Source: an uncultured Hormoscilla sp.
GTDB lineage: Bacteria; Cyanobacteriota; Cyanobacteriia; Cyanobacteriales; Desertifilaceae
Assembly (NCBI GenBank): GCA_963921275.4
Contig: OZ001293.3
Span: forward strand, 6,304,001 to 6,368,000
Direction of reading: 5' to 3'
Length of the DNA stretch: 64,000 bases
Shown: positions 1-64,000 of the stretch, one piece after another
How the letters are laid out: each line of letters starts with the position of its first letter
Numbering within the stretch: position 1 is the first letter of the stretch
The notes under the pieces: model-generated
Databases searched by the model: none
What the model was told of the DNA's origin: nothing
Seen by the model: only the letters and a program-made list of their open reading frames with translations
Made by a program: the position numbers and the translations under genes

Positions 1-184
1 AGGTGCTGTCTACTTCTTGGAGGGGCGTTCTCACATATTTCTGAAGGAACTTACCCATCACATTTCCAGCAGGATCGTTATGTGATTCCAGGCATCATTT
101 CCCATGTAAGCGCTTCCACCATATCGGGAGTACTCTGCTATTAAATTCTCCAATCGGGAAGATGGCGTAGGGTCTAAAACGAGC

Positions 185-308
185 AGAATCGGACTGGTGC
201 AAGACTACATCCCCGGTGCATCCCTTCAGGAATTACTAGAACGAGGTAACGCTTTACAGAGGAACAACTGCGCCGCATTGCTAGTGAAGTGCTGGAAATT
301 TTGATTTA
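185..308 (+). pseudogene. Ser/Thr protein kinase fragment
   Basis: Manual translation LVQDYIPGASLQELLERG..FTEEQLRRIASEVLEILI resembles kinase subdomains V-VIa; frameshifted and cut off by the IS remnant. Confidence 0.45.
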
Positions 309-432
309 GGTGATTTCCGAGAACTAAATTACCGGCTTGAGTGATGCTAGATTGGAAATGTAGTCAATGACGAGCAATTACCATCTGCCAGTAGCATGGC
401 TGCGATCTTAAACCGTATGAGCTATCGCCTGC

Positions 433-502
433 TTCGATGTCCCCCTCTGGGGACGCGCTACTGCGCGCACGCTGCGCGATCGCACTACCCCAGAGACATC
501 GC
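433..502. repeat. Small palindromic dispersed element inside the ISAzo13 ORF
   Basis: TTCGATGTC..TCTGGGG / CCCCAGAGACATCG ends and TCGCACTACCCC core; removal restores ..YRL-RKVVK.. Confidence 0.7.
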
Positions 503-763
503 AAAGTCGTCAAAGCCAAGCCCCCAAAAAAATTCCAGAAACTAATGCGATTTTTGACAATATCCACGCCAAAGACACCCCTGATGAGTATGGCTTGGTC
601 AAACGCTTAAGTATGGATGCTAAAGCGACTGTCAAAATTGGGGATTATTCACGCGGTGGCAAGACTCGAGGGAACACCCAAGCTAGCGACCATGATATGG
701 GATGCCAGGAAAAATATGTTCCCTTTGGCATTGTTGACTCCGATAGTGGGCAATTGTACATTA

Positions 764-1561
764 GGTTCTGTTGACATTTTATTTGAGCCAAATTAAAGTA
801 GAGGCAAAACAGATAAAACTCCAAAAATTACGAGCAGATTTATCAAATCTAGAAAAAATCCGACATAGCTTGTTAAAAAAACTTTCTATTAAATGTCTCT
901 CTTTATAAGTATGTTTGTCATATTCTCTTTGCTCCTTGCGGTTCTGGGGGAATAACTGCTTCCCGCGATTTTATCAATCAACTCATTACAGTCATAACCT
1001 CTATCTCCAATTACTCTTTCTCCTTGTTGCTCCTGTAATAATGGCAAAATTAACATCGTGAATTTCTCCTGATGTCAGAGTAAAATCTAAAGGGTTCCCT
1101 AACCCATCGCTAACAGCATGAATTTTAGTAGTAAATCCTCCTACAGATCTTCCCTTAGCTTGATTTGCTCCCCCCTTTGCTGGCACAAGGATGACTTCTA
1201 ATTACAGTGCGATCTATTAATAGATTTTCTCAATCTGGATCCTCAATACAATTTTGATAGAGACTGTTCCAGATTCCTTTGGCACTCCAACGGTTAAATA
1301 TGCATAAAAACACTATTCCCTTTGCCATATTGTTCGGGTAATTCTCTGTGCTTCTCATTATCCATAAGACTCCATTGATAAATTTTCTGCTCTTCTGTTC
1401 CCAGGTATATTGAACTCTGTCCTCTCAAAAATACTAATATTTTTTCCCAAGTTTTTCCTTGTATTTCTTGCATATTTAATTTGGCGATATTTTTTATCCA
1501 TTAAACAGGATTAATTGTAACAGCAATCGCTCTTTTTGTCAAGCCAAATGTCAACAGAAAC
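764..1561 (-). mobile_element. IS5-family element (degenerate transposase) nested in ISAzo13
   Basis: IRs GGTTCTGTTGACATTT (764-779) / AAATGTCAACAGAAAC (1546-1561), TA duplication; ORF piece GRSVGGFTTKIHAVSDGLGNPLDFTLTSG; removal restores Y-I-T-F-G in the host. Confidence 0.88.
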
Positions 1562-2140
1562 TACCTTTGGCAGTTCCTACAAAACCAGCGACTTTGTGGT
1601 CGATAGCCTCGATCAGTGGTGGGATACCCTGACCCCCCAAGAACAACAAGACTGCGAGCTGATCCAAATCAAGGTCGATAACGGTCCAGAGAATAGTGGG
1701 GTGCACACTCAATTTCTCAATCGAATGGTGTCATTTGTCGATCAGATCGCCAAGCCGATTCAATTACTGTACTATCTGCCTATCGAGCGCAAGTACAATC
1801 CTATCGAGCGTTGTTGGGGGATTCTCGAGCAGCATTGGAATGGAACGAACTATGCTCACCGATGTCAAAACGATGCATGGCTGCGCCCCCAGCGCAGCAC
1901 TATCGGATGAGATCAGAGCATGACATGGAAGGGAATTCATCCTGTGATTAACTTGAGTAAGAAGGTGTACCAAAAAGGGAAATCCCTTTCCGACAAAGGC
2001 GATGAAGGATATTGAGAAGCGATTAGAACACCCATCCCCTGTTGCCCAAATGGGATCTCCTACCCAGGAGACACGGCGCCGCCATCCCAGGATCTCGATT
2101 TTAGTCTAAAATAATTCCCTATATGGGTAGGTAAAAACAA

Positions 2141-2995
2141 GTGGCACAGGCAAGATCAAGGTGGCGACAGTACAGACGCCAGCTTTTGCGTATTTACAAC
2201 CAGACGATCTGGTTCTCACCATTCCAAAGTGCTGCTCAATGGCGCAGTCGATCGCGCCGATATCAAAAGCTAGGAAAATGGCTGGGACTGGTAACGGTAG
2301 TGGTGGCTATGCTGTGGTGGAATGGTCAGCTGCTGTTAGCCACCACCGTAGGTATCGCCATCATGTTGCTAGTCTACTTCCTGCAACAGGGAGACTGGCA
2401 AAAGCGCTGGTCAGATTTAGGCAAGCTGTTTACTGGTGCTAACCGACATCTGGCTGTAGCAGTTGGCAGTGGTGGGTTGGCCACATTGGGAACATACATG
2501 GCCTGCGCTGTCTGGATAGATTCAGATAGTCCTTGGATTGCTGCTGGTGCGATTTTGCAAGGATTGGGCACTCTGGCTATTATCATCCTCCTAGTGGGGC
2601 AATCCCTCCCCGGCCCCCGCTCCACAGCGGACTTGGATCGGTCGATCGAACAGCTGACTGACATTCACCCCCTGCGGCGTCTGATGGCGGTGCGACAACT
2701 GACCCGTGAGTTTACTACTACTCGGTGGGAACGAGACCGGCGTATTATCGCTGACTGTTTGGCTTTGATGCTGACACGGGAAACCGAACCAGCGGTGAAG
2801 AATGCAGTCCTCGAGGGTATGCAAGTGATGGGCAAGGTGGAAAAAATTGCCTCCCAGACAGCAGAAATATCCATTCCCATCGATCTTAAGCCTGACGCAC
2901 GCGCCCAAACCGATAGCCAGATGACCGACAAGAGTTCCTCGCGGGGTGACGATGGAACGCTAGCTTCCCAATACAACTCGATGAAAGGAAAATGA
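2141..2995 (+). CDS. Conserved cyanobacterial membrane protein with C-terminal HEAT/armadillo-like region
   Basis: 284 aa ORF, several TM segments, C-terminal LTDIHPLRRLMAVRQL...ETEPAVKNAVLEG. Confidence 0.6.
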   Translation: MAQARSRWRQYRRQLLRIYNQTIWFSPFQSAAQWRSRSRRYQKLGKWLGLVTVVVAMLWWNGQLLLATTVGIAIMLLVYFLQQGDWQKRWSDLGKLFTGANRHLAVAVGSGGLATLGTYMACAVWIDSDSPWIAAGAILQGLGTLAIIILLVGQSLPGPRSTADLDRSIEQLTDIHPLRRLMAVRQLTREFTTTRWERDRRIIADCLALMLTRETEPAVKNAVLEGMQVMGKVEKIASQTAEISIPIDLKPDARAQTDSQMTDKSSSRGDDGTLASQYNSMKGK

Positions 2996-3142
2996 CTACA
3001 GGTCGCGTACTGTCTCAACGAGCGCATCTCACTATGAGATGAAAGTAGAAATTCTCGGATTCGACCTTCGTAGTTCGACCTTCGTAGTTCGTAGTTATTT
3101 TAAAGCCTATATCGTACTACGATTGCTCTAAATATAAGACAT

Positions 3143-4135
3143 ATGCTTCTATGGGATGCTCCCTTTCTCAACAGCTACAACAGCTTACTACTCAACTGGA
3201 ACAACTTCGTCTCCGACAGGCGATAATTGACCGAATTGTCCAGGGGATACAGGAGGCCCTGGTACCAGCTGAGTTGTTGCCAACAACGGCCGCCCAGTTG
3301 CAAACAGCTTTGGGGGCCAGTCGCGGTCTGATTTTTTGAACTGACGGCGATCGCCAAATAACTGCTTGTTATCTGTCATCCGCTACAAATGACCAAGGGG
3401 AAACAATGTCCGATCTGGCACAGACCCTTCAGACCGGATTTAACCAGTCTCTCTCACGGGGTCAGGCAGTTGTATTATCCCAGTCAGATATGTCACTGGC
3501 AAGCAATGCCCTGATTGTGCCCTTGATGTACCAGCAGGAATATCTGGGCTCTACGATCCTAGAGAGCGATTGGGCTCTTGATGCACAAGCAGTAGAATTT
3601 GTCAAGCGGGTAGGGGATCATTGGGCGATCGCGCTCGGGCAAGCAGCTGTAGTAGCAAAATGGAGGAATAGAGTTGAAAATAACCAGGATTTGCTGTGGG
3701 AAATGGATGAAAATTACATCTATACCTACGTCAGTCCCCAAGTGCAGTCCATATTAGGTTACTCGCCAGCAGAAATACTGGGAAAAAGGCATTAGACTTG
3801 ATGCCATCTTCAGAAGCACCGATTAATGATGAAAAGAAATTGCCATTTAACTGTGTCCAGAATAAAAATATTCATAAAGATGGTAAGATAATAGTAATGG
3901 AAGGCAGTGGAGTTCCCATTTTCGACAAGCAAGGGAACTTCCGATCGCGCAGCGCGGCGCCAGCCGTGGTTATCGGGGCATAGCGAGAGATATAACAGAA
4001 CGCAAGCAAGCAGAGTCAAAAGCACGACTGGCTCAGTTTTTTCTGGATAGGGCTAAAGATGCCGTGTATTTCACTGATCGGGAAGGTCAGTTTGTGCAAG
4101 TAAACGAAGCTGCATGTCGTCAGCTGGGCTATTCG
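3143..4135 (+). pseudogene. GAF/PAS sensor protein pseudogene
   Basis: GAF-like (TTAAQLQTALGASR, LIVPLMYQQEYLG) and PAS pieces (LWEMD..YTYVSPQVQSILGYSPAEILGK; HKDGKIIVMEGSGVPIFD) split by stops and frameshifts. Confidence 0.75.
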
Positions 4136-4201
4136 AGATCCCCCAAAATGGCATTTTTTCGGATATATTTGCAAAAAATGGCTGTCTGGGACGTATAAAT
4201 T

Positions 4202-4613
4202 TTAATAGGTAGCAACTTGAGTTAATGTTAATGAACTAGCCCCAGCTGGTTTCTGACGGAATGAAGCGCGACCTTTTGACTGCGGTTTGTTGGGAGTGGC
4301 TGTGATATTGATATCTAACTCCTTAATTAACTTCTCCAATTCATCTACCTCGGCGATCGCCCTTTCTGCCGCCGACAGTCCGGATGGCGATCTATCTACA
4401 ACATCTACTTCTGACCGTTCCAGTTCTACATCGGAAGAATCTGAGTTTTGGAGTAATGATGTCATCCAATCTGGATAATGCCATGCTTCCCAGATAACCA
4501 GCATCGCCAACAACAGCATTGCTGTCGATACCCAAAAGCCCCGGACTGATTAAAGGACGCCGTCTTGCCTTGGAGTAGCGGATGGAAGCCGGGGGCTTCA
4601 AATCGTATTTCAT
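4202..4613 (-). pseudogene. Cyanobacterial hypothetical membrane protein, frameshifted
   Basis: MKYDLKPPASIRYSKAR.. continues in another frame as FWVSTAMLLLAMLVIWEAWHYPDW. Confidence 0.45.
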
Positions 4614-4787
4614 CGCTGTATTGCAGCCCTAGTCTGCACTTTCATGCTTTCCTTCATTATAACCCTCATCAGCAGGAATTTCACAAAAATTTACCCTAAC
4701 TCCCCCAGAGGTCTGGACTCCTCGGAAACAACCACCTAGTGCAAGTCGCTATATTAGGATTACCCGACTACTACTTGAAGCTATAAT

Positions 4788-5463
4788 ATGAAAGTGCAAC
4801 TGTTTAACCGATCGCCTTGGCCTGGGATATTTTACTGAAAAATAGTCCCTGGATGGGTTGGAATCTGTTTTTGGCCTTTATCCCATTGTTCCTGAGTTTC
4901 TGGCTTTTCCGCTCTACGAAGTCCCGATCGCTGTTATGGTGGGCAGTATGCTTGGTTTTTGTTGCTTTTTTGCCCAACGCCCCCTACGTGTTGACCGATA
5001 CTATTCACCTGATTGAAAGATATTCGCGAAAATTACTCCCCGTGGATCGTAACTCTCTCCCTCATTCCCCTGTATATGCTGTTCATTTTCCTGGGTTTTG
5101 AGGCTTACGTGCTATCTTTGATTAATCTGGATAATTACTTAAGCAGCAGGGTTTCATACCGCAGATTATGCCAGCAGAGTTATTCTTGCATAGCCTCAGC
5201 GCGATCGGAGTTTATCTCGGTCGGTTCCTGCGGTTTAACAGTTGGGATATTGTCACTAGATTAGATACCTTAACAGCAGCTATATTTGAGGATGTCCTCG
5301 GTAAATAGCGTCTGCTGGTCATAGCTGTTACCTTTGTTGCGATCGCAGGATTATATTGGTTGATGAAACAGGTAACTCTGGGAGTTATCCTCCGCTTCCG
5401 CAAGCCAGGACTGACAGTTCTACTGTTGGACGAATTGAGTTCTTGAAGGATAATCGCCCTCTG
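4788..5463 (+). pseudogene. DUF1361 membrane protein pseudogene
   Basis: WMGWNLFLAFIP, FLPNAPYVLTD and GRFLRFNSWD motifs spread over different frames. Confidence 0.8.
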
Positions 5464-5539
5464 AACCCTGTATAACCCTGTACCGACATTCCGCACTTTA
5501 TATGTGACGATTTGTCGTGCCCAAGAGATAGGCCGACCC

Positions 5540-5671
5540 TTGGGTTGAGGCACGAAACCCAACTTACGAACTACGAACCCAGATAAACACTTTAGTGTTT
5601 ACTACGAACCTACATAAACACTAAAGTGTTTACTACGCACCTAGATAAACACTTTAGTGTTTACTACGAAC
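5540..5671. repeat. REP-like hairpins; three tandem 31-bp units (5571-5663)
   Basis: CTACG(A/C)ACCnAnATAAACACTwwAGTGTTTA x3; related copies at ~11188, 11225, 49780, 57039. Confidence 0.8.
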
Positions 5672-5673
5672 GA

Positions 5674-7062
5674 CTAGGAACGGCTTGTGGCCTCTGCTAA
5701 AACTGGTAGGGAATTGCGCAACCGATCGCCATACATATCCAAGGCATTTCCTCCTAATAGTAATCCTAAATGCTCCCGATCGTATTCTGCGACTGTTGCT
5801 GCATCCTCCACGCAATTATGCAACACCCCATCCCAGTGACCGTAATCTCCCGAAAAACATGCCAAATGCTTGCCTATCTCTCCCATCCCTACATGCAGGT
5901 AACTCGGTCCCGGATCGTCTGACTCGAAGGAGGTAAAGATTTGTCCCCTTTCAAAATATTCTAGCGGATCCCGGTGCCGCAAGTCATAATGTTCGTATAG
6001 GCTGCGATCGTCTATCTTGGTGGGGTCGTGTTCCGCATTCCACAGCAACTCGAACAGATTTTTCGCTTGGTTAATCAGGTTCACATTATTAGCACCCTTC
6101 TCCTGAAGCAATAGTTTCGTATACGAAATCAAAGAAGGACGATAGGGATGCTTGGGGTCGAAGTCCCGGATGCGCTTTTCCCAATGTTCGTGGAAAGCAT
6201 GGGCTAGATCTGGCAACCATCCACAACCCCCCTCTAAAAAGCCTACCCTTAAGCTGGGAAACTGCTCAAATGCCCCGTCAAACACCATCCGCGCTAGTGC
6301 TAACTGTTGCTGGTTCCGCTGCACGAAAATGTGGGTCAGCACGAAAGTTTCCGTATGATCGGAAATTCCCCCTACCATGTAAGAACCCGGTCCCCCGTGG
6401 ATGCCCAAACCAATGTCTAAATCTACAGCTGCTTGTAAAATGGGTCGGAAGTCCGGATGACTGATTGCTTTACAGGTGCGAATCTCTGGAAAGGCATCCG
6501 GTGCTTTCGGATGGGGAATGGGCATGTTTGGTGCCACAGCAACAGATATCATTCCCAGTTCCTCTACGCAGCGACGCATTTCGGATACCGCAAAGTCTAC
6601 ATCCTGTAACGGTATGACGCCTATGGGTTTGAGTCGATCGCCATAGGGGCGGCAGTCCTCGGCTATATAGTTGTTATAGGCGCGACAGAGGGCGAGCGCC
6701 AGATCGCGGTCCAGAATGCTAGAAAACATCAGATTGAAGGTACCGTAGATTACCTGCACGTCAATGCCTTCTTTCTCCATCTGTTCGACTCGCACCCGGT
6801 TGAACATCGCACCCAGGGTAGTATCCGGATGCAGGTTGCGGAAACCCCCTTTGCCCAAACCCTGTGGTTGGGGAAACATCCGCACGAAATCATTTTTCCC
6901 TGTTTCTGGATTGAAATCTACGACCTTTCCCCGCTGATCTCCCAGACTATCGACTATCAAACCTACCCGATCGCGATATTCTGGTTCTAAATACCCCCGC
7001 ATTACCAGGGGATTCTCGATCTTATGGGCGTCCGCATCAATTACGAGTAAACCTTTGTACAT
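5674..7062 (-). CDS. Amidohydrolase family (Amidohydro_2) protein
   Basis: 462 aa; IDADAH, IHGG, FLEGGCGW, SGDYGHWD motifs. Confidence 0.88.
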   Translation of the reverse strand: MYKGLLVIDADAHKIENPLVMRGYLEPEYRDRVGLIVDSLGDQRGKVVDFNPETGKNDFVRMFPQPQGLGKGGFRNLHPDTTLGAMFNRVRVEQMEKEGIDVQVIYGTFNLMFSSILDRDLALALCRAYNNYIAEDCRPYGDRLKPIGVIPLQDVDFAVSEMRRCVEELGMISVAVAPNMPIPHPKAPDAFPEIRTCKAISHPDFRPILQAAVDLDIGLGIHGGPGSYMVGGISDHTETFVLTHIFVQRNQQQLALARMVFDGAFEQFPSLRVGFLEGGCGWLPDLAHAFHEHWEKRIRDFDPKHPYRPSLISYTKLLLQEKGANNVNLINQAKNLFELLWNAEHDPTKIDDRSLYEHYDLRHRDPLEYFERGQIFTSFESDDPGPSYLHVGMGEIGKHLACFSGDYGHWDGVLHNCVEDAATVAEYDREHLGLLLGGNALDMYGDRLRNSLPVLAEATSRS

Positions 7063-7139
7063 CTTTGACTTTATCCTTTGAAGTTCTCATTATCTTAGCG
7101 CCTTTCGTGGAGTAATGGTGGGCGGTTCCCACCCTACAG

Positions 7140-7454
7140 CTAGGCAGTTTTACGATTCAAGTAGGTCCATATTTGGCGCAAACCAAACCAATTTTCGTTC
7201 GACCACGACATCGAGGCCAGTATAGTAATGCCCGGATACTTGACAAATGCAGGTTCATTCTTCTCGAACACTGCGTGTCCCCCCAAGGCAAATACTTGGG
7301 TGAGTATCAAGCACAGAACTGTCCATCGCCAGTCGTAGAATAAAACTACTACAGCCGCGATCGCCAATATATTGGTGAGGTGATGCAGCATCTGATTGAC
7401 TGGATGCTGATGGCTAGCAATAAAATGGGCTTTCGCTTCTTGGAAGTAACTCAA
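7140..7454 (-). CDS. Mpo1-like (DUF962) membrane protein
   Basis: H-Q-H-P-V-N..LH and GHAVFEKNEPA motifs; TTG start at 7454 behind an AAGGAG RBS. Confidence 0.8.
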   Translation of the reverse strand: MSYFQEAKAHFIASHQHPVNQMLHHLTNILAIAAVVVLFYDWRWTVLCLILTQVFALGGHAVFEKNEPAFVKYPGITILASMSWSNENWFGLRQIWTYLNRKTA

Positions 7455-7507
7455 TGCTATTCTCCTTAAGTTACAGATTCTCTTCCTAATATCACGGTTT
7501 GAGGGAT

Positions 7508-10393
7508 CTACCACCACCGCAGCTGCAAATAACCCCTCGCGGGTTGCTTCAGTTCCTCCTCAGTTAGCCAGTCTACAGGCTTGTAGGTACCAAAGACACG
7601 GTCCCACCAATCAACAGCCAGACCAAAATTATGTTCCCACATGCCGTACTTATGATGCACGTAATGAACGGGCATCGCCATCCAGAAGCACTTGGTCGGG
7701 TGTTAAACTAAGCCAGTACGTCACCGTACCGACTCGTCTTCAAAACCGGACGTGAGATTTTCACCTCATCCGGCTCCTCAATAATGCCATCCTTTACATG
7801 GATACGACAACTACCATCACGGGCAGTTTTTATATCGTGGCAGTGTTTATGCAGTAGTTGGATGTTTTCCCACTGGTCCTTACCACCTAGTGATAGGAGT
7901 TTGATGTGGTCCACTTCCCATTTGTCTTCGTCCCTGAACGTTAATCCGCATTCTTGGCATTTACCCTTTTGTCTTTTGAGCAGTTTGGCCACTCGATTGT
8001 TCAACTCGGGGTTTTTGCCTAGTCTTGTACTCCAATATGTCAAGTCTCCATCGTATGGGCTGGCTGCCCCTTTTACCTTTATGTGCCTTACTACTTCCGT
8101 TCGACTGTGTTGTAGTAGCACTGCTTCTCCTGTCTCAGTTTTGCACCGGAATTGCCATTGTACATCTTGGCCTATCGACCAATACTTTTTGGCTATCCAG
8201 TGTTTTGACTTGTTTGGGTGCCGTCTTTTTGCCCATGTCCATAGAAGCTCCCACAGATATTTGTCCATATCGGAGAAAGTCTCCTTACTTACTACCGTCT
8301 TAAAGTAGTTTGTCCACCCTCGTATGACCGGGTTAAGTTTGCTTATTAAGGCTCCCTGTGGTGCTGCTTTATGACTGGTCACAATTTCTGACAATCTACC
8401 TTTGTGTTCATCTATGGACTCTTTGCTTGGTTTTATTAGGGTTTTGAATCCTAGGGGTTCTCCATGTGGATTTTTGCCTGTGTGGTATTTCCCTACCTCA
8501 TACTGCCTCACATGGAATCCCAGAAAATTAAACCCTGGGTTTTCACCGTTAAGTGTATGAGATGTTTTCGTTTTTTCAGGCTTCAGTTCTAACCCTATTC
8601 CTCCTAACCAATCCGCTACAACCCTCTGCGCTCTTTCTATTGTTTCCCTGTCCTTGTGTATTACTACAAAGTCATCGGCGTATCTAACTACTTTCAGCTC
8701 CTTCCTGTTGTTTCCTGCTATGGACTTTACTTTTTCCTCTAATCCGTGTAAGGCCACATTTGCCAACAGTGGCGATATGACCCCACCTTGAGGAGTTCCG
8801 TAGGGAGTTTCGAGCGTTTTTCCTGCATCTATCACGCGGGCTTTTAGCCATGCGCGTATTTGTCTACGAAAGATAGGCAAGGTATTTAGTTTTGTTAGTA
8901 GCGCTTCGTGGTTGATTTTATCGAAGCATTTAGCAATATCGGCATCTAGTACGTACTTGTCCTTACACCTTATGCTGTTAAATATTGCTCCGATTGCATC
9001 ATGGCACCCTCTACCTGGTCTAAAGCCGTAGGAATTTGGCTCAAAATATGCCTCCCATTCGGGTTCTAAGGCAGATTTCACCAATCCCTGAAGTGCGCGG
9101 TCGTACATAATTGGGATTCCTAGTGGACGTTTTTCGCTCTTGCCCGGTTTAGGTATCCACACTCGTCGCGCGGGCCTTGCCTTGCTTGAGATTTTTAACA
9201 GTCCTACCAATTCGACGCGCTGCTTTGGGGACAACGCCTTTACGCCATCCACACCGGCAGTCTTCTTTCTTTGGTTATCTTGTGTTACCCGTCGTACCGC
9301 TAAACACTTGGCTGACCAGGACTTAACCAGTAATCTTTGGAGCTTGCGGACTGTTCGCCTATCACCACGTTGTGCCGCTCTGTAAATTCGTTTTTGCAGC
9401 TTGTAGACTTTCCGCTCTAGCTTGCGCCAGGGGATGGTCTGCCATTCATACATCGATTTTGACATCGTGCTCATAACGTTTGCACTGCTACTTACAACTT
9501 CACAATTGACATTATCGTGAGGGCGTCAGCGTATCCTGACCATTACAGTCAGGCGTTTGCTTCTCCACTCAATCCTTCCCGGCTATGACCTGCTTTCTGG
9601 AGAGCAGATGTTGCGTCTTTGGTGACTACTCCACCGATCGACCACTGGTGGAGAGTACATAACCGAGTTACTTCGTTCCTACAGATGATTGTTTGTAGTT
9701 TTAGGTGGGTTTTATACGCCGGGTTTTTGGTCAGTGCTTGATGGTCGGACGATAAACCGCCATCGACCTTATCCTTCCCCTTTTGGGGCCGGTGTTTCAG
9801 CCTTATTTCACCGGTTCTACATGACGACGTTTATAAACCTTCTCTTACGATCACCATGACTACTTGCTTGGCGGTAACCGGTGTAGGCTACCAGTCATTG
9901 CGCCGTTCATTCCCGCTTTATGGATTGATGTCATCGTTACCATAGGGAGAGTGCTGTCACTCCTGCACCTGGAGGGGTGGGCTTTCACCACCATCATCTG
10001 TAAGTTGTCAGGGCTAATGTCACCCTGCTAGTGGTCCCCATTAGTGACTTGTGTCACGTTTGTTTACACTAAACGAATCGCACTATTATGTTGTAGCTGA
10101 TGGGCATAGGCGGCAAAGGCGGCAAACACCAGTCCCCCCAGGAACCAACCAATTCCTGCTGCCCAGGAGATGAAGAACATCATACACATTACCACAAAGC
10201 TGCCGACGATGTAATCCCGAAATTCCCAAACCACGCCCTGTCCCTCGTTGCGCCGGTGATGGTCCCGATGGCGTTTGCCAATTTTCGGCGAGACATGCAT
10301 CAGGCGATGCAGCCAATATTCTACTAAACTTCCCAGGATAAAGGATCCTAGGAAACAGATAACTCCTACTCCTATGCTGCTTAAGGCGATCAT
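7508..10393 (-). CDS. Fatty-acid hydroxylase / sterol desaturase family protein split by a group II intron (exons 10393-10084 and 7701-7508; 167 aa spliced)
   Basis: His boxes LHRLMH, HRDHH, HQLQH, HYVHH and NFGLAVDWWDRVFGT; intron removal gives in-frame ..QHN-N-PTKCFW.. Confidence 0.9.
7702..10083 (-). mobile_element. Group IIB intron with intron-encoded protein
   Basis: 5' GTGCG, domain V GAGCCGGATGAGGTGAAAATCTCACGTCCGGTT, 3' TTTAAC; precise removal restores the host ORF. Confidence 0.95.
7708..9474 (-). CDS. ltrA: Group II intron reverse transcriptase/maturase with HNH endonuclease
   Basis: 588 aa; RPLGIP, SYGFRPGR, PQGGVISPLL, RYADD, maturase NPVIRGW, CxxC..EVDH..LLHKHCH. Confidence 0.95.
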   Translation of the reverse strand: MSTMSKSMYEWQTIPWRKLERKVYKLQKRIYRAAQRGDRRTVRKLQRLLVKSWSAKCLAVRRVTQDNQRKKTAGVDGVKALSPKQRVELVGLLKISSKARPARRVWIPKPGKSEKRPLGIPIMYDRALQGLVKSALEPEWEAYFEPNSYGFRPGRGCHDAIGAIFNSIRCKDKYVLDADIAKCFDKINHEALLTKLNTLPIFRRQIRAWLKARVIDAGKTLETPYGTPQGGVISPLLANVALHGLEEKVKSIAGNNRKELKVVRYADDFVVIHKDRETIERAQRVVADWLGGIGLELKPEKTKTSHTLNGENPGFNFLGFHVRQYEVGKYHTGKNPHGEPLGFKTLIKPSKESIDEHKGRLSEIVTSHKAAPQGALISKLNPVIRGWTNYFKTVVSKETFSDMDKYLWELLWTWAKRRHPNKSKHWIAKKYWSIGQDVQWQFRCKTETGEAVLLQHSRTEVVRHIKVKGAASPYDGDLTYWSTRLGKNPELNNRVAKLLKRQKGKCQECGLTFRDEDKWEVDHIKLLSLGGKDQWENIQLLHKHCHDIKTARDGSCRIHVKDGIIEEPDEVKISRPVLKTSRYGDVLA

Positions 10394-10576
10394 CGACTAT
10401 CCTTCCTTACCCTTGCGACATTCGGTCACCTTCAGGATTTTGACATAATCCGCTCCAGAATGCAAGGGCGATTGCGCTGCGCGCACGCTACGCGATTGCG
10501 GGTCGGAACCTCAATCTGCGCGTTCACAGTCATTTTTAATTGCTATAATGTTTGATGAACTGCCATCATCATAGCC

Positions 10577-11194
10577 ATGTCAAGCAATAAAAAGCCTAAG
10601 AAACAGAACTTCTCCAGCTTTGACAAAGCGAAAGCATTCAAGCAACTTAATTTAACGGACTTGCTTCCCTGGGATCTGCAAGCGGAACCCGTACAATCCA
10701 GTGATTTTTTTCAACAGCGCCTGGCTAGACTGAAAAATTTCGATTTAGAAAGCTGTGAAGAGTCTAAAAAACTGCTTATAGATGCCATTTGCGAAGAGGC
10801 GATCGATGCTTTTGTCCAGCTAAAGATTTGGAAAGGTGCGAGGCTTGAAAGTGACTTTGCTAATGACTATGTAGATTACTTAATTGCCGAAAATAAGCGG
10901 TATCTAGAAGCGCCCATGCTTTGTATTATCGAAGCCAAAAAAGATGACTTTGAGCAAGGAATGGCACAATGTCTGGTGGAAATGCAAGCCTGTCACTGGA
11001 CAAATCAGCAAATTGGCAAAAATATTGATGTTTTGGGAATAGTAACCAATGGTAGCACTTGGAACTTTTACAAGCTTACTCCCGCAGGGCAAGTTTACGA
11101 AAGCCTTCCTTACGCCCTCGGTACGATCGCCCAAATTCTGGGCTTACTTTATTATGTTTTTGAACAATGTCAGCAAAATCTCAACTGTTCGTAG
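10577..11194 (+). CDS. Hypothetical protein, PD-(D/E)XK / HsdR-N-like
   Basis: IIEAKKDDFEQGMAQC..GIVTNGSTWNF. Confidence 0.65.
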   Translation: MSSNKKPKKQNFSSFDKAKAFKQLNLTDLLPWDLQAEPVQSSDFFQQRLARLKNFDLESCEESKKLLIDAICEEAIDAFVQLKIWKGARLESDFANDYVDYLIAENKRYLEAPMLCIIEAKKDDFEQGMAQCLVEMQACHWTNQQIGKNIDVLGIVTNGSTWNFYKLTPAGQVYESLPYALGTIAQILGLLYYVFEQCQQNLNCS

Positions 11195-11282
11195 TAAGCA
11201 CTTTAGTGCTTAAATTCTTCCCCGTTCGTAGTAAGCACGAAGAGTGCTGATCTTTCCTTGTTACTGGGAGTGGGGCGATCGC

Positions 11283-11387
11283 TTGCTGATATCGCCCAGG
11301 GGTCGATCGCCCCTTGGTTGGAGATGGAACCAGAACTGCGATCGCAACTAGAACGGAACTTGACTGCCAACCCCGTGAGGGCGCGGG
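11283..11387 (+). repeat. 105-bp copy of an internal GH3 gene segment (17626-17730)
   Basis: Near-identical direct repeat, preceded by a HIP1 site (11275-11282). Confidence 0.9.
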
Positions 11388-11423
11388 CATCGCATGCGCT
11401 GCGCGCAGGCATCGTGATAAACT

Positions 11424-14400
11424 TCAATTAACCACAGTGAAATCATCGACATTAATCAGGGTCGAATCAATCCCCTGCAGGGTGGCCAGGGTTTTCCCTT
11501 CAAAGTTAATCCGGGTATCGAGGCCCATCCTGACGATCGCCAAATCGTCGAAACTCAAACCTCCTGCTAGCCCAATCGAGTCCGTGCCATCTTCAAAGTC
11601 TATAATGGTATAGCCCATGCCCGACTCCAGAACAAAAAGATCGGCCTGCTGAGATCGTCCGTAGAGGCTATCGTTTCCATCTCCGCCGATGAGACCGTCG
11701 TTTCCGTAGACGCGATCGCTTCCATTTCCGCCGGTGAGGGGGTCGTCCTCCTGGAGGCGATCGTCCTGACCGACTATTAGTGAGGCGACCTCCAGAACAT
11801 CGTTGACGTTAATCGTGAAGACCTCCGAGTAACTGGCCCCAGTAACGTCGGTAGTCTGGACGCGGATGCCGTAACTCGATCGGGTCGGGGAACTGTTAAT
11901 TAGCAGTTGGTCCCCTACTATGGTGAAAGCAGCGTTATCATTGTCACCAAAGCCCGAGGTTAACCGGTAGGTAAAGGTATTTCCCCCGTCGGGATCGCTA
12001 GTAGAGAAAGTCCCCACGATTGTACCCTCACGGGAGTTGGAGTTGATGTTGTTGTCGCTAAGGGCTATCTCGGTAGGAGACTCGGCAACATTGTTCACAT
12101 TAATAGTCAAGACCTCCGAGTAACTGGCCCCTGTCTGGTCGGTAGTCTGGACTAATATCCTGTAAATCGACTGAGTCTCAAAGTCCGGGGAACTGTTAAT
12201 TCGCAGTTGGTCCCCTACTATGGTGAAAGCAGCGTTATCATCGCCACCAAAGCCGGAGACTAACCGATAGGTAAAGGTATCTCCCTCGTCGGGATCGCTA
12301 GTTCCGAAAGTCCCCACGACTGCACCCGATGGAGAGTTTTCATTGATGATGCTGCTGCTGAGAACTATATCGGTAGGAGAGGAGTTCTCTGCAACGTCGG
12401 TGACATTAATAGTCAAGGCCTCCGAGTAACTGGCCCCAGTCTGGTCGGTAGTCTGGACGCGGATGCTGTAACTCGACTGAGTCTCAAAGTCAGGGGAACT
12501 GTTAATTCGCAGTTGGTTCCCTACTATGGTGAAGGCGGCGTTATCATCGTCACCAACGCCTGAGACTAACTCGTAGGTAAAGGTATCTCCAGAGTTGGGG
12601 TCAGTAGTGGATAAAATCCCCACAACAGTATTGGCTGGGGAGTTTTCATTGATATTGATGCTGCCGCTGAGTTCGATGTCGGTAGGAGATTCGGCAACAT
12701 CGTTGACGTTAATAGTCAAGACCTCCTCGTAACTGGCCCCAGTCTGGTCGGTAGTCCGGACGCCGATGTTGTAACTCGACTGGGTCTCAAAGTCCAAAGA
12801 ACTGTTAGTTAGCAGTTCGTCCCCTACTATGATGAAGGCGTTGCTGCCGGAGAGTAACTGGTAGGTAAAGCTATCTCCAATGTCCGCGTCGGTAGTGGAG
12901 AAAGTCCCCACGACTGCACCCAATGGGGAGTTTTCATCAATGCTGCTGTTGCTGAGAACTATGTCAGTAGGAGAGGAGTTCTCAGCAACATCGTTGACGT
13001 TAATAGTCAAGGCCTCCGAGTAACTGGCCCCAGTAGCGTCGGTAGTCTGGACGCCGATCCTGTAACTCGACTGAGTCTCAAAGTCCAAAGAACTGTTAAT
13101 TCGCAGTTGGTCCCCTACTATGGTGAAGGCGGCGTTATCATCGTCACCAACGCCTGAGACTAACTGGTAGGTAAAGGTATCTCCAGAGTTGGGGTCAGTA
13201 GTGGAGAAAGTCCCCACGACTGCACCCAATGGGGAGTTTTCATCAATACTGCTGCTGCTGAGTTCGATGTCGGTAGGAGATTCGGCAACATCATTAACCT
13301 CAATAATCAAGACCCTCGAGAAACTGTCCCCAGCAGAGTCGGTAGTCTGGACGAGGATGCTGTAACTCGACTGGGTCTCAAAGTCCGGGGAACTGTTAAT
13401 CAGCAGTCGGTTTCCTTCTATGGTGAAGGCGTCGTTATCATCGGGACCAACGTCGGAGATTAACTGGTAGCTAAAGGTATCTCCCTCGTCGGGGTCGGTA
13501 GTCGAGAAAGTCCCCACGACTGTATCCGATGGGGAGTTTTCATTGATGCTGCTGTTGCTGAGAACTATGTCAGTAGGAGAGGAGTTCTCTGCAACATCGG
13601 TGACGTTAATAGTCAAGACCTCCGAGTAACTGGCCCCAGCAGCGTCGGTAGTCCGGACGAATATCTCGTAACTCGACTGAGTCTCAAAGTCCAAAGAACT
13701 GTTAGTTCGCAGTTCGTCCCCTACTATGGTGAAGGCGTTGCTGCCGAAGAGTAACTGGTAGGTAAAGCTATCTCCAATGTCGGCGTCGGTAGTGGAGAAA
13801 GTCCCCACGACTGCACCCAATGGGGAGTTTTCATTGATGCTGCTGTTGCTGAGAACTAGGTCGGTGGGAGTAGAGTTCCCTACAACATTAATGCTAAAGG
13901 TATCTGTCCCTTCACCTAGATCTTCGTCTATGGCGGTTACCGTTACGGTAAAGTTGCCTGCGGTAGTAGGGATACCGCTGATAACTCCCCGACTGTTGAT
14001 GGTTAAGCCCTCTGGTAAACCGATAGCTGTGTAGTTGTTGATGTTACCATTGTTGATGTTACCATTGATGTCGCCGAAGTTGTCGCTAATGTCTTCGTTG
14101 AAGTTATTCCCTGACAAGAGATCAAAGTCAAAGTCGGGAATCTCGGTTCTTACATAAGGGGGGTTTTCCAATAGCTTGTTAGCCCGCAAATTTAGAACCT
14201 CTTGGGGGATGGTGCCAGTTAGTCGGTTGTCGAACAGCCAGAGCTCTTCCAAATTGGAAAAATTTCCTAACTGAGGAGGGATGGAACCAGTCAGTCGGTT
14301 GTTGAACAGCCAGAGCTCTTCCAAATTGGAAAGATTCCCTAACTGAGGAGGGATGGTGCCAGTCAGGTCGTTGTTGAACAGCCAGAGAGCTACCAAATTG

Positions 14401-15833
14401 GAAAGATTTCCTAACTGAGGAGGGATGGTGCCAGTTAGTCGGTTGTTGTCCAGGTGGAGATCCTCCAAATTGGAAAGATTTCCTAACTGAGGAGGGATGG
14501 TGCCAGTTAGTCGGTTGTTGTCCAGGTCGAGCTCTTCCAAATTGGAAAGATTCCCTAACTGAGGAGGGATGGTGCCAGTCAGTCGGTTGTTGTCCAGGTC
14601 GAGATCGTCCAAATTGGAAAGATTCCCTAACTCACTCGGGATGCTGCCAGTCAGTCGGTTGTTGTCCAGGTCGAGCTCTTCCAAATTGGAAAGATTTCCT
14701 AACTGAGGAGGGATGGTGCCAGTCAGGTCGTTGTTGTCCAGGTCGAGCTCTTCCAAATTGGAAAGATTCCCTAACTGAGGAGGGATGGTGCCAGTCAGGC
14801 CGTTTTCCTCCAGCTCAATTACCGTCACCCTGCCGTTCTCTACCGTTACCCCAAACCAATCGTTAAGATCATTAGGGGGAGTTGGGCTGCTGAAATCCCA
14901 GCCTTCATTGTTCTGCCAAGAATCCCCATTTGTGGCGTCGTATAGGGCCCTCAGTGCCTGATAGTCGCTAAGAAGGGGGTTAACAAGGGGGTTGTTGCCG
15001 GACAGGTCGAGCTGTTCCAAATTCAGATTATCTAACTCCTGAGAGATGCTGCTACTCACACTCAGGTTGTTGTTGGACAGGTCGAGAGCTTCCAAATTGG
15101 AAAGATCCCCTAATTCCGTCGGGATGGTGCCACTCAGTTGGTTGTTGGACAGGTTGAGCTCTTCCAAATTGGAAAGATTCCCTAACTGAGGAGGGATGGT
15201 GCCAGTCAGGTCGTTCGACTGCAGGTTGAGCTCTACCAAATTGGAAAGATTCCCTAACTGAGGAGGGATGGTGCCAGTCAGGCCGTTTTCCTCCAGATCG
15301 AGTACCGTCACCCTGACTCTATCTAGATCCACCCCAAACCAATTATCAACAACAGACTCATCGGGGGGAGTGTCACTGTTGAAATTCCAGTCCTCCCAGC
15401 CTGTATTGTCATCCCAAGATGTCCCACCCGTGCCTTGGTATAGAGACCTTAAGGCCTCATAATCCTGCTGATTGAGGGGGGCCAGCTTAGCCATCAACTC
15501 CTCTCTTGCATCTCCGGCGGCCACGTTACAGCCGTAGAGTAGGAGTTTTTTGATTTTCCACCCCCGCAGGGTAGAGGCGTAATCCCCTAGGGTATCTAAA
15601 CTCAGTTGGGAGTTCCCCAGATACAGACAGCCAGGGCTGCCGTGGGAGAGTAGGTGAAGAACCTCTGTTTCCCGATGCTGTAGGAGTTGTTCGCCGATCT
15701 GTTCGATGCCATCGGACTGAAGGTCTAAGAGGAAGGGTTTGGTTCCAGGCTGGAGGCCGTCTATAAGCTGCTGGTAGTTTTCTAAAGAGGGATCCACTAC
15801 TACCATGGTGAAGGCATTGGTATTATTCTTCAT
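11424..15833 (-). CDS. Large secreted protein: DUF4347 + plant-type LRRs + Ig-like + cadherin repeats + RTX-like C-terminus
   Basis: LHLLSHGSPGCLYLG; 24-aa LxxLxLxxNxLTGTIPPQLGNL repeats; ~7 cadherin units (DFETQSSY); GGNGSD/GGDGND tail. Confidence 0.88.
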   Translation of the reverse strand: MKNNTNAFTMVVVDPSLENYQQLIDGLQPGTKPFLLDLQSDGIEQIGEQLLQHRETEVLHLLSHGSPGCLYLGNSQLSLDTLGDYASTLRGWKIKKLLLYGCNVAAGDAREELMAKLAPLNQQDYEALRSLYQGTGGTSWDDNTGWEDWNFNSDTPPDESVVDNWFGVDLDRVRVTVLDLEENGLTGTIPPQLGNLSNLVELNLQSNDLTGTIPPQLGNLSNLEELNLSNNQLSGTIPTELGDLSNLEALDLSNNNLSVSSSISQELDNLNLEQLDLSGNNPLVNPLLSDYQALRALYDATNGDSWQNNEGWDFSSPTPPNDLNDWFGVTVENGRVTVIELEENGLTGTIPPQLGNLSNLEELDLDNNDLTGTIPPQLGNLSNLEELDLDNNRLTGSIPSELGNLSNLDDLDLDNNRLTGTIPPQLGNLSNLEELDLDNNRLTGTIPPQLGNLSNLEDLHLDNNRLTGTIPPQLGNLSNLVALWLFNNDLTGTIPPQLGNLSNLEELWLFNNRLTGSIPPQLGNFSNLEELWLFDNRLTGTIPQEVLNLRANKLLENPPYVRTEIPDFDFDLLSGNNFNEDISDNFGDINGNINNGNINNYTAIGLPEGLTINSRGVISGIPTTAGNFTVTVTAIDEDLGEGTDTFSINVVGNSTPTDLVLSNSSINENSPLGAVVGTFSTTDADIGDSFTYQLLFGSNAFTIVGDELRTNSSLDFETQSSYEIFVRTTDAAGASYSEVLTINVTDVAENSSPTDIVLSNSSINENSPSDTVVGTFSTTDPDEGDTFSYQLISDVGPDDNDAFTIEGNRLLINSSPDFETQSSYSILVQTTDSAGDSFSRVLIIEVNDVAESPTDIELSSSSIDENSPLGAVVGTFSTTDPNSGDTFTYQLVSGVGDDDNAAFTIVGDQLRINSSLDFETQSSYRIGVQTTDATGASYSEALTINVNDVAENSSPTDIVLSNSSIDENSPLGAVVGTFSTTDADIGDSFTYQLLSGSNAFIIVGDELLTNSSLDFETQSSYNIGVRTTDQTGASYEEVLTINVNDVAESPTDIELSGSININENSPANTVVGILSTTDPNSGDTFTYELVSGVGDDDNAAFTIVGNQLRINSSPDFETQSSYSIRVQTTDQTGASYSEALTINVTDVAENSSPTDIVLSSSIINENSPSGAVVGTFGTSDPDEGDTFTYRLVSGFGGDDNAAFTIVGDQLRINSSPDFETQSIYRILVQTTDQTGASYSEVLTINVNNVAESPTEIALSDNNINSNSREGTIVGTFSTSDPDGGNTFTYRLTSGFGDNDNAAFTIVGDQLLINSSPTRSSYGIRVQTTDVTGASYSEVFTINVNDVLEVASLIVGQDDRLQEDDPLTGGNGSDRVYGNDGLIGGDGNDSLYGRSQQADLFVLESGMGYTIIDFEDGTDSIGLAGGLSFDDLAIVRMGLDTRINFEGKTLATLQGIDSTLINVDDFTVVN

Positions 15834-16141
15834 TTTAAGGTTGCTGAATTTTGAATGGCTTAGGAACGAGTCGCTCCCTTATATATGTATACTTCAGATG
15901 GGGTTCGGGATATTTCGGATAATTTCAAAAATTATTTGCTGTGTTATCGGTTAGAGAAAAAATAGATGAACCGAGGAGAGGGAAACGATGCCTACCGTTC
16001 CGGAAAAATCGGGAGTATGGCCAAAACCCTGTCGCAGAGAGAAAATGCGCATTTTTTCGATGACCGGTGGTAAAAAATCAATGATTTACTACCGGTGATA
16101 GACGGCCATGTAGGAGGAACGGCCAAAAATAAATTGACTCT

Positions 16142-16500
16142 TCGGCGTTGGGTAGTGAAGGGTCGGGGTTGGGTAGTGAAGGGTCGGGGTTGGGTAGTGA
16201 AGGGTCGGGGTTGGGTAGTGAAGGGTCGGGGTTGGGTAGTGAAGGGTCGGGGTTGGGTAGTGAAGGGTCGGGGTTGGGTAGTGAAGGGTCGGCGTTGGGT
16301 AGTCTAGGGTCGGCGTTAGATCTCCACCCCTGCGCGTTGAGTGGCGACCCGTGCCCGTTGTCGCTCCACCTGGGTTGGGTTAAGCTTGCACTCCTGCGCG
16401 TTAAGCTTGCACCTAGGCGCGTTGAGTAGTGACCTATGGGCAGACCATAGTGACCCGTGCGCGTTAAGCACAACTCCACCGCATTAAGCACAACGAGCAA
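16142..16500. repeat. 21-bp tandem array (8 near-perfect units to 16309, degenerate beyond)
   Basis: TCGGGGTTGGGTAGTGAAGGG units. Confidence 0.9.
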
Positions 16501-16632
16501 TCTTTCCCCTAAACGGAACCAAGATCCTAGGGAACGACCAGTGAAGTGCCCTGCCGCTCGGGCGACAGGGTCTCTCGCGCTCACTTGTAGTTGATAGCCA
16601 GGTGCATTGATGATGTCCTCCCTATTGGGATA

Positions 16633-16723
16633 AGCTGTCGCGCATTAAATTGCATAGTTTGAAGAAATAATTTTGAATTGCTTAAGACCGATATCGTCGT
16701 AGTTTACAAGATATCTGGCAGCT
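16633..16723. mobile_element. MITE-like remnant related to 61600-61719
   Basis: TA-AGCTGTCGCGCATTAAATTGCATA left end, degenerate ..CAGCT-TA right end. Confidence 0.5.
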
Positions 16724-16916
16724 TAACACCCAAGACTAAGACCTGTCAAGTCCGATCACCTCCGATCGGACTACATTTTCGTTAATTTTCTATGAAAATT
16801 TTATCGATTGACATTTCAAACATAATCAGATATAAGATGGTTACTGAGACCTTGGTCGCGGTGACTCTGACCGCGCAGCGTGGCGCTAGCCATTATTTGA
16901 CTACTCCGGAGAGAGA

Positions 16917-18602
16917 ATGACAAATTTATTGCTGCCGTTTTTGATAAAGATAGCCAAGTATAGTAAAGAGAGGTTTGTAGCAAAAACTCTTCAAGTGGAT
17001 GCTGTCCAGGAAAAGTTCCTCTTTAACCTATTACGGGCCCATCAAGATACTCAATTAGGTCGCGTTGACCAGTTGTCTGAGGTGAAGACTGTCGATCAGT
17101 TTCGCGATCGCATTCCCATCAGGCCCTATAGCAGCTACGAACCATACTTGGAAAAGATTACCCAAGGAGAAAATCACATCCTGACTGCCCAAAAAGTAAT
17201 ATACATGACTTTGACTAGCGGGTCAACGGATAAGCAGAAACTGATTCCCACCACCAGGAAATTTCAAAGCATAGTCCGGAATGCGAGTCTAGTCAGCATG
17301 GGATTTCTGGCAGAGGCATTGGCAAAACGGGGGCAGAAGTTTGGTAAACTGCTGGTGACTAACTCAGTGCAACAATGGGGACGTACTCCTGGGGGAATTG
17401 ATTATGGGCCATCCAGCGCCGGGGTTCTGCGTCTGGATAAGCGTCTGTTTGCCCAATTCTTTGCCCACCCCTACGAGACTGCCAAGCTAAGTGATAGTCT
17501 GACGCGCCATTATGTGGCCCTGCTGTTTGCCCTCGGCAACCGGGAAATGGGGGGGACAATCGCTAATTTTCCTATGTTGATTCTGCGGACTTGCAACTAT
17601 TTGAGTCAGTATGCCGAAAGTTTAATTGCTGATATCGCCCAGGGGTCGATCGCCCTTTGGTTGGAGATGGAACCAGAACTGCGATCGCAACTGGAACGGA
17701 ACTTGACTGCCAACCCCATGAGGGCGCGGGAACTCCAGGAAATCTTACAATCCCACGGAAAGCTGACTCCTAAGTTAGCATGGCCCAATCTGGCGGTGGT
17801 AGCAACGGCGAGGGGCGGAACTTCCGATTTTTACTTTCAGCGGTTTCCCGAGTATTTTGGGGATACTGCAATTTTCGGAGTTGTCTTCTCTTCGGCGGAA
17901 GGGATGTTCGGCATCTACCCGGATGTGAATACAGATGGTAGCATTTTAGCCATTGAGAGTGGCTTTTTTGAATTCATTCCCGAAGACCAATGGGGAGTAG
18001 AACATCCGCAAACCTTGCTGGCGACGGAAGTGCAGGTGGGACAGAGGTATCGTATCCTGACAACTACCTACAGTGGATTTTATCGCTACGACATTGGCGA
18101 TGTCATCGAGGTAGTAGGATTCGATCGGCAAGCACCCTTAATTGTGTTTCGCCATCGCCAAGGGGGACAAATGTCCAGTACCACTGAGAAAACTAACGAA
18201 CATCACGTTACTCGGGTGCTTCAGGCCCTGCAAGGGGAGTTTCATCTTAATTTGGAGGACTTCTGCATTACTCTCTCGGAACGGGACTTTCCCGCCCGCT
18301 ATCTGATTAATATCGAACTCGCTGACGGGGATACACTGTCGGACCCCCAAGCTTTTCTGTCAAAGTGCGATCGCCTGTTAGGGGAAAACAACACCCACTA
18401 CGCAATTTCGCGTCAAAGTGACATCCCGCCGCCGCGCCTGCGCCTGCTAGAAAAGGGAAGTTTTGACATTTTGCGCCAGCGCCAGTTAGCGCGAGGAATA
18501 CCTGATTCTCAACTTAAATTTGCCCATATCAGCGAAGACCGGAATTTTCTGGAGGGGTTGGTCGTAGAAAAGGAAGTGAGGCTGCCAGATGATGTCAACT
18601 AA
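16917..18602 (+). CDS. GH3-family acyl-acid amido synthetase
   Basis: 561 aa; LTSGSTDKQKLIP, FSSAEG, FFEFIP, YRYDIGD. Confidence 0.9.
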   Translation: MTNLLLPFLIKIAKYSKERFVAKTLQVDAVQEKFLFNLLRAHQDTQLGRVDQLSEVKTVDQFRDRIPIRPYSSYEPYLEKITQGENHILTAQKVIYMTLTSGSTDKQKLIPTTRKFQSIVRNASLVSMGFLAEALAKRGQKFGKLLVTNSVQQWGRTPGGIDYGPSSAGVLRLDKRLFAQFFAHPYETAKLSDSLTRHYVALLFALGNREMGGTIANFPMLILRTCNYLSQYAESLIADIAQGSIALWLEMEPELRSQLERNLTANPMRARELQEILQSHGKLTPKLAWPNLAVVATARGGTSDFYFQRFPEYFGDTAIFGVVFSSAEGMFGIYPDVNTDGSILAIESGFFEFIPEDQWGVEHPQTLLATEVQVGQRYRILTTTYSGFYRYDIGDVIEVVGFDRQAPLIVFRHRQGGQMSSTTEKTNEHHVTRVLQALQGEFHLNLEDFCITLSERDFPARYLINIELADGDTLSDPQAFLSKCDRLLGENNTHYAISRQSDIPPPRLRLLEKGSFDILRQRQLARGIPDSQLKFAHISEDRNFLEGLVVEKEVRLPDDVN

Positions 18603-18665
18603 TGATATCATCTGTTAGATTAGCAGGAGGTTTGAACCCCCTGGGGCTGGCGGGCGATCGGGTTA

Positions 18666-19634
18666 ATGTGGGCAAACGGGAGGAAGACATCTACAATGAA
18701 TAAAGTAACAAATCCTATCTCTAGGGAAGAGATATCAGAACTCACGCCGGAAAGATTTGTGAGAGAATATCAAAAACCAGGGATGCCGGTAGTGATTAAA
18801 GGATTACTGGCGGACTGCGAAGACTGGAGTTTGGACTATCTTTGCCAAGAGTTGAGTTCGCAAGAGTTTCTGTCCCGGTGGTACGGAAACCAGAGGTACA
18901 AATTGGACAAACGCCAATGGCAAAACATTGGCAGTGGGGTGGACACGAAAAGTTTGCCATTTACTACCTATGCCGAGATGTTGCGCAACCATAAGGCCCA
19001 CGAACAGGACATTTACTTAGCTAAATGTTCTCTGAAAGATACGTCTTTGGAGGAAAAAGCATCTCGAATAAAGATAGGAGAGAAGTTGGGTTTAGAGAAA
19101 CCCGCTAGCGACTTGAATATGTGGGCGGGACCGGGAGGTCACGTGGAAGCCTTACATTATGATACCCTAGATGGGACATTAATGCAACTGCACGGTGCTA
19201 AAAAGGTGGTGCTGTTCCCCAGTTCCCAAACAGCTAATCTTTATCCCTTTCCAGTTTCCGTGCATTTGCGCCACGGCTTAAAGTTGCGTTCTTGGTTCAG
19301 TCAGGTGTACCCGGAAAAACCCGATCTGCAAGCTTTTCCTAAATTAAGAGAAGCGCTACAATACAAGCAGGAAGTAATATTGCATCAAGGGGAAACCCTC
19401 TTTATTCCTGCCGGTTGGTGGCATGAAGTGACGGCTTTGGGAGATGAAATGGTCTGTTCGGTGAATCGCTTTTGGGGCGTATATCCTCTATCGAGGGCGC
19501 TATTTTCCTACAGTGCCTGGCGGACCTATTTGGGCATACTCTTGGCCATGCCTTATATGCTAGCACAAGGAGCGATCGCTTTCGGGAGTCGAGACCGGAA
19601 GCAAAAGATCGCCCAACTGTGGCGGATGCTGTAA
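18666..19634 (+). CDS. JmjC / cupin-like Fe(II)-2OG oxygenase
   Basis: PVVIKG, LHYD, GAKKVVLF, LFIPAGWWHEV (HxD..H); start may be 18696. Confidence 0.88.
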   Translation: MWANGRKTSTMNKVTNPISREEISELTPERFVREYQKPGMPVVIKGLLADCEDWSLDYLCQELSSQEFLSRWYGNQRYKLDKRQWQNIGSGVDTKSLPFTTYAEMLRNHKAHEQDIYLAKCSLKDTSLEEKASRIKIGEKLGLEKPASDLNMWAGPGGHVEALHYDTLDGTLMQLHGAKKVVLFPSSQTANLYPFPVSVHLRHGLKLRSWFSQVYPEKPDLQAFPKLREALQYKQEVILHQGETLFIPAGWWHEVTALGDEMVCSVNRFWGVYPLSRALFSYSAWRTYLGILLAMPYMLAQGAIAFGSRDRKQKIAQLWRML

Positions 19635-19704
19635 TGTCAACTTAGGTCTCAAACTCGGTTTATCGTCTAAACCGAGTTTGGAAGATAGGACAGGAGAAAA
19701 AATC

Positions 19705-20346
19705 ATGACGATGACTGCGGTGAAAGAACCACCACCACAAACCACCCAGCGAGTAATCTTAGAGAATGTCAGTTGGGAGACTTACAAGCAACTATTGGCA
19801 GAAATGGGCGATCAGCGCACATCGCGGATCGCCTATAATCAAGGAGTGCTGGAAATCATTATGCCATCAGACCGCCACGAAACTTATAAGCAACTACTAG
19901 AACGAATGGTGAATACTCTGACAGAAGAACTGAATCTCAGGGTAAAGGGGTTTGCTTCGACAACATTGAATCGAGAAGATTTCCGGAAAGGTGCCGAACC
20001 TGACTCCTGCTATTACATCCAAAATGTAGACCGCATTATGGGTCGCACTGTAGACCTAGCGAACGACCCTCCGCCGGACTTAGTAATTGAAGTCGATATA
20101 ACCAGTTCTTCCAGGCGTCGATTTGAGATTTACAGACAGCTAGGAGTGCCGGAAATTTGGCGCTATCTAGGACAAACTGTCAGAATTAACCAATTGCAAG
20201 AAGAGGAATATGTTGAACGTGACTATAGTCCAACATTTTCCTTTGTTTCTGCGGCGATAATTAATCAATTTCTCCAAAGGGCAGAAACTACTGATGATAC
20301 TACGATGATTCGGGCCTGGCGTCAATGGGTAGGAGAGCAATTCTGA
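19705..20346 (+). CDS. Uma2-family endonuclease
   Basis: SWETY, GAEPDSCYYIQN, PPPDLVIEVDITS, LGVPEIWRY. Confidence 0.9.
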   Translation: MTMTAVKEPPPQTTQRVILENVSWETYKQLLAEMGDQRTSRIAYNQGVLEIIMPSDRHETYKQLLERMVNTLTEELNLRVKGFASTTLNREDFRKGAEPDSCYYIQNVDRIMGRTVDLANDPPPDLVIEVDITSSSRRRFEIYRQLGVPEIWRYLGQTVRINQLQEEEYVERDYSPTFSFVSAAIINQFLQRAETTDDTTMIRAWRQWVGEQF

Positions 20347-20520
20347 CTACCAGTTTACTCTACAGTGTCCCGTCGCGTACTCTTGTCCTGACCGCGCTAG
20401 CGTGGCGCCAGCCATAGGACACGGCACACGACGGGACACTGCTGAAAAATTGTTCATTTCCATTCAAATTTATGCTATCCTGAAAATCACCAGCAAACAT
20501 TAGATAAATTTAAAGGTACT

Positions 20521-20832
20521 ATGAACCAAGAAGAACAGAACCCACTGAGGAGTAAACTAGAGAAAGAATTGCAAGAGTCAGAATGGTTACAGAAGTTCAA
20601 GCAACTGAGTGCAGGACTCAGGCAAATTAAAACAGAAATTCCACTTACGCAACTCGGCAACCTAGAATGGATGACGGATACCGAAAGCCTGATAATTCAC
20701 TGTCCTAACCCAGAAGTGAGGGCCGGGTTGTCTCAGCAGATACCCCAGATCGCCCAAATTAATATTGGGGCCAACCTCTTTATCCTCAAACACCCGAACT
20801 ACCCAGACATTATCATCCATCCTAATTGTTGA
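20521..20832 (+). CDS. Hypothetical protein
   Basis: 103 aa ATG-started ORF with protein-like composition. Confidence 0.55.
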   Translation: MNQEEQNPLRSKLEKELQESEWLQKFKQLSAGLRQIKTEIPLTQLGNLEWMTDTESLIIHCPNPEVRAGLSQQIPQIAQINIGANLFILKHPNYPDIIIHPNC

Positions 20833-20997
20833 AACTTGGGAATTGAAAATTGGGAATTGTTCAAGCAATTAATCCAGTACTTCGGAGCGCGCAATAATTA
20901 TCAATTAGTAGGGAAGATTAGCAATAAGCAATTAGTCAGAGCTGATGTTACAATATATGTAAATTTGTAGAGAAGTTGTGTAGATAGGTTATTTATT

Positions 20998-22245
20998 ATG
21001 GCATCGATCGCCCGCAAGAACCTATTGGAAGACATTCCCCGCTTCCTCGTAGCCCAGGCAGGGATTATGTTTGCCGTCAGCCTGGTGACGATTCAGACCG
21101 GCATACTCAAGGGGTTTACTCGCTCGACGGTGCAGTTGATCGAAAATTCCCCAGCTGACATCTGGGTAGCATCCCAGGAAATGTTGCATTTAGAATTGAC
21201 AAAGCCCCTGCTGTTGGAGTACGCTTTACTGGCTAAACAGGTGGAAGGGGTCGATCGGTCGGAACCCTTGATGAGGGGAATAGCTCAGTGGAATGTTCCC
21301 GGGGCGGAACTGACTCCTGTGAAGGTATTCGGTTTCGACCCAGGGGGGCAATTATTTTTACCTGGCAAGGTCAACCCCAGCAGCTTGCGGGCCCTGAAGG
21401 AACCTTACACCGCGATCGTCGATGCCAGCAATTTAGATTCCCTGCACGTCCGAGGTGTGGGCGATCGGGCAGAAATTGGCTCTTTGCCAGTGCGGTTGGT
21501 AGGCTTAACTAAAGAAACTCAGTCGATCATATCGAGTCCCTTCGTGTTTACCTCCTTGAAAAGTGCCAACGCCTATCTCAATGCTGGTGTCACTTCTAAG
21601 CTGAACTGCAAGCTGCTACCCGAGGGCGATATCAAATGCGTCACTATTTACGAACAGGAAGAAACTACGGAAACATCAGCAGTTTCTCCTCCCAAACCCT
21701 TAAACTTAACAGACCCGATCGTCTACGTGTTAATTCGGGCCAAACCAGGGGAGGATCTACAGGCACTCAAACGGCGGTTAGAAGCGGCTTTGCCAGATAG
21801 CCAGGCCTATACTCGTGCGGAAATAGCTAACCAGACCCGCGACTACTGGCAGCAGCGCAGCGGCATTGGATTTATTCTCGGTTTGGGTGCGGCGGTGGGT
21901 GTTATGGTGGGTATGGTAGTTGTCGGTCAGATCCTCTACTCTTCTGTATCCGATCATCTCAAAGAGTTTGGAACACTCAAAGCAATGGGGGCGTCTGACT
22001 GGGTAATTTACAGCGTCATTATCGAGCAAGCCCTGTGGATGGCAGTTATAGGATATGTTCCCAGTATGATCCTTTGCTTGGCCTTGGCATCTTGGGCCTT
22101 GGCAAGTCAGGGAATTATGATTTTGATCACGCCCCTATCTGCCGCCGGAGTTTTGGGAATTACCCTGCTGATGTGTGTCGGTTCAGCTTTCTTCGCCATT
22201 CAAAAAGTGACTCGCGTCGATCCGGCGATCGTCTTCAAAGCCTAA
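20998..22245 (+). CDS. ABC transporter permease (DevC/FtsX-like)
   Basis: MASIARKNL.., HLKEFGTLKAMGAS, DPAIVFK. Confidence 0.9.
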   Translation: MASIARKNLLEDIPRFLVAQAGIMFAVSLVTIQTGILKGFTRSTVQLIENSPADIWVASQEMLHLELTKPLLLEYALLAKQVEGVDRSEPLMRGIAQWNVPGAELTPVKVFGFDPGGQLFLPGKVNPSSLRALKEPYTAIVDASNLDSLHVRGVGDRAEIGSLPVRLVGLTKETQSIISSPFVFTSLKSANAYLNAGVTSKLNCKLLPEGDIKCVTIYEQEETTETSAVSPPKPLNLTDPIVYVLIRAKPGEDLQALKRRLEAALPDSQAYTRAEIANQTRDYWQQRSGIGFILGLGAAVGVMVGMVVVGQILYSSVSDHLKEFGTLKAMGASDWVIYSVIIEQALWMAVIGYVPSMILCLALASWALASQGIMILITPLSAAGVLGITLLMCVGSAFFAIQKVTRVDPAIVFKA

Positions 22246-22285
22246 AACTCGTTGCAATCGCAATTAGCCATTCGCAATTATTTAC

Positions 22286-23059
22286 TTGATCAGACTTATG
22301 AGTAATTCTCAAATTGCTGGGTTTTCGCAAATCCACATGGGGGGTGCCTCTACTACTATCGATCGAGAGCGCAGTAACACATCGGCTATCTCTGCTGTCG
22401 GGATAGAGATGGTTTTCGGTTCGGGTGCTGCGCGCTTTCAGGCCTTGAAGGGCATCGATCTGCAGATCCAATCGGGCAGTATCCAACTGTTGATGGGGCC
22501 ATCGGGTTCGGGTAAAACTACTTTACTCTCAATTGTAGCTGGGCTGCTGACGCCCACGGCGGGCAGAATCTATCTATTAGGAGAAGAGATTACCCAATTG
22601 TCCCGCACTAAGTTGTCCCGCTTCCGCCTGAAAAACATTGGCTTTATTTTTCAGGGGTTTAACCTGTTTCCGGCCCTGACTGCGGGTGAAAATATTGAAC
22701 TTGCTCTCCATCTTAAAGGCATTCGCGGCAGAACCGCCAGATATCAAGCACGAGAGTTGTTGGCAGCGGTGGGGTTAGGAGATAAAGTTAAGTCCCGCCC
22801 TCGTGACTTGTCTGGGGGACAGAAACAACGGGTCGCGATCGCCCGGGCCTTAGCTGGCAGGCCCCAGTTAATCATGGCCGATGAACCTACTGCTGCTTTA
22901 GACTCCCAGAGTGGACAAAATGTGATTCAATTATTGCGTCAGCTGGCCAAGGAACAAGGCTGCACTGTCTTGATGGTAACCCATGACCCCAGGATTATTG
23001 ATGTGGCCGATCGGGTTGCTTACCTGGAAGATGGTATCCTCAAACCCGAAGGTTCGTAA
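22286..23059 (+). CDS. ABC transporter ATP-binding protein (DevA-like)
   Basis: GPSGSGKT, LSGGQKQRVAIARA, MADEPT. Confidence 0.93.
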   Translation: MIRLMSNSQIAGFSQIHMGGASTTIDRERSNTSAISAVGIEMVFGSGAARFQALKGIDLQIQSGSIQLLMGPSGSGKTTLLSIVAGLLTPTAGRIYLLGEEITQLSRTKLSRFRLKNIGFIFQGFNLFPALTAGENIELALHLKGIRGRTARYQARELLAAVGLGDKVKSRPRDLSGGQKQRVAIARALAGRPQLIMADEPTAALDSQSGQNVIQLLRQLAKEQGCTVLMVTHDPRIIDVADRVAYLEDGILKPEGS

Positions 23060-23065
23060 ATTTAT

Positions 23066-23101
23066 TATTGTAAGATAAATTCATGAATTTATCTTACAAT
23101 A
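23066..23101. repeat. Perfect 36-bp palindrome (sister palindrome at 26371-26396)
   Basis: TATTGTAAGATAAATTCA|TGAATTTATCTTACAATA. Confidence 0.85.
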
Positions 23102-23108
23102 TAATCTT

Positions 23109-25293
23109 TTACTGTCTGCCAAAAGATTCTGGCAAAACAGCCAAAATGCTTTTTGCTGTAGCATTACCTAGTTCTTTGGGCTCCAGTTTGTGAAGCCCGC
23201 CCCCATATACTCGACCCTCACCTGCCAATATTTCTGGGGATATCTCCTGGAGAGCTTGCCACACAACTTTGACAAGCTGCCGATTTATGTTGAGGATTTT
23301 CTCCAGGTTTGGTTTTGGGTAAAGCATCAGATACACATTGGCTGCTGTCGCCCGACTGTGATTCAATATAAATCGGAATGTGAGACCAGTTTTTTGGCCT
23401 TTACGCCCCATATAAGTACAAAGGAACCTAGAAGCAGGACGGTTCTCTTGTAAGTACCAAGGACATCTATGTCTGCACAAATACCGCTGACTATATCCGG
23501 CTTTTACACCTAAAATAAGGTAATTCCAAAGTGCTGGATACTTAGATTTTACCTCCGCTTCTGGCAAATGGCATGCTAGCAAAAATAGTTGCCGATCGAC
23601 CAGGGGATTCCCAGCCAGATCTGCTGCTATCTCCTCTACTGAGAGGTATCGGGGACTGGGTAAAATTGGTTTCAAGAATTCCTCTGGCAGTTGATAGCGA
23701 TCGATCTGTTCTGGGGTGAGGATAAAGAACTGATTTGCCCCGGTTGCTGGATGGGGTCGAGCCGGGAATCGCTTCCCGACCCTCCCTTGAGGAACCGGAC
23801 TTGCGATTTTCACCGCATCCGGCTACTGGGTACTAGGCCCTTTTCATAGGTAGACTTAATAGGAATTACTTCCGTTAGCCCTTGCCGCCTGTCTTTTCTT
23901 CCCTTTCCTGGTTTAGCGAGTGGTTGTTCTGATAACCGTTAGTATCACCATTTTCAAGTCAGTTTTACCAGTTATCCATACCTTATCCTCCACTTGCGTT
24001 TCGGATTAGTTCCGTGGCTTTTTAGGATTACTCATTCCAGCAGCTTCCTAGTATCACCGACCCACGTCAGCGCTGGCTACCCAGCATCATCTACATTACT
24101 GTAGATGTTATCCCAGGAATTACCCCGGGCATTCGCTTCTTGGGCCATCCCTCCCCCCGTGGCTTGCGCTTAACATCTAACTTGTCCTGATGGACAGCAC
24201 ACGAGAGGTTACTTCGTTCCCTAACAACATTTCGCGATACCTTTAGGTCCACACTATACCCCGGGAGCTATTTGAGTACTATATTAGCCAGAGTCTAAAA
24301 CTAATACTAGCTACCATTTCCTTTTTAGGCCAGCGCATATAGCCTTATTTCGCTGGTTCCTTATAACGAGGCTTGCACATGTTTGCCTGCTCTAACCTTG
24401 GATATCTTTCCTAGCGGCGTCACCGGCTTAGGCTGCCAGTTATCCTACATTTGAGTCCTCGCTTAGCACCACGATGATGTCGCTTCGTAGCACCGAGGAC
24501 CGGTGTCACCCCCGTACCTGGGGGGAGGGGAATTTAACCCCCATGCGGTCAGAGTTCCCGGCTAATGAAACCGGGCTAGCGTTCCGTGTTTGACCACGTT
24601 AGGCTAGAACGAATCGCACAAACCCCGCTTGATTGTGAATAGGTCGGATAACTTGAGGGACATGTCATCGCGACTAAATAAATATTCCTCGATCTGTTTT
24701 CCGTAATTTACATCCATAAACTCACTATGAATCAGCCATCCAGCAATAGCATTTTCAGCCATCCAGGCATCTGCTTTGCAGAGAAAATAGCAGTACATCC
24801 CCGCTAATTGACTAAGTTTTATTCCCACTGTTTGATAGGTAATGTTTTGCAGTCGCTGCTTCTCAGTATTGGTCAAATGGTGATGTCTGACATAGGGAGG
24901 ATTGGCAATGATTAGGTTAAATTTTGTGGCGTCAGAACTTGGCGGCGTGGCACGGGTAAAATCGTCAATTTTTAGCTTTAATGGCCTATCTTGCCAAAAC
25001 TCAGACGCTTGCAACCCATAGTCTGGAGAAATTTCATAGCCAACCGCCTCAGCAATCTGTGAAGAAGGAAATGTTTTTAGTAAAGCAGAGTAGAATGAGC
25101 CAGTACCAAAAGCAGGATCCAGAAAGCGAATGTCTCCTGGCAACAGTGCTTTGGCGTATTCTAGCATATCTGTTGCTAGGGCCGTCGGTGTCGCAAATTG
25201 ACCGAGTTTGTTTCTTGAGTGGCGTGTTTTCCTGGAGTCAAGTTCTGCTTGAAGCTGGAGGCGCCTCAATTCAATATTGTTTATTTCTACCAT
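23109..25293 (-). pseudogene. N6-adenine DNA methyltransferase (Eco57I/XamI-type) split by an ORF-less intron; probable internal deletion
   Basis: GQFATP, LDPAFGTGSF, NPPY; splicing restores KRGL-ATGANQFF (437 aa). Confidence 0.8.
23749..24619 (-). mobile_element. ORF-less group II intron (871 nt)
   Basis: 5' GTGCGATTCGTT, domain V AGCCGGATGCGGTGAAAATCGCAAGTCCGGTT, domain VI hairpin; no RT ORF. Confidence 0.92.
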
Positions 25294-25296
25294 TGT

Positions 25297-26260
25297 TTAC
25301 AAGCCAAAATCTGCTAAGTCGTCTATGCGATGTTCCCACACCCAGTCAATGCCTTCGGCAGCTTCGTAACCTAAATAACCACTGTCGAAGTAGCCGCAAA
25401 GAAATAGAACAAAGCGGACCAGATCGCGGTAAGTGTTAATCAATTGAGCTACTTTAGTTGCTTCTTCCTTGCGTCGCTTGTTCGGATTAATAAAATCACC
25501 AGCACATTTGGCTTCAATAAGTAGTGGAAAGTCGCCAGAAGTAGAGTGGAAAGGCATAATCACAACGTCAATGGGGAGCTTGATGTTTTTAGTGCGTCCC
25601 CGTTGAATCGCTGGGAGGTTAACTCGAAAGGAAAAGGAGCCAGGATTCATCCCATCTCCGGGAAACTCTTTGCTTACCTTAAGGTAAGAATAGCCTCGCC
25701 CTTCTAGCCACTGTTTAATGGTAGCAAGCTGTCTTTGCTCTTGTGAATTGCGAATAATTGGGTCAGCTACCGCACCACATAAACGATCGGCAACAATTGT
25801 TGCTGCCCGATAAATCTCTGCATTGGTTGGGCGTCTGTTGATTATCCAACCACGGAAAGATGTCTTTGTCAGCTAGGCGTGTAATTATCTGACCAATGCG
25901 CTCCAGATCGGTATCAACTGCTGTTCGTTCCATCCGAGGTGGAATTCGCTGGTTAACTTCCATAGTTTTGACTAGGTTAGGGGAGACTCCAGCTAGACCG
26001 ATGAGGCGATCGCGGGCAATGGGTGGTGCTGTAGCCATGCGCAGCATAGGTAGCACAGAGGGATATTGCCTCAGCACAGCTGACGTGATGTTAGTCAGAT
26101 TAGCCGTCTGCGCCAAAGCCGACTCAACTTGCTTAGTAGTTTCAACGCGAGTGTCGCGGTATGCTAAGGGAGCAAATTGCATGAACCAATTGTTGTAAAA
26201 GTCTACCGATTGAGCAATATCTGACTTCCATCGATGGGGCTTATCCGCGTTTACTGCCAT
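25297..26260 (-). pseudogene. XamI-family type II restriction endonuclease, frameshifted near 25830
   Basis: MAVNADKPHRWKSDIAQSVDFYN..; shifted frame DRLCGAVADPIIRN..IEAKCAGDFINPNKRRKEEA. Confidence 0.8.
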
Positions 26261-26517
26261 AATCTACCTAATTCAATCGATTCTGTATAATGCGGATTAA
26301 CCTACTGCTGATTTATACTTCCAGAAGACACAAGGTGATTGAGTTACTGCGTCTTTTTTACCCATTACATTAGGATAAATTTATAAATTTATCCTACTAT
26401 ATAATCTTTTTATTCATCATTTCTTTTACTATACTCCGAGCGGCAAGGACTTGCGTTTTTTGCGCCCCAGAGGCGAAAAGGCGAAAACCCCTTCTGTGTC
26501 TTGGTTTAGGCGACCAA

Positions 26518-26636
26518 AGCTGGCCAAGGAACAAGGCTGCACTGTCTTGATGGTAACTCATGACCCCAGGATTATCGATGTGGCCGATCGGGTTGCTTAC
26601 CTGGAAGATGGTATCCTCAAGCCAGAACGTTCTTAG
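26518..26636 (+). repeat. 119-bp duplicate of the ABC ATPase 3' end (22941-23059)
   Basis: LAKEQGCTVLMVTHDPRIIDVADRVAYLEDGILKPE repeated. Confidence 0.92.
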
Positions 26637-26713
26637 GTCTCCCACAGATGTAGATGATAGATGTGCTGTGATTTTAGGAGATCGCCAAATCTGCAGTTTA
26701 GAGGCGCGACGGC

Positions 26714-27472
26714 TTACTTCCTCCTCAAAAAACCATTCCAATTCCACGTGGCATTGAATCCAAACATATCCGTATAGCGGGAATCAACCCAGTAATCCTT
26801 GCCGTAAACCTCCATCACTTTTTCCAGTTCCTTGAGTTTCCCCATCCCAAAGGGAATATACTCCATATCCTCAAACAAACCCATCCCCGATACTGCTGGA
26901 GAATCGGGGTTGGTATCCTCAACAATGAAATAGTCGCCGCTTTGCATCCCTTTGTGGAAAAATTCTAACGATCCTATGATGTTAATATGAGCATCTTCAA
27001 TTACCAGCCAGGGATGAGGACACTTTGCTAACAACTGTTCGGGGAAAACCAGCTCGATTTTATTGATATCGCCTTCTATGAAGGTAATTTTGGGGTGATT
27101 TTTAACGATATCTTCGGGAAGACTGCTATCGATATCAACGGTGTAGATATGTCCTGCAATTTCTAAGGTATTCAACAAATCTCCCATCCACAAAGCAGTT
27201 CCGCCAGTATAGGTTCCTAATTCAAAGATGGTTTGAGGGGAAACTTCGGATATTAATTGTTGGTAAATAACCAGATCGAGCGGATCTTTGAAAACTTCAA
27301 CGCCTCTCCAATGGCTCATATATTTCCCACCAGAGATCGATTGAATGGCCGCGAAGGGGAGATCGCTGCGATGCTCTCGTTGAGAAAATTCTACAAAACG
27401 GTGACGCTCTTTGTTTGCTAAAGAGGACTGCACTCGTTCTTTGAAGGTTTGATAATCTGTATCGTCTTTCAT
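26714..27472 (-). CDS. CmcI (cephalosporin hydroxylase)-family methyltransferase-like protein
   Basis: WRGV..KDPLDLVIYQQLI..ELGTYTGG, LVIEDAH, IVEDT. Confidence 0.85.
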   Translation of the reverse strand: MKDDTDYQTFKERVQSSLANKERHRFVEFSQREHRSDLPFAAIQSISGGKYMSHWRGVEVFKDPLDLVIYQQLISEVSPQTIFELGTYTGGTALWMGDLLNTLEIAGHIYTVDIDSSLPEDIVKNHPKITFIEGDINKIELVFPEQLLAKCPHPWLVIEDAHINIIGSLEFFHKGMQSGDYFIVEDTNPDSPAVSGMGLFEDMEYIPFGMGKLKELEKVMEVYGKDYWVDSRYTDMFGFNATWNWNGFLRRK

Positions 27473-27524
27473 GGGTGTGACTGTTTCTTGTTAAATCAAA
27501 CTTTGCCAACGACCGCGGGAGCAA

Positions 27525-28502
27525 TTATTTGGGAGTTGCAAAAATTTCTGGATTCAGCAAGCTCCCTGGGCGACGGTTTTCTAGAAGATCGCGAATCACT
27601 TGCAATGCTTCTCGATCGAGCCGGATATCTGCTTCCCGAGTATAGTAGGCAAAATGGGGTGAGAGAATCACGTTTTCCATCTGTAGCAATGGATGGTTGG
27701 GAGGTAAAGGTTCTTGCGAAAAGACATCTAACCCCGCTCCGGCAAGGCGATCGCCCTCCAATGCTTCAATGAGTGCGACTTCCTCTACCACTTCTCCTCT
27801 AGCAACATTCAACAGAAAGGCTGAAGATTTCATTTTTGCAAAGGACTCGCGATCGATTAGATTTTTAGTTTCTGGTGTCAGACAACAGTGAATCGAGATA
27901 AAATCGGAACGGGTTAAAAGTTCGTCGAGTTCGACAAATGCGATCGCTTCAACGTCTGCCGATTCCTGCGATACATAAGGATCGTACCCGAGGATATTCA
28001 TATCGAAACCGCGACACCGCCGAGCCATTGCTTTTCCTGTCCGACCGCAACCTACTAACCCGATAGTTTTACCAAAAACATCGGTTCCTGCATACTGAAA
28101 ATCCGGCCACAGCCAACTTTCCCTTCGCATTTTGCCATCGAGCTCGACGACTTTTCTCGCTAAAGCCAACATTAACCCAAAGGTAAAATCAGCAAGGGTG
28201 TTTGTCCCGTAGTTCGGACAGTTGACGACTGGAATATTGTACTCTGTGGCTGCATCAATATCGATATTATCTACCCCAACACCCCACATGATAATGCCTT
28301 TTAAGGCTTTAGCAGTTTCGATTACTTTGCGCGTGACTTTAGCATAGCAAACCACCAGTAGTTCGGCATCGCCAATATGACCGATGATTGTTTCTTCGCG
28401 ATCGTCTTCTGTGGCGACAACGTTTGCTATTTCATTTAACTCTTCAGCCACATGGCGAAGCATATACATATTGGCATCCGTTGTCACAATTTTTGGTTTC
28501 AT
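27525..28502 (-). CDS. D-isomer 2-hydroxyacid dehydrogenase (SerA-like)
   Basis: GVGVDNID, GLVGCGRTG, NVARG, LDVF..EP, SPH. Confidence 0.9.
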   Translation of the reverse strand: MKPKIVTTDANMYMLRHVAEELNEIANVVATEDDREETIIGHIGDAELLVVCYAKVTRKVIETAKALKGIIMWGVGVDNIDIDAATEYNIPVVNCPNYGTNTLADFTFGLMLALARKVVELDGKMRRESWLWPDFQYAGTDVFGKTIGLVGCGRTGKAMARRCRGFDMNILGYDPYVSQESADVEAIAFVELDELLTRSDFISIHCCLTPETKNLIDRESFAKMKSSAFLLNVARGEVVEEVALIEALEGDRLAGAGLDVFSQEPLPPNHPLLQMENVILSPHFAYYTREADIRLDREALQVIRDLLENRRPGSLLNPEIFATPK

Positions 28503-28533
28503 TCTCGTGCTTTGCCTGCTCCGATAACAACAA

Positions 28534-29259
28534 TTAAGGTTTTTTACAAATTAATACTCGCCGCCAAGAAGTGGCTTCATCAAACGCCGAACCCAACAAA
28601 TCTCCGTAGCGTTCGACGATTTTAAATCCCGTTTCCGCGAGCTGTTCTTCTAGGCGATCGGGAGAATAGAGAAACTCATCGCACATAACTTCTGTCCGTT
28701 CAAAGCCTTCCGAACCAGCCCGAAAAATATGCCATGCTTCTCGCCAACAATTGTCTGTTTTTGAGCTTTGGATCACCACAACAATCGAGCGATCCTCATT
28801 GGTATGAACTTCCTGTGTTCCCTCGCTATTCTTGACTTCTACTAAATGATTTGGTAATTCCAGAAAAAGCATTCCTCCCGGCGTTAAATGTTCGTAAGTA
28901 CGTTGCAAACATTCTCCAATCTCTTCATTGTTTTGCAGGAGGACTAAGGTGGAACTTAAAATTAGAATTGTCTCAAAACTTTTTTGAAGATTGTACGATC
29001 GCATATCCCCTTGATGCAGTTTTAAGTTAGGCTCTTTCCCCTGAGTCACCTTAATCATTTCTTGGCTAATTTCTAGCCCTTCAATTTTAAACCCCTTCTG
29101 CTTTATCGGAATGGTAAATAACCCAGAGCCGCATCCCAGTTATAAAATCTCTTGCGGTTTATATTTCTGTAAAATATCAATCACAAAAGGAACTTTTTCG
29201 TTGATATCCGTATATACCAAATCGTAAGCATCATTGATGTTATCGTAGGTCGTCATCAT
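28534..29259 (-). pseudogene. Class I SAM methyltransferase with in-frame TAA (29140-29142)
   Basis: MMTTYDNI..EIL*LGCGSG.. continuing in frame into the 174-aa ORF. Confidence 0.8.
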
Positions 29260-29365
29260 CTTACCTCATTCTTGCAAAAATAAACTTTTTTCTTCGGTAC
29301 TTGCTTGAACTGTCAGTTTATAGGAACGAAGCCTTGCGTAGCAAGGCTGGAGGGCATTATAGCTC

Positions 29366-30532
29366 TTATTTTGTGAAGTAATCGCGCAAGCGGTCAATTC
29401 CTTCATTATAGCGATCGTTACAAAAACTGAGCCTCAAACCATTGGGAATGCCAAAATCCGTACCGGGTACTGTGGCAACGTAGACAGTCTTGGCAATGTC
29501 TATTACCAGTTCTTTAGAAGAGTTCATCCCTTTTTCTTTCACCCAGCGATCGCAATCTAAGACAATATAAAATCCTCCTTCGGACTTGATTGGATCGCAC
29601 CCCGTACCTTTCAGTTGAGCATAAGAATATTCCGCGCGAGACTTATAAATCTTTGTCAATTCTTTCGGTGCTTCCAAATCCTGTAAAGCTGCGATCGCGC
29701 CGTACTGATTCACCGGATCGTGAGTCAGGAGAGTATGTTGCTGCACGATCCGCATCGGCATCACCAACGTATCTGGTAAAATCGCATACCCTACCCGTTT
29801 AGTATACATCCGAAATCCCTTGGAAAACGCATTTGTAACGATATTGACATCCCTGAATTCATCAAGATAAGCCAGAGGAGATTTATACTCGTCATAAAAC
29901 AGAGTATTATTGTAAATCTCGTCATTCATGATATAGAAACGCCCAGCAATGATGCGATTTATTTCCTGAATTTCCTCTTGACTAATCACATTACCCAAGG
30001 GGTTGCCCGGATTATTTAAAACGACGACCGCCGTTCGATCGGGCTTGTAGTTTTTCTTGAACGAATCAAAATCAATCTTCCGGCTTTGATAATCAATATC
30101 ATAATAAGATATCTCAGCCCCCGCTAAAATTGCACTCAGCAAGTAAAGACAATAATAGGGCTTTGGCAGTAAAATTTCTTGACCCGGTTGACACAAGAGT
30201 TGAAAAAGATTCCTGAAAATCGAACTTGTTCCTACATTGACAATGACATTCTCAGATTTCGCGTTCATATGGTATTGGTCATTGTAGTAGTTGGCGATCG
30301 CTTGCCTCAATTCCGGGATTCCTTGAGGGAAGACACGATGATTTTTTTGGAAATCAAAGATTGTATCGGCAAATACTTGACGCACTTTTTGAGGAATTTC
30401 CAACTCAGAAATCCCAATTGTTAGCTTGATGACATCCTTCTGATTTGCTAATAGCTCATCAGCGAATTCATCCAGTACAAACATCTGAAATTCTAGTTCT
30501 GAGGCCGAAAGTTACTTAATATTCTTTACCAT
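29366..30532 (-). CDS. PLP-dependent class I/II aminotransferase (TAA at codon 7; may restart at 30484)
   Basis: NNPGNPLG, NDEIY, AFSKGFRM..RVGY; RBS-preceded ATG at 30532. Confidence 0.8.
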
Positions 30533-30699
30533 TTTACTCTTCCTAATTTTCTTGTCGTTTTGCTCTTCAATAATCCTGGCTGATTCAGGATTATTAATTT
30601 CAGGTTCGACTTGAAATTCTGAGAACATTCAAGTATTCAGTTTGCCGAACATTTTCATTATACCATTGAGGCGTTTGTTAAATAACTGTTGAGGGTTAT

Positions 30700-32091
30700 T
30701 TATTTCTTCCGATAGACAATAATATGAAAGGGGGCACCTTCAAACATATATTCTTGCTGAGAAATTAAAGTCCAAGGAAGCTGAGTAAATGCCTCTTGCA
30801 TCGGTTTATTGGATAACCGTACTGTCAAAATAAATATTCCTCCTGGTTTCAACAGAGGTAATAGGTGATGTAAACCGGCAGGACTGGCATGACCATAGGT
30901 AAATACCCCTATCGCTAGAATAGCATCAAAAGACTCTTCCTCCAAGAAAGTTAGGGGTTCTTCTAAGTTTGCTTGCTGCAATGCTTTGTATACCTGCTTA
31001 TTTCTCGCAATCTCTAGCATTTCTTGAGAGAGGTCAATAGCAGTAATGTTGTTGTATCCTAATTTTGCTAATGCTTCACCGACCATTCCCGCCATTCCCG
31101 AACCTGCACCAGCATCAAGAATGGCAATTTCCTCATCAGGTGATAACTGTTTCAAAAGACTGGCTGCATTCCGAGGCATTATTTGCCAAGACTTACCAAT
31201 ATCACTTTCATAGAGTCTCGCCCAAGCATCATATTTACTTTCAATCTCTTCTGTATTCTGGTTCTCGTGTATCCAAGTCAGGCGATCGCTCACTTTTTCT
31301 GCCAGAAAGAAACTCCAGGAGAGTTCCTTCGCCGAAATTGCCTCGCAGATTCCATCGTATGCTGCACTCAGGGAAGGATATTGGGACTTAGCTAGCCCGG
31401 AGAGTAACTCATAGCTTTTGTGCAGATGTTCCCTTAAGTCTTTTGACTCCAATACCATCAACCCTAGCTGACTCAATTCATCTATATATTCCGAATGGCT
31501 GTATGTTGGTTCAAATAACAGGCGATCGTATACGTACTTCCGCGCTTGTTCCCCCATTTCTTTTACTGGCGTTACCAAGTCATCAAATATCAATATACCG
31601 CCTTCTTTGAGTACCCGATGGATTTCCTGCAACCCCTGATGGCGATCTGGAACTTTGCATATTGTTGCTTGACTCCATGCATGGGTAAATTCACCTGATG
31701 CAAACGGCAGGTCAGTCACCAACTCTTTCTGGAATTATAGGCGCAGTTCCCGATATTCCTTCCCCTTCGATCTGGCATTCTCTATCCGCACCTCGCTAAT
31801 ATCAATTCCCACCACTTCACATCCCGTCTGCTGGGCCAACCATACCGCCATATTTCCATTTCCGCAACCGATATTCAGAACGCGAGATGATGCATCTATT
31901 CTGCTTTTCGATAGCATATATTCATTCCAGCGCTTACTGGCTGGGACCAAGTCTTCTGCGGATACTTGGATCCCCTTCTCGAAATAGCCCCACTTCTGAC
32001 TCCCCTCTGAGTCTCCTAAACTCCTGTATAAACTGTCTTCGGCATCGTCAAATGCCTTTCTCTCCGCTTCTGTGAACTTGCTTTTTGTCAT
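30700..32091 (-). pseudogene. Two-domain SAM methyltransferase with in-frame TAA (31735-31737)
   Basis: VLNIGCGNG and ILDAGAGSG motifs; two ORFs in the same frame. Confidence 0.8.
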
Positions 32092-32377
32092 CTTTCTTCC
32101 ACCCGCATCTCTTTATCCTCCAGGGTTTCTTCTACCGAACTTGGTTGCATACCTTGGTTCTTTCGCCCCTTACTCCCTTCCGCCGGCACCTACCTTTCAT
32201 CTCTATTCTCTACCCCGCTGTCGCCGGTCCCGATCTCCGGGGTCTCCTTACTTATCTTCTCAAACATTTCCCTGCTTGTCAACTCCCCTGCCTAAATTCG
32301 GTAATTTTCTCCCTGTTTCCCACCTTCTGCTGGTCCTCTCATTTTGATTTGACTATTTCGTCAACATTGACTATCCC
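31979..32377. repeat. Degenerate tandem copy of 32411-32897 (reductase 3' end + methyltransferase 5' end)
   Basis: MTKSKFTEAE..DAEDSLYRS occurs twice; reductase tail copy is heavily diverged. Confidence 0.8.
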
Positions 32378-32519
32378 ATTCCTAGCCTGTCCTTTGCTTG
32401 GGTTCCGTTCTCGAAATAACCCCAGTGCAGACTCCCTTCTGAGTCCCAAAAACTTCTGTATAGACTGTCTTCGGCATCGTAAAATGCCTCTGTCTCCGCT
32501 TCTGTGAACTTGCTTTTTG

Positions 32520-33494
32520 TCATCTTTGGACAATCTCCATCTCTTTTACTATATCCCGCAATGTTTCTTCTACGCTACGGGGTTGCCAACCCAATTCCTG
32601 ACGCGCTTTACTCGCGGACACCCGCACGCACCTGTCATATATATAATGTACTCGCTCCCGACTCAGGGGTGGCTGCCACGATAACAGCTTTCCTATGGGT
32701 TCTAGCAGGTTCCCTATTACTCGCACCAATGGTTTTGGTGCCTCTGCCGGTACTGCTATCCCCGTCTCCTTACTCAAGATATCAAACATTTCTCTGGTTG
32801 TCAAGTCCCCTGCCGAAATTATGTAATGTTCTCCCTGTTTTCCCCCTTCTGCTGCCAATATCGCAGCCTTGACTAGGTCGTCAACATGAACTATCCCCGT
32901 GATCCGATCGCCCCCTGCCCACAGCTTCAACCTCCCTTGCATAAATTGGGCAATTACCGGACCAAAATGGGGGTCACCTGCACCCATAATTCCCGATGGT
33001 AACACGCTTACTACTGGCAAGCCCTGCTGGGCAAATTCATCCACTAACTGTTGCGCCAGATATTTCGTGCGATCGTATGCTGAAGCAAAGTCTTTCTGTT
33101 TCCTGACAAAAGTTTCATTTACCGCCTCTCCTTTCGTGTCCCCAAACACCCCGATCGTGCTACAATAAACCAGCTTCTGCACCCCAGCAGCTTTTGCCAC
33201 TTCTAACACGGCGCGGGTTCCCTCGACATTCACCCGTGCCATTTCGGCAGCATTAACCAACCCTAATTCTACATAAGCTGCCGCGTGAAACACCCAGTCT
33301 ACCGAGGCGATCGCCCCCTTAATTGCTTCCGTGTCAGTAATATCCCCATAAACCAATTGTACCTGATAACCTTGCAAACGCTGTAAATTGCTGGTCTGGC
33401 GGACTAAACCAATTACCTCGTCACCGCGTTTCTCTAACTCTTTGACCAAGTGAGAGCCAGTAAATCCATTTGCTCCAGTTACCAGTACCTTCAT
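32520..33494 (-). CDS. NAD(P)-dependent epimerase/dehydratase (extended SDR; candidate keto-reductase)
   Basis: TGANGFTG, YDRTK; ATGA overlaps with both neighbours. Confidence 0.9.
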   Translation of the reverse strand: MKVLVTGANGFTGSHLVKELEKRGDEVIGLVRQTSNLQRLQGYQVQLVYGDITDTEAIKGAIASVDWVFHAAAYVELGLVNAAEMARVNVEGTRAVLEVAKAAGVQKLVYCSTIGVFGDTKGEAVNETFVRKQKDFASAYDRTKYLAQQLVDEFAQQGLPVVSVLPSGIMGAGDPHFGPVIAQFMQGRLKLWAGGDRITGIVHVDDLVKAAILAAEGGKQGEHYIISAGDLTTREMFDILSKETGIAVPAEAPKPLVRVIGNLLEPIGKLLSWQPPLSRERVHYIYDRCVRVSASKARQELGWQPRSVEETLRDIVKEMEIVQR

Positions 33495-34615
33495 AAACCC
33501 TTTTCGTAGATGCGATAGGTTTTATATATTTTACCACCTGATGCTTCTATGAGCTTGCGGGAGGCTATATTATCTTCTAAAATCCAGGATAATTCTGCCC
33601 TCTTGTAACGTTTACCCTTTTTGGTGCCCCCTTGCATGCCCAGATAAATTAGGGCCAGGGGCACCATTTTCCGGCGATATTCTGGTAGGGAAGACATGGC
33701 AGGCACTCTTGCTTGGTCGAGCTGGCGACGATACCAGAGAAATTTTAATATGCCCAGCCAGTTTAGCTTCCCATTTACATGTTTCAGGGCCATGTTGTAG
33801 TCTGGTAGCCCCATCCAAAAGCCGACCATTTTACCATTGTCTTCCGCCACCGGAAAAATATCTGGATCCACTAGCTGTTGCAACTCCTGCGCTTCTTCCA
33901 GAAATTCTTCCTCCCTGCGTGGGGTAGAACTCCAGTTCGGGGCAAAGGATGTGGTAAAGAGATGATAGAGACTGCGGCAGTCTTGCTGAAAACCTTCGCC
34001 TTTGGTGCGGATGGGGCGAAAGGTAATGCCAGACTTACAAGCAATGCGATAGCCCTTTTCAAATTTGGGGTCTAGGGGTTTGTCGGTCTGAAAGTCATAG
34101 GCATAGGCATCCTTGGCTTTCTGCCAGCCATCATCACCCATAAATTCTGGATAGTAAGGCGGGTTGTAAGGCATCATCATCATTGGTGGAGAGTCAAAGC
34201 CATCCACCAGGAATAAACAATTGTTGTGAGTTGACAGGTCGATCGGGCCCCGGGCCACCACCATCCCCCGATCGCGCAACCATTGACAAGCTGTTTCTAA
34301 CAGGGCCTTAGCGATCTTGAAATCTTCTACGCATTCAAAAAAACCAAACAGACCTATTTGCTTGCCTTCCCGTTCTATTAGTCGTTGATTAATAGCAGCG
34401 ACTATGCGCCCCAGGGGTTGCCCCCTCTCAAGGGCAATAAATTGTTGTAGTTGACCATATTCAAAGAAGGGGTTGTCAGAGTTAAACTGTTTGGCGACAC
34501 TGCTGCGCAGGGGCGGCACCCAGTTCGGGTCATTTTTATATACCCGAACTGGGACATCCAGAAATAATTCCCGGTCTGCTGGGGTAGTGACAGCTTGGAT
34601 CGTGAAGTCAGTCAT
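33491..34615 (-). CDS. YghO/bCerS-like GNAT acyltransferase
   Basis: DPNWVPPL, NPFF, GRIVA, FGFFE, RGP, MPYNPPYY, LPDYN, ELSWILEDN, KTYRIY. Confidence 0.8.
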   Translation of the reverse strand: MTDFTIQAVTTPADRELFLDVPVRVYKNDPNWVPPLRSSVAKQFNSDNPFFEYGQLQQFIALERGQPLGRIVAAINQRLIEREGKQIGLFGFFECVEDFKIAKALLETACQWLRDRGMVVARGPIDLSTHNNCLFLVDGFDSPPMMMMPYNPPYYPEFMGDDGWQKAKDAYAYDFQTDKPLDPKFEKGYRIACKSGITFRPIRTKGEGFQQDCRSLYHLFTTSFAPNWSSTPRREEEFLEEAQELQQLVDPDIFPVAEDNGKMVGFWMGLPDYNMALKHVNGKLNWLGILKFLWYRRQLDQARVPAMSSLPEYRRKMVPLALIYLGMQGGTKKGKRYKRAELSWILEDNIASRKLIEASGGKIYKTYRIYEKGL

Positions 34616-34642
34616 TTGCTATTAGCTATTGGTTATTGACAA

Positions 34643-35932
34643 TTAGCCAGCAGTAATCATGGTTTCTGGTTTGTATATAGCATCTCGCACTGCCATCATT
34701 GCCTCAATGAGGCGATCCATCTCCTCGCGGGTATGAAGGGCGTTAGCAGTAATGCGCATGCGGGGTTTGGCAATAAACCAGATGGGAGAAATCCAAATTC
34801 CATATTTTTCCAGCATCTGTCTGCCAAATTCTTTCGGATCGAGTTCTGCTGGCATCAGTACTGGAATAACATTAGTTTCGCCAATGGGGTCAAAATCTGC
34901 ATCAATTAGGCACTTACGCAAATAGCGAGCATTTTCCTGGAGGGTCTTCACCCGACCCGGAAACCGGCGCACTTGACGGATACTCTCCAAAGCTGCCGCC
35001 GTGGTCGGCGGTGGCAGAGAAATAGTCCCAATAGAAGTAGGCGAGACATCCAACAAGTAGATCAGTTCGGGCAGGTCAGAACTGATTGCGGCCCCCGCTG
35101 AGGCGGCAAACTTCGAGAAAGTTGTCATGATAATCGGCACCACCCCTGCATCGATGGCATCGGTGGGTAATATGCCAAAATGTTCGTAAATGCCTCTACC
35201 CGTCGCCCCGATCGCCCCGCTAGCATGGGCCTCATCCATCACCAGCACGCTGCCCGGATAATTTTGCATGACATTCAGCATTTCTGGTAAGGGGGCGATA
35301 TCCCCGTCCATCGAGAACACCGCATCGGAAATCACCATTACCCGATCGCCCGGTTTGACATAGCGGCGGAGTTTGCGGGCCAGGTCATTAACATCGCAGT
35401 GACGGTAGGGTTTCACCCGCACCTCCGGAGAGTGACCGAACACCTTGCCAGAACGGGTGCCTGCATTCACCACCGCCGATACGATACAGCCGTGGTTGAG
35501 TACATCGGTAAGTATTAACGTCTCGCGGGTATGCTGAAAACCGGGAACCGGCATAGCCAAGTGACAGAAAGCATCCATCAAGGCTTGCATTGCCATCCAT
35601 GCGTTTAAGAATAGCTGCGTGTGGGGCAGATGTTTAAAGGCTGATATTTCCTCCTCTAACTGTCGGTGCAGGTCAATGCGACCGCTCAAGACCGAGGTGG
35701 AACTATTGGAAGTGCCATACTGGACTATGGCATCTATGGCCGCTTGTTTGACCGCCTCTTCCTGAACTAAACCCAATACATCGTTTGTGCAGAAGGTGAG
35801 AACGCTGCGCCGCTTGCCAGTCTTCGGATCTTCGATCTCAACTATATTCCCCTGCTTGCCATGACAAATATACTTATCGGGATAAAGCCCGACGTTCTGA
35901 AGCTGCTGAACATATTCTTTAACAACTTGCAC
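34643..35932 (-). CDS. PLP-dependent alpha-oxoamine synthase (SPT/AONS-like)
   Basis: DVLNHGC, DAVFSMDGD, DEAHASG, TTFSK, RITANALHT. Confidence 0.88.
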   Translation of the reverse strand: MQVVKEYVQQLQNVGLYPDKYICHGKQGNIVEIEDPKTGKRRSVLTFCTNDVLGLVQEEAVKQAAIDAIVQYGTSNSSTSVLSGRIDLHRQLEEEISAFKHLPHTQLFLNAWMAMQALMDAFCHLAMPVPGFQHTRETLILTDVLNHGCIVSAVVNAGTRSGKVFGHSPEVRVKPYRHCDVNDLARKLRRYVKPGDRVMVISDAVFSMDGDIAPLPEMLNVMQNYPGSVLVMDEAHASGAIGATGRGIYEHFGILPTDAIDAGVVPIIMTTFSKFAASAGAAISSDLPELIYLLDVSPTSIGTISLPPPTTAAALESIRQVRRFPGRVKTLQENARYLRKCLIDADFDPIGETNVIPVLMPAELDPKEFGRQMLEKYGIWISPIWFIAKPRMRITANALHTREEMDRLIEAMMAVRDAIYKPETMITAG

Positions 35933-35974
35933 AAATTTACTCCTCTACAATCCTCACCATTCCCGTTTCACCAG

Positions 35975-37078
35975 TCACCATTCCCGACATGGTACAGTTG
36001 ATTGTTGCATATATTGTTCATACTGTCGGACAATCACCCGCTGCAGGGCAATAATGGCTGGGTTAATTTCTACATAGCGCCGCCTCTTGTTGGCCAGATA
36101 GGTACGCTGTTCGCTTTCGATCATCTGGATATCTTGCTGGAGAAATGGCATGAACAAGAAGCGCCAGACTAGCTTGGAGACTAGGGGTTTGATCGGTCCT
36201 AGCAGCCATTTGGGCAGGCGCAGCTTGAGAAACAGCAGGGAAAAAGACCTGGTTGACCTGGGTCCCACGGGCAGTCGCATCAGATACAGGGAGGATACCT
36301 TCTCAAGAGAAGTGTGATAGTGAGGGTAGTGGTACTCAATGCTGACGGTACGGGTAGTGACCCTAGATCCCGTGGAGGTGATGCCGATAAATTTAGTCAA
36401 CCAACCTTGGTAGGATACCTTATAGTCGGCGTATACTGAGGCTTCTGATTGTTTTAAGTCGATCAGCACCGGGTCGAACCAGCCATTTAAGTTTTTGTGT
36501 AAAAACCCGTGGAAGACATCCATGGTGTTTTCGTTGCAGATGGAAAAATGAGCTTGAAAATGGGCCGGTATTTCCACCATCAACCAGTTGGGGTCATCGT
36601 ACTCTGCTACCTGGGGCAGAACTACCGTCTCTGCGAGGGCGCGATCGCCCGGGAAAACCCAGATGATGTTATATTTTTCCCTCACCGGATAGCTGCGGGC
36701 TTGGGCGCAGGGCAGTTTTTGGTCTTTGGGTAGGTAGGGGATGTTAACACATTCACCATCGCCATTATATTCCCAGCCGTGGTAGGGACACAAGAGGTTT
36801 GCCCCCGACACTTGACCTTTATGTAGGGCGACGCCTTTGTGGGGACAAGCATCCTCTAGGGCGTGGAGTTCGCCGTTGCTGTCCCGGTAAAGGGCGATCG
36901 GCTGTTGCCAAACCACCACTGACATCACCTTACCCGGTTTTAACTGGTGTCCCCAAGCTACGGGATACCAGTAATTGGGGTTGATGCCGACTTCGCGCAC
37001 GTGATTGCTTATTGTCTGGCTTTTCAGGGTTGTAGCCAGTTCCATCCCAATACTCCTGAATTCAAAATATGGGTTCAA
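35975..37078 (-). CDS. Rieske non-heme iron oxygenase
   Basis: CPHKG..CPYHGW and ENTMDVFHGFLH. Confidence 0.92.
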   Translation of the reverse strand: MNPYFEFRSIGMELATTLKSQTISNHVREVGINPNYWYPVAWGHQLKPGKVMSVVVWQQPIALYRDSNGELHALEDACPHKGVALHKGQVSGANLLCPYHGWEYNGDGECVNIPYLPKDQKLPCAQARSYPVREKYNIIWVFPGDRALAETVVLPQVAEYDDPNWLMVEIPAHFQAHFSICNENTMDVFHGFLHKNLNGWFDPVLIDLKQSEASVYADYKVSYQGWLTKFIGITSTGSRVTTRTVSIEYHYPHYHTSLEKVSSLYLMRLPVGPRSTRSFSLLFLKLRLPKWLLGPIKPLVSKLVWRFLFMPFLQQDIQMIESEQRTYLANKRRRYVEINPAIIALQRVIVRQYEQYMQQSTVPCREW

Positions 37079-37162
37079 GGTCGGATCGTACCTCAGATCT
37101 TGTCAGTTGCCCAATGAAGTGAGGATCTACATGAAACTTAATGCCATTGATGCCATCATCTA

Positions 37163-38035
37163 GGGTGTGTCATCAATCAAATTGCTTGACAGAAATAGAT
37201 GGATACGGTATGGAGTCCTTATCCAGCAATAACAATCAAGAGGGCATGATATGAGACGCTATGGCTTGCGAGACGACCAGTGGGAACGGATCGAACACCT
37301 TTTACCTGGTAAAGAGGGTGACCCAGGCGCTACAGCCAAGAACAATAGATTATTCGTGTTCTGCCGTGTTATATCGATATCGTGCTGGCATTCCCTGGCG
37401 GGATTTACCGGAGTGTTTTGGGGATTTTCGGGTTGTTCATACCCGCCATACCCGTTGGTCTGAAAAGGGAGTTTGGAAGCAGGTATTCGATGTCTTGGCC
37501 TCAGACGCCGATAACGAATACGCCGCGATTGATGCCACCATCCTGCGTGCCCATCAACGAGCGTGCGGGTGCAAAAAAAAACACCCTCAGATACGTGCGA
37601 AACCCAAGCCATAGGCCGTAGTAAAGGGGGACTATCGACAAAGATTCATGCCACTTGCGATTGCCCAAGGCAATCCCACAGGATTTCATCTTACCCCTGG
37701 CCAAGCCCACGACGGGAAAGGCGCTGACGTGCTATTGGATAAAATCGGTGAGATTGGCGCGCTGCTTGCAGATAAAGCCTATGATGCGGAACAACGTGTG
37801 CTCGAGCGCCTGAAAGAGGCGGATTGGATGGCTGTCATTCCTCCAAAAAGTAACCGCACAGAACACAGAGAATACGATGAAGAAATGTACAAGTGGCGGC
37901 ATCTAATTGAAAATCTATTCCAAAAACTCAAGCAATACAGGGCTCTGGCGACACGCTACGATAAAACGGCTCGCAATTTCTTGGGTGCCATCTACCTCGC
38001 GGCAGCTGTAATATGGCTTAATTGATGACACGCCC
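37163..38035 (+). mobile_element. IS5-family (IS427-like, two-ORF) element, 873 bp
   Basis: IRs GGGTGTGTCATCAAT / ATTGATGACACGCCC, TA duplication; DDE fragments IDAT, ADKAYD, RHLIENLF..RYDK; extra frameshift near 37360. Confidence 0.92.
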
Positions 38036-38081
38036 TAAATTTAAGCTTACAGATTAATTGTTCTGATAGTTATTAGGTATA

Positions 38082-39305
38082 ATGCTGACTTTGCACAAAA
38101 CTTTTTGGTCCGTTCGCGTAGGACACGTAGCCCGGTGTGCGCAGCGCAATCGCTTGCGACTGCCAGTGCTACTGGTGGCTGGTTCCCTGACGACGATGGC
38201 GGGGGGTGTGGTGGCCCCAGTGCTACCGGAGGTGATCGGGCAACTCCAGTTCGATCCTGCGGTTGCTGGTAATTTGGTCAGCATACATTGCTTGACGATC
38301 GCCCTGTTCAGCCCGCCCCTAGGCATTTTAGCAGACCGGATCGGTCCCGTGCGAGTGCTAGTGCCTTCCCTGGTGCTATATGCCCTGTTTGGCATGGCCG
38401 GGGCCTGGATCGATAGTTTTGAGCCACTGCTGGCGACGCGGGCCTTGTTAGGGGCTGCCAGTGGGGGGCTAGCGGCGGCGAGTCTGGGGTTGCTGGGGCG
38501 GATGTATGAAGGTCAGGCCCGATCGCGGGTCATGGGCTATGCTACCAGTACTCTGACTATTACGGGGATCCTGTTTCCGGCCCTGGGGGGCTGGGTGGGA
38601 GCTGGCAATTGGCGAATGGCTTTTTTACTCTATGGTTTAGCATTGCCCCTAGCTCTGTTAGCGAGCTGGGTTTTCCCTGCTCATAATAGTATCGTGTGGC
38701 AGCCTTCTGGCAAGTCAGGAACTGAGGGTAATCAGCTGCTGCAAGTCTTGAGACATCCCCAAACTTGGCGGCTATTGCTGAGTGTGGCTTTGACTTCTGT
38801 GGCCATGTATGCTGTGGTCATCTATGCTCCCATTTATCTCAAGCAAACTCTGGGGTTGGGGGCTTTGATGAATGGGATGGTGTTGGCATCCCGGGCTCTG
38901 GGGGCGGCTTTGATCTCTGCTTTTGGGGCCAGACAGTTGGCTTCGCGTTTGGGGCCCAAAAAGGCGATCGAGGTTGGTTTGGTGCTGATGGCTATGACTT
39001 TGGTCAGCATTCCTTTCTTGCATCAACTCCACTGGATCTTAGTTGCTGCTATTAGCTTTGGCGCGGGCTTTGGTATTGCTCTGCCTACTCTCTATAATAG
39101 TTTAGCTGACTGTTCTCCTAAAGAACTGCGATCGAGTGTTTTAGCAGCGGGCACGGGAGCGGGTTTTTTGGGTCAGTTCATCTCTCCGGTTTTGCTGGGC
39201 CCTGTACTGGAACTTGGCGGCATAGAATGTGTGTTTTATGCTGCTGCTTTTGTGGCCCTAACTGCTGGCTTTTTGCTGCGATCGCCTGTTAATATGAAAA
39301 GATAA
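38082..39305 (+). CDS. MFS transporter
   Basis: GILADRIG motif, ~12 hydrophobic segments; small repeat in the N-terminus. Confidence 0.88.
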   Translation: MLTLHKTFWSVRVGHVARCAQRNRLRLPVLLVAGSLTTMAGGVVAPVLPEVIGQLQFDPAVAGNLVSIHCLTIALFSPPLGILADRIGPVRVLVPSLVLYALFGMAGAWIDSFEPLLATRALLGAASGGLAAASLGLLGRMYEGQARSRVMGYATSTLTITGILFPALGGWVGAGNWRMAFLLYGLALPLALLASWVFPAHNSIVWQPSGKSGTEGNQLLQVLRHPQTWRLLLSVALTSVAMYAVVIYAPIYLKQTLGLGALMNGMVLASRALGAALISAFGARQLASRLGPKKAIEVGLVLMAMTLVSIPFLHQLHWILVAAISFGAGFGIALPTLYNSLADCSPKELRSSVLAAGTGAGFLGQFISPVLLGPVLELGGIECVFYAAAFVALTAGFLLRSPVNMKR

Positions 39306-39440
39306 CTATGCCCCCCCACCCGCCCTCACCCTAAAGGGTGGGGCTACAAGAACAAAGCAATGTCCGGAGCGAGCGCAGCGTGGCAACCTTCCGGCGCGGG
39401 CTTTATTATTTGGATCGTACCGACCTACTCCATAATCTGA

Positions 39441-40014
39441 TTATCCTAATATCTCATTAACGGCTATATATTCCCCTTCTTGCAATTGGTTAATTCTGAC
39501 AGTTTGTCCCAGATAGCGCCAAATTTCCGGCACTCCTAGCTGTCTGTAAATGTCAAATCGACAGGAAGAACTGGTTATATCGACTTCAATCACCAAGTCC
39601 GGTGGGGGGTCGTTCGCGCAGCGACTGCGCAGCAGTATTGCCAGGTCTACAGTGCGACCCCTAATGAGATATACGTTTTGGATATAATAGCAGGAGTCTG
39701 GTTCGGCACCTGCGTTTATATCTTCTAGATTCAAAGTTGTCGAAGCAAACCCCTTTACCCTGAGATTCAGTTCTTCTGTCAGAGTATTCACCATCCGTTC
39801 TAGTAGTTGCTCTTCTGTTTCGTGACGGTCCGATGGCATAATGATTTCCAGCACTCCTTGATTATAGGCTATCTGCAAGGTTCGCCGTTCGCGTAGCGTG
39901 CGCGCAGCGCATTCGCAATCGCCCATTTCTGCTAATAGCTGCTTGTAAGTCTCCCAACTGACATTCTCTAATATTAGTTTGTGGTGGTGGTTATTGTACC
40001 GCAGTCATCGTCAT
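39441..40014 (-). pseudogene. Uma2 endonuclease pseudogene (inverted paralog of 19705-20346)
   Basis: High identity to copy 1, with TAA, an 11-nt deletion, two in-frame insertions and a 3' truncation. Confidence 0.88.
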
Positions 40015-40286
40015 GATTTCTTCTCCTGTGGTATCTGAGAAACAGGGTTTTTGACGACTTATTATAACTCAAACCGGGTTTCTCTCGTTCCCTGCCTTCG
40101 TCAAGTACGGTGACGGTACGCGGTAGTTGGGATCTTCTTCGTAGGTGACGGCGAGCGGGCTGCGGGGATGGTTTCACCGGTAGCCCAAAAACCCAATTCA
40201 AATCTGGGAAGAAGTTCGCGGTAGATGTTTAATGTCTGTTAAAATCGATGTAGGCGATCGCCGGATGGACAGCGACCATTAAATTT

Positions 40287-41885
40287 ATGATGATGAAAAC
40301 AGGATTACCAGATATAAATAGTCTTTCCCTCCCTCAACAGGTAGCCCAGATGGTGGTGGTCCGGGCCTCTGGCCACCTATTCGATCGCCAAAGAAGTTAT
40401 CCTGAATGGGAACTTAATGCTGCCAGTCTCCAGCATTTGGTGACCGATATGGGTGTAGGTGGGGTAATCTTGCTGGGAGGAAGTGCGGCAGAAATTGCGC
40501 TCCGCTGTCAACAGCTGCAAGACTGGGCAAATATCCCTTTACTAATAGCAGCGGATATCGAAGAAGGGGTAGGTCAGCGGTTTGCTGGGGCGACCTGGTT
40601 TCCCCCTCCAATGGCCCTGAGTGCTGTGGCGCGAAAACAACCGCGACTCTGCAGAGATTATGCTCGCCAAATGGGTGCTTTTACTGCCCGGGAGGCGATC
40701 GCCCTGGGCCTTAACTGGATTTTAGCACCCGTGGTGGATGTGAACAACAATCCTAGTAACCCGGTGATTAATGTCAGGGCCTTTGGGGAAAACCCAGAAG
40801 AAGTGATAAATCTCTCATCTGCTTTTATTCACGGTACAGAGGGTTATCCTGTTTTGACGACAGCGAAGCATTTTCCCGGACATGGAGATACAGATGTTGA
40901 TTCTCATCTGCATTTACCCATTTTACCCTATTCCGAGGCCAGATTGGCGGAGATTGAATTACCGCCTTTCCAAAGTGCGATCGCATCTGGTGTAGATGCG
41001 GTAATGACTGCCCATCTGTTAATCCCGGCTTGGGATGGGGAAAAACCTGCCACCCTATCTCATGCTATCCTAACAGGTAAGCTGCGCGAGCGGCTGGGAT
41101 TTACCGGATTAATTGTTACCGATGCCCTGGTTATGGGGGCGATCGCGAACCGCTACGGTGCCAAGGAAGCGGCTGTTTTAGCGGTGTCAGCGGGTGCAGA
41201 CATTATCCTGATGCCCCAAAACCCAGCCGAGGCCATAAATGCTGTCCGTGAAGCTGTGGAAGAGGGGCGCATTGACAAAGCACAAATTACCGAATCTGTA
41301 AAGAGAATCTGGCAAGCTAAGCAGAAGGTATTAACATCAACAGATAAGAGTAATTTTACCTCAGAATTAGCCCAAGCAGATGCGGTTTATACGGCTGAAG
41401 ATATTTTACGAAATGCCCAGCAGGGGAGAGGTTGTTTGTCAGTAGGCGCTGGCAATTGCCGCAATTTAATTGTCGTCGATGACGCCCTGGATTGCAAGTT
41501 TTTGGGCAACCATACTCCCGCGATCGCCTTTCCTGAGAAGTTAGGCTATCAGTTGCAGGTAGTTGACAGCTACACTCCGAAAAATATTCTGGAAACAGAG
41601 AAACCTACCCTACTGCAAATCTTCGTGCGCGGTAACCCTTGGCACGGAAATGCTGGGTTAAATCAGAGGGCGATCGCCTGGTTTCAAGCCTTAGTGAAAG
41701 CGGAAAAGCTGCAAGCATTAGTTATCTATGGCAGTCCTTATATCCTAGAGAAAATTATGCCAGAATTACCGCCAGAAGTGCCCTATGTATTCACCTACGG
41801 ACAGATGCCTGAGGCACAGGCGATCGCCCTATCAACCTTAAGGAATTCCAAATTCATGCAAAATCCCAAATTGGGAAACCTATAA
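40287..41885 (+). CDS. nagZ: Glycoside hydrolase family 3 (NagZ-like beta-N-acetylglucosaminidase)
   Basis: ADIEEG, APVVDVN, KHFPGHGDTDVDSH, VTDALVM. Confidence 0.82.
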   Translation: MMMKTGLPDINSLSLPQQVAQMVVVRASGHLFDRQRSYPEWELNAASLQHLVTDMGVGGVILLGGSAAEIALRCQQLQDWANIPLLIAADIEEGVGQRFAGATWFPPPMALSAVARKQPRLCRDYARQMGAFTAREAIALGLNWILAPVVDVNNNPSNPVINVRAFGENPEEVINLSSAFIHGTEGYPVLTTAKHFPGHGDTDVDSHLHLPILPYSEARLAEIELPPFQSAIASGVDAVMTAHLLIPAWDGEKPATLSHAILTGKLRERLGFTGLIVTDALVMGAIANRYGAKEAAVLAVSAGADIILMPQNPAEAINAVREAVEEGRIDKAQITESVKRIWQAKQKVLTSTDKSNFTSELAQADAVYTAEDILRNAQQGRGCLSVGAGNCRNLIVVDDALDCKFLGNHTPAIAFPEKLGYQLQVVDSYTPKNILETEKPTLLQIFVRGNPWHGNAGLNQRAIAWFQALVKAEKLQALVIYGSPYILEKIMPELPPEVPYVFTYGQMPEAQAIALSTLRNSKFMQNPKLGNL

Positions 41886-41924
41886 ATGTAGGTTCTGTTG
41901 AGAAGCAAAACGCAACCAAGAACT

Positions 41925-42360
41925 ATGAAAACAATTACTTTGGACAACCAGGCTATTGGGCTAGTCGAAGCAGTTCCCGAACTGCGATCTTCGATGCACT
42001 GTGCTAATCGCACTACCCCATGCGCTGCGCGCACGCTACGCGGACGCGCATCGACCTATGAAGCAGAACTAGAGTGATGGGGTGACGAACAACCAGGAGT
42101 ACACATTATCCTTGGCGATCTGTTCAACCCATACTTAATCTCTCTGTTAGAATCAGATAATCAACCCGAAAGGCTCAAGCCAGTCTTTAATTTTCTAGAA
42201 GAATTAGCAAACCACGAAGATGTTCGAGTACAAGAAGTGGTAGCGGTGACCGTGTGCGAACGTTTAGGAGATCGAGCAGAATGATTAGCAAAGGCGCGTC
42301 AGTACATGGGTAAGACAACCCTGAACTTTTCTCAAGAAATGGAAGCATTTTGGGGTCGTG
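41925..42360 (+). pseudogene. Small hypothetical protein pseudogene with inserted repeat
   Basis: LVEAVPELRS[insert]..GDLFNPYL..FLEELA..VQEVVAVTVCERLG, with stop and frameshift. Confidence 0.5.
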
Positions 42361-42507
42361 ATGCAAAAACACTCACGAGAAACGCGGTTTCTGAGAATAC
42401 TTAACCGATGTCCTAGAAATCACCCGGCTGTATAATCGTCATATAATCCCTCATCTGCGGGTGCTTTCCGAAATTGTGAATTTTGCATTTTGCATTTGGA
42501 ATTGCTT

Positions 42508-42942
42508 ATGAATTACCGTAAATTTACGATCGCCCTGTTTCTGTTAGCTGCCAGTCTGGCGCCCATTTCCTGCGGCCAAAACCCAGGAGGAAGCTCAGTA
42601 GATAAGTTAACAGACTACTATCGTAACGATACTCCCGTAAAAGGGACGACTTTTTCTCCCTTGATGCCCGGATCCCTGTGGCGTGTAGTTGCGTCCCAGT
42701 TAAACTGCTATACCGACCCTCAAGCTGACAGCAAGATTATCATCACCCAGTTTAGTCGCAATGATACCATTCAGGCAGAAGTCTGGCGCGGCGGTGCTGA
42801 TGAAGTGCTTGTCAACGAACTAGACAGTGAAGGTAAACCCTGGATGCATATTAGGGGAGGACGGAATATCGACAGTCCGGCGGACCTGACCAGATGTTAT
42901 GTCAGAGCTAATAGCCGTTATATTCAACCCGTAAAAAATTGA
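42508..42942 (+). CDS. Putative lipoprotein
   Basis: Signal peptide ending in ISC; CYVRANSRYIQP. Confidence 0.55.
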   Translation: MNYRKFTIALFLLAASLAPISCGQNPGGSSVDKLTDYYRNDTPVKGTTFSPLMPGSLWRVVASQLNCYTDPQADSKIIITQFSRNDTIQAEVWRGGADEVLVNELDSEGKPWMHIRGGRNIDSPADLTRCYVRANSRYIQPVKN

Positions 42943-43598
42943 CTCGTCGATGCGCGTCCGCGTAGCGTGCGCGCAGCGCATGGGGTAGTGCGAGTAGCGC
43001 GACACCCCGACGGCATCGAAGGCCACCATCGATCGCCCCGCTTTGGGCGATCGGAAAATTAGTCGGTTACTCAAGACAGATCCAACTCCATCTCATTGCT
43101 GTTCGATGTCTTCGGGATGCTTCGCAAAAACCCCTCAGACATCGCGGAGAAATTCAGCCCTTTGTAGACTGGTTTTCCCAGTGGCGAGGCATATAAAACA
43201 ACTCGCGTACAGTCGATTGCTTTCTGTCATCATGATTAAATCACTGGACGATCACACTTCAACGATCGATCGAAGTAAAGGTTTCCCAGATGGTTGCCCG
43301 GTCTCGATCGGCCACCACCCCCATCTTCCGCACATACATACTGACCATTAAACGCTTGCAGGGCAATCTGGCGATTAGTTTCACTCATCTTCACTCCCCA
43401 ACTGCTTGACTTGTTTAGATAGAGCCGTTTTCTCTATTTTTTTATGCTAACACAGTCTTTATGTTATTGTCAATATCTTGCCAATTGAGAATTGTCAATT
43501 GATAATGTGGTTAGTCCTTAGTGGTTAATGGTTAATGGACAACTGACAACTAACAACCTCCGGGCAGGCGATCCGCCCTACGCAACTGACAATTATTC

Positions 43599-46460
43599 TC
43601 ATTTTTTGGCTTGAATGGGAAGCTCAATGGTAAAAGTCGTTGCTCCAGGTTGAGAGGTACAGTAGAGGTGGCCATTGTGTTTTTCTGTAACAATTTGATA
43701 GCTAATGGATAATCCCAATCCCTTGCCTTTCCCGATCGCCTTAGTGGTGAAAAAAGGATCGAACAGTTTAGTAATGATTGCTGGGCTAATTCCCGGTCCA
43801 TTATCGGTGATGCTAATGGTGACGCTTTCCGATTTTTCCGGAACGGTGTGAGTTTACGTCTGAATGCGAATGCTACTGGGGTCTTGCTGCATGAGTACCG
43901 TTCCGGAAAAATCGGGAGTGCGATCATGATCGCGTTCTTCTAAGGCATCAATAGCATTAGCAATAATATTCAGAAACACCTGATTGAGTTGTCCCGCATA
44001 GCATTGGATCCGAGGTAAGGGGCTGTATTCTTTAATGACGGCAATCTCGGGTCGCCAATCAGTCGCCCGCAAGCGAGATTGCAGAATCATTAAAGCACTA
44101 TCGATGCCTTCGTGCAAGTTGACTTCTTTAACATCCGCTTCGTCAAGACGGGAGAAATTCCGCAGGGATTTAAAGATTTCGCGAATGCGTTCCGTGCCGA
44201 CGCGCATGGAGTTAAACAGCTTGTTCAAGTCTTGCTTGAGAAAATCCAGCTCGAGCGCTTCTATTCGATCGGCAATTTCGGCATGAGGTTCGGGATAGTG
44301 AAGCTGGTAAAGATCGAGCAATTCCATTAACTCTCTCATATATTCCTCCCCATGAAAGAGGTTGCCGTGAATGAAGCTGACCGGATTGTTAATTTCGTGG
44401 GCCACTCCCGCCACCATTTGCCCTAAACTAGACATTTTCTCGCTCTGGATCAGTTGAGTTTGGGTGCGCTGCAATTGGCGCAGGGTTTGTTCGAGTTCCT
44501 TCGCCCTGGCCTGACTTTGGGCCAGGATATTCCCTTGGTTGAGGGCGATCGCTAATTGAGCGATCGCCGCTTCTAAGAGTTCGACTTCATCATCTTTCCA
44601 AGGTCGGACCTCGTGAGCGTGAATGCAGGCAATAAGTCCATAACGTCTGCCCGCATTATCCCAAACCGGCAGCACCAGCATGGAGCGATTGCCTAAAGCG
44701 GTAACAAAATCCCGGACTTCTCGATCTTCAATCTGGGCGACCTCATCGAGGCGCAGGGTTTGTTGACTCAGTAAAACCTCAGACAGGGGGCCAAAGTCAC
44801 TCGTGCGGTGTCGTCCGATAAAGCTGGGCAAGTCAGTCGCCTGCACTTCCGCAACGACATCCCAATAGCAGTCAGAAGCTTCCTCAACATACCAAGCGAA
44901 GTGACAGCGGTCCACTTTCAGGAAATCCTGAATTTCCCGCACGGTCGTATTGATAATTTGGTTGAAATCGAGGGAATTACGAATTTGCTGAGTCAGTTGG
45001 TGAAGGAGTTGTAAGCGTCGGGCCTGCTGAGAAATCAGTTTTGAAGATTGGCACAGGGCCACCTCTTGGCCCTTGCGATCGCTAATGTCGAGAATTAACC
45101 CATCCCAGATAATGGTACCATCCTCTTGTAGTTCTGGTCGCCCAATCGCCTGTACCCATTTCCAGGCTCCCGAAGGGGTAATGATGCGATGTTCGTGTTC
45201 GAAGCGTCCGAGCGATCGGGCCGATGCTGCAATTGCGGCGTTCAGGGAAGCAATATCCGAGCCATGAACGAGGTCAAAGCATTGGATAAAATTGTTCGGT
45301 TCCAGTTCGTAGATATCACGACAGCCTTCCGAGACATAGGGGAAGCATCTGGTTCCATCGGGGTTGAGGCGAAACTCAAAGATTACCACCACCACAATAG
45401 CTGCTAATCGTTGCAAGCGAGATTCGCTGGCCCGGAGTTCTCGGGTTCTCTCCTCGACTCTTTGTTCCAGTTCCTCCTTCAGTTGCCAAAGGGCTACTTC
45501 TGCTTGTTTGCGTTGGGTAATATCCCGACAAATACATATTATAGTCCCGTCTTCCGTTATGGTTAAAGAAAGTTCTTCAAAGAATTTGCTGCCATCTTTG
45601 CGTTTGGCCGTTGCTTCCCCCCGCCAAGACCCCTGCTGCATTAAAATCGGCCTGATTTCGCTCTCAAAGCGAGCGATCTCCTCGGCATCGTAAAGAATTT
45701 GCCAGCTTTTCCCCAGTAGTTCTTCCGGAGAATCGTAGCCGAACATTTGGGCGTGAGCTTGATTCAGATAGATATACCCCTCCTGGGTCAAAATGGCAAT
45801 TCCATCCGTGGTAGCAGCCATCGCGATCGCCTGTTGCTTTAATTTTTCTGCCGTTTTCACCCGCTCCGTAATATCAGCAAAGATTCCCAACATGCCGAGC
45901 GCATTTCCCTCACCATCCTTAATAGTAATTTTATTCATTTCCCACCAATGCTTGCTGCCATCAGCCTCTTCTTGAGCTTCGATGATTTTCAGATCCTTGT
46001 CCTCCAAGCGATCGCCTTCCCGAAACCAGTCTTCGATGTCTCCGGAGTAGTGCGAGTTCGGTGTCCCCCGGGTAGTGCGAATAGCGCTCCCGGGTGACAC
46101 CGAAAGCTCTCCGGAGACATCGAACTCTTCTCCTTTCCCAGCTAAATCTTCGTCGCTTTTTCCCCTAATTTCTGCCGCTGATTTCAATCCTGCCATCTTC
46201 GCAAAATTATGATTGCAACCTAAATAAATATTATCGCTATTTTTCCAAGATAAGGCCGCTGGCATATTGTCGAGCGCGAGGCGCAAAAAATGTTCCGATT
46301 CACAACATTCAGAGAGCATTTTGGCTAGAGCTTCCCTAGCCTCTTCTTGTTTTCTATACTCTTGCTCAAAATCTTTGTGAGACTGCTCTAACTGCTTTTG
46401 CAAGTTTTGGTTAACAGCCTCAAGTTCGGCAATTCTTTTTTTCCTGTTTTTTTTTGACAT
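43599..46460 (-). pseudogene. PAS/GAF sensor histidine kinase with a nonsense codon (43854-43856) before the HATPase G boxes
   Basis: VAHEINNP, NIIANAIDA; the frame continues after TAA as ..DNGPGI..FDPFFTTK..GKGLGL. Confidence 0.88.
46032..46124. repeat. 93-nt nested palindromic element, in frame within the kinase
   Basis: Perfect 16-bp IR TTCGATGTCTCCGGAG/CTCCGGAGACATCGAA enclosing a second similar IR. Confidence 0.88.
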
Positions 46461-46739
46461 CTGTTTCTACCACGGACCCAATGAGATTAGCTTTGAGGAT
46501 TTTCTAGAGCCCCAGTCCCTTAAAAACACTTGACAAACTGAATCATCTGTGTTACTTAAAATTTATTCGACGCTCCCTCTCATCATTTTAGCTAAAATTT
46601 GTCATCCTGGACCGACTAGGTAAGGGGTAGAGCGATCGCAAAGGACGTCCCTTTTCCCAATTGGGAATTACAGATTATACTGCCACCATGTTTTTCTACC
46701 ACAATCTGACGGGCGATCGCCATTCCCAACCTAGTACCT

Positions 46740-47400
46740 TTACCTACTCTTTTGGTAGTAAATCCTGGCGATGCGTTGTTTCACCTCTGGGGGCATCCCC
46801 GTGCCATTATCGGCAATTTTGACAACAACCCGATCGCCCTCAAGTCCGGTTTGAATCGTAATGCGATTGGGGGAAGCAGCAATATCGGAAAAACTGCGTC
46901 CCGCTTGCTTCCAAAGCATCGATCGCATTGGCCAGCAAATTCATAAACACCTGGTTGAGCTGTCCGGGAAAGCCGTTTACTTCCGGCAATTCTCCGCCGG
47001 AAGACTTGAGTTCCCTTTGAGGCGATGTTTGAGAATCAGTAAGGTACTCTCAATCCCCTCATGAAGATGGAAGGAAACTCGATTTTCATTGTCAGTTCTC
47101 GAAAAATTACTCAGACTGGTGCTGATATTTTTAATCCGATCGCATCCTACAGGCATCGAGGAAATCATTTTCGGTAAATCTGCCAAGAGATAGTCAAGTT
47201 CGATTGACTCTGCATGTGATGCAATTTCCTGGGAATCGGCTTGTTCTCGATCTAAGTTCAGATGTGCGATTAAATCTTGTAGACTCTGTTGAGCTTCATA
47301 TAAATTCCCTGAAATAAATCCCACAGGATGTTTCGTGAGCGACTCCAGCAACCCAATTACCTAAAGCTGACATTTTTCGCTTTGCGTGCAATTGGGCCTT
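46740..47400 (-). pseudogene. Histidine kinase C-terminal fragment
   Basis: SEKMSALG, LSNFSR, HEGIESTLLILKHRL, ADNGTGM in broken frames. Confidence 0.75.
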
Positions 47401-47911
47401 TTTGAGATCATTAATAGAATCCTGCAATGCTTGATTAGAGACTTGCAATGCTTGAAAAAGGCGTTGATTTTATAGGGATATTTCCGTTTCTCTGCTTAAA
47501 ATTTATAGAGTTTCATCCCGACGAGAAGCATAGCTACTTCTCTTCCTCTTAATTATAGGTCCGCGTCCCTTATTCTTAATGCTACTAACTATCTTCTTAA
47601 TGAAATCAAGCATCTGCTTTACTCCTTTTTCCCGGGAGCATCTCAATTTTGTCATCAAGCCCGCGCAGGCGGGCTTTGTAAGTCTAGCCCCACCCTTTAG
47701 GGTGAGGGCGGGATAGCTCTAGAGATTCGCGCTGCCTAATCATCGGTGGATGGTGATGATTTGGGACTGCTTCCATATACTTGGCTACAATCTAGCAGCA
47801 GTAGCCCCATGATATCAACCTGCTTTCCTGAAATTTACATCGGTACAAGGGGAGCGATCGCCCCGGTCGCGGGGTAGGCGATCGCCCCGGTAAAGTAACC
47901 TCAAGAGACCT

Positions 47912-49607
<1,696 letters not shown>

Positions 49608-49832
49608 ATTCTTCTCACTTGTAAATGGACTTGTTGATTTTGTCAATCCCAAGGGAAAGTATACCATACTTCCATCTGAACGGGCGAAGTATGGCTTCCC
49701 AGAATTCATGCTAATACGACATTGCCATTGAGTTTTGTCACATCCTCTACTAACCTTGGTCAAACCACAATAGAGTAGCAAGCACTTTAGTGCTTACTAC
49801 GAACGGCGCGGTTTGTCGGCATCAACCTACGA

Positions 49833-50812
<980 letters not shown>

Positions 50813-50943
50813 AATTTTCTTCTCGCGATTTTCTACTTGCAGCGAGAATAGTTTATAGCCGATCGGCAACAAAGAAGCACCCGGAATAGGTGCTTCTACA
50901 AGTTTCGTTACATTTTCGGTCCACCAACCACAGTGCTACTCAG

Positions 50944-51213
50944 TTAAGATGCGTCTGCTGCCACAGGATAAATACTCACCTGCTTGCGGCTTTTTCTCTT
51001 GCGCTCAAAGGTCACAACCCCATCGATCAGGGCGAACAGAGTGTCATCCGAACCGATACCGACATTGTTACCTGGGTGAAACTTGGTGCCGCGCTGACGC
51101 ACCAATATATTACCAGCCTTGACCACTTGACCGCCATAGCGTTTAACGCCCAAGCGTTGAGCATTCGAGTCCCGTCCGTTACGAGTACTACCCGTTCCTT
51201 TCTTGTGAGCCAT
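50944..51213 (-). CDS. rpmA: 50S ribosomal protein L27
   Basis: [16 protein letters not shown]. Confidence 0.98.
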
Positions 51214-51371
51214 GATTTTCCTCCCATATTCTTACATTCACATCTTACAAGCCCTGTAACCTGGTGTCGTGGCTGAGCCACGGCACCAGGTTTGGGAGTT
51301 ACCCCGCCTCAAGTATCACTTGACATGGGTGATAATGTATTAGATCGCGTCATGTCAATTGATACTTGTCA

Positions 51372-51950
51372 TTATTGTTCCTGAGTTTCAGCCTCTGCTG
51401 TTTCCGCTAGTGCCTCAGTCCCTGGATCTGCTGGTGTCTCAGCCCCTGGATCTGCTAGTGTCTCAACTGCTGCTTCAGTGGGTGTTGAGGCTACTTCAGT
51501 TGATGCCACTTCTACTGTAGTTTCCGCTGGTGCTGACTCTGGTACTGACTCTGGTGCTGACTCTGGTGCTGGATGCAGTATTTTTTCAGCTATTACTACC
51601 TCAGCTGTCGTTTCCGCTGATGCTAGTACTGTACCATTGAGATTAATCGAGTCAATCATCAGCCGCGTAATTTCCTGGCGATGTCCCCGCTTCTTGCGAG
51701 TTTTCTTTTTCGGGCGCATCTTATAAACCAGAACTTTACGCCCTCGGAACTGTCGCAGCACCGTGCCTTCCACCGTTGCGCCTGCTACTAGGGGCTGACC
51801 GATATGCACGTCCCCATTATGCTGCACAAACAAGACTTTGTCGATCGAGACCTTCTCTTCTGCTTCCACTGGCAGCCGTTCGATATCGTAAAAGCGACCA
51901 GCTTCTACGCGCAGCTGTTTGCCGCCAGTTTCGATGATTGCGTAACTCAT
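51372..51950 (-). CDS. rplU: 50S ribosomal protein L21 with acidic C-terminal extension
   Basis: YAIIETGGKQ..KKRGHRQ. Confidence 0.97.
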   Translation of the reverse strand: MSYAIIETGGKQLRVEAGRFYDIERLPVEAEEKVSIDKVLFVQHNGDVHIGQPLVAGATVEGTVLRQFRGRKVLVYKMRPKKKTRKKRGHRQEITRLMIDSINLNGTVLASAETTAEVVIAEKILHPAPESAPESVPESAPAETTVEVASTEVASTPTEAAVETLADPGAETPADPGTEALAETAEAETQEQ

Positions 51951-52182
51951 GCAATTGTCTCCTAAAGGATGCCGTACAGGTAGCTGGGCTTTGAAGGCCC
52001 CAGCTTTTAGAACTTCTCAACCTGATCCGAGCAGGTAAGAGTAGACAATCTGTTATTATTACTCATGGTTGCCTACTCTGTCAAGCTTGTGACCAGCGAA
52101 CAGGTATCAGGCCCACCAGCCTAGGGCGGATCGCCTGCCAGTGGTTAGAAGATCGACCTGTCCGGATGAAAACAAATCGCTA

Positions 52183-53958
52183 CTAAAACTGATTGTCATC
52201 ATCATCCAATCCGGGTCCGGGCATGGGCTTGACAGGCTTTTTATGCAGTTGACGCAACCATAACCAACCTACCACAGCCACGCTCAGAGACACCCAACCC
52301 GTCCCTGACTGAAGTAATAAAAAGCCACCTGTCGCAAACATCGCACCAAATAATAGTAAGATCGCAGCTAAGACCTTTGTCATGTCATTAGCCAAGTCTT
52401 GGACTGGTAACAAACCAGTGCGTTGCTGCTGACGCCGCCAGCCCGGACCACCCGGACGCACCAACCGATAGAAATTATCCAAAGTTTCGTCGGACTCTGG
52501 AGGCGTCAATAGCATGACCGTCACCCAGAGAATGGCAGAAATGCCAGAAGTTACCATCAGACGTAAACCAAAGTCAGAAATTGTCAGCACGGGCACTACA
52601 CTGGTAGTTAACCCGACTACAAATCCTCCAGTCATAGTCGCCAGTTCCGCCCCAGCATTGATTCGCCACCAGAACCAGCGCAGAATTAACACTAACCCAG
52701 GTCCAGTGCCAATGGCAATCACCAAGCGAAACACGGTAGCGACATCTTGGGCGAAAAAGGCAGCCACAGCACCTAAGACTGTGACTAGAATAGAAGATAC
52801 TCGTCCCACAAATACCAGGGAGTTCTGACTGGCATCGGGGTTAACAAAGCGTAGATATAGATCGTTGGTCAGATAAGAAGCACCCCAGTTAATAGAAGTA
52901 GAGACAGTACTCATAAAAGCGGCCAACAGGGAAGCAACTACCAAACCCAGCATGACAGGTGGGAGAAAGTCAAGCATCAGTTTGGGATAACCCAACTCTT
53001 TATCTGCTAAGTCGGGATAGATGACAATGGCCACCAAGGCCACCAGGATCCAGGGCCAGGTACGGACAATATAATGGAGGATATTGAAAAACCAAGCCGC
53101 TTTTTCAGCTTCTGCTTCGTCCTTGGCAGCGATCAGGCGCTGAATGAACTCCCCACCGCCATCACTGCGGCGAAAGGCCCACCACTGGATAAAGATATAG
53201 GCCAAAAATGTACTGGCAGTAATGCCAGCAGTTTGACTATCCAGGGGAAAGAAGGAGAGGACATCTTGGGAGGTGGTCTCCTGGACAGCAGGAAGTAACT
53301 CTCGGATGCCACCGACATGGTTAACTGCAACTATGGCAACGGCGATCGCCCCTGTCAACCCCAAGAAGAACTGGAGAAAGTCCGTAGCAACGACACCCCA
53401 AAGTCCGGAGAAACCAGCATAAACTAGCACCAAGCAGCTAACGCCGACCACACTGGCCAGCTTGACATTATCTTCGGGATTAATTCCCAGACTTTGCCAG
53501 AGTTCCAGGGCATCGACAACCTTTACCATTGCTAGCATGGCGTAACCGATGCCAATGCAGTTAATGGGTACGGCAAACAGGAACGCCTTGATGCCCCGCA
53601 GTACCGCTGCCATGTGACCACCGTAGCGAATTTCCGTTAACTGGGCATCGGTGACAACCTGGGAACGCCGCCACATGCGGGCGAAGATATAGATCATCAC
53701 CACATGGGCAACCCCAAAACTCCACCATTCCCAATTACCCGCAATGCCCCTAGTGGCCACCACGCCAGCAATGTAAAGGGGCGTGTCGATGGAAAAAGTT
53801 GTAGCGGCCATACTCGTCCCCGCTAACCACCAGGGGAGACTTCGCCCACTGACAAAGAACTCTTCTAAATTCCGGGATGCCTTGCGGGATAGGTACAGCC
53901 CCAAAGAGAGGGTCAAGATCAGGTACAGCAGCACAATTAGCCAATCGATCTGAGTCAT
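52183..53958 (-). CDS. Sodium:solute symporter family protein
   Basis: FFVSGRSLPWW, GVVATD, QRLIAAK, LAAFMST. Confidence 0.9.
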   Translation of the reverse strand: MTQIDWLIVLLYLILTLSLGLYLSRKASRNLEEFFVSGRSLPWWLAGTSMAATTFSIDTPLYIAGVVATRGIAGNWEWWSFGVAHVVMIYIFARMWRRSQVVTDAQLTEIRYGGHMAAVLRGIKAFLFAVPINCIGIGYAMLAMVKVVDALELWQSLGINPEDNVKLASVVGVSCLVLVYAGFSGLWGVVATDFLQFFLGLTGAIAVAIVAVNHVGGIRELLPAVQETTSQDVLSFFPLDSQTAGITASTFLAYIFIQWWAFRRSDGGGEFIQRLIAAKDEAEAEKAAWFFNILHYIVRTWPWILVALVAIVIYPDLADKELGYPKLMLDFLPPVMLGLVVASLLAAFMSTVSTSINWGASYLTNDLYLRFVNPDASQNSLVFVGRVSSILVTVLGAVAAFFAQDVATVFRLVIAIGTGPGLVLILRWFWWRINAGAELATMTGGFVVGLTTSVVPVLTISDFGLRLMVTSGISAILWVTVMLLTPPESDETLDNFYRLVRPGGPGWRRQQQRTGLLPVQDLANDMTKVLAAILLLFGAMFATGGFLLLQSGTGWVSLSVAVVGWLWLRQLHKKPVKPMPGPGLDDDDNQF

Positions 53959-54099
53959 ATCATTAAAGATGCAAGGATTTGAGATTTCCGATTGCCGAAC
54001 TCCATGGGACTAAGTTTCCTGGGATCGGAGTGCAAACATTTTGACTGTATGATATCAGTCGTGAGTGGCCCGGAAGAATGAAACCGCCCTGCCCTGGTA

Positions 54100-54212
54100 G
54101 GCCAACGGAGAGGTTTTAAACCCCAACGTTGAGGTCCAAAACCTCTCCGTTGAGGTTTTAAACCCCAACGGAGAGGTTTTAAACCCCAACGGAGAAGTCC
54201 AAAACCTCAACA
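54100..54212. repeat. 21-bp tandem array (~5 units)
   Basis: CCAACGGAGAGGTTTTAAACC-type units. Confidence 0.8.
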
Positions 54213-54245
54213 GTGGGACGATGGATGGCGATCGCCTTTCACCAG

Positions 54246-54596
54246 TCAGGTTTCACCAGTCACCAGCACCTCGCAGTAGCCGATCAAGGTTTGCAGGCGT
54301 GAGACTATTTGCTTTTGCCGCTGTTCTATGGTAGATAGCTGGCGGGATGCCTGGAAAAACGTCAGATCGACAGTCAACAAGCGCATTTGTTTGTGCATTT
54401 CCGTTTGTACCGACTGCCATCGCGAGACTAGGGAGGGATCGATACCATCAGCAGTCAAACTGGCCACCCGCTCCTGAAAAAACCGTTGCACTCCCTCAGA
54501 CCGATCGGAGGATACGGTCACCTGTAACTCCTCCAGGGCCTGTTTAAACTCCTGATAGCATTGGCGATGGCTGTTAGGCAACATGAGCGTCGTCAT
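54246..54596 (-). CDS. patD: PatD family protein
   Basis: QSVQTEMHKQMRLL..QASRQ..LIGYC; divergent from relA/spoT. Confidence 0.8.
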   Translation of the reverse strand: MTTLMLPNSHRQCYQEFKQALEELQVTVSSDRSEGVQRFFQERVASLTADGIDPSLVSRWQSVQTEMHKQMRLLTVDLTFFQASRQLSTIEQRQKQIVSRLQTLIGYCEVLVTGET

Positions 54597-54768
54597 TATT
54601 TTTCCCGCATGTAAAGAAATTTGTATATATTGATAAAAAGGCATAAACAAAGATTACTATCTGAAATCAATTAAGTTGCTAGGCATAATTTTGATAGAGG
54701 CAACCTAATAAAAGGAAAGAGGGCAGATATTGAAGTCACTAATATAGAAACCTAATAGGACTAATAAC

Positions 54769-57033
54769 ATGAACTTAATGGCTCCAACCGCACCCGCTAT
54801 TACACCAGCTGAATCTGTTATTCCTGACTGGCTACACTCATGTATGATCGTACCGGAGGTCGCCAGTCCGGACTCAGCAGAAATATCCCAGACAGATAGG
54901 AGATTAATATGTGAGGCGTTTGAATTTGCCTACCAACTGCACAAGGGTCAAAACCGGAAATCAGGAGAACCCTACATTTCCCATCCGGTTGCCGTGGCCG
55001 GACTGTTGCGGGAATTAGGCGGTAGTGCAGTAATGATTGCCGCCGGGTTCCTGCACGACGTAGTAGAAGACACCGAGGTGACGGCAGAAGAGATCGAAGC
55101 TCGGTTTGGCCCAGAAGTGCGGCAAATGGTGGAAGGGGTGACCAAACTCTCCAAGTTGAAGTTCTCCAGTAAAACAGAACGCCAAGCGGAGAACTTCCGC
55201 CGCATGTTCCTGGCAATGGCACAAGAAATCCGGGTGCTCGTAGTGAAGCTGGCAGATAGACTGCACAACATGCGGACCCTGCAATATATGTCCTCAGACA
55301 AGCAACGGATCATAGCCCTGGAAACCCGAGAAATATTTGCACCGCTGGCAAACAGACTAGGTATCGGACGGTTTAAGTGGGAACTGGAAGACCTGGCATT
55401 TAAGTATATAGAACCGGATTATTACCGGCTTATACAGGAGTTGGTCGCAGAAAAGCGGGCAGACCGGGAAAAGAGACTGGAAAACGTGATCGAAATTCTG
55501 CAACTGCGTCTAGAGCAAATTGGCATCACCAAAGCCGAGATTAGCGGGCGTCCCAAGCACCTGTACAGCATATACCAGAAGATGCAGCGGCAGCAGAAGC
55601 AATTTGAGGAAATCTTTGATATCGCTGCGGTGCGGATCCTGACCCAGACAAAGGATGAATGTTACAGGGCATTGGCGATCGTCCATGATGCGTACCGTCC
55701 CATTCCGGGTCGATTTAAAGATTACATCGGTTTACCGAAGCCAAACCGCTATCAATCATTGCATACGGGAGTGATAGGTCCAACAGGTCGTCCCCTGGAA
55801 GTGCAGATCCGCACCCAAGACATGCATTATATAGCAGAATATGGGATTGCGGCCCATTGGAAATATAAAGAAACGGGGTCGAGCAATACCCAGCTGACAG
55901 GAGTGGAGGAAAAGTTTACTTGGCTGCGGCAGCTGCTAGACTGGCAGAAAGACCTCAAGGATGCTCAGGAATATCTGGAGCATATCAGGGATGATTTATT
56001 TGAAGACGAGGTGTATGTGTTTACACCCCTCGGGGATGTGCTTTCCCTCAGGCGAGGATCAACACCGGTAGACTTTGCCTATCGGATTCACACGGAGGTA
56101 GGGAACCATTGTGCGGGTGCAAAAGTGAACTCCCGGATGGTGTCTCTGGATACGGAGCTGAAAAATGGCGACATTGTGGAGATTATCACCCAGAAAAATA
56201 GCCACCCGAGCTTGGACTGGCTGAATTTTGCCAAAACTGCGGGGGCGCGGAACCGCATTCGCCAATGGTACAAGCGATCGCACCAGGAAGAGAACATCGC
56301 TCGCGGCAGGGAAATGCTGGAGAAGGAGTTGGGGAAAAATGGTTTGGAAGCTTTGCTAAAATCCGAACAGATGCAGGCGGTAGCAGAGCGCTGCAATTAC
56401 CAGCGGGTGGAAGATTTACTGGCAGGTTTGGGATACGGTGAGGTAACGCTGAATACGGTAGTAAATCGGATCGGGGATGGGAATAAAGCCAAAGAACCAG
56501 TGGAAACTGTGTCCACAGAGTCCAAGATTTTCAATCTCCTAGCATCATCCCCTCCTCAGCAAGATGCCAAGTCCAGTCATGCTTGCCCGATCGCGGGTGT
56601 AGAAGGATTGTTGCATCATCTAGCTGGGTGCTGCAACCCAATTCCAGGGGAAGCAATTATGGGAGTGGTGACGCGGATGCGGGGAATTTCTATACATAAG
56701 CAAGGCTGTCCGAATTTAGATCGGGTAGAGGGCGAGAGGCTGATCCCGATGAGCTGGAAGGCTACTAGCGAGACAAGGCGTGCGCTAACTTACACGGTGC
56801 AGGTGCAAATTGAAGCGATCGATCGGGTGGGCGTACTGAAAGACATTTTATTGCACTTGAGCGAGCACGGCATAAATGTCCGTAATGCCCAGGTAAACAC
56901 GAACCGGGGTAAGCCAGCGACGATCGACTTGGGAATGGATATTTGCAACCTGCGGCAATTTGAGCGAATCTGTAACCAAATTAAAAAGATGAGCGATATC
57001 CTGAATATCCGCCGCCTGGGTCAGATGGAGTAA
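54769..57033 (+). CDS. relA: Bifunctional (p)ppGpp synthetase/hydrolase (RSH)
   Basis: RKSGEPY, LHDVVED, DRLHNMRT, YQSLHT, TGS and ACT domains. Confidence 0.96.
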   Translation: MNLMAPTAPAITPAESVIPDWLHSCMIVPEVASPDSAEISQTDRRLICEAFEFAYQLHKGQNRKSGEPYISHPVAVAGLLRELGGSAVMIAAGFLHDVVEDTEVTAEEIEARFGPEVRQMVEGVTKLSKLKFSSKTERQAENFRRMFLAMAQEIRVLVVKLADRLHNMRTLQYMSSDKQRIIALETREIFAPLANRLGIGRFKWELEDLAFKYIEPDYYRLIQELVAEKRADREKRLENVIEILQLRLEQIGITKAEISGRPKHLYSIYQKMQRQQKQFEEIFDIAAVRILTQTKDECYRALAIVHDAYRPIPGRFKDYIGLPKPNRYQSLHTGVIGPTGRPLEVQIRTQDMHYIAEYGIAAHWKYKETGSSNTQLTGVEEKFTWLRQLLDWQKDLKDAQEYLEHIRDDLFEDEVYVFTPLGDVLSLRRGSTPVDFAYRIHTEVGNHCAGAKVNSRMVSLDTELKNGDIVEIITQKNSHPSLDWLNFAKTAGARNRIRQWYKRSHQEENIARGREMLEKELGKNGLEALLKSEQMQAVAERCNYQRVEDLLAGLGYGEVTLNTVVNRIGDGNKAKEPVETVSTESKIFNLLASSPPQQDAKSSHACPIAGVEGLLHHLAGCCNPIPGEAIMGVVTRMRGISIHKQGCPNLDRVEGERLIPMSWKATSETRRALTYTVQVQIEAIDRVGVLKDILLHLSEHGINVRNAQVNTNRGKPATIDLGMDICNLRQFERICNQIKKMSDILNIRRLGQME

Positions 57034-57246
57034 AGGCCGTTCGTAGTAAGCACGCTTCGTGCTTGCGTTCGTAGTAAGCACAAAGCGTGCTTGCCAGCGC
57101 ATATGCGCTAGAAAAGGGAGAGAGGAGATCAGATCGCTCTTCTCTTCATCCTCGTCACCAATCTTCATCTTTAGCATCTGTTAAAACTGGCATCAAATTT
57201 CTGTATGATAGTTGTGGTGGCTACTCACCTATAAATTGTAGTCCAA

Positions 57247-58740
57247 ATGACGCCAACTGAAACTAACAGCAAGCATAATTCACCCAATCCCTTACTAAGT
57301 CTCGACTACGAACCCGCTCTGGAATCCTTGGGAGACGACTACTACGATGAAGTCGCAGCGGCGGAATTTCCCCAATATATCCTGAGATGGCGGAATGACG
57401 ACCTGCTATCCCAGCTGGGGTTAGACCCCAAACACGTGACCGATGAAGATTTTATCGAAGCCTTTGGCAAATTGCAAGGAGTGCGTCCCTTTTTGGCACT
57501 GTGTTACCACGGCTATCAGTTTGGGACATATAATCCCCAGCTGGGAGATGGCCGAGGTTTTCTCTACGGACAAGTACGGGGTATGGATGGGGAATTATAC
57601 GACTTGGGCACGAAAGGTTCTGGCCGGACGCCCTATTCTCGCAGCGCTGATGGCAGACTTACCCTCAAAGGTGGAGTGCGGGAAATTTTAGCAGCTGAAG
57701 CATTACATCGCCTGGGAGTCTGTACTTCCCGCTGTTTGAGCATGGTGGAAACGGAGGAACAGCTATGGCGAGGAGACGAACCATCTCCGACTCGTTCCAG
57801 TGTAATGGTGCGTTTCAGTCGTTCCCACATCCGCTTTGGCACCTTTGAAAGGTTGCGTTATTTTGAGCGTAGCGATTTGATCGAGAAGCTGTTAGACCAT
57901 GTAATTGATATTTATTATCCTCCCCATCCTCCCTTGGTTATAAAGGAGAGTGCAGCTGACAGATACCTGCGATTTTATGAAGAATTAGTGCAACGGGTAG
58001 CTGCCTTAGTAGCGCAGTGGATGGCAGCTGGGTTTTGCCATGGGGTGTTAAATACGGATAATATGTCGATTACTGGGGAAAGTTTTGATTACGGTCCCTA
58101 CGCTTTCATCCCCCATTACAATCCCAATTTTACTGCTGCCTATTTCGATTATTACGGACGTTACAGTTACGGTAATCAGTCGCAAGTCTGCAAGTGGAAT
58201 TTAGAAATGTTGCAGGTGGCATTATCAAAGGTAATTCCTGCCGCAGAGATGGACAGTATTTTAGCAAGATTTGATGAGTATTATCAGAGTAGCTATCGAG
58301 AATTAATGATGAAGAGACTGGGGTTAGAGTCAGTGGCAGGAGGGGAAGCAGAGGAGTTACTGAAACTAACAATTGAGGTGTTAAAAGATACGCAGGTAGG
58401 TTATCAGCAGTTTTTCATGGCTTTGAGTGAGGAGTTCGAGCCCAGCTGGCGGGATGATGCCGATCGGATTCCCAATTTTGCCTCTCCGATGTGCTCTGCG
58501 CGCGCTATTCGCACTACGCATCGCACCTCGGCAGTTCCTTGGGAGAAATGGCGAAGATTATATCAGGGGGTTTTGCAGAGTTTACCTGCTGCGGAGATGG
58601 ATAATGTTGCGAGTCGCTTAGAAAAGTATAATCCGAAAACGGTGTTACTCAGACCGGCGATCGAATCTGTGTGGGAGCAAATTGTAGCGGAGGATAATTG
58701 GCAGCCGTTTTATCAGTTGGTGCAGGATATAAAGGAGTAG
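57247..58740 (+). CDS. selO: Protein adenylyltransferase SelO (YdiU)
   Basis: [35 protein letters not shown]. Confidence 0.92.
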
Positions 58741-59048
58741 GTTGGGGGGTGCATCTCACCAGGGCTATTTCATTTTTCCAAAACGTCCTGAGACGACACA
58801 TACGAAGCGTAAGATTCAAGAAAACTGCTGAAACCCTTACAGGGCAGGTGTTTCGTTCATTGAGGATCGAAGGGCTATATTCCTTGCTGGATGAGGGTTT
58901 CAGACGATCCTGTTAATTAGACTGAACCAGTGCCGGGCTATCGATCGGGGTCTATGACATTTCCAGAAGATTCCAGACCTAGGACAAATTCTTGATGGGC
59001 CTGAGTTTGCAAACCTGACTGCAAAACTGCCAGGATAAAGGGCGATCG

Positions 59049-59534
59049 CTACTCTCCTACTGCTTGCAAGACGAGATCGTATAGCCGATCGCTCACCCAA
59101 AATTCTGCTATGGTAATTAAATCATCCAGAATCGGTTTGACAGCCGAAATCAAACCTTTGTGTTTTGCTTCAATCAATACTCCTAAAATTCCCGTGAATT
59201 TCAGTCCATATTCAGCAGCGACTTTTCTGCCCAATTCTTCATCTATTAGCAACCAGTCCGCGTTTAATGCGATCGCCAGGACAATAGCTTCTGATTCTCC
59301 TTCATGCAGTTGATTTTGCCGGTAAGTTGCCAGTGTTAAGTTGGTAATATTTTGCGTCTGAATCCAATTTTCAGTCTGTACTTCTATTGCACCAGGAATT
59401 GTATCGCCTTGGCGAGTCAATTCCTGGTAAACTGCGGAGGGAATAATGATGTTGTTGTAGAGTTGTTGTACAAGGTGTAGCTGTCCTACCGCTGCTAAAT
59501 TAGTGATAGACGAGGTGTTACTGACGACAATCAT
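59049..59534 (-). CDS. DUF3368 PIN-domain protein
   Basis: IVVSNTS, LHEGESEAI, LLIDE, GILGVL. Confidence 0.85.
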   Translation of the reverse strand: MIVVSNTSSITNLAAVGQLHLVQQLYNNIIIPSAVYQELTRQGDTIPGAIEVQTENWIQTQNITNLTLATYRQNQLHEGESEAIVLAIALNADWLLIDEELGRKVAAEYGLKFTGILGVLIEAKHKGLISAVKPILDDLITIAEFWVSDRLYDLVLQAVGE

Positions 59535-59776
59535 AAGCGACCCATCTCCCGTAGGTTTTCCAGGTCGGTTTCAAAATCAGCAACGTCGTAATGGACGGGA
59601 ATTTTTCGACTTGCGAGTTCATGTTGAAACTGAAGTAAGTGCATGCGGGCAAAGTGGGCAGCTTTTCCAATACTGATTTTCTTTTTTTGGAACAGCATAA
59701 TGATAATTTATAGGGTGAACTCGGCTTCCGACATCCCGCTGGCTTGGAATATGTCATCGTCAATGGCTATGAGCAT
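59531..59776 (-). pseudogene. UPF0175 antitoxin-like protein with in-frame TAA (59708-59710)
   Basis: Manual translation ..ASGMSEAEFTL*III..ISIGKAA..FQHELASRKIPVHYD.. Confidence 0.8.
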
Positions 59777-59915
59777 GGTATTTTATCCTGACTTGCTGAT
59801 ATCATTATAACAAGGTTCGATAACTATTGCTTTATGTAACGCGATTGTTACAGCGCAGAGGCGATCGCACCTCTTCTCCCAGGATAAAGGGCGATCTCCT
59901 CGATGGAAAGCATTT

Positions 59916-60140
59916 CTAGCTAAGTTGCTCTTGCTTTAGGATCTCCTTTCTGTTAGGATCGGGAAGAGGCATTGATGATGGAATCAGTGCCGGTTGGGGA
60001 CTGCGCCGGACTAGGCGATCGCGATATTGTTCCTGAAACTGGCACATATGTTCGTAGAGAAGATCCGGGTCATGTTGACATTCGGCTTCTATTTCCAGAC
60101 GGATACGACGGATTTCTTCAATAATTGGGTCTTTCACCAT
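59916..60140 (-). CDS. Small antitoxin-like protein
   Basis: DPIIEEIRRIR motif; adjacent to a PIN gene. Confidence 0.55.
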   Translation of the reverse strand: MVKDPIIEEIRRIRLEIEAECQHDPDLLYEHMCQFQEQYRDRLVRRSPQPALIPSSMPLPDPNRKEILKQEQLS

Positions 60141-60152
60141 TTTAACTCTCCA

Positions 60153-60585
60153 TTAACTCTTCGTACATATTACCGGGGTGCGAATTGCATTTTCCGTATT
60201 GATATTTTCAATTATTTTGATAACTCTTCCATTGGCGATGTGGGTACAGTTCCATGATACCAGAAAATCAACTCCATGCCACGCTGCATATGCTAAGTGA
60301 TAAGCATCATATCTGGCTTTTTCTGGTATTTGAATTGCTGCAAAATATATTTCGGCAATGGTGCGCACTTCCTGTGTCAACTCTAATATTGTAAAGTATG
60401 AAACGCGATCGAGTCTTTGCATGTGCTGCTTGACTATCTCCCTTGGCAATTTCTTCTAAAACAGTCGGGGAAATGACTGCTTTATATTTCGGCAATGCTG
60501 TCTCCCACCAATCCCGGGTAATCTGTTGATGGGCTGCTACTATTAGATCGCGACTCGGTCTTGCTGTCAAATAACTGATTACACT
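60153..60585 (-). pseudogene. PIN-domain (VapC-like) protein, 5'-truncated and frameshifted
   Basis: SVISYLTARPSRD..; DAYHLA..FLVSWNCTHIAN. Confidence 0.8.
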
Positions 60586-60595
60586 TGCACCCCCA

Positions 60596-61272
60596 TTAGC
60601 AAGCACCGGTGCCAACCAGTAGTTTCTGGGCGAAAAAAATTTTCCCAAAAGGGTTGACAATGGAATTCGCAGCCATTAAGATGGTAAAAAAGCGGTTGAC
60701 AGCAGGATTGCCGTACCTGGAAAACTTAATAACCACCGGTACTGCGAACTCGCAGTTTCATTATCGACGCGCGACTTCCACCCAAAGATGAAAAACCTAC
60801 CCTTGTGAGGGGGTTTGGGGGGGAGCCCGGGAGCAACGGTCTGCATGACCACACCCGCTTCCAGATGCAACGGTCTGCATGACCACACCTTGTATTTGGG
60901 AACGGAAGAGTCGTACCCGGGAACGGAAGAGTCGTACCCGAAAATGGAAGAGTCGTACCCAAGAACGGAAGAGTCGTACCCGAAAACGGAAAAGTCGTAC
61001 CCGGGAACGGAAGAGTCGTACCCGACATGTAGGTTCCCCCTCACGCAGGAAAGGTTATTAACTGAGAAGTATTGGGGCAACCCTTAGCAAGCACCGGTGC
61101 CAACCAGTGGTTTCTGGGCGAAAAAAATTTTCCCAAAAGGGTTGACAATGGAATTCGCAGCCATTAAGATGGTAAAAGATCGGTTGACAGCAGGATTGCC
61201 GTACCTGGAAAACTTAATAATCACCGGTACTGCGAACTCGCAGTTTCATTATCGACGCGCGACTTCCACCCA
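60596..61272. repeat. ~190-bp direct repeats (60596-60784, 61084-61272) around a 21-bp x6 array (60898-61023)
   Basis: Near-identical copies, each with two TTGACA boxes; array unit GGGAACGGAAGAGTCGTACCC. Confidence 0.88.
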
Positions 61273-61599
61273 ATGTAATCTGGTTTGCGGATGTCTGAGG
61301 TGATGCTCAGCTATGGCTATGAGTTGAGACTTGTGCGCCCTCAATACCTTACTATGTAAGCGTTTGAGAGTTGGGTAAGTTCTCAGCAGTAAGGGTTTCA
61401 TGCTTCGGGCGATCGCCCCCTGACAGCTTTTTAGCGCTAGTTCAGACCAAGGTACGCGATCAGACAGCACCCCATCCTGAGACTTAGGAGGGCTTCAATG
61501 CATAAGACTATAAGGGGCGTCTAAGATTTGCGCTCTACCGTTGGTAGCAGATGGCTATTTCTCTGGTTTGCAATCAGCACCGGAGTAACCAGCTTTTTA

Positions 61600-61719
61600 A
61601 GCTGTCGCGCATCTAAACTGCATATTTGGAGATCGGATAAAATGGTGGCAACCCTCGACCCATAAGTGTTTCAGCGAGAATGGCAATTTTTAACTATGCA
61701 ATTTAAATGCATCACAGCT
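61600..61719. mobile_element. MITE-like element (120 bp)
   Basis: Imperfect ~25-bp IRs AGCTGT..GCAT.TAAA.TGCATA with flanking TA. Confidence 0.7.
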
Positions 61720-61748
61720 TATTCATTGCCACCTACTTGGCATCATTA

Positions 61749-63396
61749 CTAAGACTCTCCCCCACCAAGAAACTCCAATTCTCCTCGTTCTTTCAGTTCC
61801 CACATCACTCCACTCTTAGTCACTTTAGCAGGGTAGACCAGCCTAAATTTAGTTGTCACTTTTTCTTGGTATCCGCGACATTCAAAGATGTACTTATATT
61901 GCGAGTACAGGCCAGCCTTGGGCAAAGTGTTATTTTTGGGAAATAGAAACTTATTACCTGTTTCAGAACCAATAAAAACTACCCTGAATTGTTTATCAGT
62001 AGTTTCCTCTCCAAAAAATAATGGTTGATTATTATCTTTCCGGTGTTGAGAAAAGCTTTGCTCCGTCAGAGAAACGTCCGCCGGTTTGTAGCTTATCAGT
62101 GCTTCTGGGTTATTGTTATAATGCTCTACCAAAGTTGCTAGTTCCTTGGGGACAACTGGAGGCAGTGGTGGAGGTTGGGATAACTTCTCGTTATCCTGCT
62201 TTAATTTTTTGTTCTCTTGGGTTAAGTTAGCTATCTCCCGCCTTAATCTCTCTGTCTCATCTTGTTCTTCTCTGGCTCTCTCTTTTATCTTGTTTAGCTG
62301 AGTTTCCAGTTCGCTGTTTTCTTCCCTTAGTTCTTTGTTATTGGCTATCTCATCTTCTTTTGCCTTTTCTAATTCCTGTAATTGCTCGCGTAGTCGTAAA
62401 TGCAACTCGGAGTTTTCATTTACCCTGTTCTGAATCATTTCAACAATATGATTTTGGACGCTTTGAAGTTGCTGAATTTGCTTTTGTATTTCTTGACTAA
62501 TGTGACTCTCTATGTTTGCAAGTTTTTCCTGATTGCCTCCAATATATTGTTAAGTATACTCTGAGTTTCCAGATCTGAGATTTCATTTTCCTTTTCAGCT
62601 GGCTTTTCTAATTGCTGTAATTGTTCGCGTATTTGTTGTGACTGCAACTCGGAGGTTTCATTTAGCCTGTTCTGAATCTCATCAGAAATCTGATGGCAGA
62701 GGCTTTGAAGAAGTTGCTGAAATTGCTTTGATATTTCTTGACTAATGTGACTCTCTAGGTTTACAAGTCTTTCCTTTACTTCGCTGTCGTCTGACGGGGA
62801 TGATGATGGAGGGGTGCTCTGATTTTTGGGATTCAATTTCTGAATTTCCTGAAATGTATTGTTGACTACACGCCGAAGATTTTGATTTATATTATCCTCC
62901 AAAGTCGTAATTCTTTGAGTTATTTGGTTTTCATATTGCGGCGAGTATGGCGTGGTAGTAAAATTAGATGGATTTTTTATATCTTCCAAATCTTTTATCA
63001 CTTCACTCATTTGATCCTTTATGACTTGAACCTTTTCTGACAGTTCGTTTTTTATGACTGGAATCTCTGACCGGTTCTCTGCATTGAAATCGTGTTTTTG
63101 TTTTATTTTCCTTATATTTACATCAATATTGTAACATATATAAAAAATGTACTACTTATTATAATAAGAAATATTACTTGCAATATTTCTATCGTGACAA
63201 TATCTTTCAATTTTTCTTCTGATGGAAGGGACTTAGATGTTGAAGGCGTAGGACTGGGAGTGCCAGTTTCAGGTGGATAGCCACTGCCATTATCTCCAGC
63301 CGCTGGCAGATGACAACCACCGAGGATACTTGCTGCTATCAAAACTGCGCTCAACGAAGCAGTTAATCGTTGTCCTTGTCTTTTGCTTTCCATTCG
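61749..63396 (-). pseudogene. Coiled-coil membrane/lipoprotein broken into three ORFs
   Basis: Adjacent ORFs in different frames; internal duplicated ESHISQEI segment. Confidence 0.55.
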
Positions 63397-64000
63397 TCTC
63401 TCCTCGCTAAAAAATGCAGTAACCACTTCAATCCCAAAATCAACGGCGGCTCGCCAAAGCTGATTTCTTCTCGCGGCTTCCCCTTCTGACTGTCTAAGTT
63501 ATCTTCTACTTTGCGTTTGATTGCTTTGAATAGTTTATTCCGTTCTTCTTGCTTGTCATCTTTATATTCTGGCAGCGGCTTGATACTCGTTATCTTCAAA
63601 TCTTTCAATGCCTTGTGGAAGTCTTCTATAAAAAGCTGGAGATATCTTAAATCCTGAATTTTAAAACTCTCTAAAATTTCTTCCGAGAATCGCACTCGGT
63701 CGTAGGCGTCGATAGGTTCTCCGTTGATCTTACAGTCTTCTCCAGCAAATACCTCATTTTCGTCTTCTTGGTCAATTCCTCGCAATTGGGTTGCTATCTG
63801 ATCGGCTACTAACCCGCAAGCTACCTCTGCCTTGGGCTTTCGGCTCAAGCTAGTCTCTTCTCGACTATCATCAAAACCAGAGCCTTCGCTTAACATCCGA
63901 CTGAGTAATCGATTCACTTCGGACTCGTTCGGATCGAATCTTGCACCGGCATCGAGCCAGTGCAAGATGCGAGAACCATTACCACCGATGAGAACGGGGG
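63363..64000 (-). CDS. Hypothetical protein C-terminus (partial; possibly actin-like ATPase fold)
   Basis: VLIGGNGSR..KPKAEVACGLV; open to the window edge. Confidence 0.45.
   Translation of the reverse strand, partial: PVLIGGNGSRILHWLDAGARFDPNESEVNRLLSRMLSEGSGFDDSREETSLSRKPKAEVACGLVADQIATQLRGIDQEDENEVFAGEDCKINGEPIDAYDRVRFSEEILESFKIQDLRYLQLFIEDFHKALKDLKITSIKPLPEYKDDKQEERNKLFKAIKRKVEDNLDSQKGKPREEISFGEPPLILGLKWLLHFLARRDEWKAKDKDND

Follow-up and report, generated by a model that had tools for sequence, protein, structure and literature searches.

A GH3-associated gene cluster conserved among cyanobacteria, dispersed in an uncultured Hormoscilla and probably directed to a ceramide-like N-acyl amino-lipid

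Genes for lipid-type hydroxylases, an amide-forming ligase and an ABC transporter lie near one another in the genome of an uncultured Hormoscilla sp., and the locus raises the question of whether they belong to a single pathway and what that pathway might produce. The window analysed here is the whole stretch of 64,000 nucleotides, and the genes in question lie at its positions 5674..23059. A first-pass annotation had listed hydroxylase, Mpo1, amidohydrolase, GH3, JmjC and DevC/DevA genes, and a Pfam scan of 45 ORFs (33 + 12) places all of them at the coordinates then given. The minus strand encodes an Amidohydro_2 protein (PF04909; 462 aa, 5674..7062), a small Mpo1-like/DUF962 membrane protein (PF06127; 7140..7457, 105 aa from a TTG start, the longest ORF extending to 7517) and a split FA_hydroxylase. 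The plus strand encodes a GH3-family acyl-acid amido synthetase (561 aa, 16917..18602), a JmjC/Cupin_8 Fe(II)/2-oxoglutarate-type hydroxylase (322 aa, 18666..19634; 132.6 bits), a DevC-like MacB-type ABC permease (415 aa, 20998..22245; MacB_PCD and FtsX) and a DevA-family ABC ATPase (257 aa, 22286..23059; TIGR02982). Outside this region, the other cluster half is an SPT-like minus-strand operon for an extended SDR (32520..33494), a tandem-GNAT YghO homolog (33491..34615), an oxoamine synthase (AONS; 34643..35932) and a Rieske oxygenase (35975..37078); a plus-strand MFS transporter gene lies at 38082..39305 (Pfam).

GH3 neighbourhoods were compared at 76 loci in named cyanobacterial records, taken from the best 80 of 349 hits, and the neighbouring ORFs were clustered blind; the counts are not independent, since they derive from these best hits and many loci come from related MAGs. 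Within this set, 12 partner families were recurrent, each in 14-42 of the 76 loci: FA_hydroxylase (42), Amidohydro_2 (34), Mpo1-like (33), AONS (31), MFS (30), Rieske (28), GNAT (27), SDR (22), a B12 radical-SAM protein (22) whose gene is absent from this window, JmjC (19), DevC (16) and DevA (14). The next family, Uma2, reached 7. At least one partner was present at 62 of these 76 loci, and among the 36 with full 10-kb flanks 29 had at least one and 7 had none; both cluster halves occurred at 22 of the 76, and nine core genes were contiguous over approximately 14 kb at 12, five of which also carried DevA and DevC. The typical order in other genera is [DevC<] AmidoH2< Mpo1< FAH< [JmjC<] GH3> MFS< Rieske> AONS> GNAT> SDR> DevA< DevC<, with MFS immediately after GH3 on the opposite strand. 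The gene set is found across different cyanobacterial families, and loci with partners are scattered over the GH3 tree.

When the window proteins were compared by tblastn with 20-kb GH3 surroundings, partners adjoined GH3 in 12 of 14 relatives, and in the Hormoscilla relative G001 the SPT-like operon abuts DevA-DevC-orf103-JmjC-GH3. Occurrence is nested among 41 relatives: GNAT is present in 19 genomes, among them all 15 with a strong GH3 match, and every one of the 12 genomes with an AmidoH2 ortholog is among those 15. In many other cyanobacteria, orthologs of the hydroxylase/Mpo1/amidohydrolase genes, GH3, JmjC and DevCA share a locus with the SPT-like operon, which, together with the G001 arrangement, makes the earlier proposal of one ancestral cluster without PKS/NRPS well founded. 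The genes studied here are one half of a cluster that is contiguous in many other cyanobacteria and has been pulled apart in this genome by insertions. dN/dS ranged from 0.05 to 0.30 across the nine cluster-gene segments tested (exons separate), and the tested genes of 5674..23059 are under purifying selection. A description of this cluster was not found in the literature searched.

One disruption lies in the FA_hydroxylase gene, which is not a single ORF. Exon 1 (10393..10084, minus strand; PF04116, 34.5 bits against a cut-off of 31) contains HRLMH, HRDHH and HQLQH boxes, and exon 2 (7701..7508, minus strand), joined to it in intron-less orthologs, contains an HYVHH box. They are separated by a group II intron of 2,382 bp (10083..7702, minus strand), identified by Rfam, IEP domains and end sequences (5' GTGCG, 3' AC), with domain V/VI at 7702-7778 (RF00029, 57.4 bits; RF04357, 64.5 bits) and an RT/maturase/HNH protein encoded intact at 7708-9474 (Pfam). 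Spliced in silico, the hydroxylase has 167 aa, without internal stop and identical at 162/167 positions to the ortholog of the same-genus genome G004, and the intron is precisely missing (junction 7701|10084) from G002, G003 and G004. The host genome holds 24 more near-full-length relatives of the intron (75-78% identity); in the four runs containing the stretch, the contigs are genomic-looking only.

A lineage-specific 5.4-kb insert (11283..16675), missing from G002 and G004, comprises a 105-bp copy of GH3 codons 237-272 (11283-11387, 97.1% identical to 17626-17730), a gene for a 1,469-aa DUF4347/LRR/cadherin surface protein (11424-15833, minus strand; Pfam) and orf168 (16078-16584, minus strand). 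Between hydroxylase and GH3 also lies the genus-specific orf205 (10577..11194, plus strand), found at 3 of the 76 GH3 loci from the best 80 of 349 hits, all Hormoscilla, whose domain search returned a non-significant HSDR_N match alone (E 0.031). Two plus-strand fillers, a Uma2-family gene (19678..20346; Pfam) and orf103 (20521..20832), lie between JmjC and DevC; in the same 76 loci (best 80 of 349 hits) Uma2 is near GH3 at 7 and no cluster member elsewhere, and orf103 was seen in Hormoscilla only. Further separators in Hormoscilla are a restriction-modification block with a flanking 118-bp repeat, a methyltransferase/aminotransferase block and a transposase fragment. The first-pass picture of an operon divergent from GH3-JmjC-DevCA, parted only by mobile-looking inserts, needs adjusting: the genes stand, but the hydroxylase gene is split by a group II intron, orf205, the surface-protein gene and orf168 intervene, so that the two arms are not plain divergent neighbours, and what makes up the largest insert is a gene for a surface protein, not an obvious mobile element. 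The absence of intron and insert from same-genus genomes, together with recurrence around GH3 in other families, indicates that the gene set is more than chance.

The same annotation had also assigned the region a 'turnover' role, which is unsupported because its 'amidohydrolase' looks like a dinuclear oxygenase. The PF04909 protein matches DitZ (4.2e-17), ACMSD (6e-15) and PtmU3 (6.4e-14) among PDB sequences, and its N-terminal D-A-D-A-H and C-terminal D-Y-G-H-W-D are conserved, the D-x-x-H-x-D loop being kept in 40-42 of 44 aligned homologs. These metal motifs are those of amidohydrolase-related dinuclear oxygenases (AROs) and not those of hydrolases or decarboxylases, and PtmU3 is the best Foldseek match of the predicted model (pLDDT 86.7; E 7.4e-17, TM 0.81 on target); sequence and model suggest that the protein is likely an ARO-type dinuclear-metal oxygenase related to PtmU3 and DitZ. 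AROs as presented in PMC13154177 include PtmU3, DitZ, SfbO, AibH2 and BarH-like proteins, and share with it the PF04909 fold, the N-terminal D-x-H and the C-terminal D-x-x-H-x-D; the motif given there, D-x-P-H-x-[D/E], differs in having proline where glycine stands here. The Hormoscilla protein also continues for about 100 residues beyond the AROs at its C-terminus, and no small Rieske ferredoxin was found near its gene. Outside its own 50%-identity cluster it has only three full-length representatives (47-50% identity), and its dN/dS against G004 is 0.05.

The Mpo1-like protein scores 52.2 bits on PF06127 (cut-off 24), and its alignment (A3) supports the conserved TTG start near 7457 and shows H36, H45, H46 and H81 as invariant. 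Hydrophobic segments are present in this protein and the FA_hydroxylase and, among the other proteins tested, only in DevC. In yeast, Scs7/FA2H and Mpo1 act in 2-hydroxylation and the subsequent alpha-oxidation of sphingolipid-derived fatty acids. Here the gene of an FA_hydroxylase-family di-iron membrane protein adjoins an Mpo1-like gene, but at 167 and 105 aa the two Hormoscilla proteins are much smaller than their yeast counterparts, and the similarity of the FA_hydroxylase to Scs7 is non-significant (E 0.15).

GH3 matches the Pfam models of its N (271 bits), M (86 bits) and C (73 bits) domains and has the invariant residues S101-G-S-T104, K108, Y391-D392 and G394-D395. A bacterial precedent is OlsH, described in PMC12493201 as a member of the GH3 family that uses ATP to couple a fatty acid to an amino group, yielding a lipid amide, its homologs being mainly held, according to that source, by Bacteroidota, Pseudomonadota and Planctomycetota. 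The Hormoscilla enzyme shares with the planctomycete OlsH/OlsI ornithine-lipid pathway the family and the ATP/AMP motifs, but it falls far below the OlsH equivalog cut-off (94 against 620 bits), and no OlsI-type alpha/beta-hydrolase was recurrent near GH3 at the 76 loci (best 80 of 349 hits). The JmjC protein keeps H164-x-D166 ... H253 and matches JMJD5 and FIH in the PDB; the JmjC-only hydroxylases of solved structure have proteins or tRNA as substrates, which counts against the lipid reading preferred below.

The other half resembles the Caulobacter ceramide set outlined in PMC11334938, PMC11087976 and PMC11324152, in which Spt, bCerS and CerR are accompanied by ACP and acyl-ACP synthetase: oxoamine synthase, YghO-type tandem GNAT and epimerase-type SDR share one operon, with an ABC 'extractor'-type transporter alongside (LptF/G there, DevCA here). 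The GNAT is 31% identical to E. coli YghO and 29% to a Sphingomonas protein, both over full length. Genes for fatty acyl-AMP ligase, epimerase/dehydratase, ACP, spt and lptG/F neighbour the former, and for NAD(P)H-binding protein, ACP, class I/II aminotransferase, lptF/G and desaturase the latter; both thus adjoin the bacterial ceramide gene set (spt, ACP, epimerase-type reductase), a context from which we infer that YghO is bCerS. Confidence in the predicted GNAT structure is low (pLDDT 62.8). In contrast to the ceramide set, the AONS lies under all Spt cut-offs (at most 177.9 bits on NCBIfam Spt models with cut-offs of 500-670, bioF reaching 224.5), neither ACP nor acyl-ACP synthetase, companions of spt in E. 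coli and Sphingomonas, was found in the cluster, and GH3, five oxygenase genes, MFS and, elsewhere, the B12 radical-SAM gene are extra. The best PDB sequence match of the AONS is Sphingobacterium SPT (1.9e-38); it shares 25-26% identity with the Spt proteins of Sphingomonas and E. coli, but 39% (residues 42-257) with the other AONS paralog of this genome; judged by these scores, it is no recognisable Spt. The SDR fits HpnA and SdmB models better than ceramide-specific ones and the Rieske protein scores highest on the model for SdmA, a sterol 4-methyl oxidase (238 bits), so that the substrate may be of terpenoid type.

The transporter genes share with the DevBCA heterocyst-glycolipid exporter a MacB-type permease and a DevA-family ATPase, but score under the respective cut-offs (TIGR01185 devC, 155.6 against 290 bits; TIGR02982, 268.6 against 295.8, with LolD at 202.8). 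Their orthologs in the clusters of other genera are 58-65% (DevC) and 67-77% (DevA) identical. As first noted, no DevB is nearby: no HlyD/DevB-type protein was found by Pfam in the 45 window ORFs, and the contiguous clusters seen in other genera likewise lack such a partner. In its architecture the system is instead reminiscent of LolCDE-type extractors.

Several readings compete for this evidence. It is extremely improbable that the genes are unrelated neighbours, adjacent by coincidence; in the window the arms do lie apart, with unrelated genes spanning 6.5 kb and 9.5 kb in between, but the same 12 families recur near GH3 across cyanobacterial families, none of the others exceeding 7 of 76 loci (best 80 of 349 hits), and their occurrence is nested across genomes. 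A small non-lipid signal or conjugate, in which GH3 would join a small acid to an amino acid, JmjC would hydroxylate the amino-acid part and AONS would yield a CAI-1-like amino-ketone autoinducer, appears unlikely. The GH3 profile (A1) is closest to plant auxin/jasmonate-conjugating enzymes (5e-57 to 2e-49 against plant structures), and plant GH3 proteins conjugate hormones; a CqsA-type autoinducer synthase model reaches 92 bits on AONS, JmjC relatives hydroxylate amino-acid side chains, and two exporters are encoded. Against such a signal stand two of the partners most closely linked to GH3, the integral-membrane iron enzymes FA_hydroxylase and Mpo1-like (42 and 33 of 76 loci, best 80 of 349 hits), which belong to lipid-modifying families, and a YghO-type GNAT tied to spt loci.

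We consider it somewhat more doubtful still that the cluster is catabolic or serves salvage, with MFS importing an exogenous lipid or terpenoid, the Rieske, ARO, FA_hydroxylase and Mpo1-type oxygenases degrading it, including 2-hydroxy acid alpha-oxidation, and AONS acting as a Kbl-like cleaving enzyme. DitZ, the best PDB sequence match of the 'amidohydrolase', is a diterpenoid hydroxylase from a degradation pathway, the Pfam description traces the name Mpo1 to the breakdown of 2-hydroxy fatty acids, Kbl-type models score 188-191 bits on AONS, and the Rieske/SDR pair resembles the sterol demethylation pair SdmA/SdmB. Against salvage stand an N-acyltransferase of a family found in ceramide-synthesis loci, the ATP-consuming ligase GH3, a MacB/Lol-type ABC system pointing outward, and photoautotrophic hosts from many habitats without obvious shared substrate (record titles).

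Our preferred reading, which we hold to be probable, is that the genes of 5674..23059 together with Rieske, AONS, GNAT, SDR and MFS form one conserved cluster likely building, oxidising and exporting a ceramide-like N-acyl amino-lipid. The oxoamine synthase would convert an acyl thioester and an amino acid into an amino-ketone, to be N-acylated by the YghO/bCerS-type tandem GNAT and reduced at the ketone by the SDR; the membrane-embedded FA_hydroxylase and Mpo1-like iron enzymes, as well as the soluble ARO-type, JmjC and Rieske oxygenases, would hydroxylate, desaturate or shorten the chains or head group; GH3 would join a carboxylate and an amine at the expense of ATP; and the product would leave the inner membrane by way of MFS and the DevB-less, MacB/LolCDE-like DevCA pump. 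A lipid amide is suggested by the enzyme families, strengthened by the YghO/bCerS-type GNAT and weakened by an oxoamine synthase that is no recognisable Spt. Our best inference is that these cyanobacteria would make and export a ceramide-like N-acyl amino-lipid on which up to five oxygenases act and in which GH3 forms an amide bond.

The genes named in the first-pass annotation are present in the window according to Pfam, and they belong to one cluster that recurs across cyanobacteria. On the minus strand lie an Amidohydro_2 gene (AmidoH2, PF04909, the annotated "amidohydrolase"; 5674-7062, -) and an Mpo1-like gene (PF06127; 7140-7517, -; 52.2 bits vs. a cut-off of 24); the fatty acid hydroxylase (FAH) of the same arm is also found, not as a single ORF but split by a group II intron. 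On the plus strand follow GH3 (16917-18602, +), a Cupin_8/JmjC gene (18666-19634, +), a DevC-like permease with MacB_PCD and FtsX domains (20998-22245, +) and a DevA-like ABC ATPase (22286-23059, +). The other half comprises an operon (32520-37078, -) of a short-chain dehydrogenase (SDR), a YghO-type N-acyltransferase homolog (GNAT), an oxoamine synthase (AONS) and a Rieske protein.

That these genes form one cluster had been proposed from the window alone, and the comparison of neighborhoods bears this out. In an initial set of 20-kb stretches around GH3 from 14 relatives, window-cluster genes adjoin GH3 in 12; in the Hormoscilla relative G001, Rieske-AONS-GNAT-SDR directly abuts DevA-DevC-orf103-JmjC-GH3, and in G031, from another family, the order is AmidoH2-Mpo1-FAH ... 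GH3-MFS-Rieske-AONS ... GNAT. A GH3 profile scan with one genome per species gave 349 relatives, the best 80 of which yielded 76 loci, with titles that are all cyanobacterial or unclassified; ORFs were called in all of them and clustered blind, and 36 loci have full 10-kb flanks. The twelve most frequent neighbor families, in counts to be read knowing that many loci come from related MAGs and that only the best 80 of 349 relatives were used, are FAH (42/76; 23/36 among full-flank loci), AmidoH2 (34; 19), Mpo1 (33; 18), AONS (31; 18), MFS (30; 17), Rieske (28; 18), GNAT (27; 19), SDR (22; 15), a B12 radical-SAM/DUF4070 protein (22; 13), JmjC (19; 8), DevC (16; 12) and DevA (14; 11), below which come Uma2 (7/76) and families in 6 and 5 loci. 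At least one partner accompanies GH3 at 62 of 76 loci (29 of the 36 with full flanks, the remaining 7 having none); both halves occur at 22 of 76, the nine core genes at 12, and these together with DevA and DevC at 5. A typical contiguous order (loci L100, L074, L093, and L046) is AmidoH2< Mpo1< FAH< [JmjC<] GH3> MFS< Rieske> AONS> GNAT> SDR> DevA< DevC<. In a FastTree phylogeny of 82 GH3 proteins, partner-bearing loci are found on all major branches, and solitary loci constitute a few small groups. The cluster comprises 12-13 genes; across the 76 loci, whose records are named for at least 12 cyanobacterial families, the encoded proteins share 58-86% identity with their counterparts in the window. 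Contiguous versions are carried by cultured strains, such as Coleofasciculus sp. H7-2, Chlorogloea sp. CCALA 695, Nostoc minutum NIES-26 and Stigonema ocellatum SAG 48.90.

The Hormoscilla cluster has no counterpart of the B12-binding radical-SAM/DUF4070 gene seen at L074:15740-17329, L093:4305-5924, L046:4898-6481 and 19 other loci, and the only copy in this genome is a 66% paralog at a great distance from the window (C1:4830587-4832146). It was dropped as a phyletic marker, given that paralogs of about 65% identity occur in 41 of 41 relatives.

In the window the cluster is scattered by inserts. GH3 is separated from the hydroxylase by orf205, a 1,469-aa DUF4347/LRR/cadherin protein and orf168, and genome alignment identifies 11283-16675 as an insert relative to the Hormoscilla relatives G002 and G004. 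At the left edge of this insert, GH3 codons 237-272 are duplicated over 105 bp (11283-11387; 97.1% identity to 17626-17730), a rearrangement scar. DevC is set apart from JmjC by Uma2 and orf103. Behind devA lies a decayed restriction-modification block. The 3' end of devA is directly repeated over 118 bp on either side of it (22941-23058 and 26518-26635, 94.9% identical), and the block was therefore inserted there. Past it come, according to Pfam, a methyltransferase/aminotransferase block, the SDR-GNAT-AONS-Rieske operon, a transposase fragment and the MFS gene.

Several neighboring features were also recorded. The Eco57I-like methyltransferase of the restriction-modification block (23109-25293, -) is broken into two ORFs, one N-terminal (24604-25293) and one C-terminal (23109-23813). 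Rfam matches domain V/VI of a group II intron at 23751-23827, no intron-encoded protein lies between the ORFs, and the break may correspond to an ORF-less intron or its remnant; the stretch 23749-25351 is missing from G004. The XamI-type restriction endonuclease (25297-26260, -) is likewise in two ORFs (25763-26260 and 25297-25650), and the system looks decayed. The block between the cluster halves (26714-32091, -) encodes a CmcI-type methyltransferase, a D-2-hydroxyacid dehydrogenase, several SAM methyltransferases and a class I/II aminotransferase, whose top model is GntC-like (172 bits, under the cut-off), and these may be additional tailoring genes peculiar to Hormoscilla; in G002, the MT340/MT118 pair adjoins SDR, of which there is also a partial duplicate. 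Farther away, hemB (ALAD; 49833-50935, -) has an apparent frameshift: the main frame (50090-50872) reaches a stop after matching positions 2-229 of the 317 in the profile, and the C-terminal 96 aa carry on in another frame (49833-50123), reflecting either an assembly error or a genuine break in an essential gene.

The hydroxylase is itself interrupted. Its 109-aa ORF (10064-10393, -) covers only positions 4-89 of the PF04116 profile; exon 1 alone scores 34.5 (cut-off, 31) vs. 51.9 over positions 1-132 for an intact ortholog, and the missing HYVHH box is found in the stop-to-stop frame 7508-7702 (-). The exons flank an ORF for a reverse transcriptase/maturase/HNH protein (7708-9474), and Rfam places domain V/VI of a group II intron at 7702-7778. 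The intron begins with GTGCG directly after exon position 10084 and ends with AC at 7703-7702, and in same-genus genomes 5404-7701 and 10084-11198 align as one unbroken stretch; therefore, the intron spans exactly 10083..7702. The exons joined by script encode 167 aa without internal stop, 162 of them identical to the G004 ortholog, and 13 orthologs show no variation in the histidine boxes HRLMH, H-x-x-HH, HQLQH, and HYVHH. The element qualifies as a group II intron: it has domain V/VI and encodes an RT/maturase, its ends agree with the consensus, and orthologs carry the site empty. In a search of sequencing runs for RNA evidence, four runs from one study matched 81-98% of the stretch searched; their contigs over 5000-11500 are of genomic type, and none joins 7701 to 10084 without the intron. 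The short joints in these contigs have 21-26-nt sides and resemble repeats. The Hormoscilla genome is heavily colonized by group II introns, since it contains 24 further near-full-length relatives of this one (75-78% identity) and a third domain V/VI match in the window (49162-49239, +; 46.6 bits). The FA_hydroxylase profile found Scs7 in the PDB without significance (E 0.15). Hydrophobic segments are present in the hydroxylase and in the 105-aa Mpo1-like protein, a putative dioxygenase of PF06127.

The N-terminal, middle and C-terminal domains of GH3 score 271.4, 85.6, and 73.2 bits (Pfam cut-off, 23.6), and its profile matches ten plant GH3 structures (5e-57 to 2e-49). S101-G102-S103-T104, K108, Y391-D392 and G394-D395 are invariant in 13 orthologs, and we take these residues to be nucleotide-binding motifs 1 and 3 of the adenylating fold. 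The protein falls far short of the NCBIfam model NF052613 for the lyso-ornithine lipid synthetase OlsH (94.4 bits vs. an equivalog cut-off of 620); OlsH itself shows that bacterial GH3 enzymes can form lipid amides (PMC12493201). JmjC (132.6 bits vs. 27.4) keeps its iron triad H164, D166, and H253 in all 13 orthologs. The transporter genes fall below the DevBCA models (devC, 155.6 vs. 290.35 bits; DevA, 268.6 vs. 295.8), and the absence of a nearby DevB noted earlier extends from the 45 window ORFs scanned to four contiguous clusters elsewhere, where no DevB/HlyD-type ORF was found. The idea of orf103 as a DevB remnant was rejected, as no match supports it.

The "amidohydrolase" calls for a different reading. 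Its top PDB sequence matches are DitZ (4.2e-17), ACMSD and PtmU3, and Foldseek with its structure model (pLDDT 86.7) places PtmU3 first (E 7.4e-17) and ACMSD second, with DitZ, SfbO, TruffO, and AibH1H2 also among the top 26. ACMSD carries an N-terminal H-x-H metal motif. Although the fold is common to both proteins, the metal motif differs: in an alignment of 44 sequences, the His-x-His of ACMSD-type decarboxylases and PF04909 hydrolases is absent, the position being D-A-H (D11-A-H13 in 42-43 of the 44 homologs). Two features define amidohydrolase-related dinuclear oxygenases (AROs) in PMC13154177: near the N-terminus an Asp/His pair, and near the C-terminus a D-x-P-H-x-[D/E] loop that is described there as missing from characterized PF04909 hydrolases and decarboxylases. 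The Asp-x-His of AROs on a PF04909 fold is found in AmidoH2, and the alignment shows little or no variation at D9, D11, H13, E16, H222, D406, H409, and D411. The C-terminal loop reads D-Y-G-H-W-D here vs. D-Y-P-H-x-D in relatives of 360-390 aa; its D, H, and D are kept in 40-42 of 44 homologs, whereas position 3, proline in the published motif, is glycine in 21 (as in the window protein) and proline in 19. Searching the whole library gave 4,834 relatives, only three of them full-length at 47-50% identity; a MaoC-like stretch fused to one relative (P0131) scored 24 bits, under the cut-off. The protein does not match the published loop motif strictly; we consider it likely to be a glycine-variant ARO and a probable oxygenase, and on the grounds of its metal motifs and closest fold the former assignment to turnover is revised to that of a further oxygenase.

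The remaining part of that assignment, tailoring, agrees with the occurrence of the genes. Among 41 related genomes, 15 have strong GH3 matches (19 at E ≤ 0.001 if weak paralogs are included). GNAT is found in all of these 15 and in 19 genomes overall, and the 12 genomes with an AmidoH2 ortholog (14 counting two matches of 32% identity) all belong to the 15. The hydroxylase/Mpo1/AmidoH2 arm behaves as accessory to GH3, which in turn behaves as accessory to the AONS/GNAT core, a nested pattern that fits a tailoring role for the arm. Against the Hormoscilla relatives G004 and G001, dN/dS is 0.05-0.30 over nine cluster-gene segments, the same range in which orf205 (0.115) and Uma2 (0.234) fall.

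As regards the core operon, GNAT has no sequence match in PDB or NCBIfam. Its database homologs number more than 7,000, and among the 120 listed almost every one is unnamed or "hypothetical"; tblastn on plasmid records gave 45 full-length homologs (29-35% identity), and ESM Atlas returned only generic GNAT clusters from Cyanobacteriota, Chloroflexota, Thermodesulfobacteriota, and Bacteroidota. Foldseek with its low-confidence model (pLDDT 62.8) supports assignment at the level of a tandem-GNAT fold only. Pairwise, it is 31% identical to E. coli YghO (374 aligned columns, E 4e-61) and 29% to a Sphingomonas homolog (E 2e-54). The annotated neighbors of yghO are a fatty acyl-AMP ligase, an epimerase/dehydratase, ACP, spt, lptG and lptF (NZ_AP022222.1, 775706-794818), and those of the Sphingomonas gene are an NAD(P)H-binding protein, ACP, a class I/II aminotransferase, lptF/G and a desaturase. 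This homology and these gene contexts connect GNAT with the N-acyltransferase encoded in ceramide loci of bacteria. yghO is carried by 4,549 of 5,426 complete E. coli genomes. The bacterial ceramide pathway (Spt/bCerS/CerR), as outlined in PMC11334938, PMC11087976, and PMC11324152, shares with the cluster this N-acyltransferase homologous to that of spt loci, but AONS is not recognizable as Spt (best Spt model, 177.9 bits vs. 640; bioF, 224.5), and a dedicated ACP and acyl-ACP synthetase/FAAL were not found in the window ORFs or in the recurrent neighborhood families. It also speaks against a ceramide pathway that Rieske resembles the SdmA model, and SDR the HpnA/SdmB models.

The unity of the cluster is shown, and its chemistry is inferred. 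One idea, which we hold to be rather unlikely, is that a true sphingolipid-type lipid is made in many cyanobacteria through a separate pathway peculiar to them. The divergent oxoamine synthase, the bCerS/YghO-type acyltransferase and SDR would produce the backbone, the GH3 ligase would replace the ACP/acyl-ACP-synthetase module and add a further amide, five oxygenases would decorate the molecule, and a DevB-less MacB-type pump would carry the product to the envelope. If so, no sphingoid lipid pathway would have preceded it in the phylum. Among the papers searched, none brought together four of five terms for the cluster, and none contained any of four phrases about sphingolipids, ceramides or Spt in cyanobacteria. 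Because it contains no PKS or NRPS, the cluster would probably escape standard cluster finders. The question is directly testable, since cultured strains carry contiguous versions.

If the product were ceramide-like, sphingoid lipids would join the biology of the cyanobacterial envelope, bacterial GH3 enzymes would gain a second lipid role after OlsH, and the new glycine-variant branch of ARO oxygenases would acquire a physiological context. Hormoscilla, in turn, is an example of a cluster scattered, not inactivated, by the invasion of introns and inserts.
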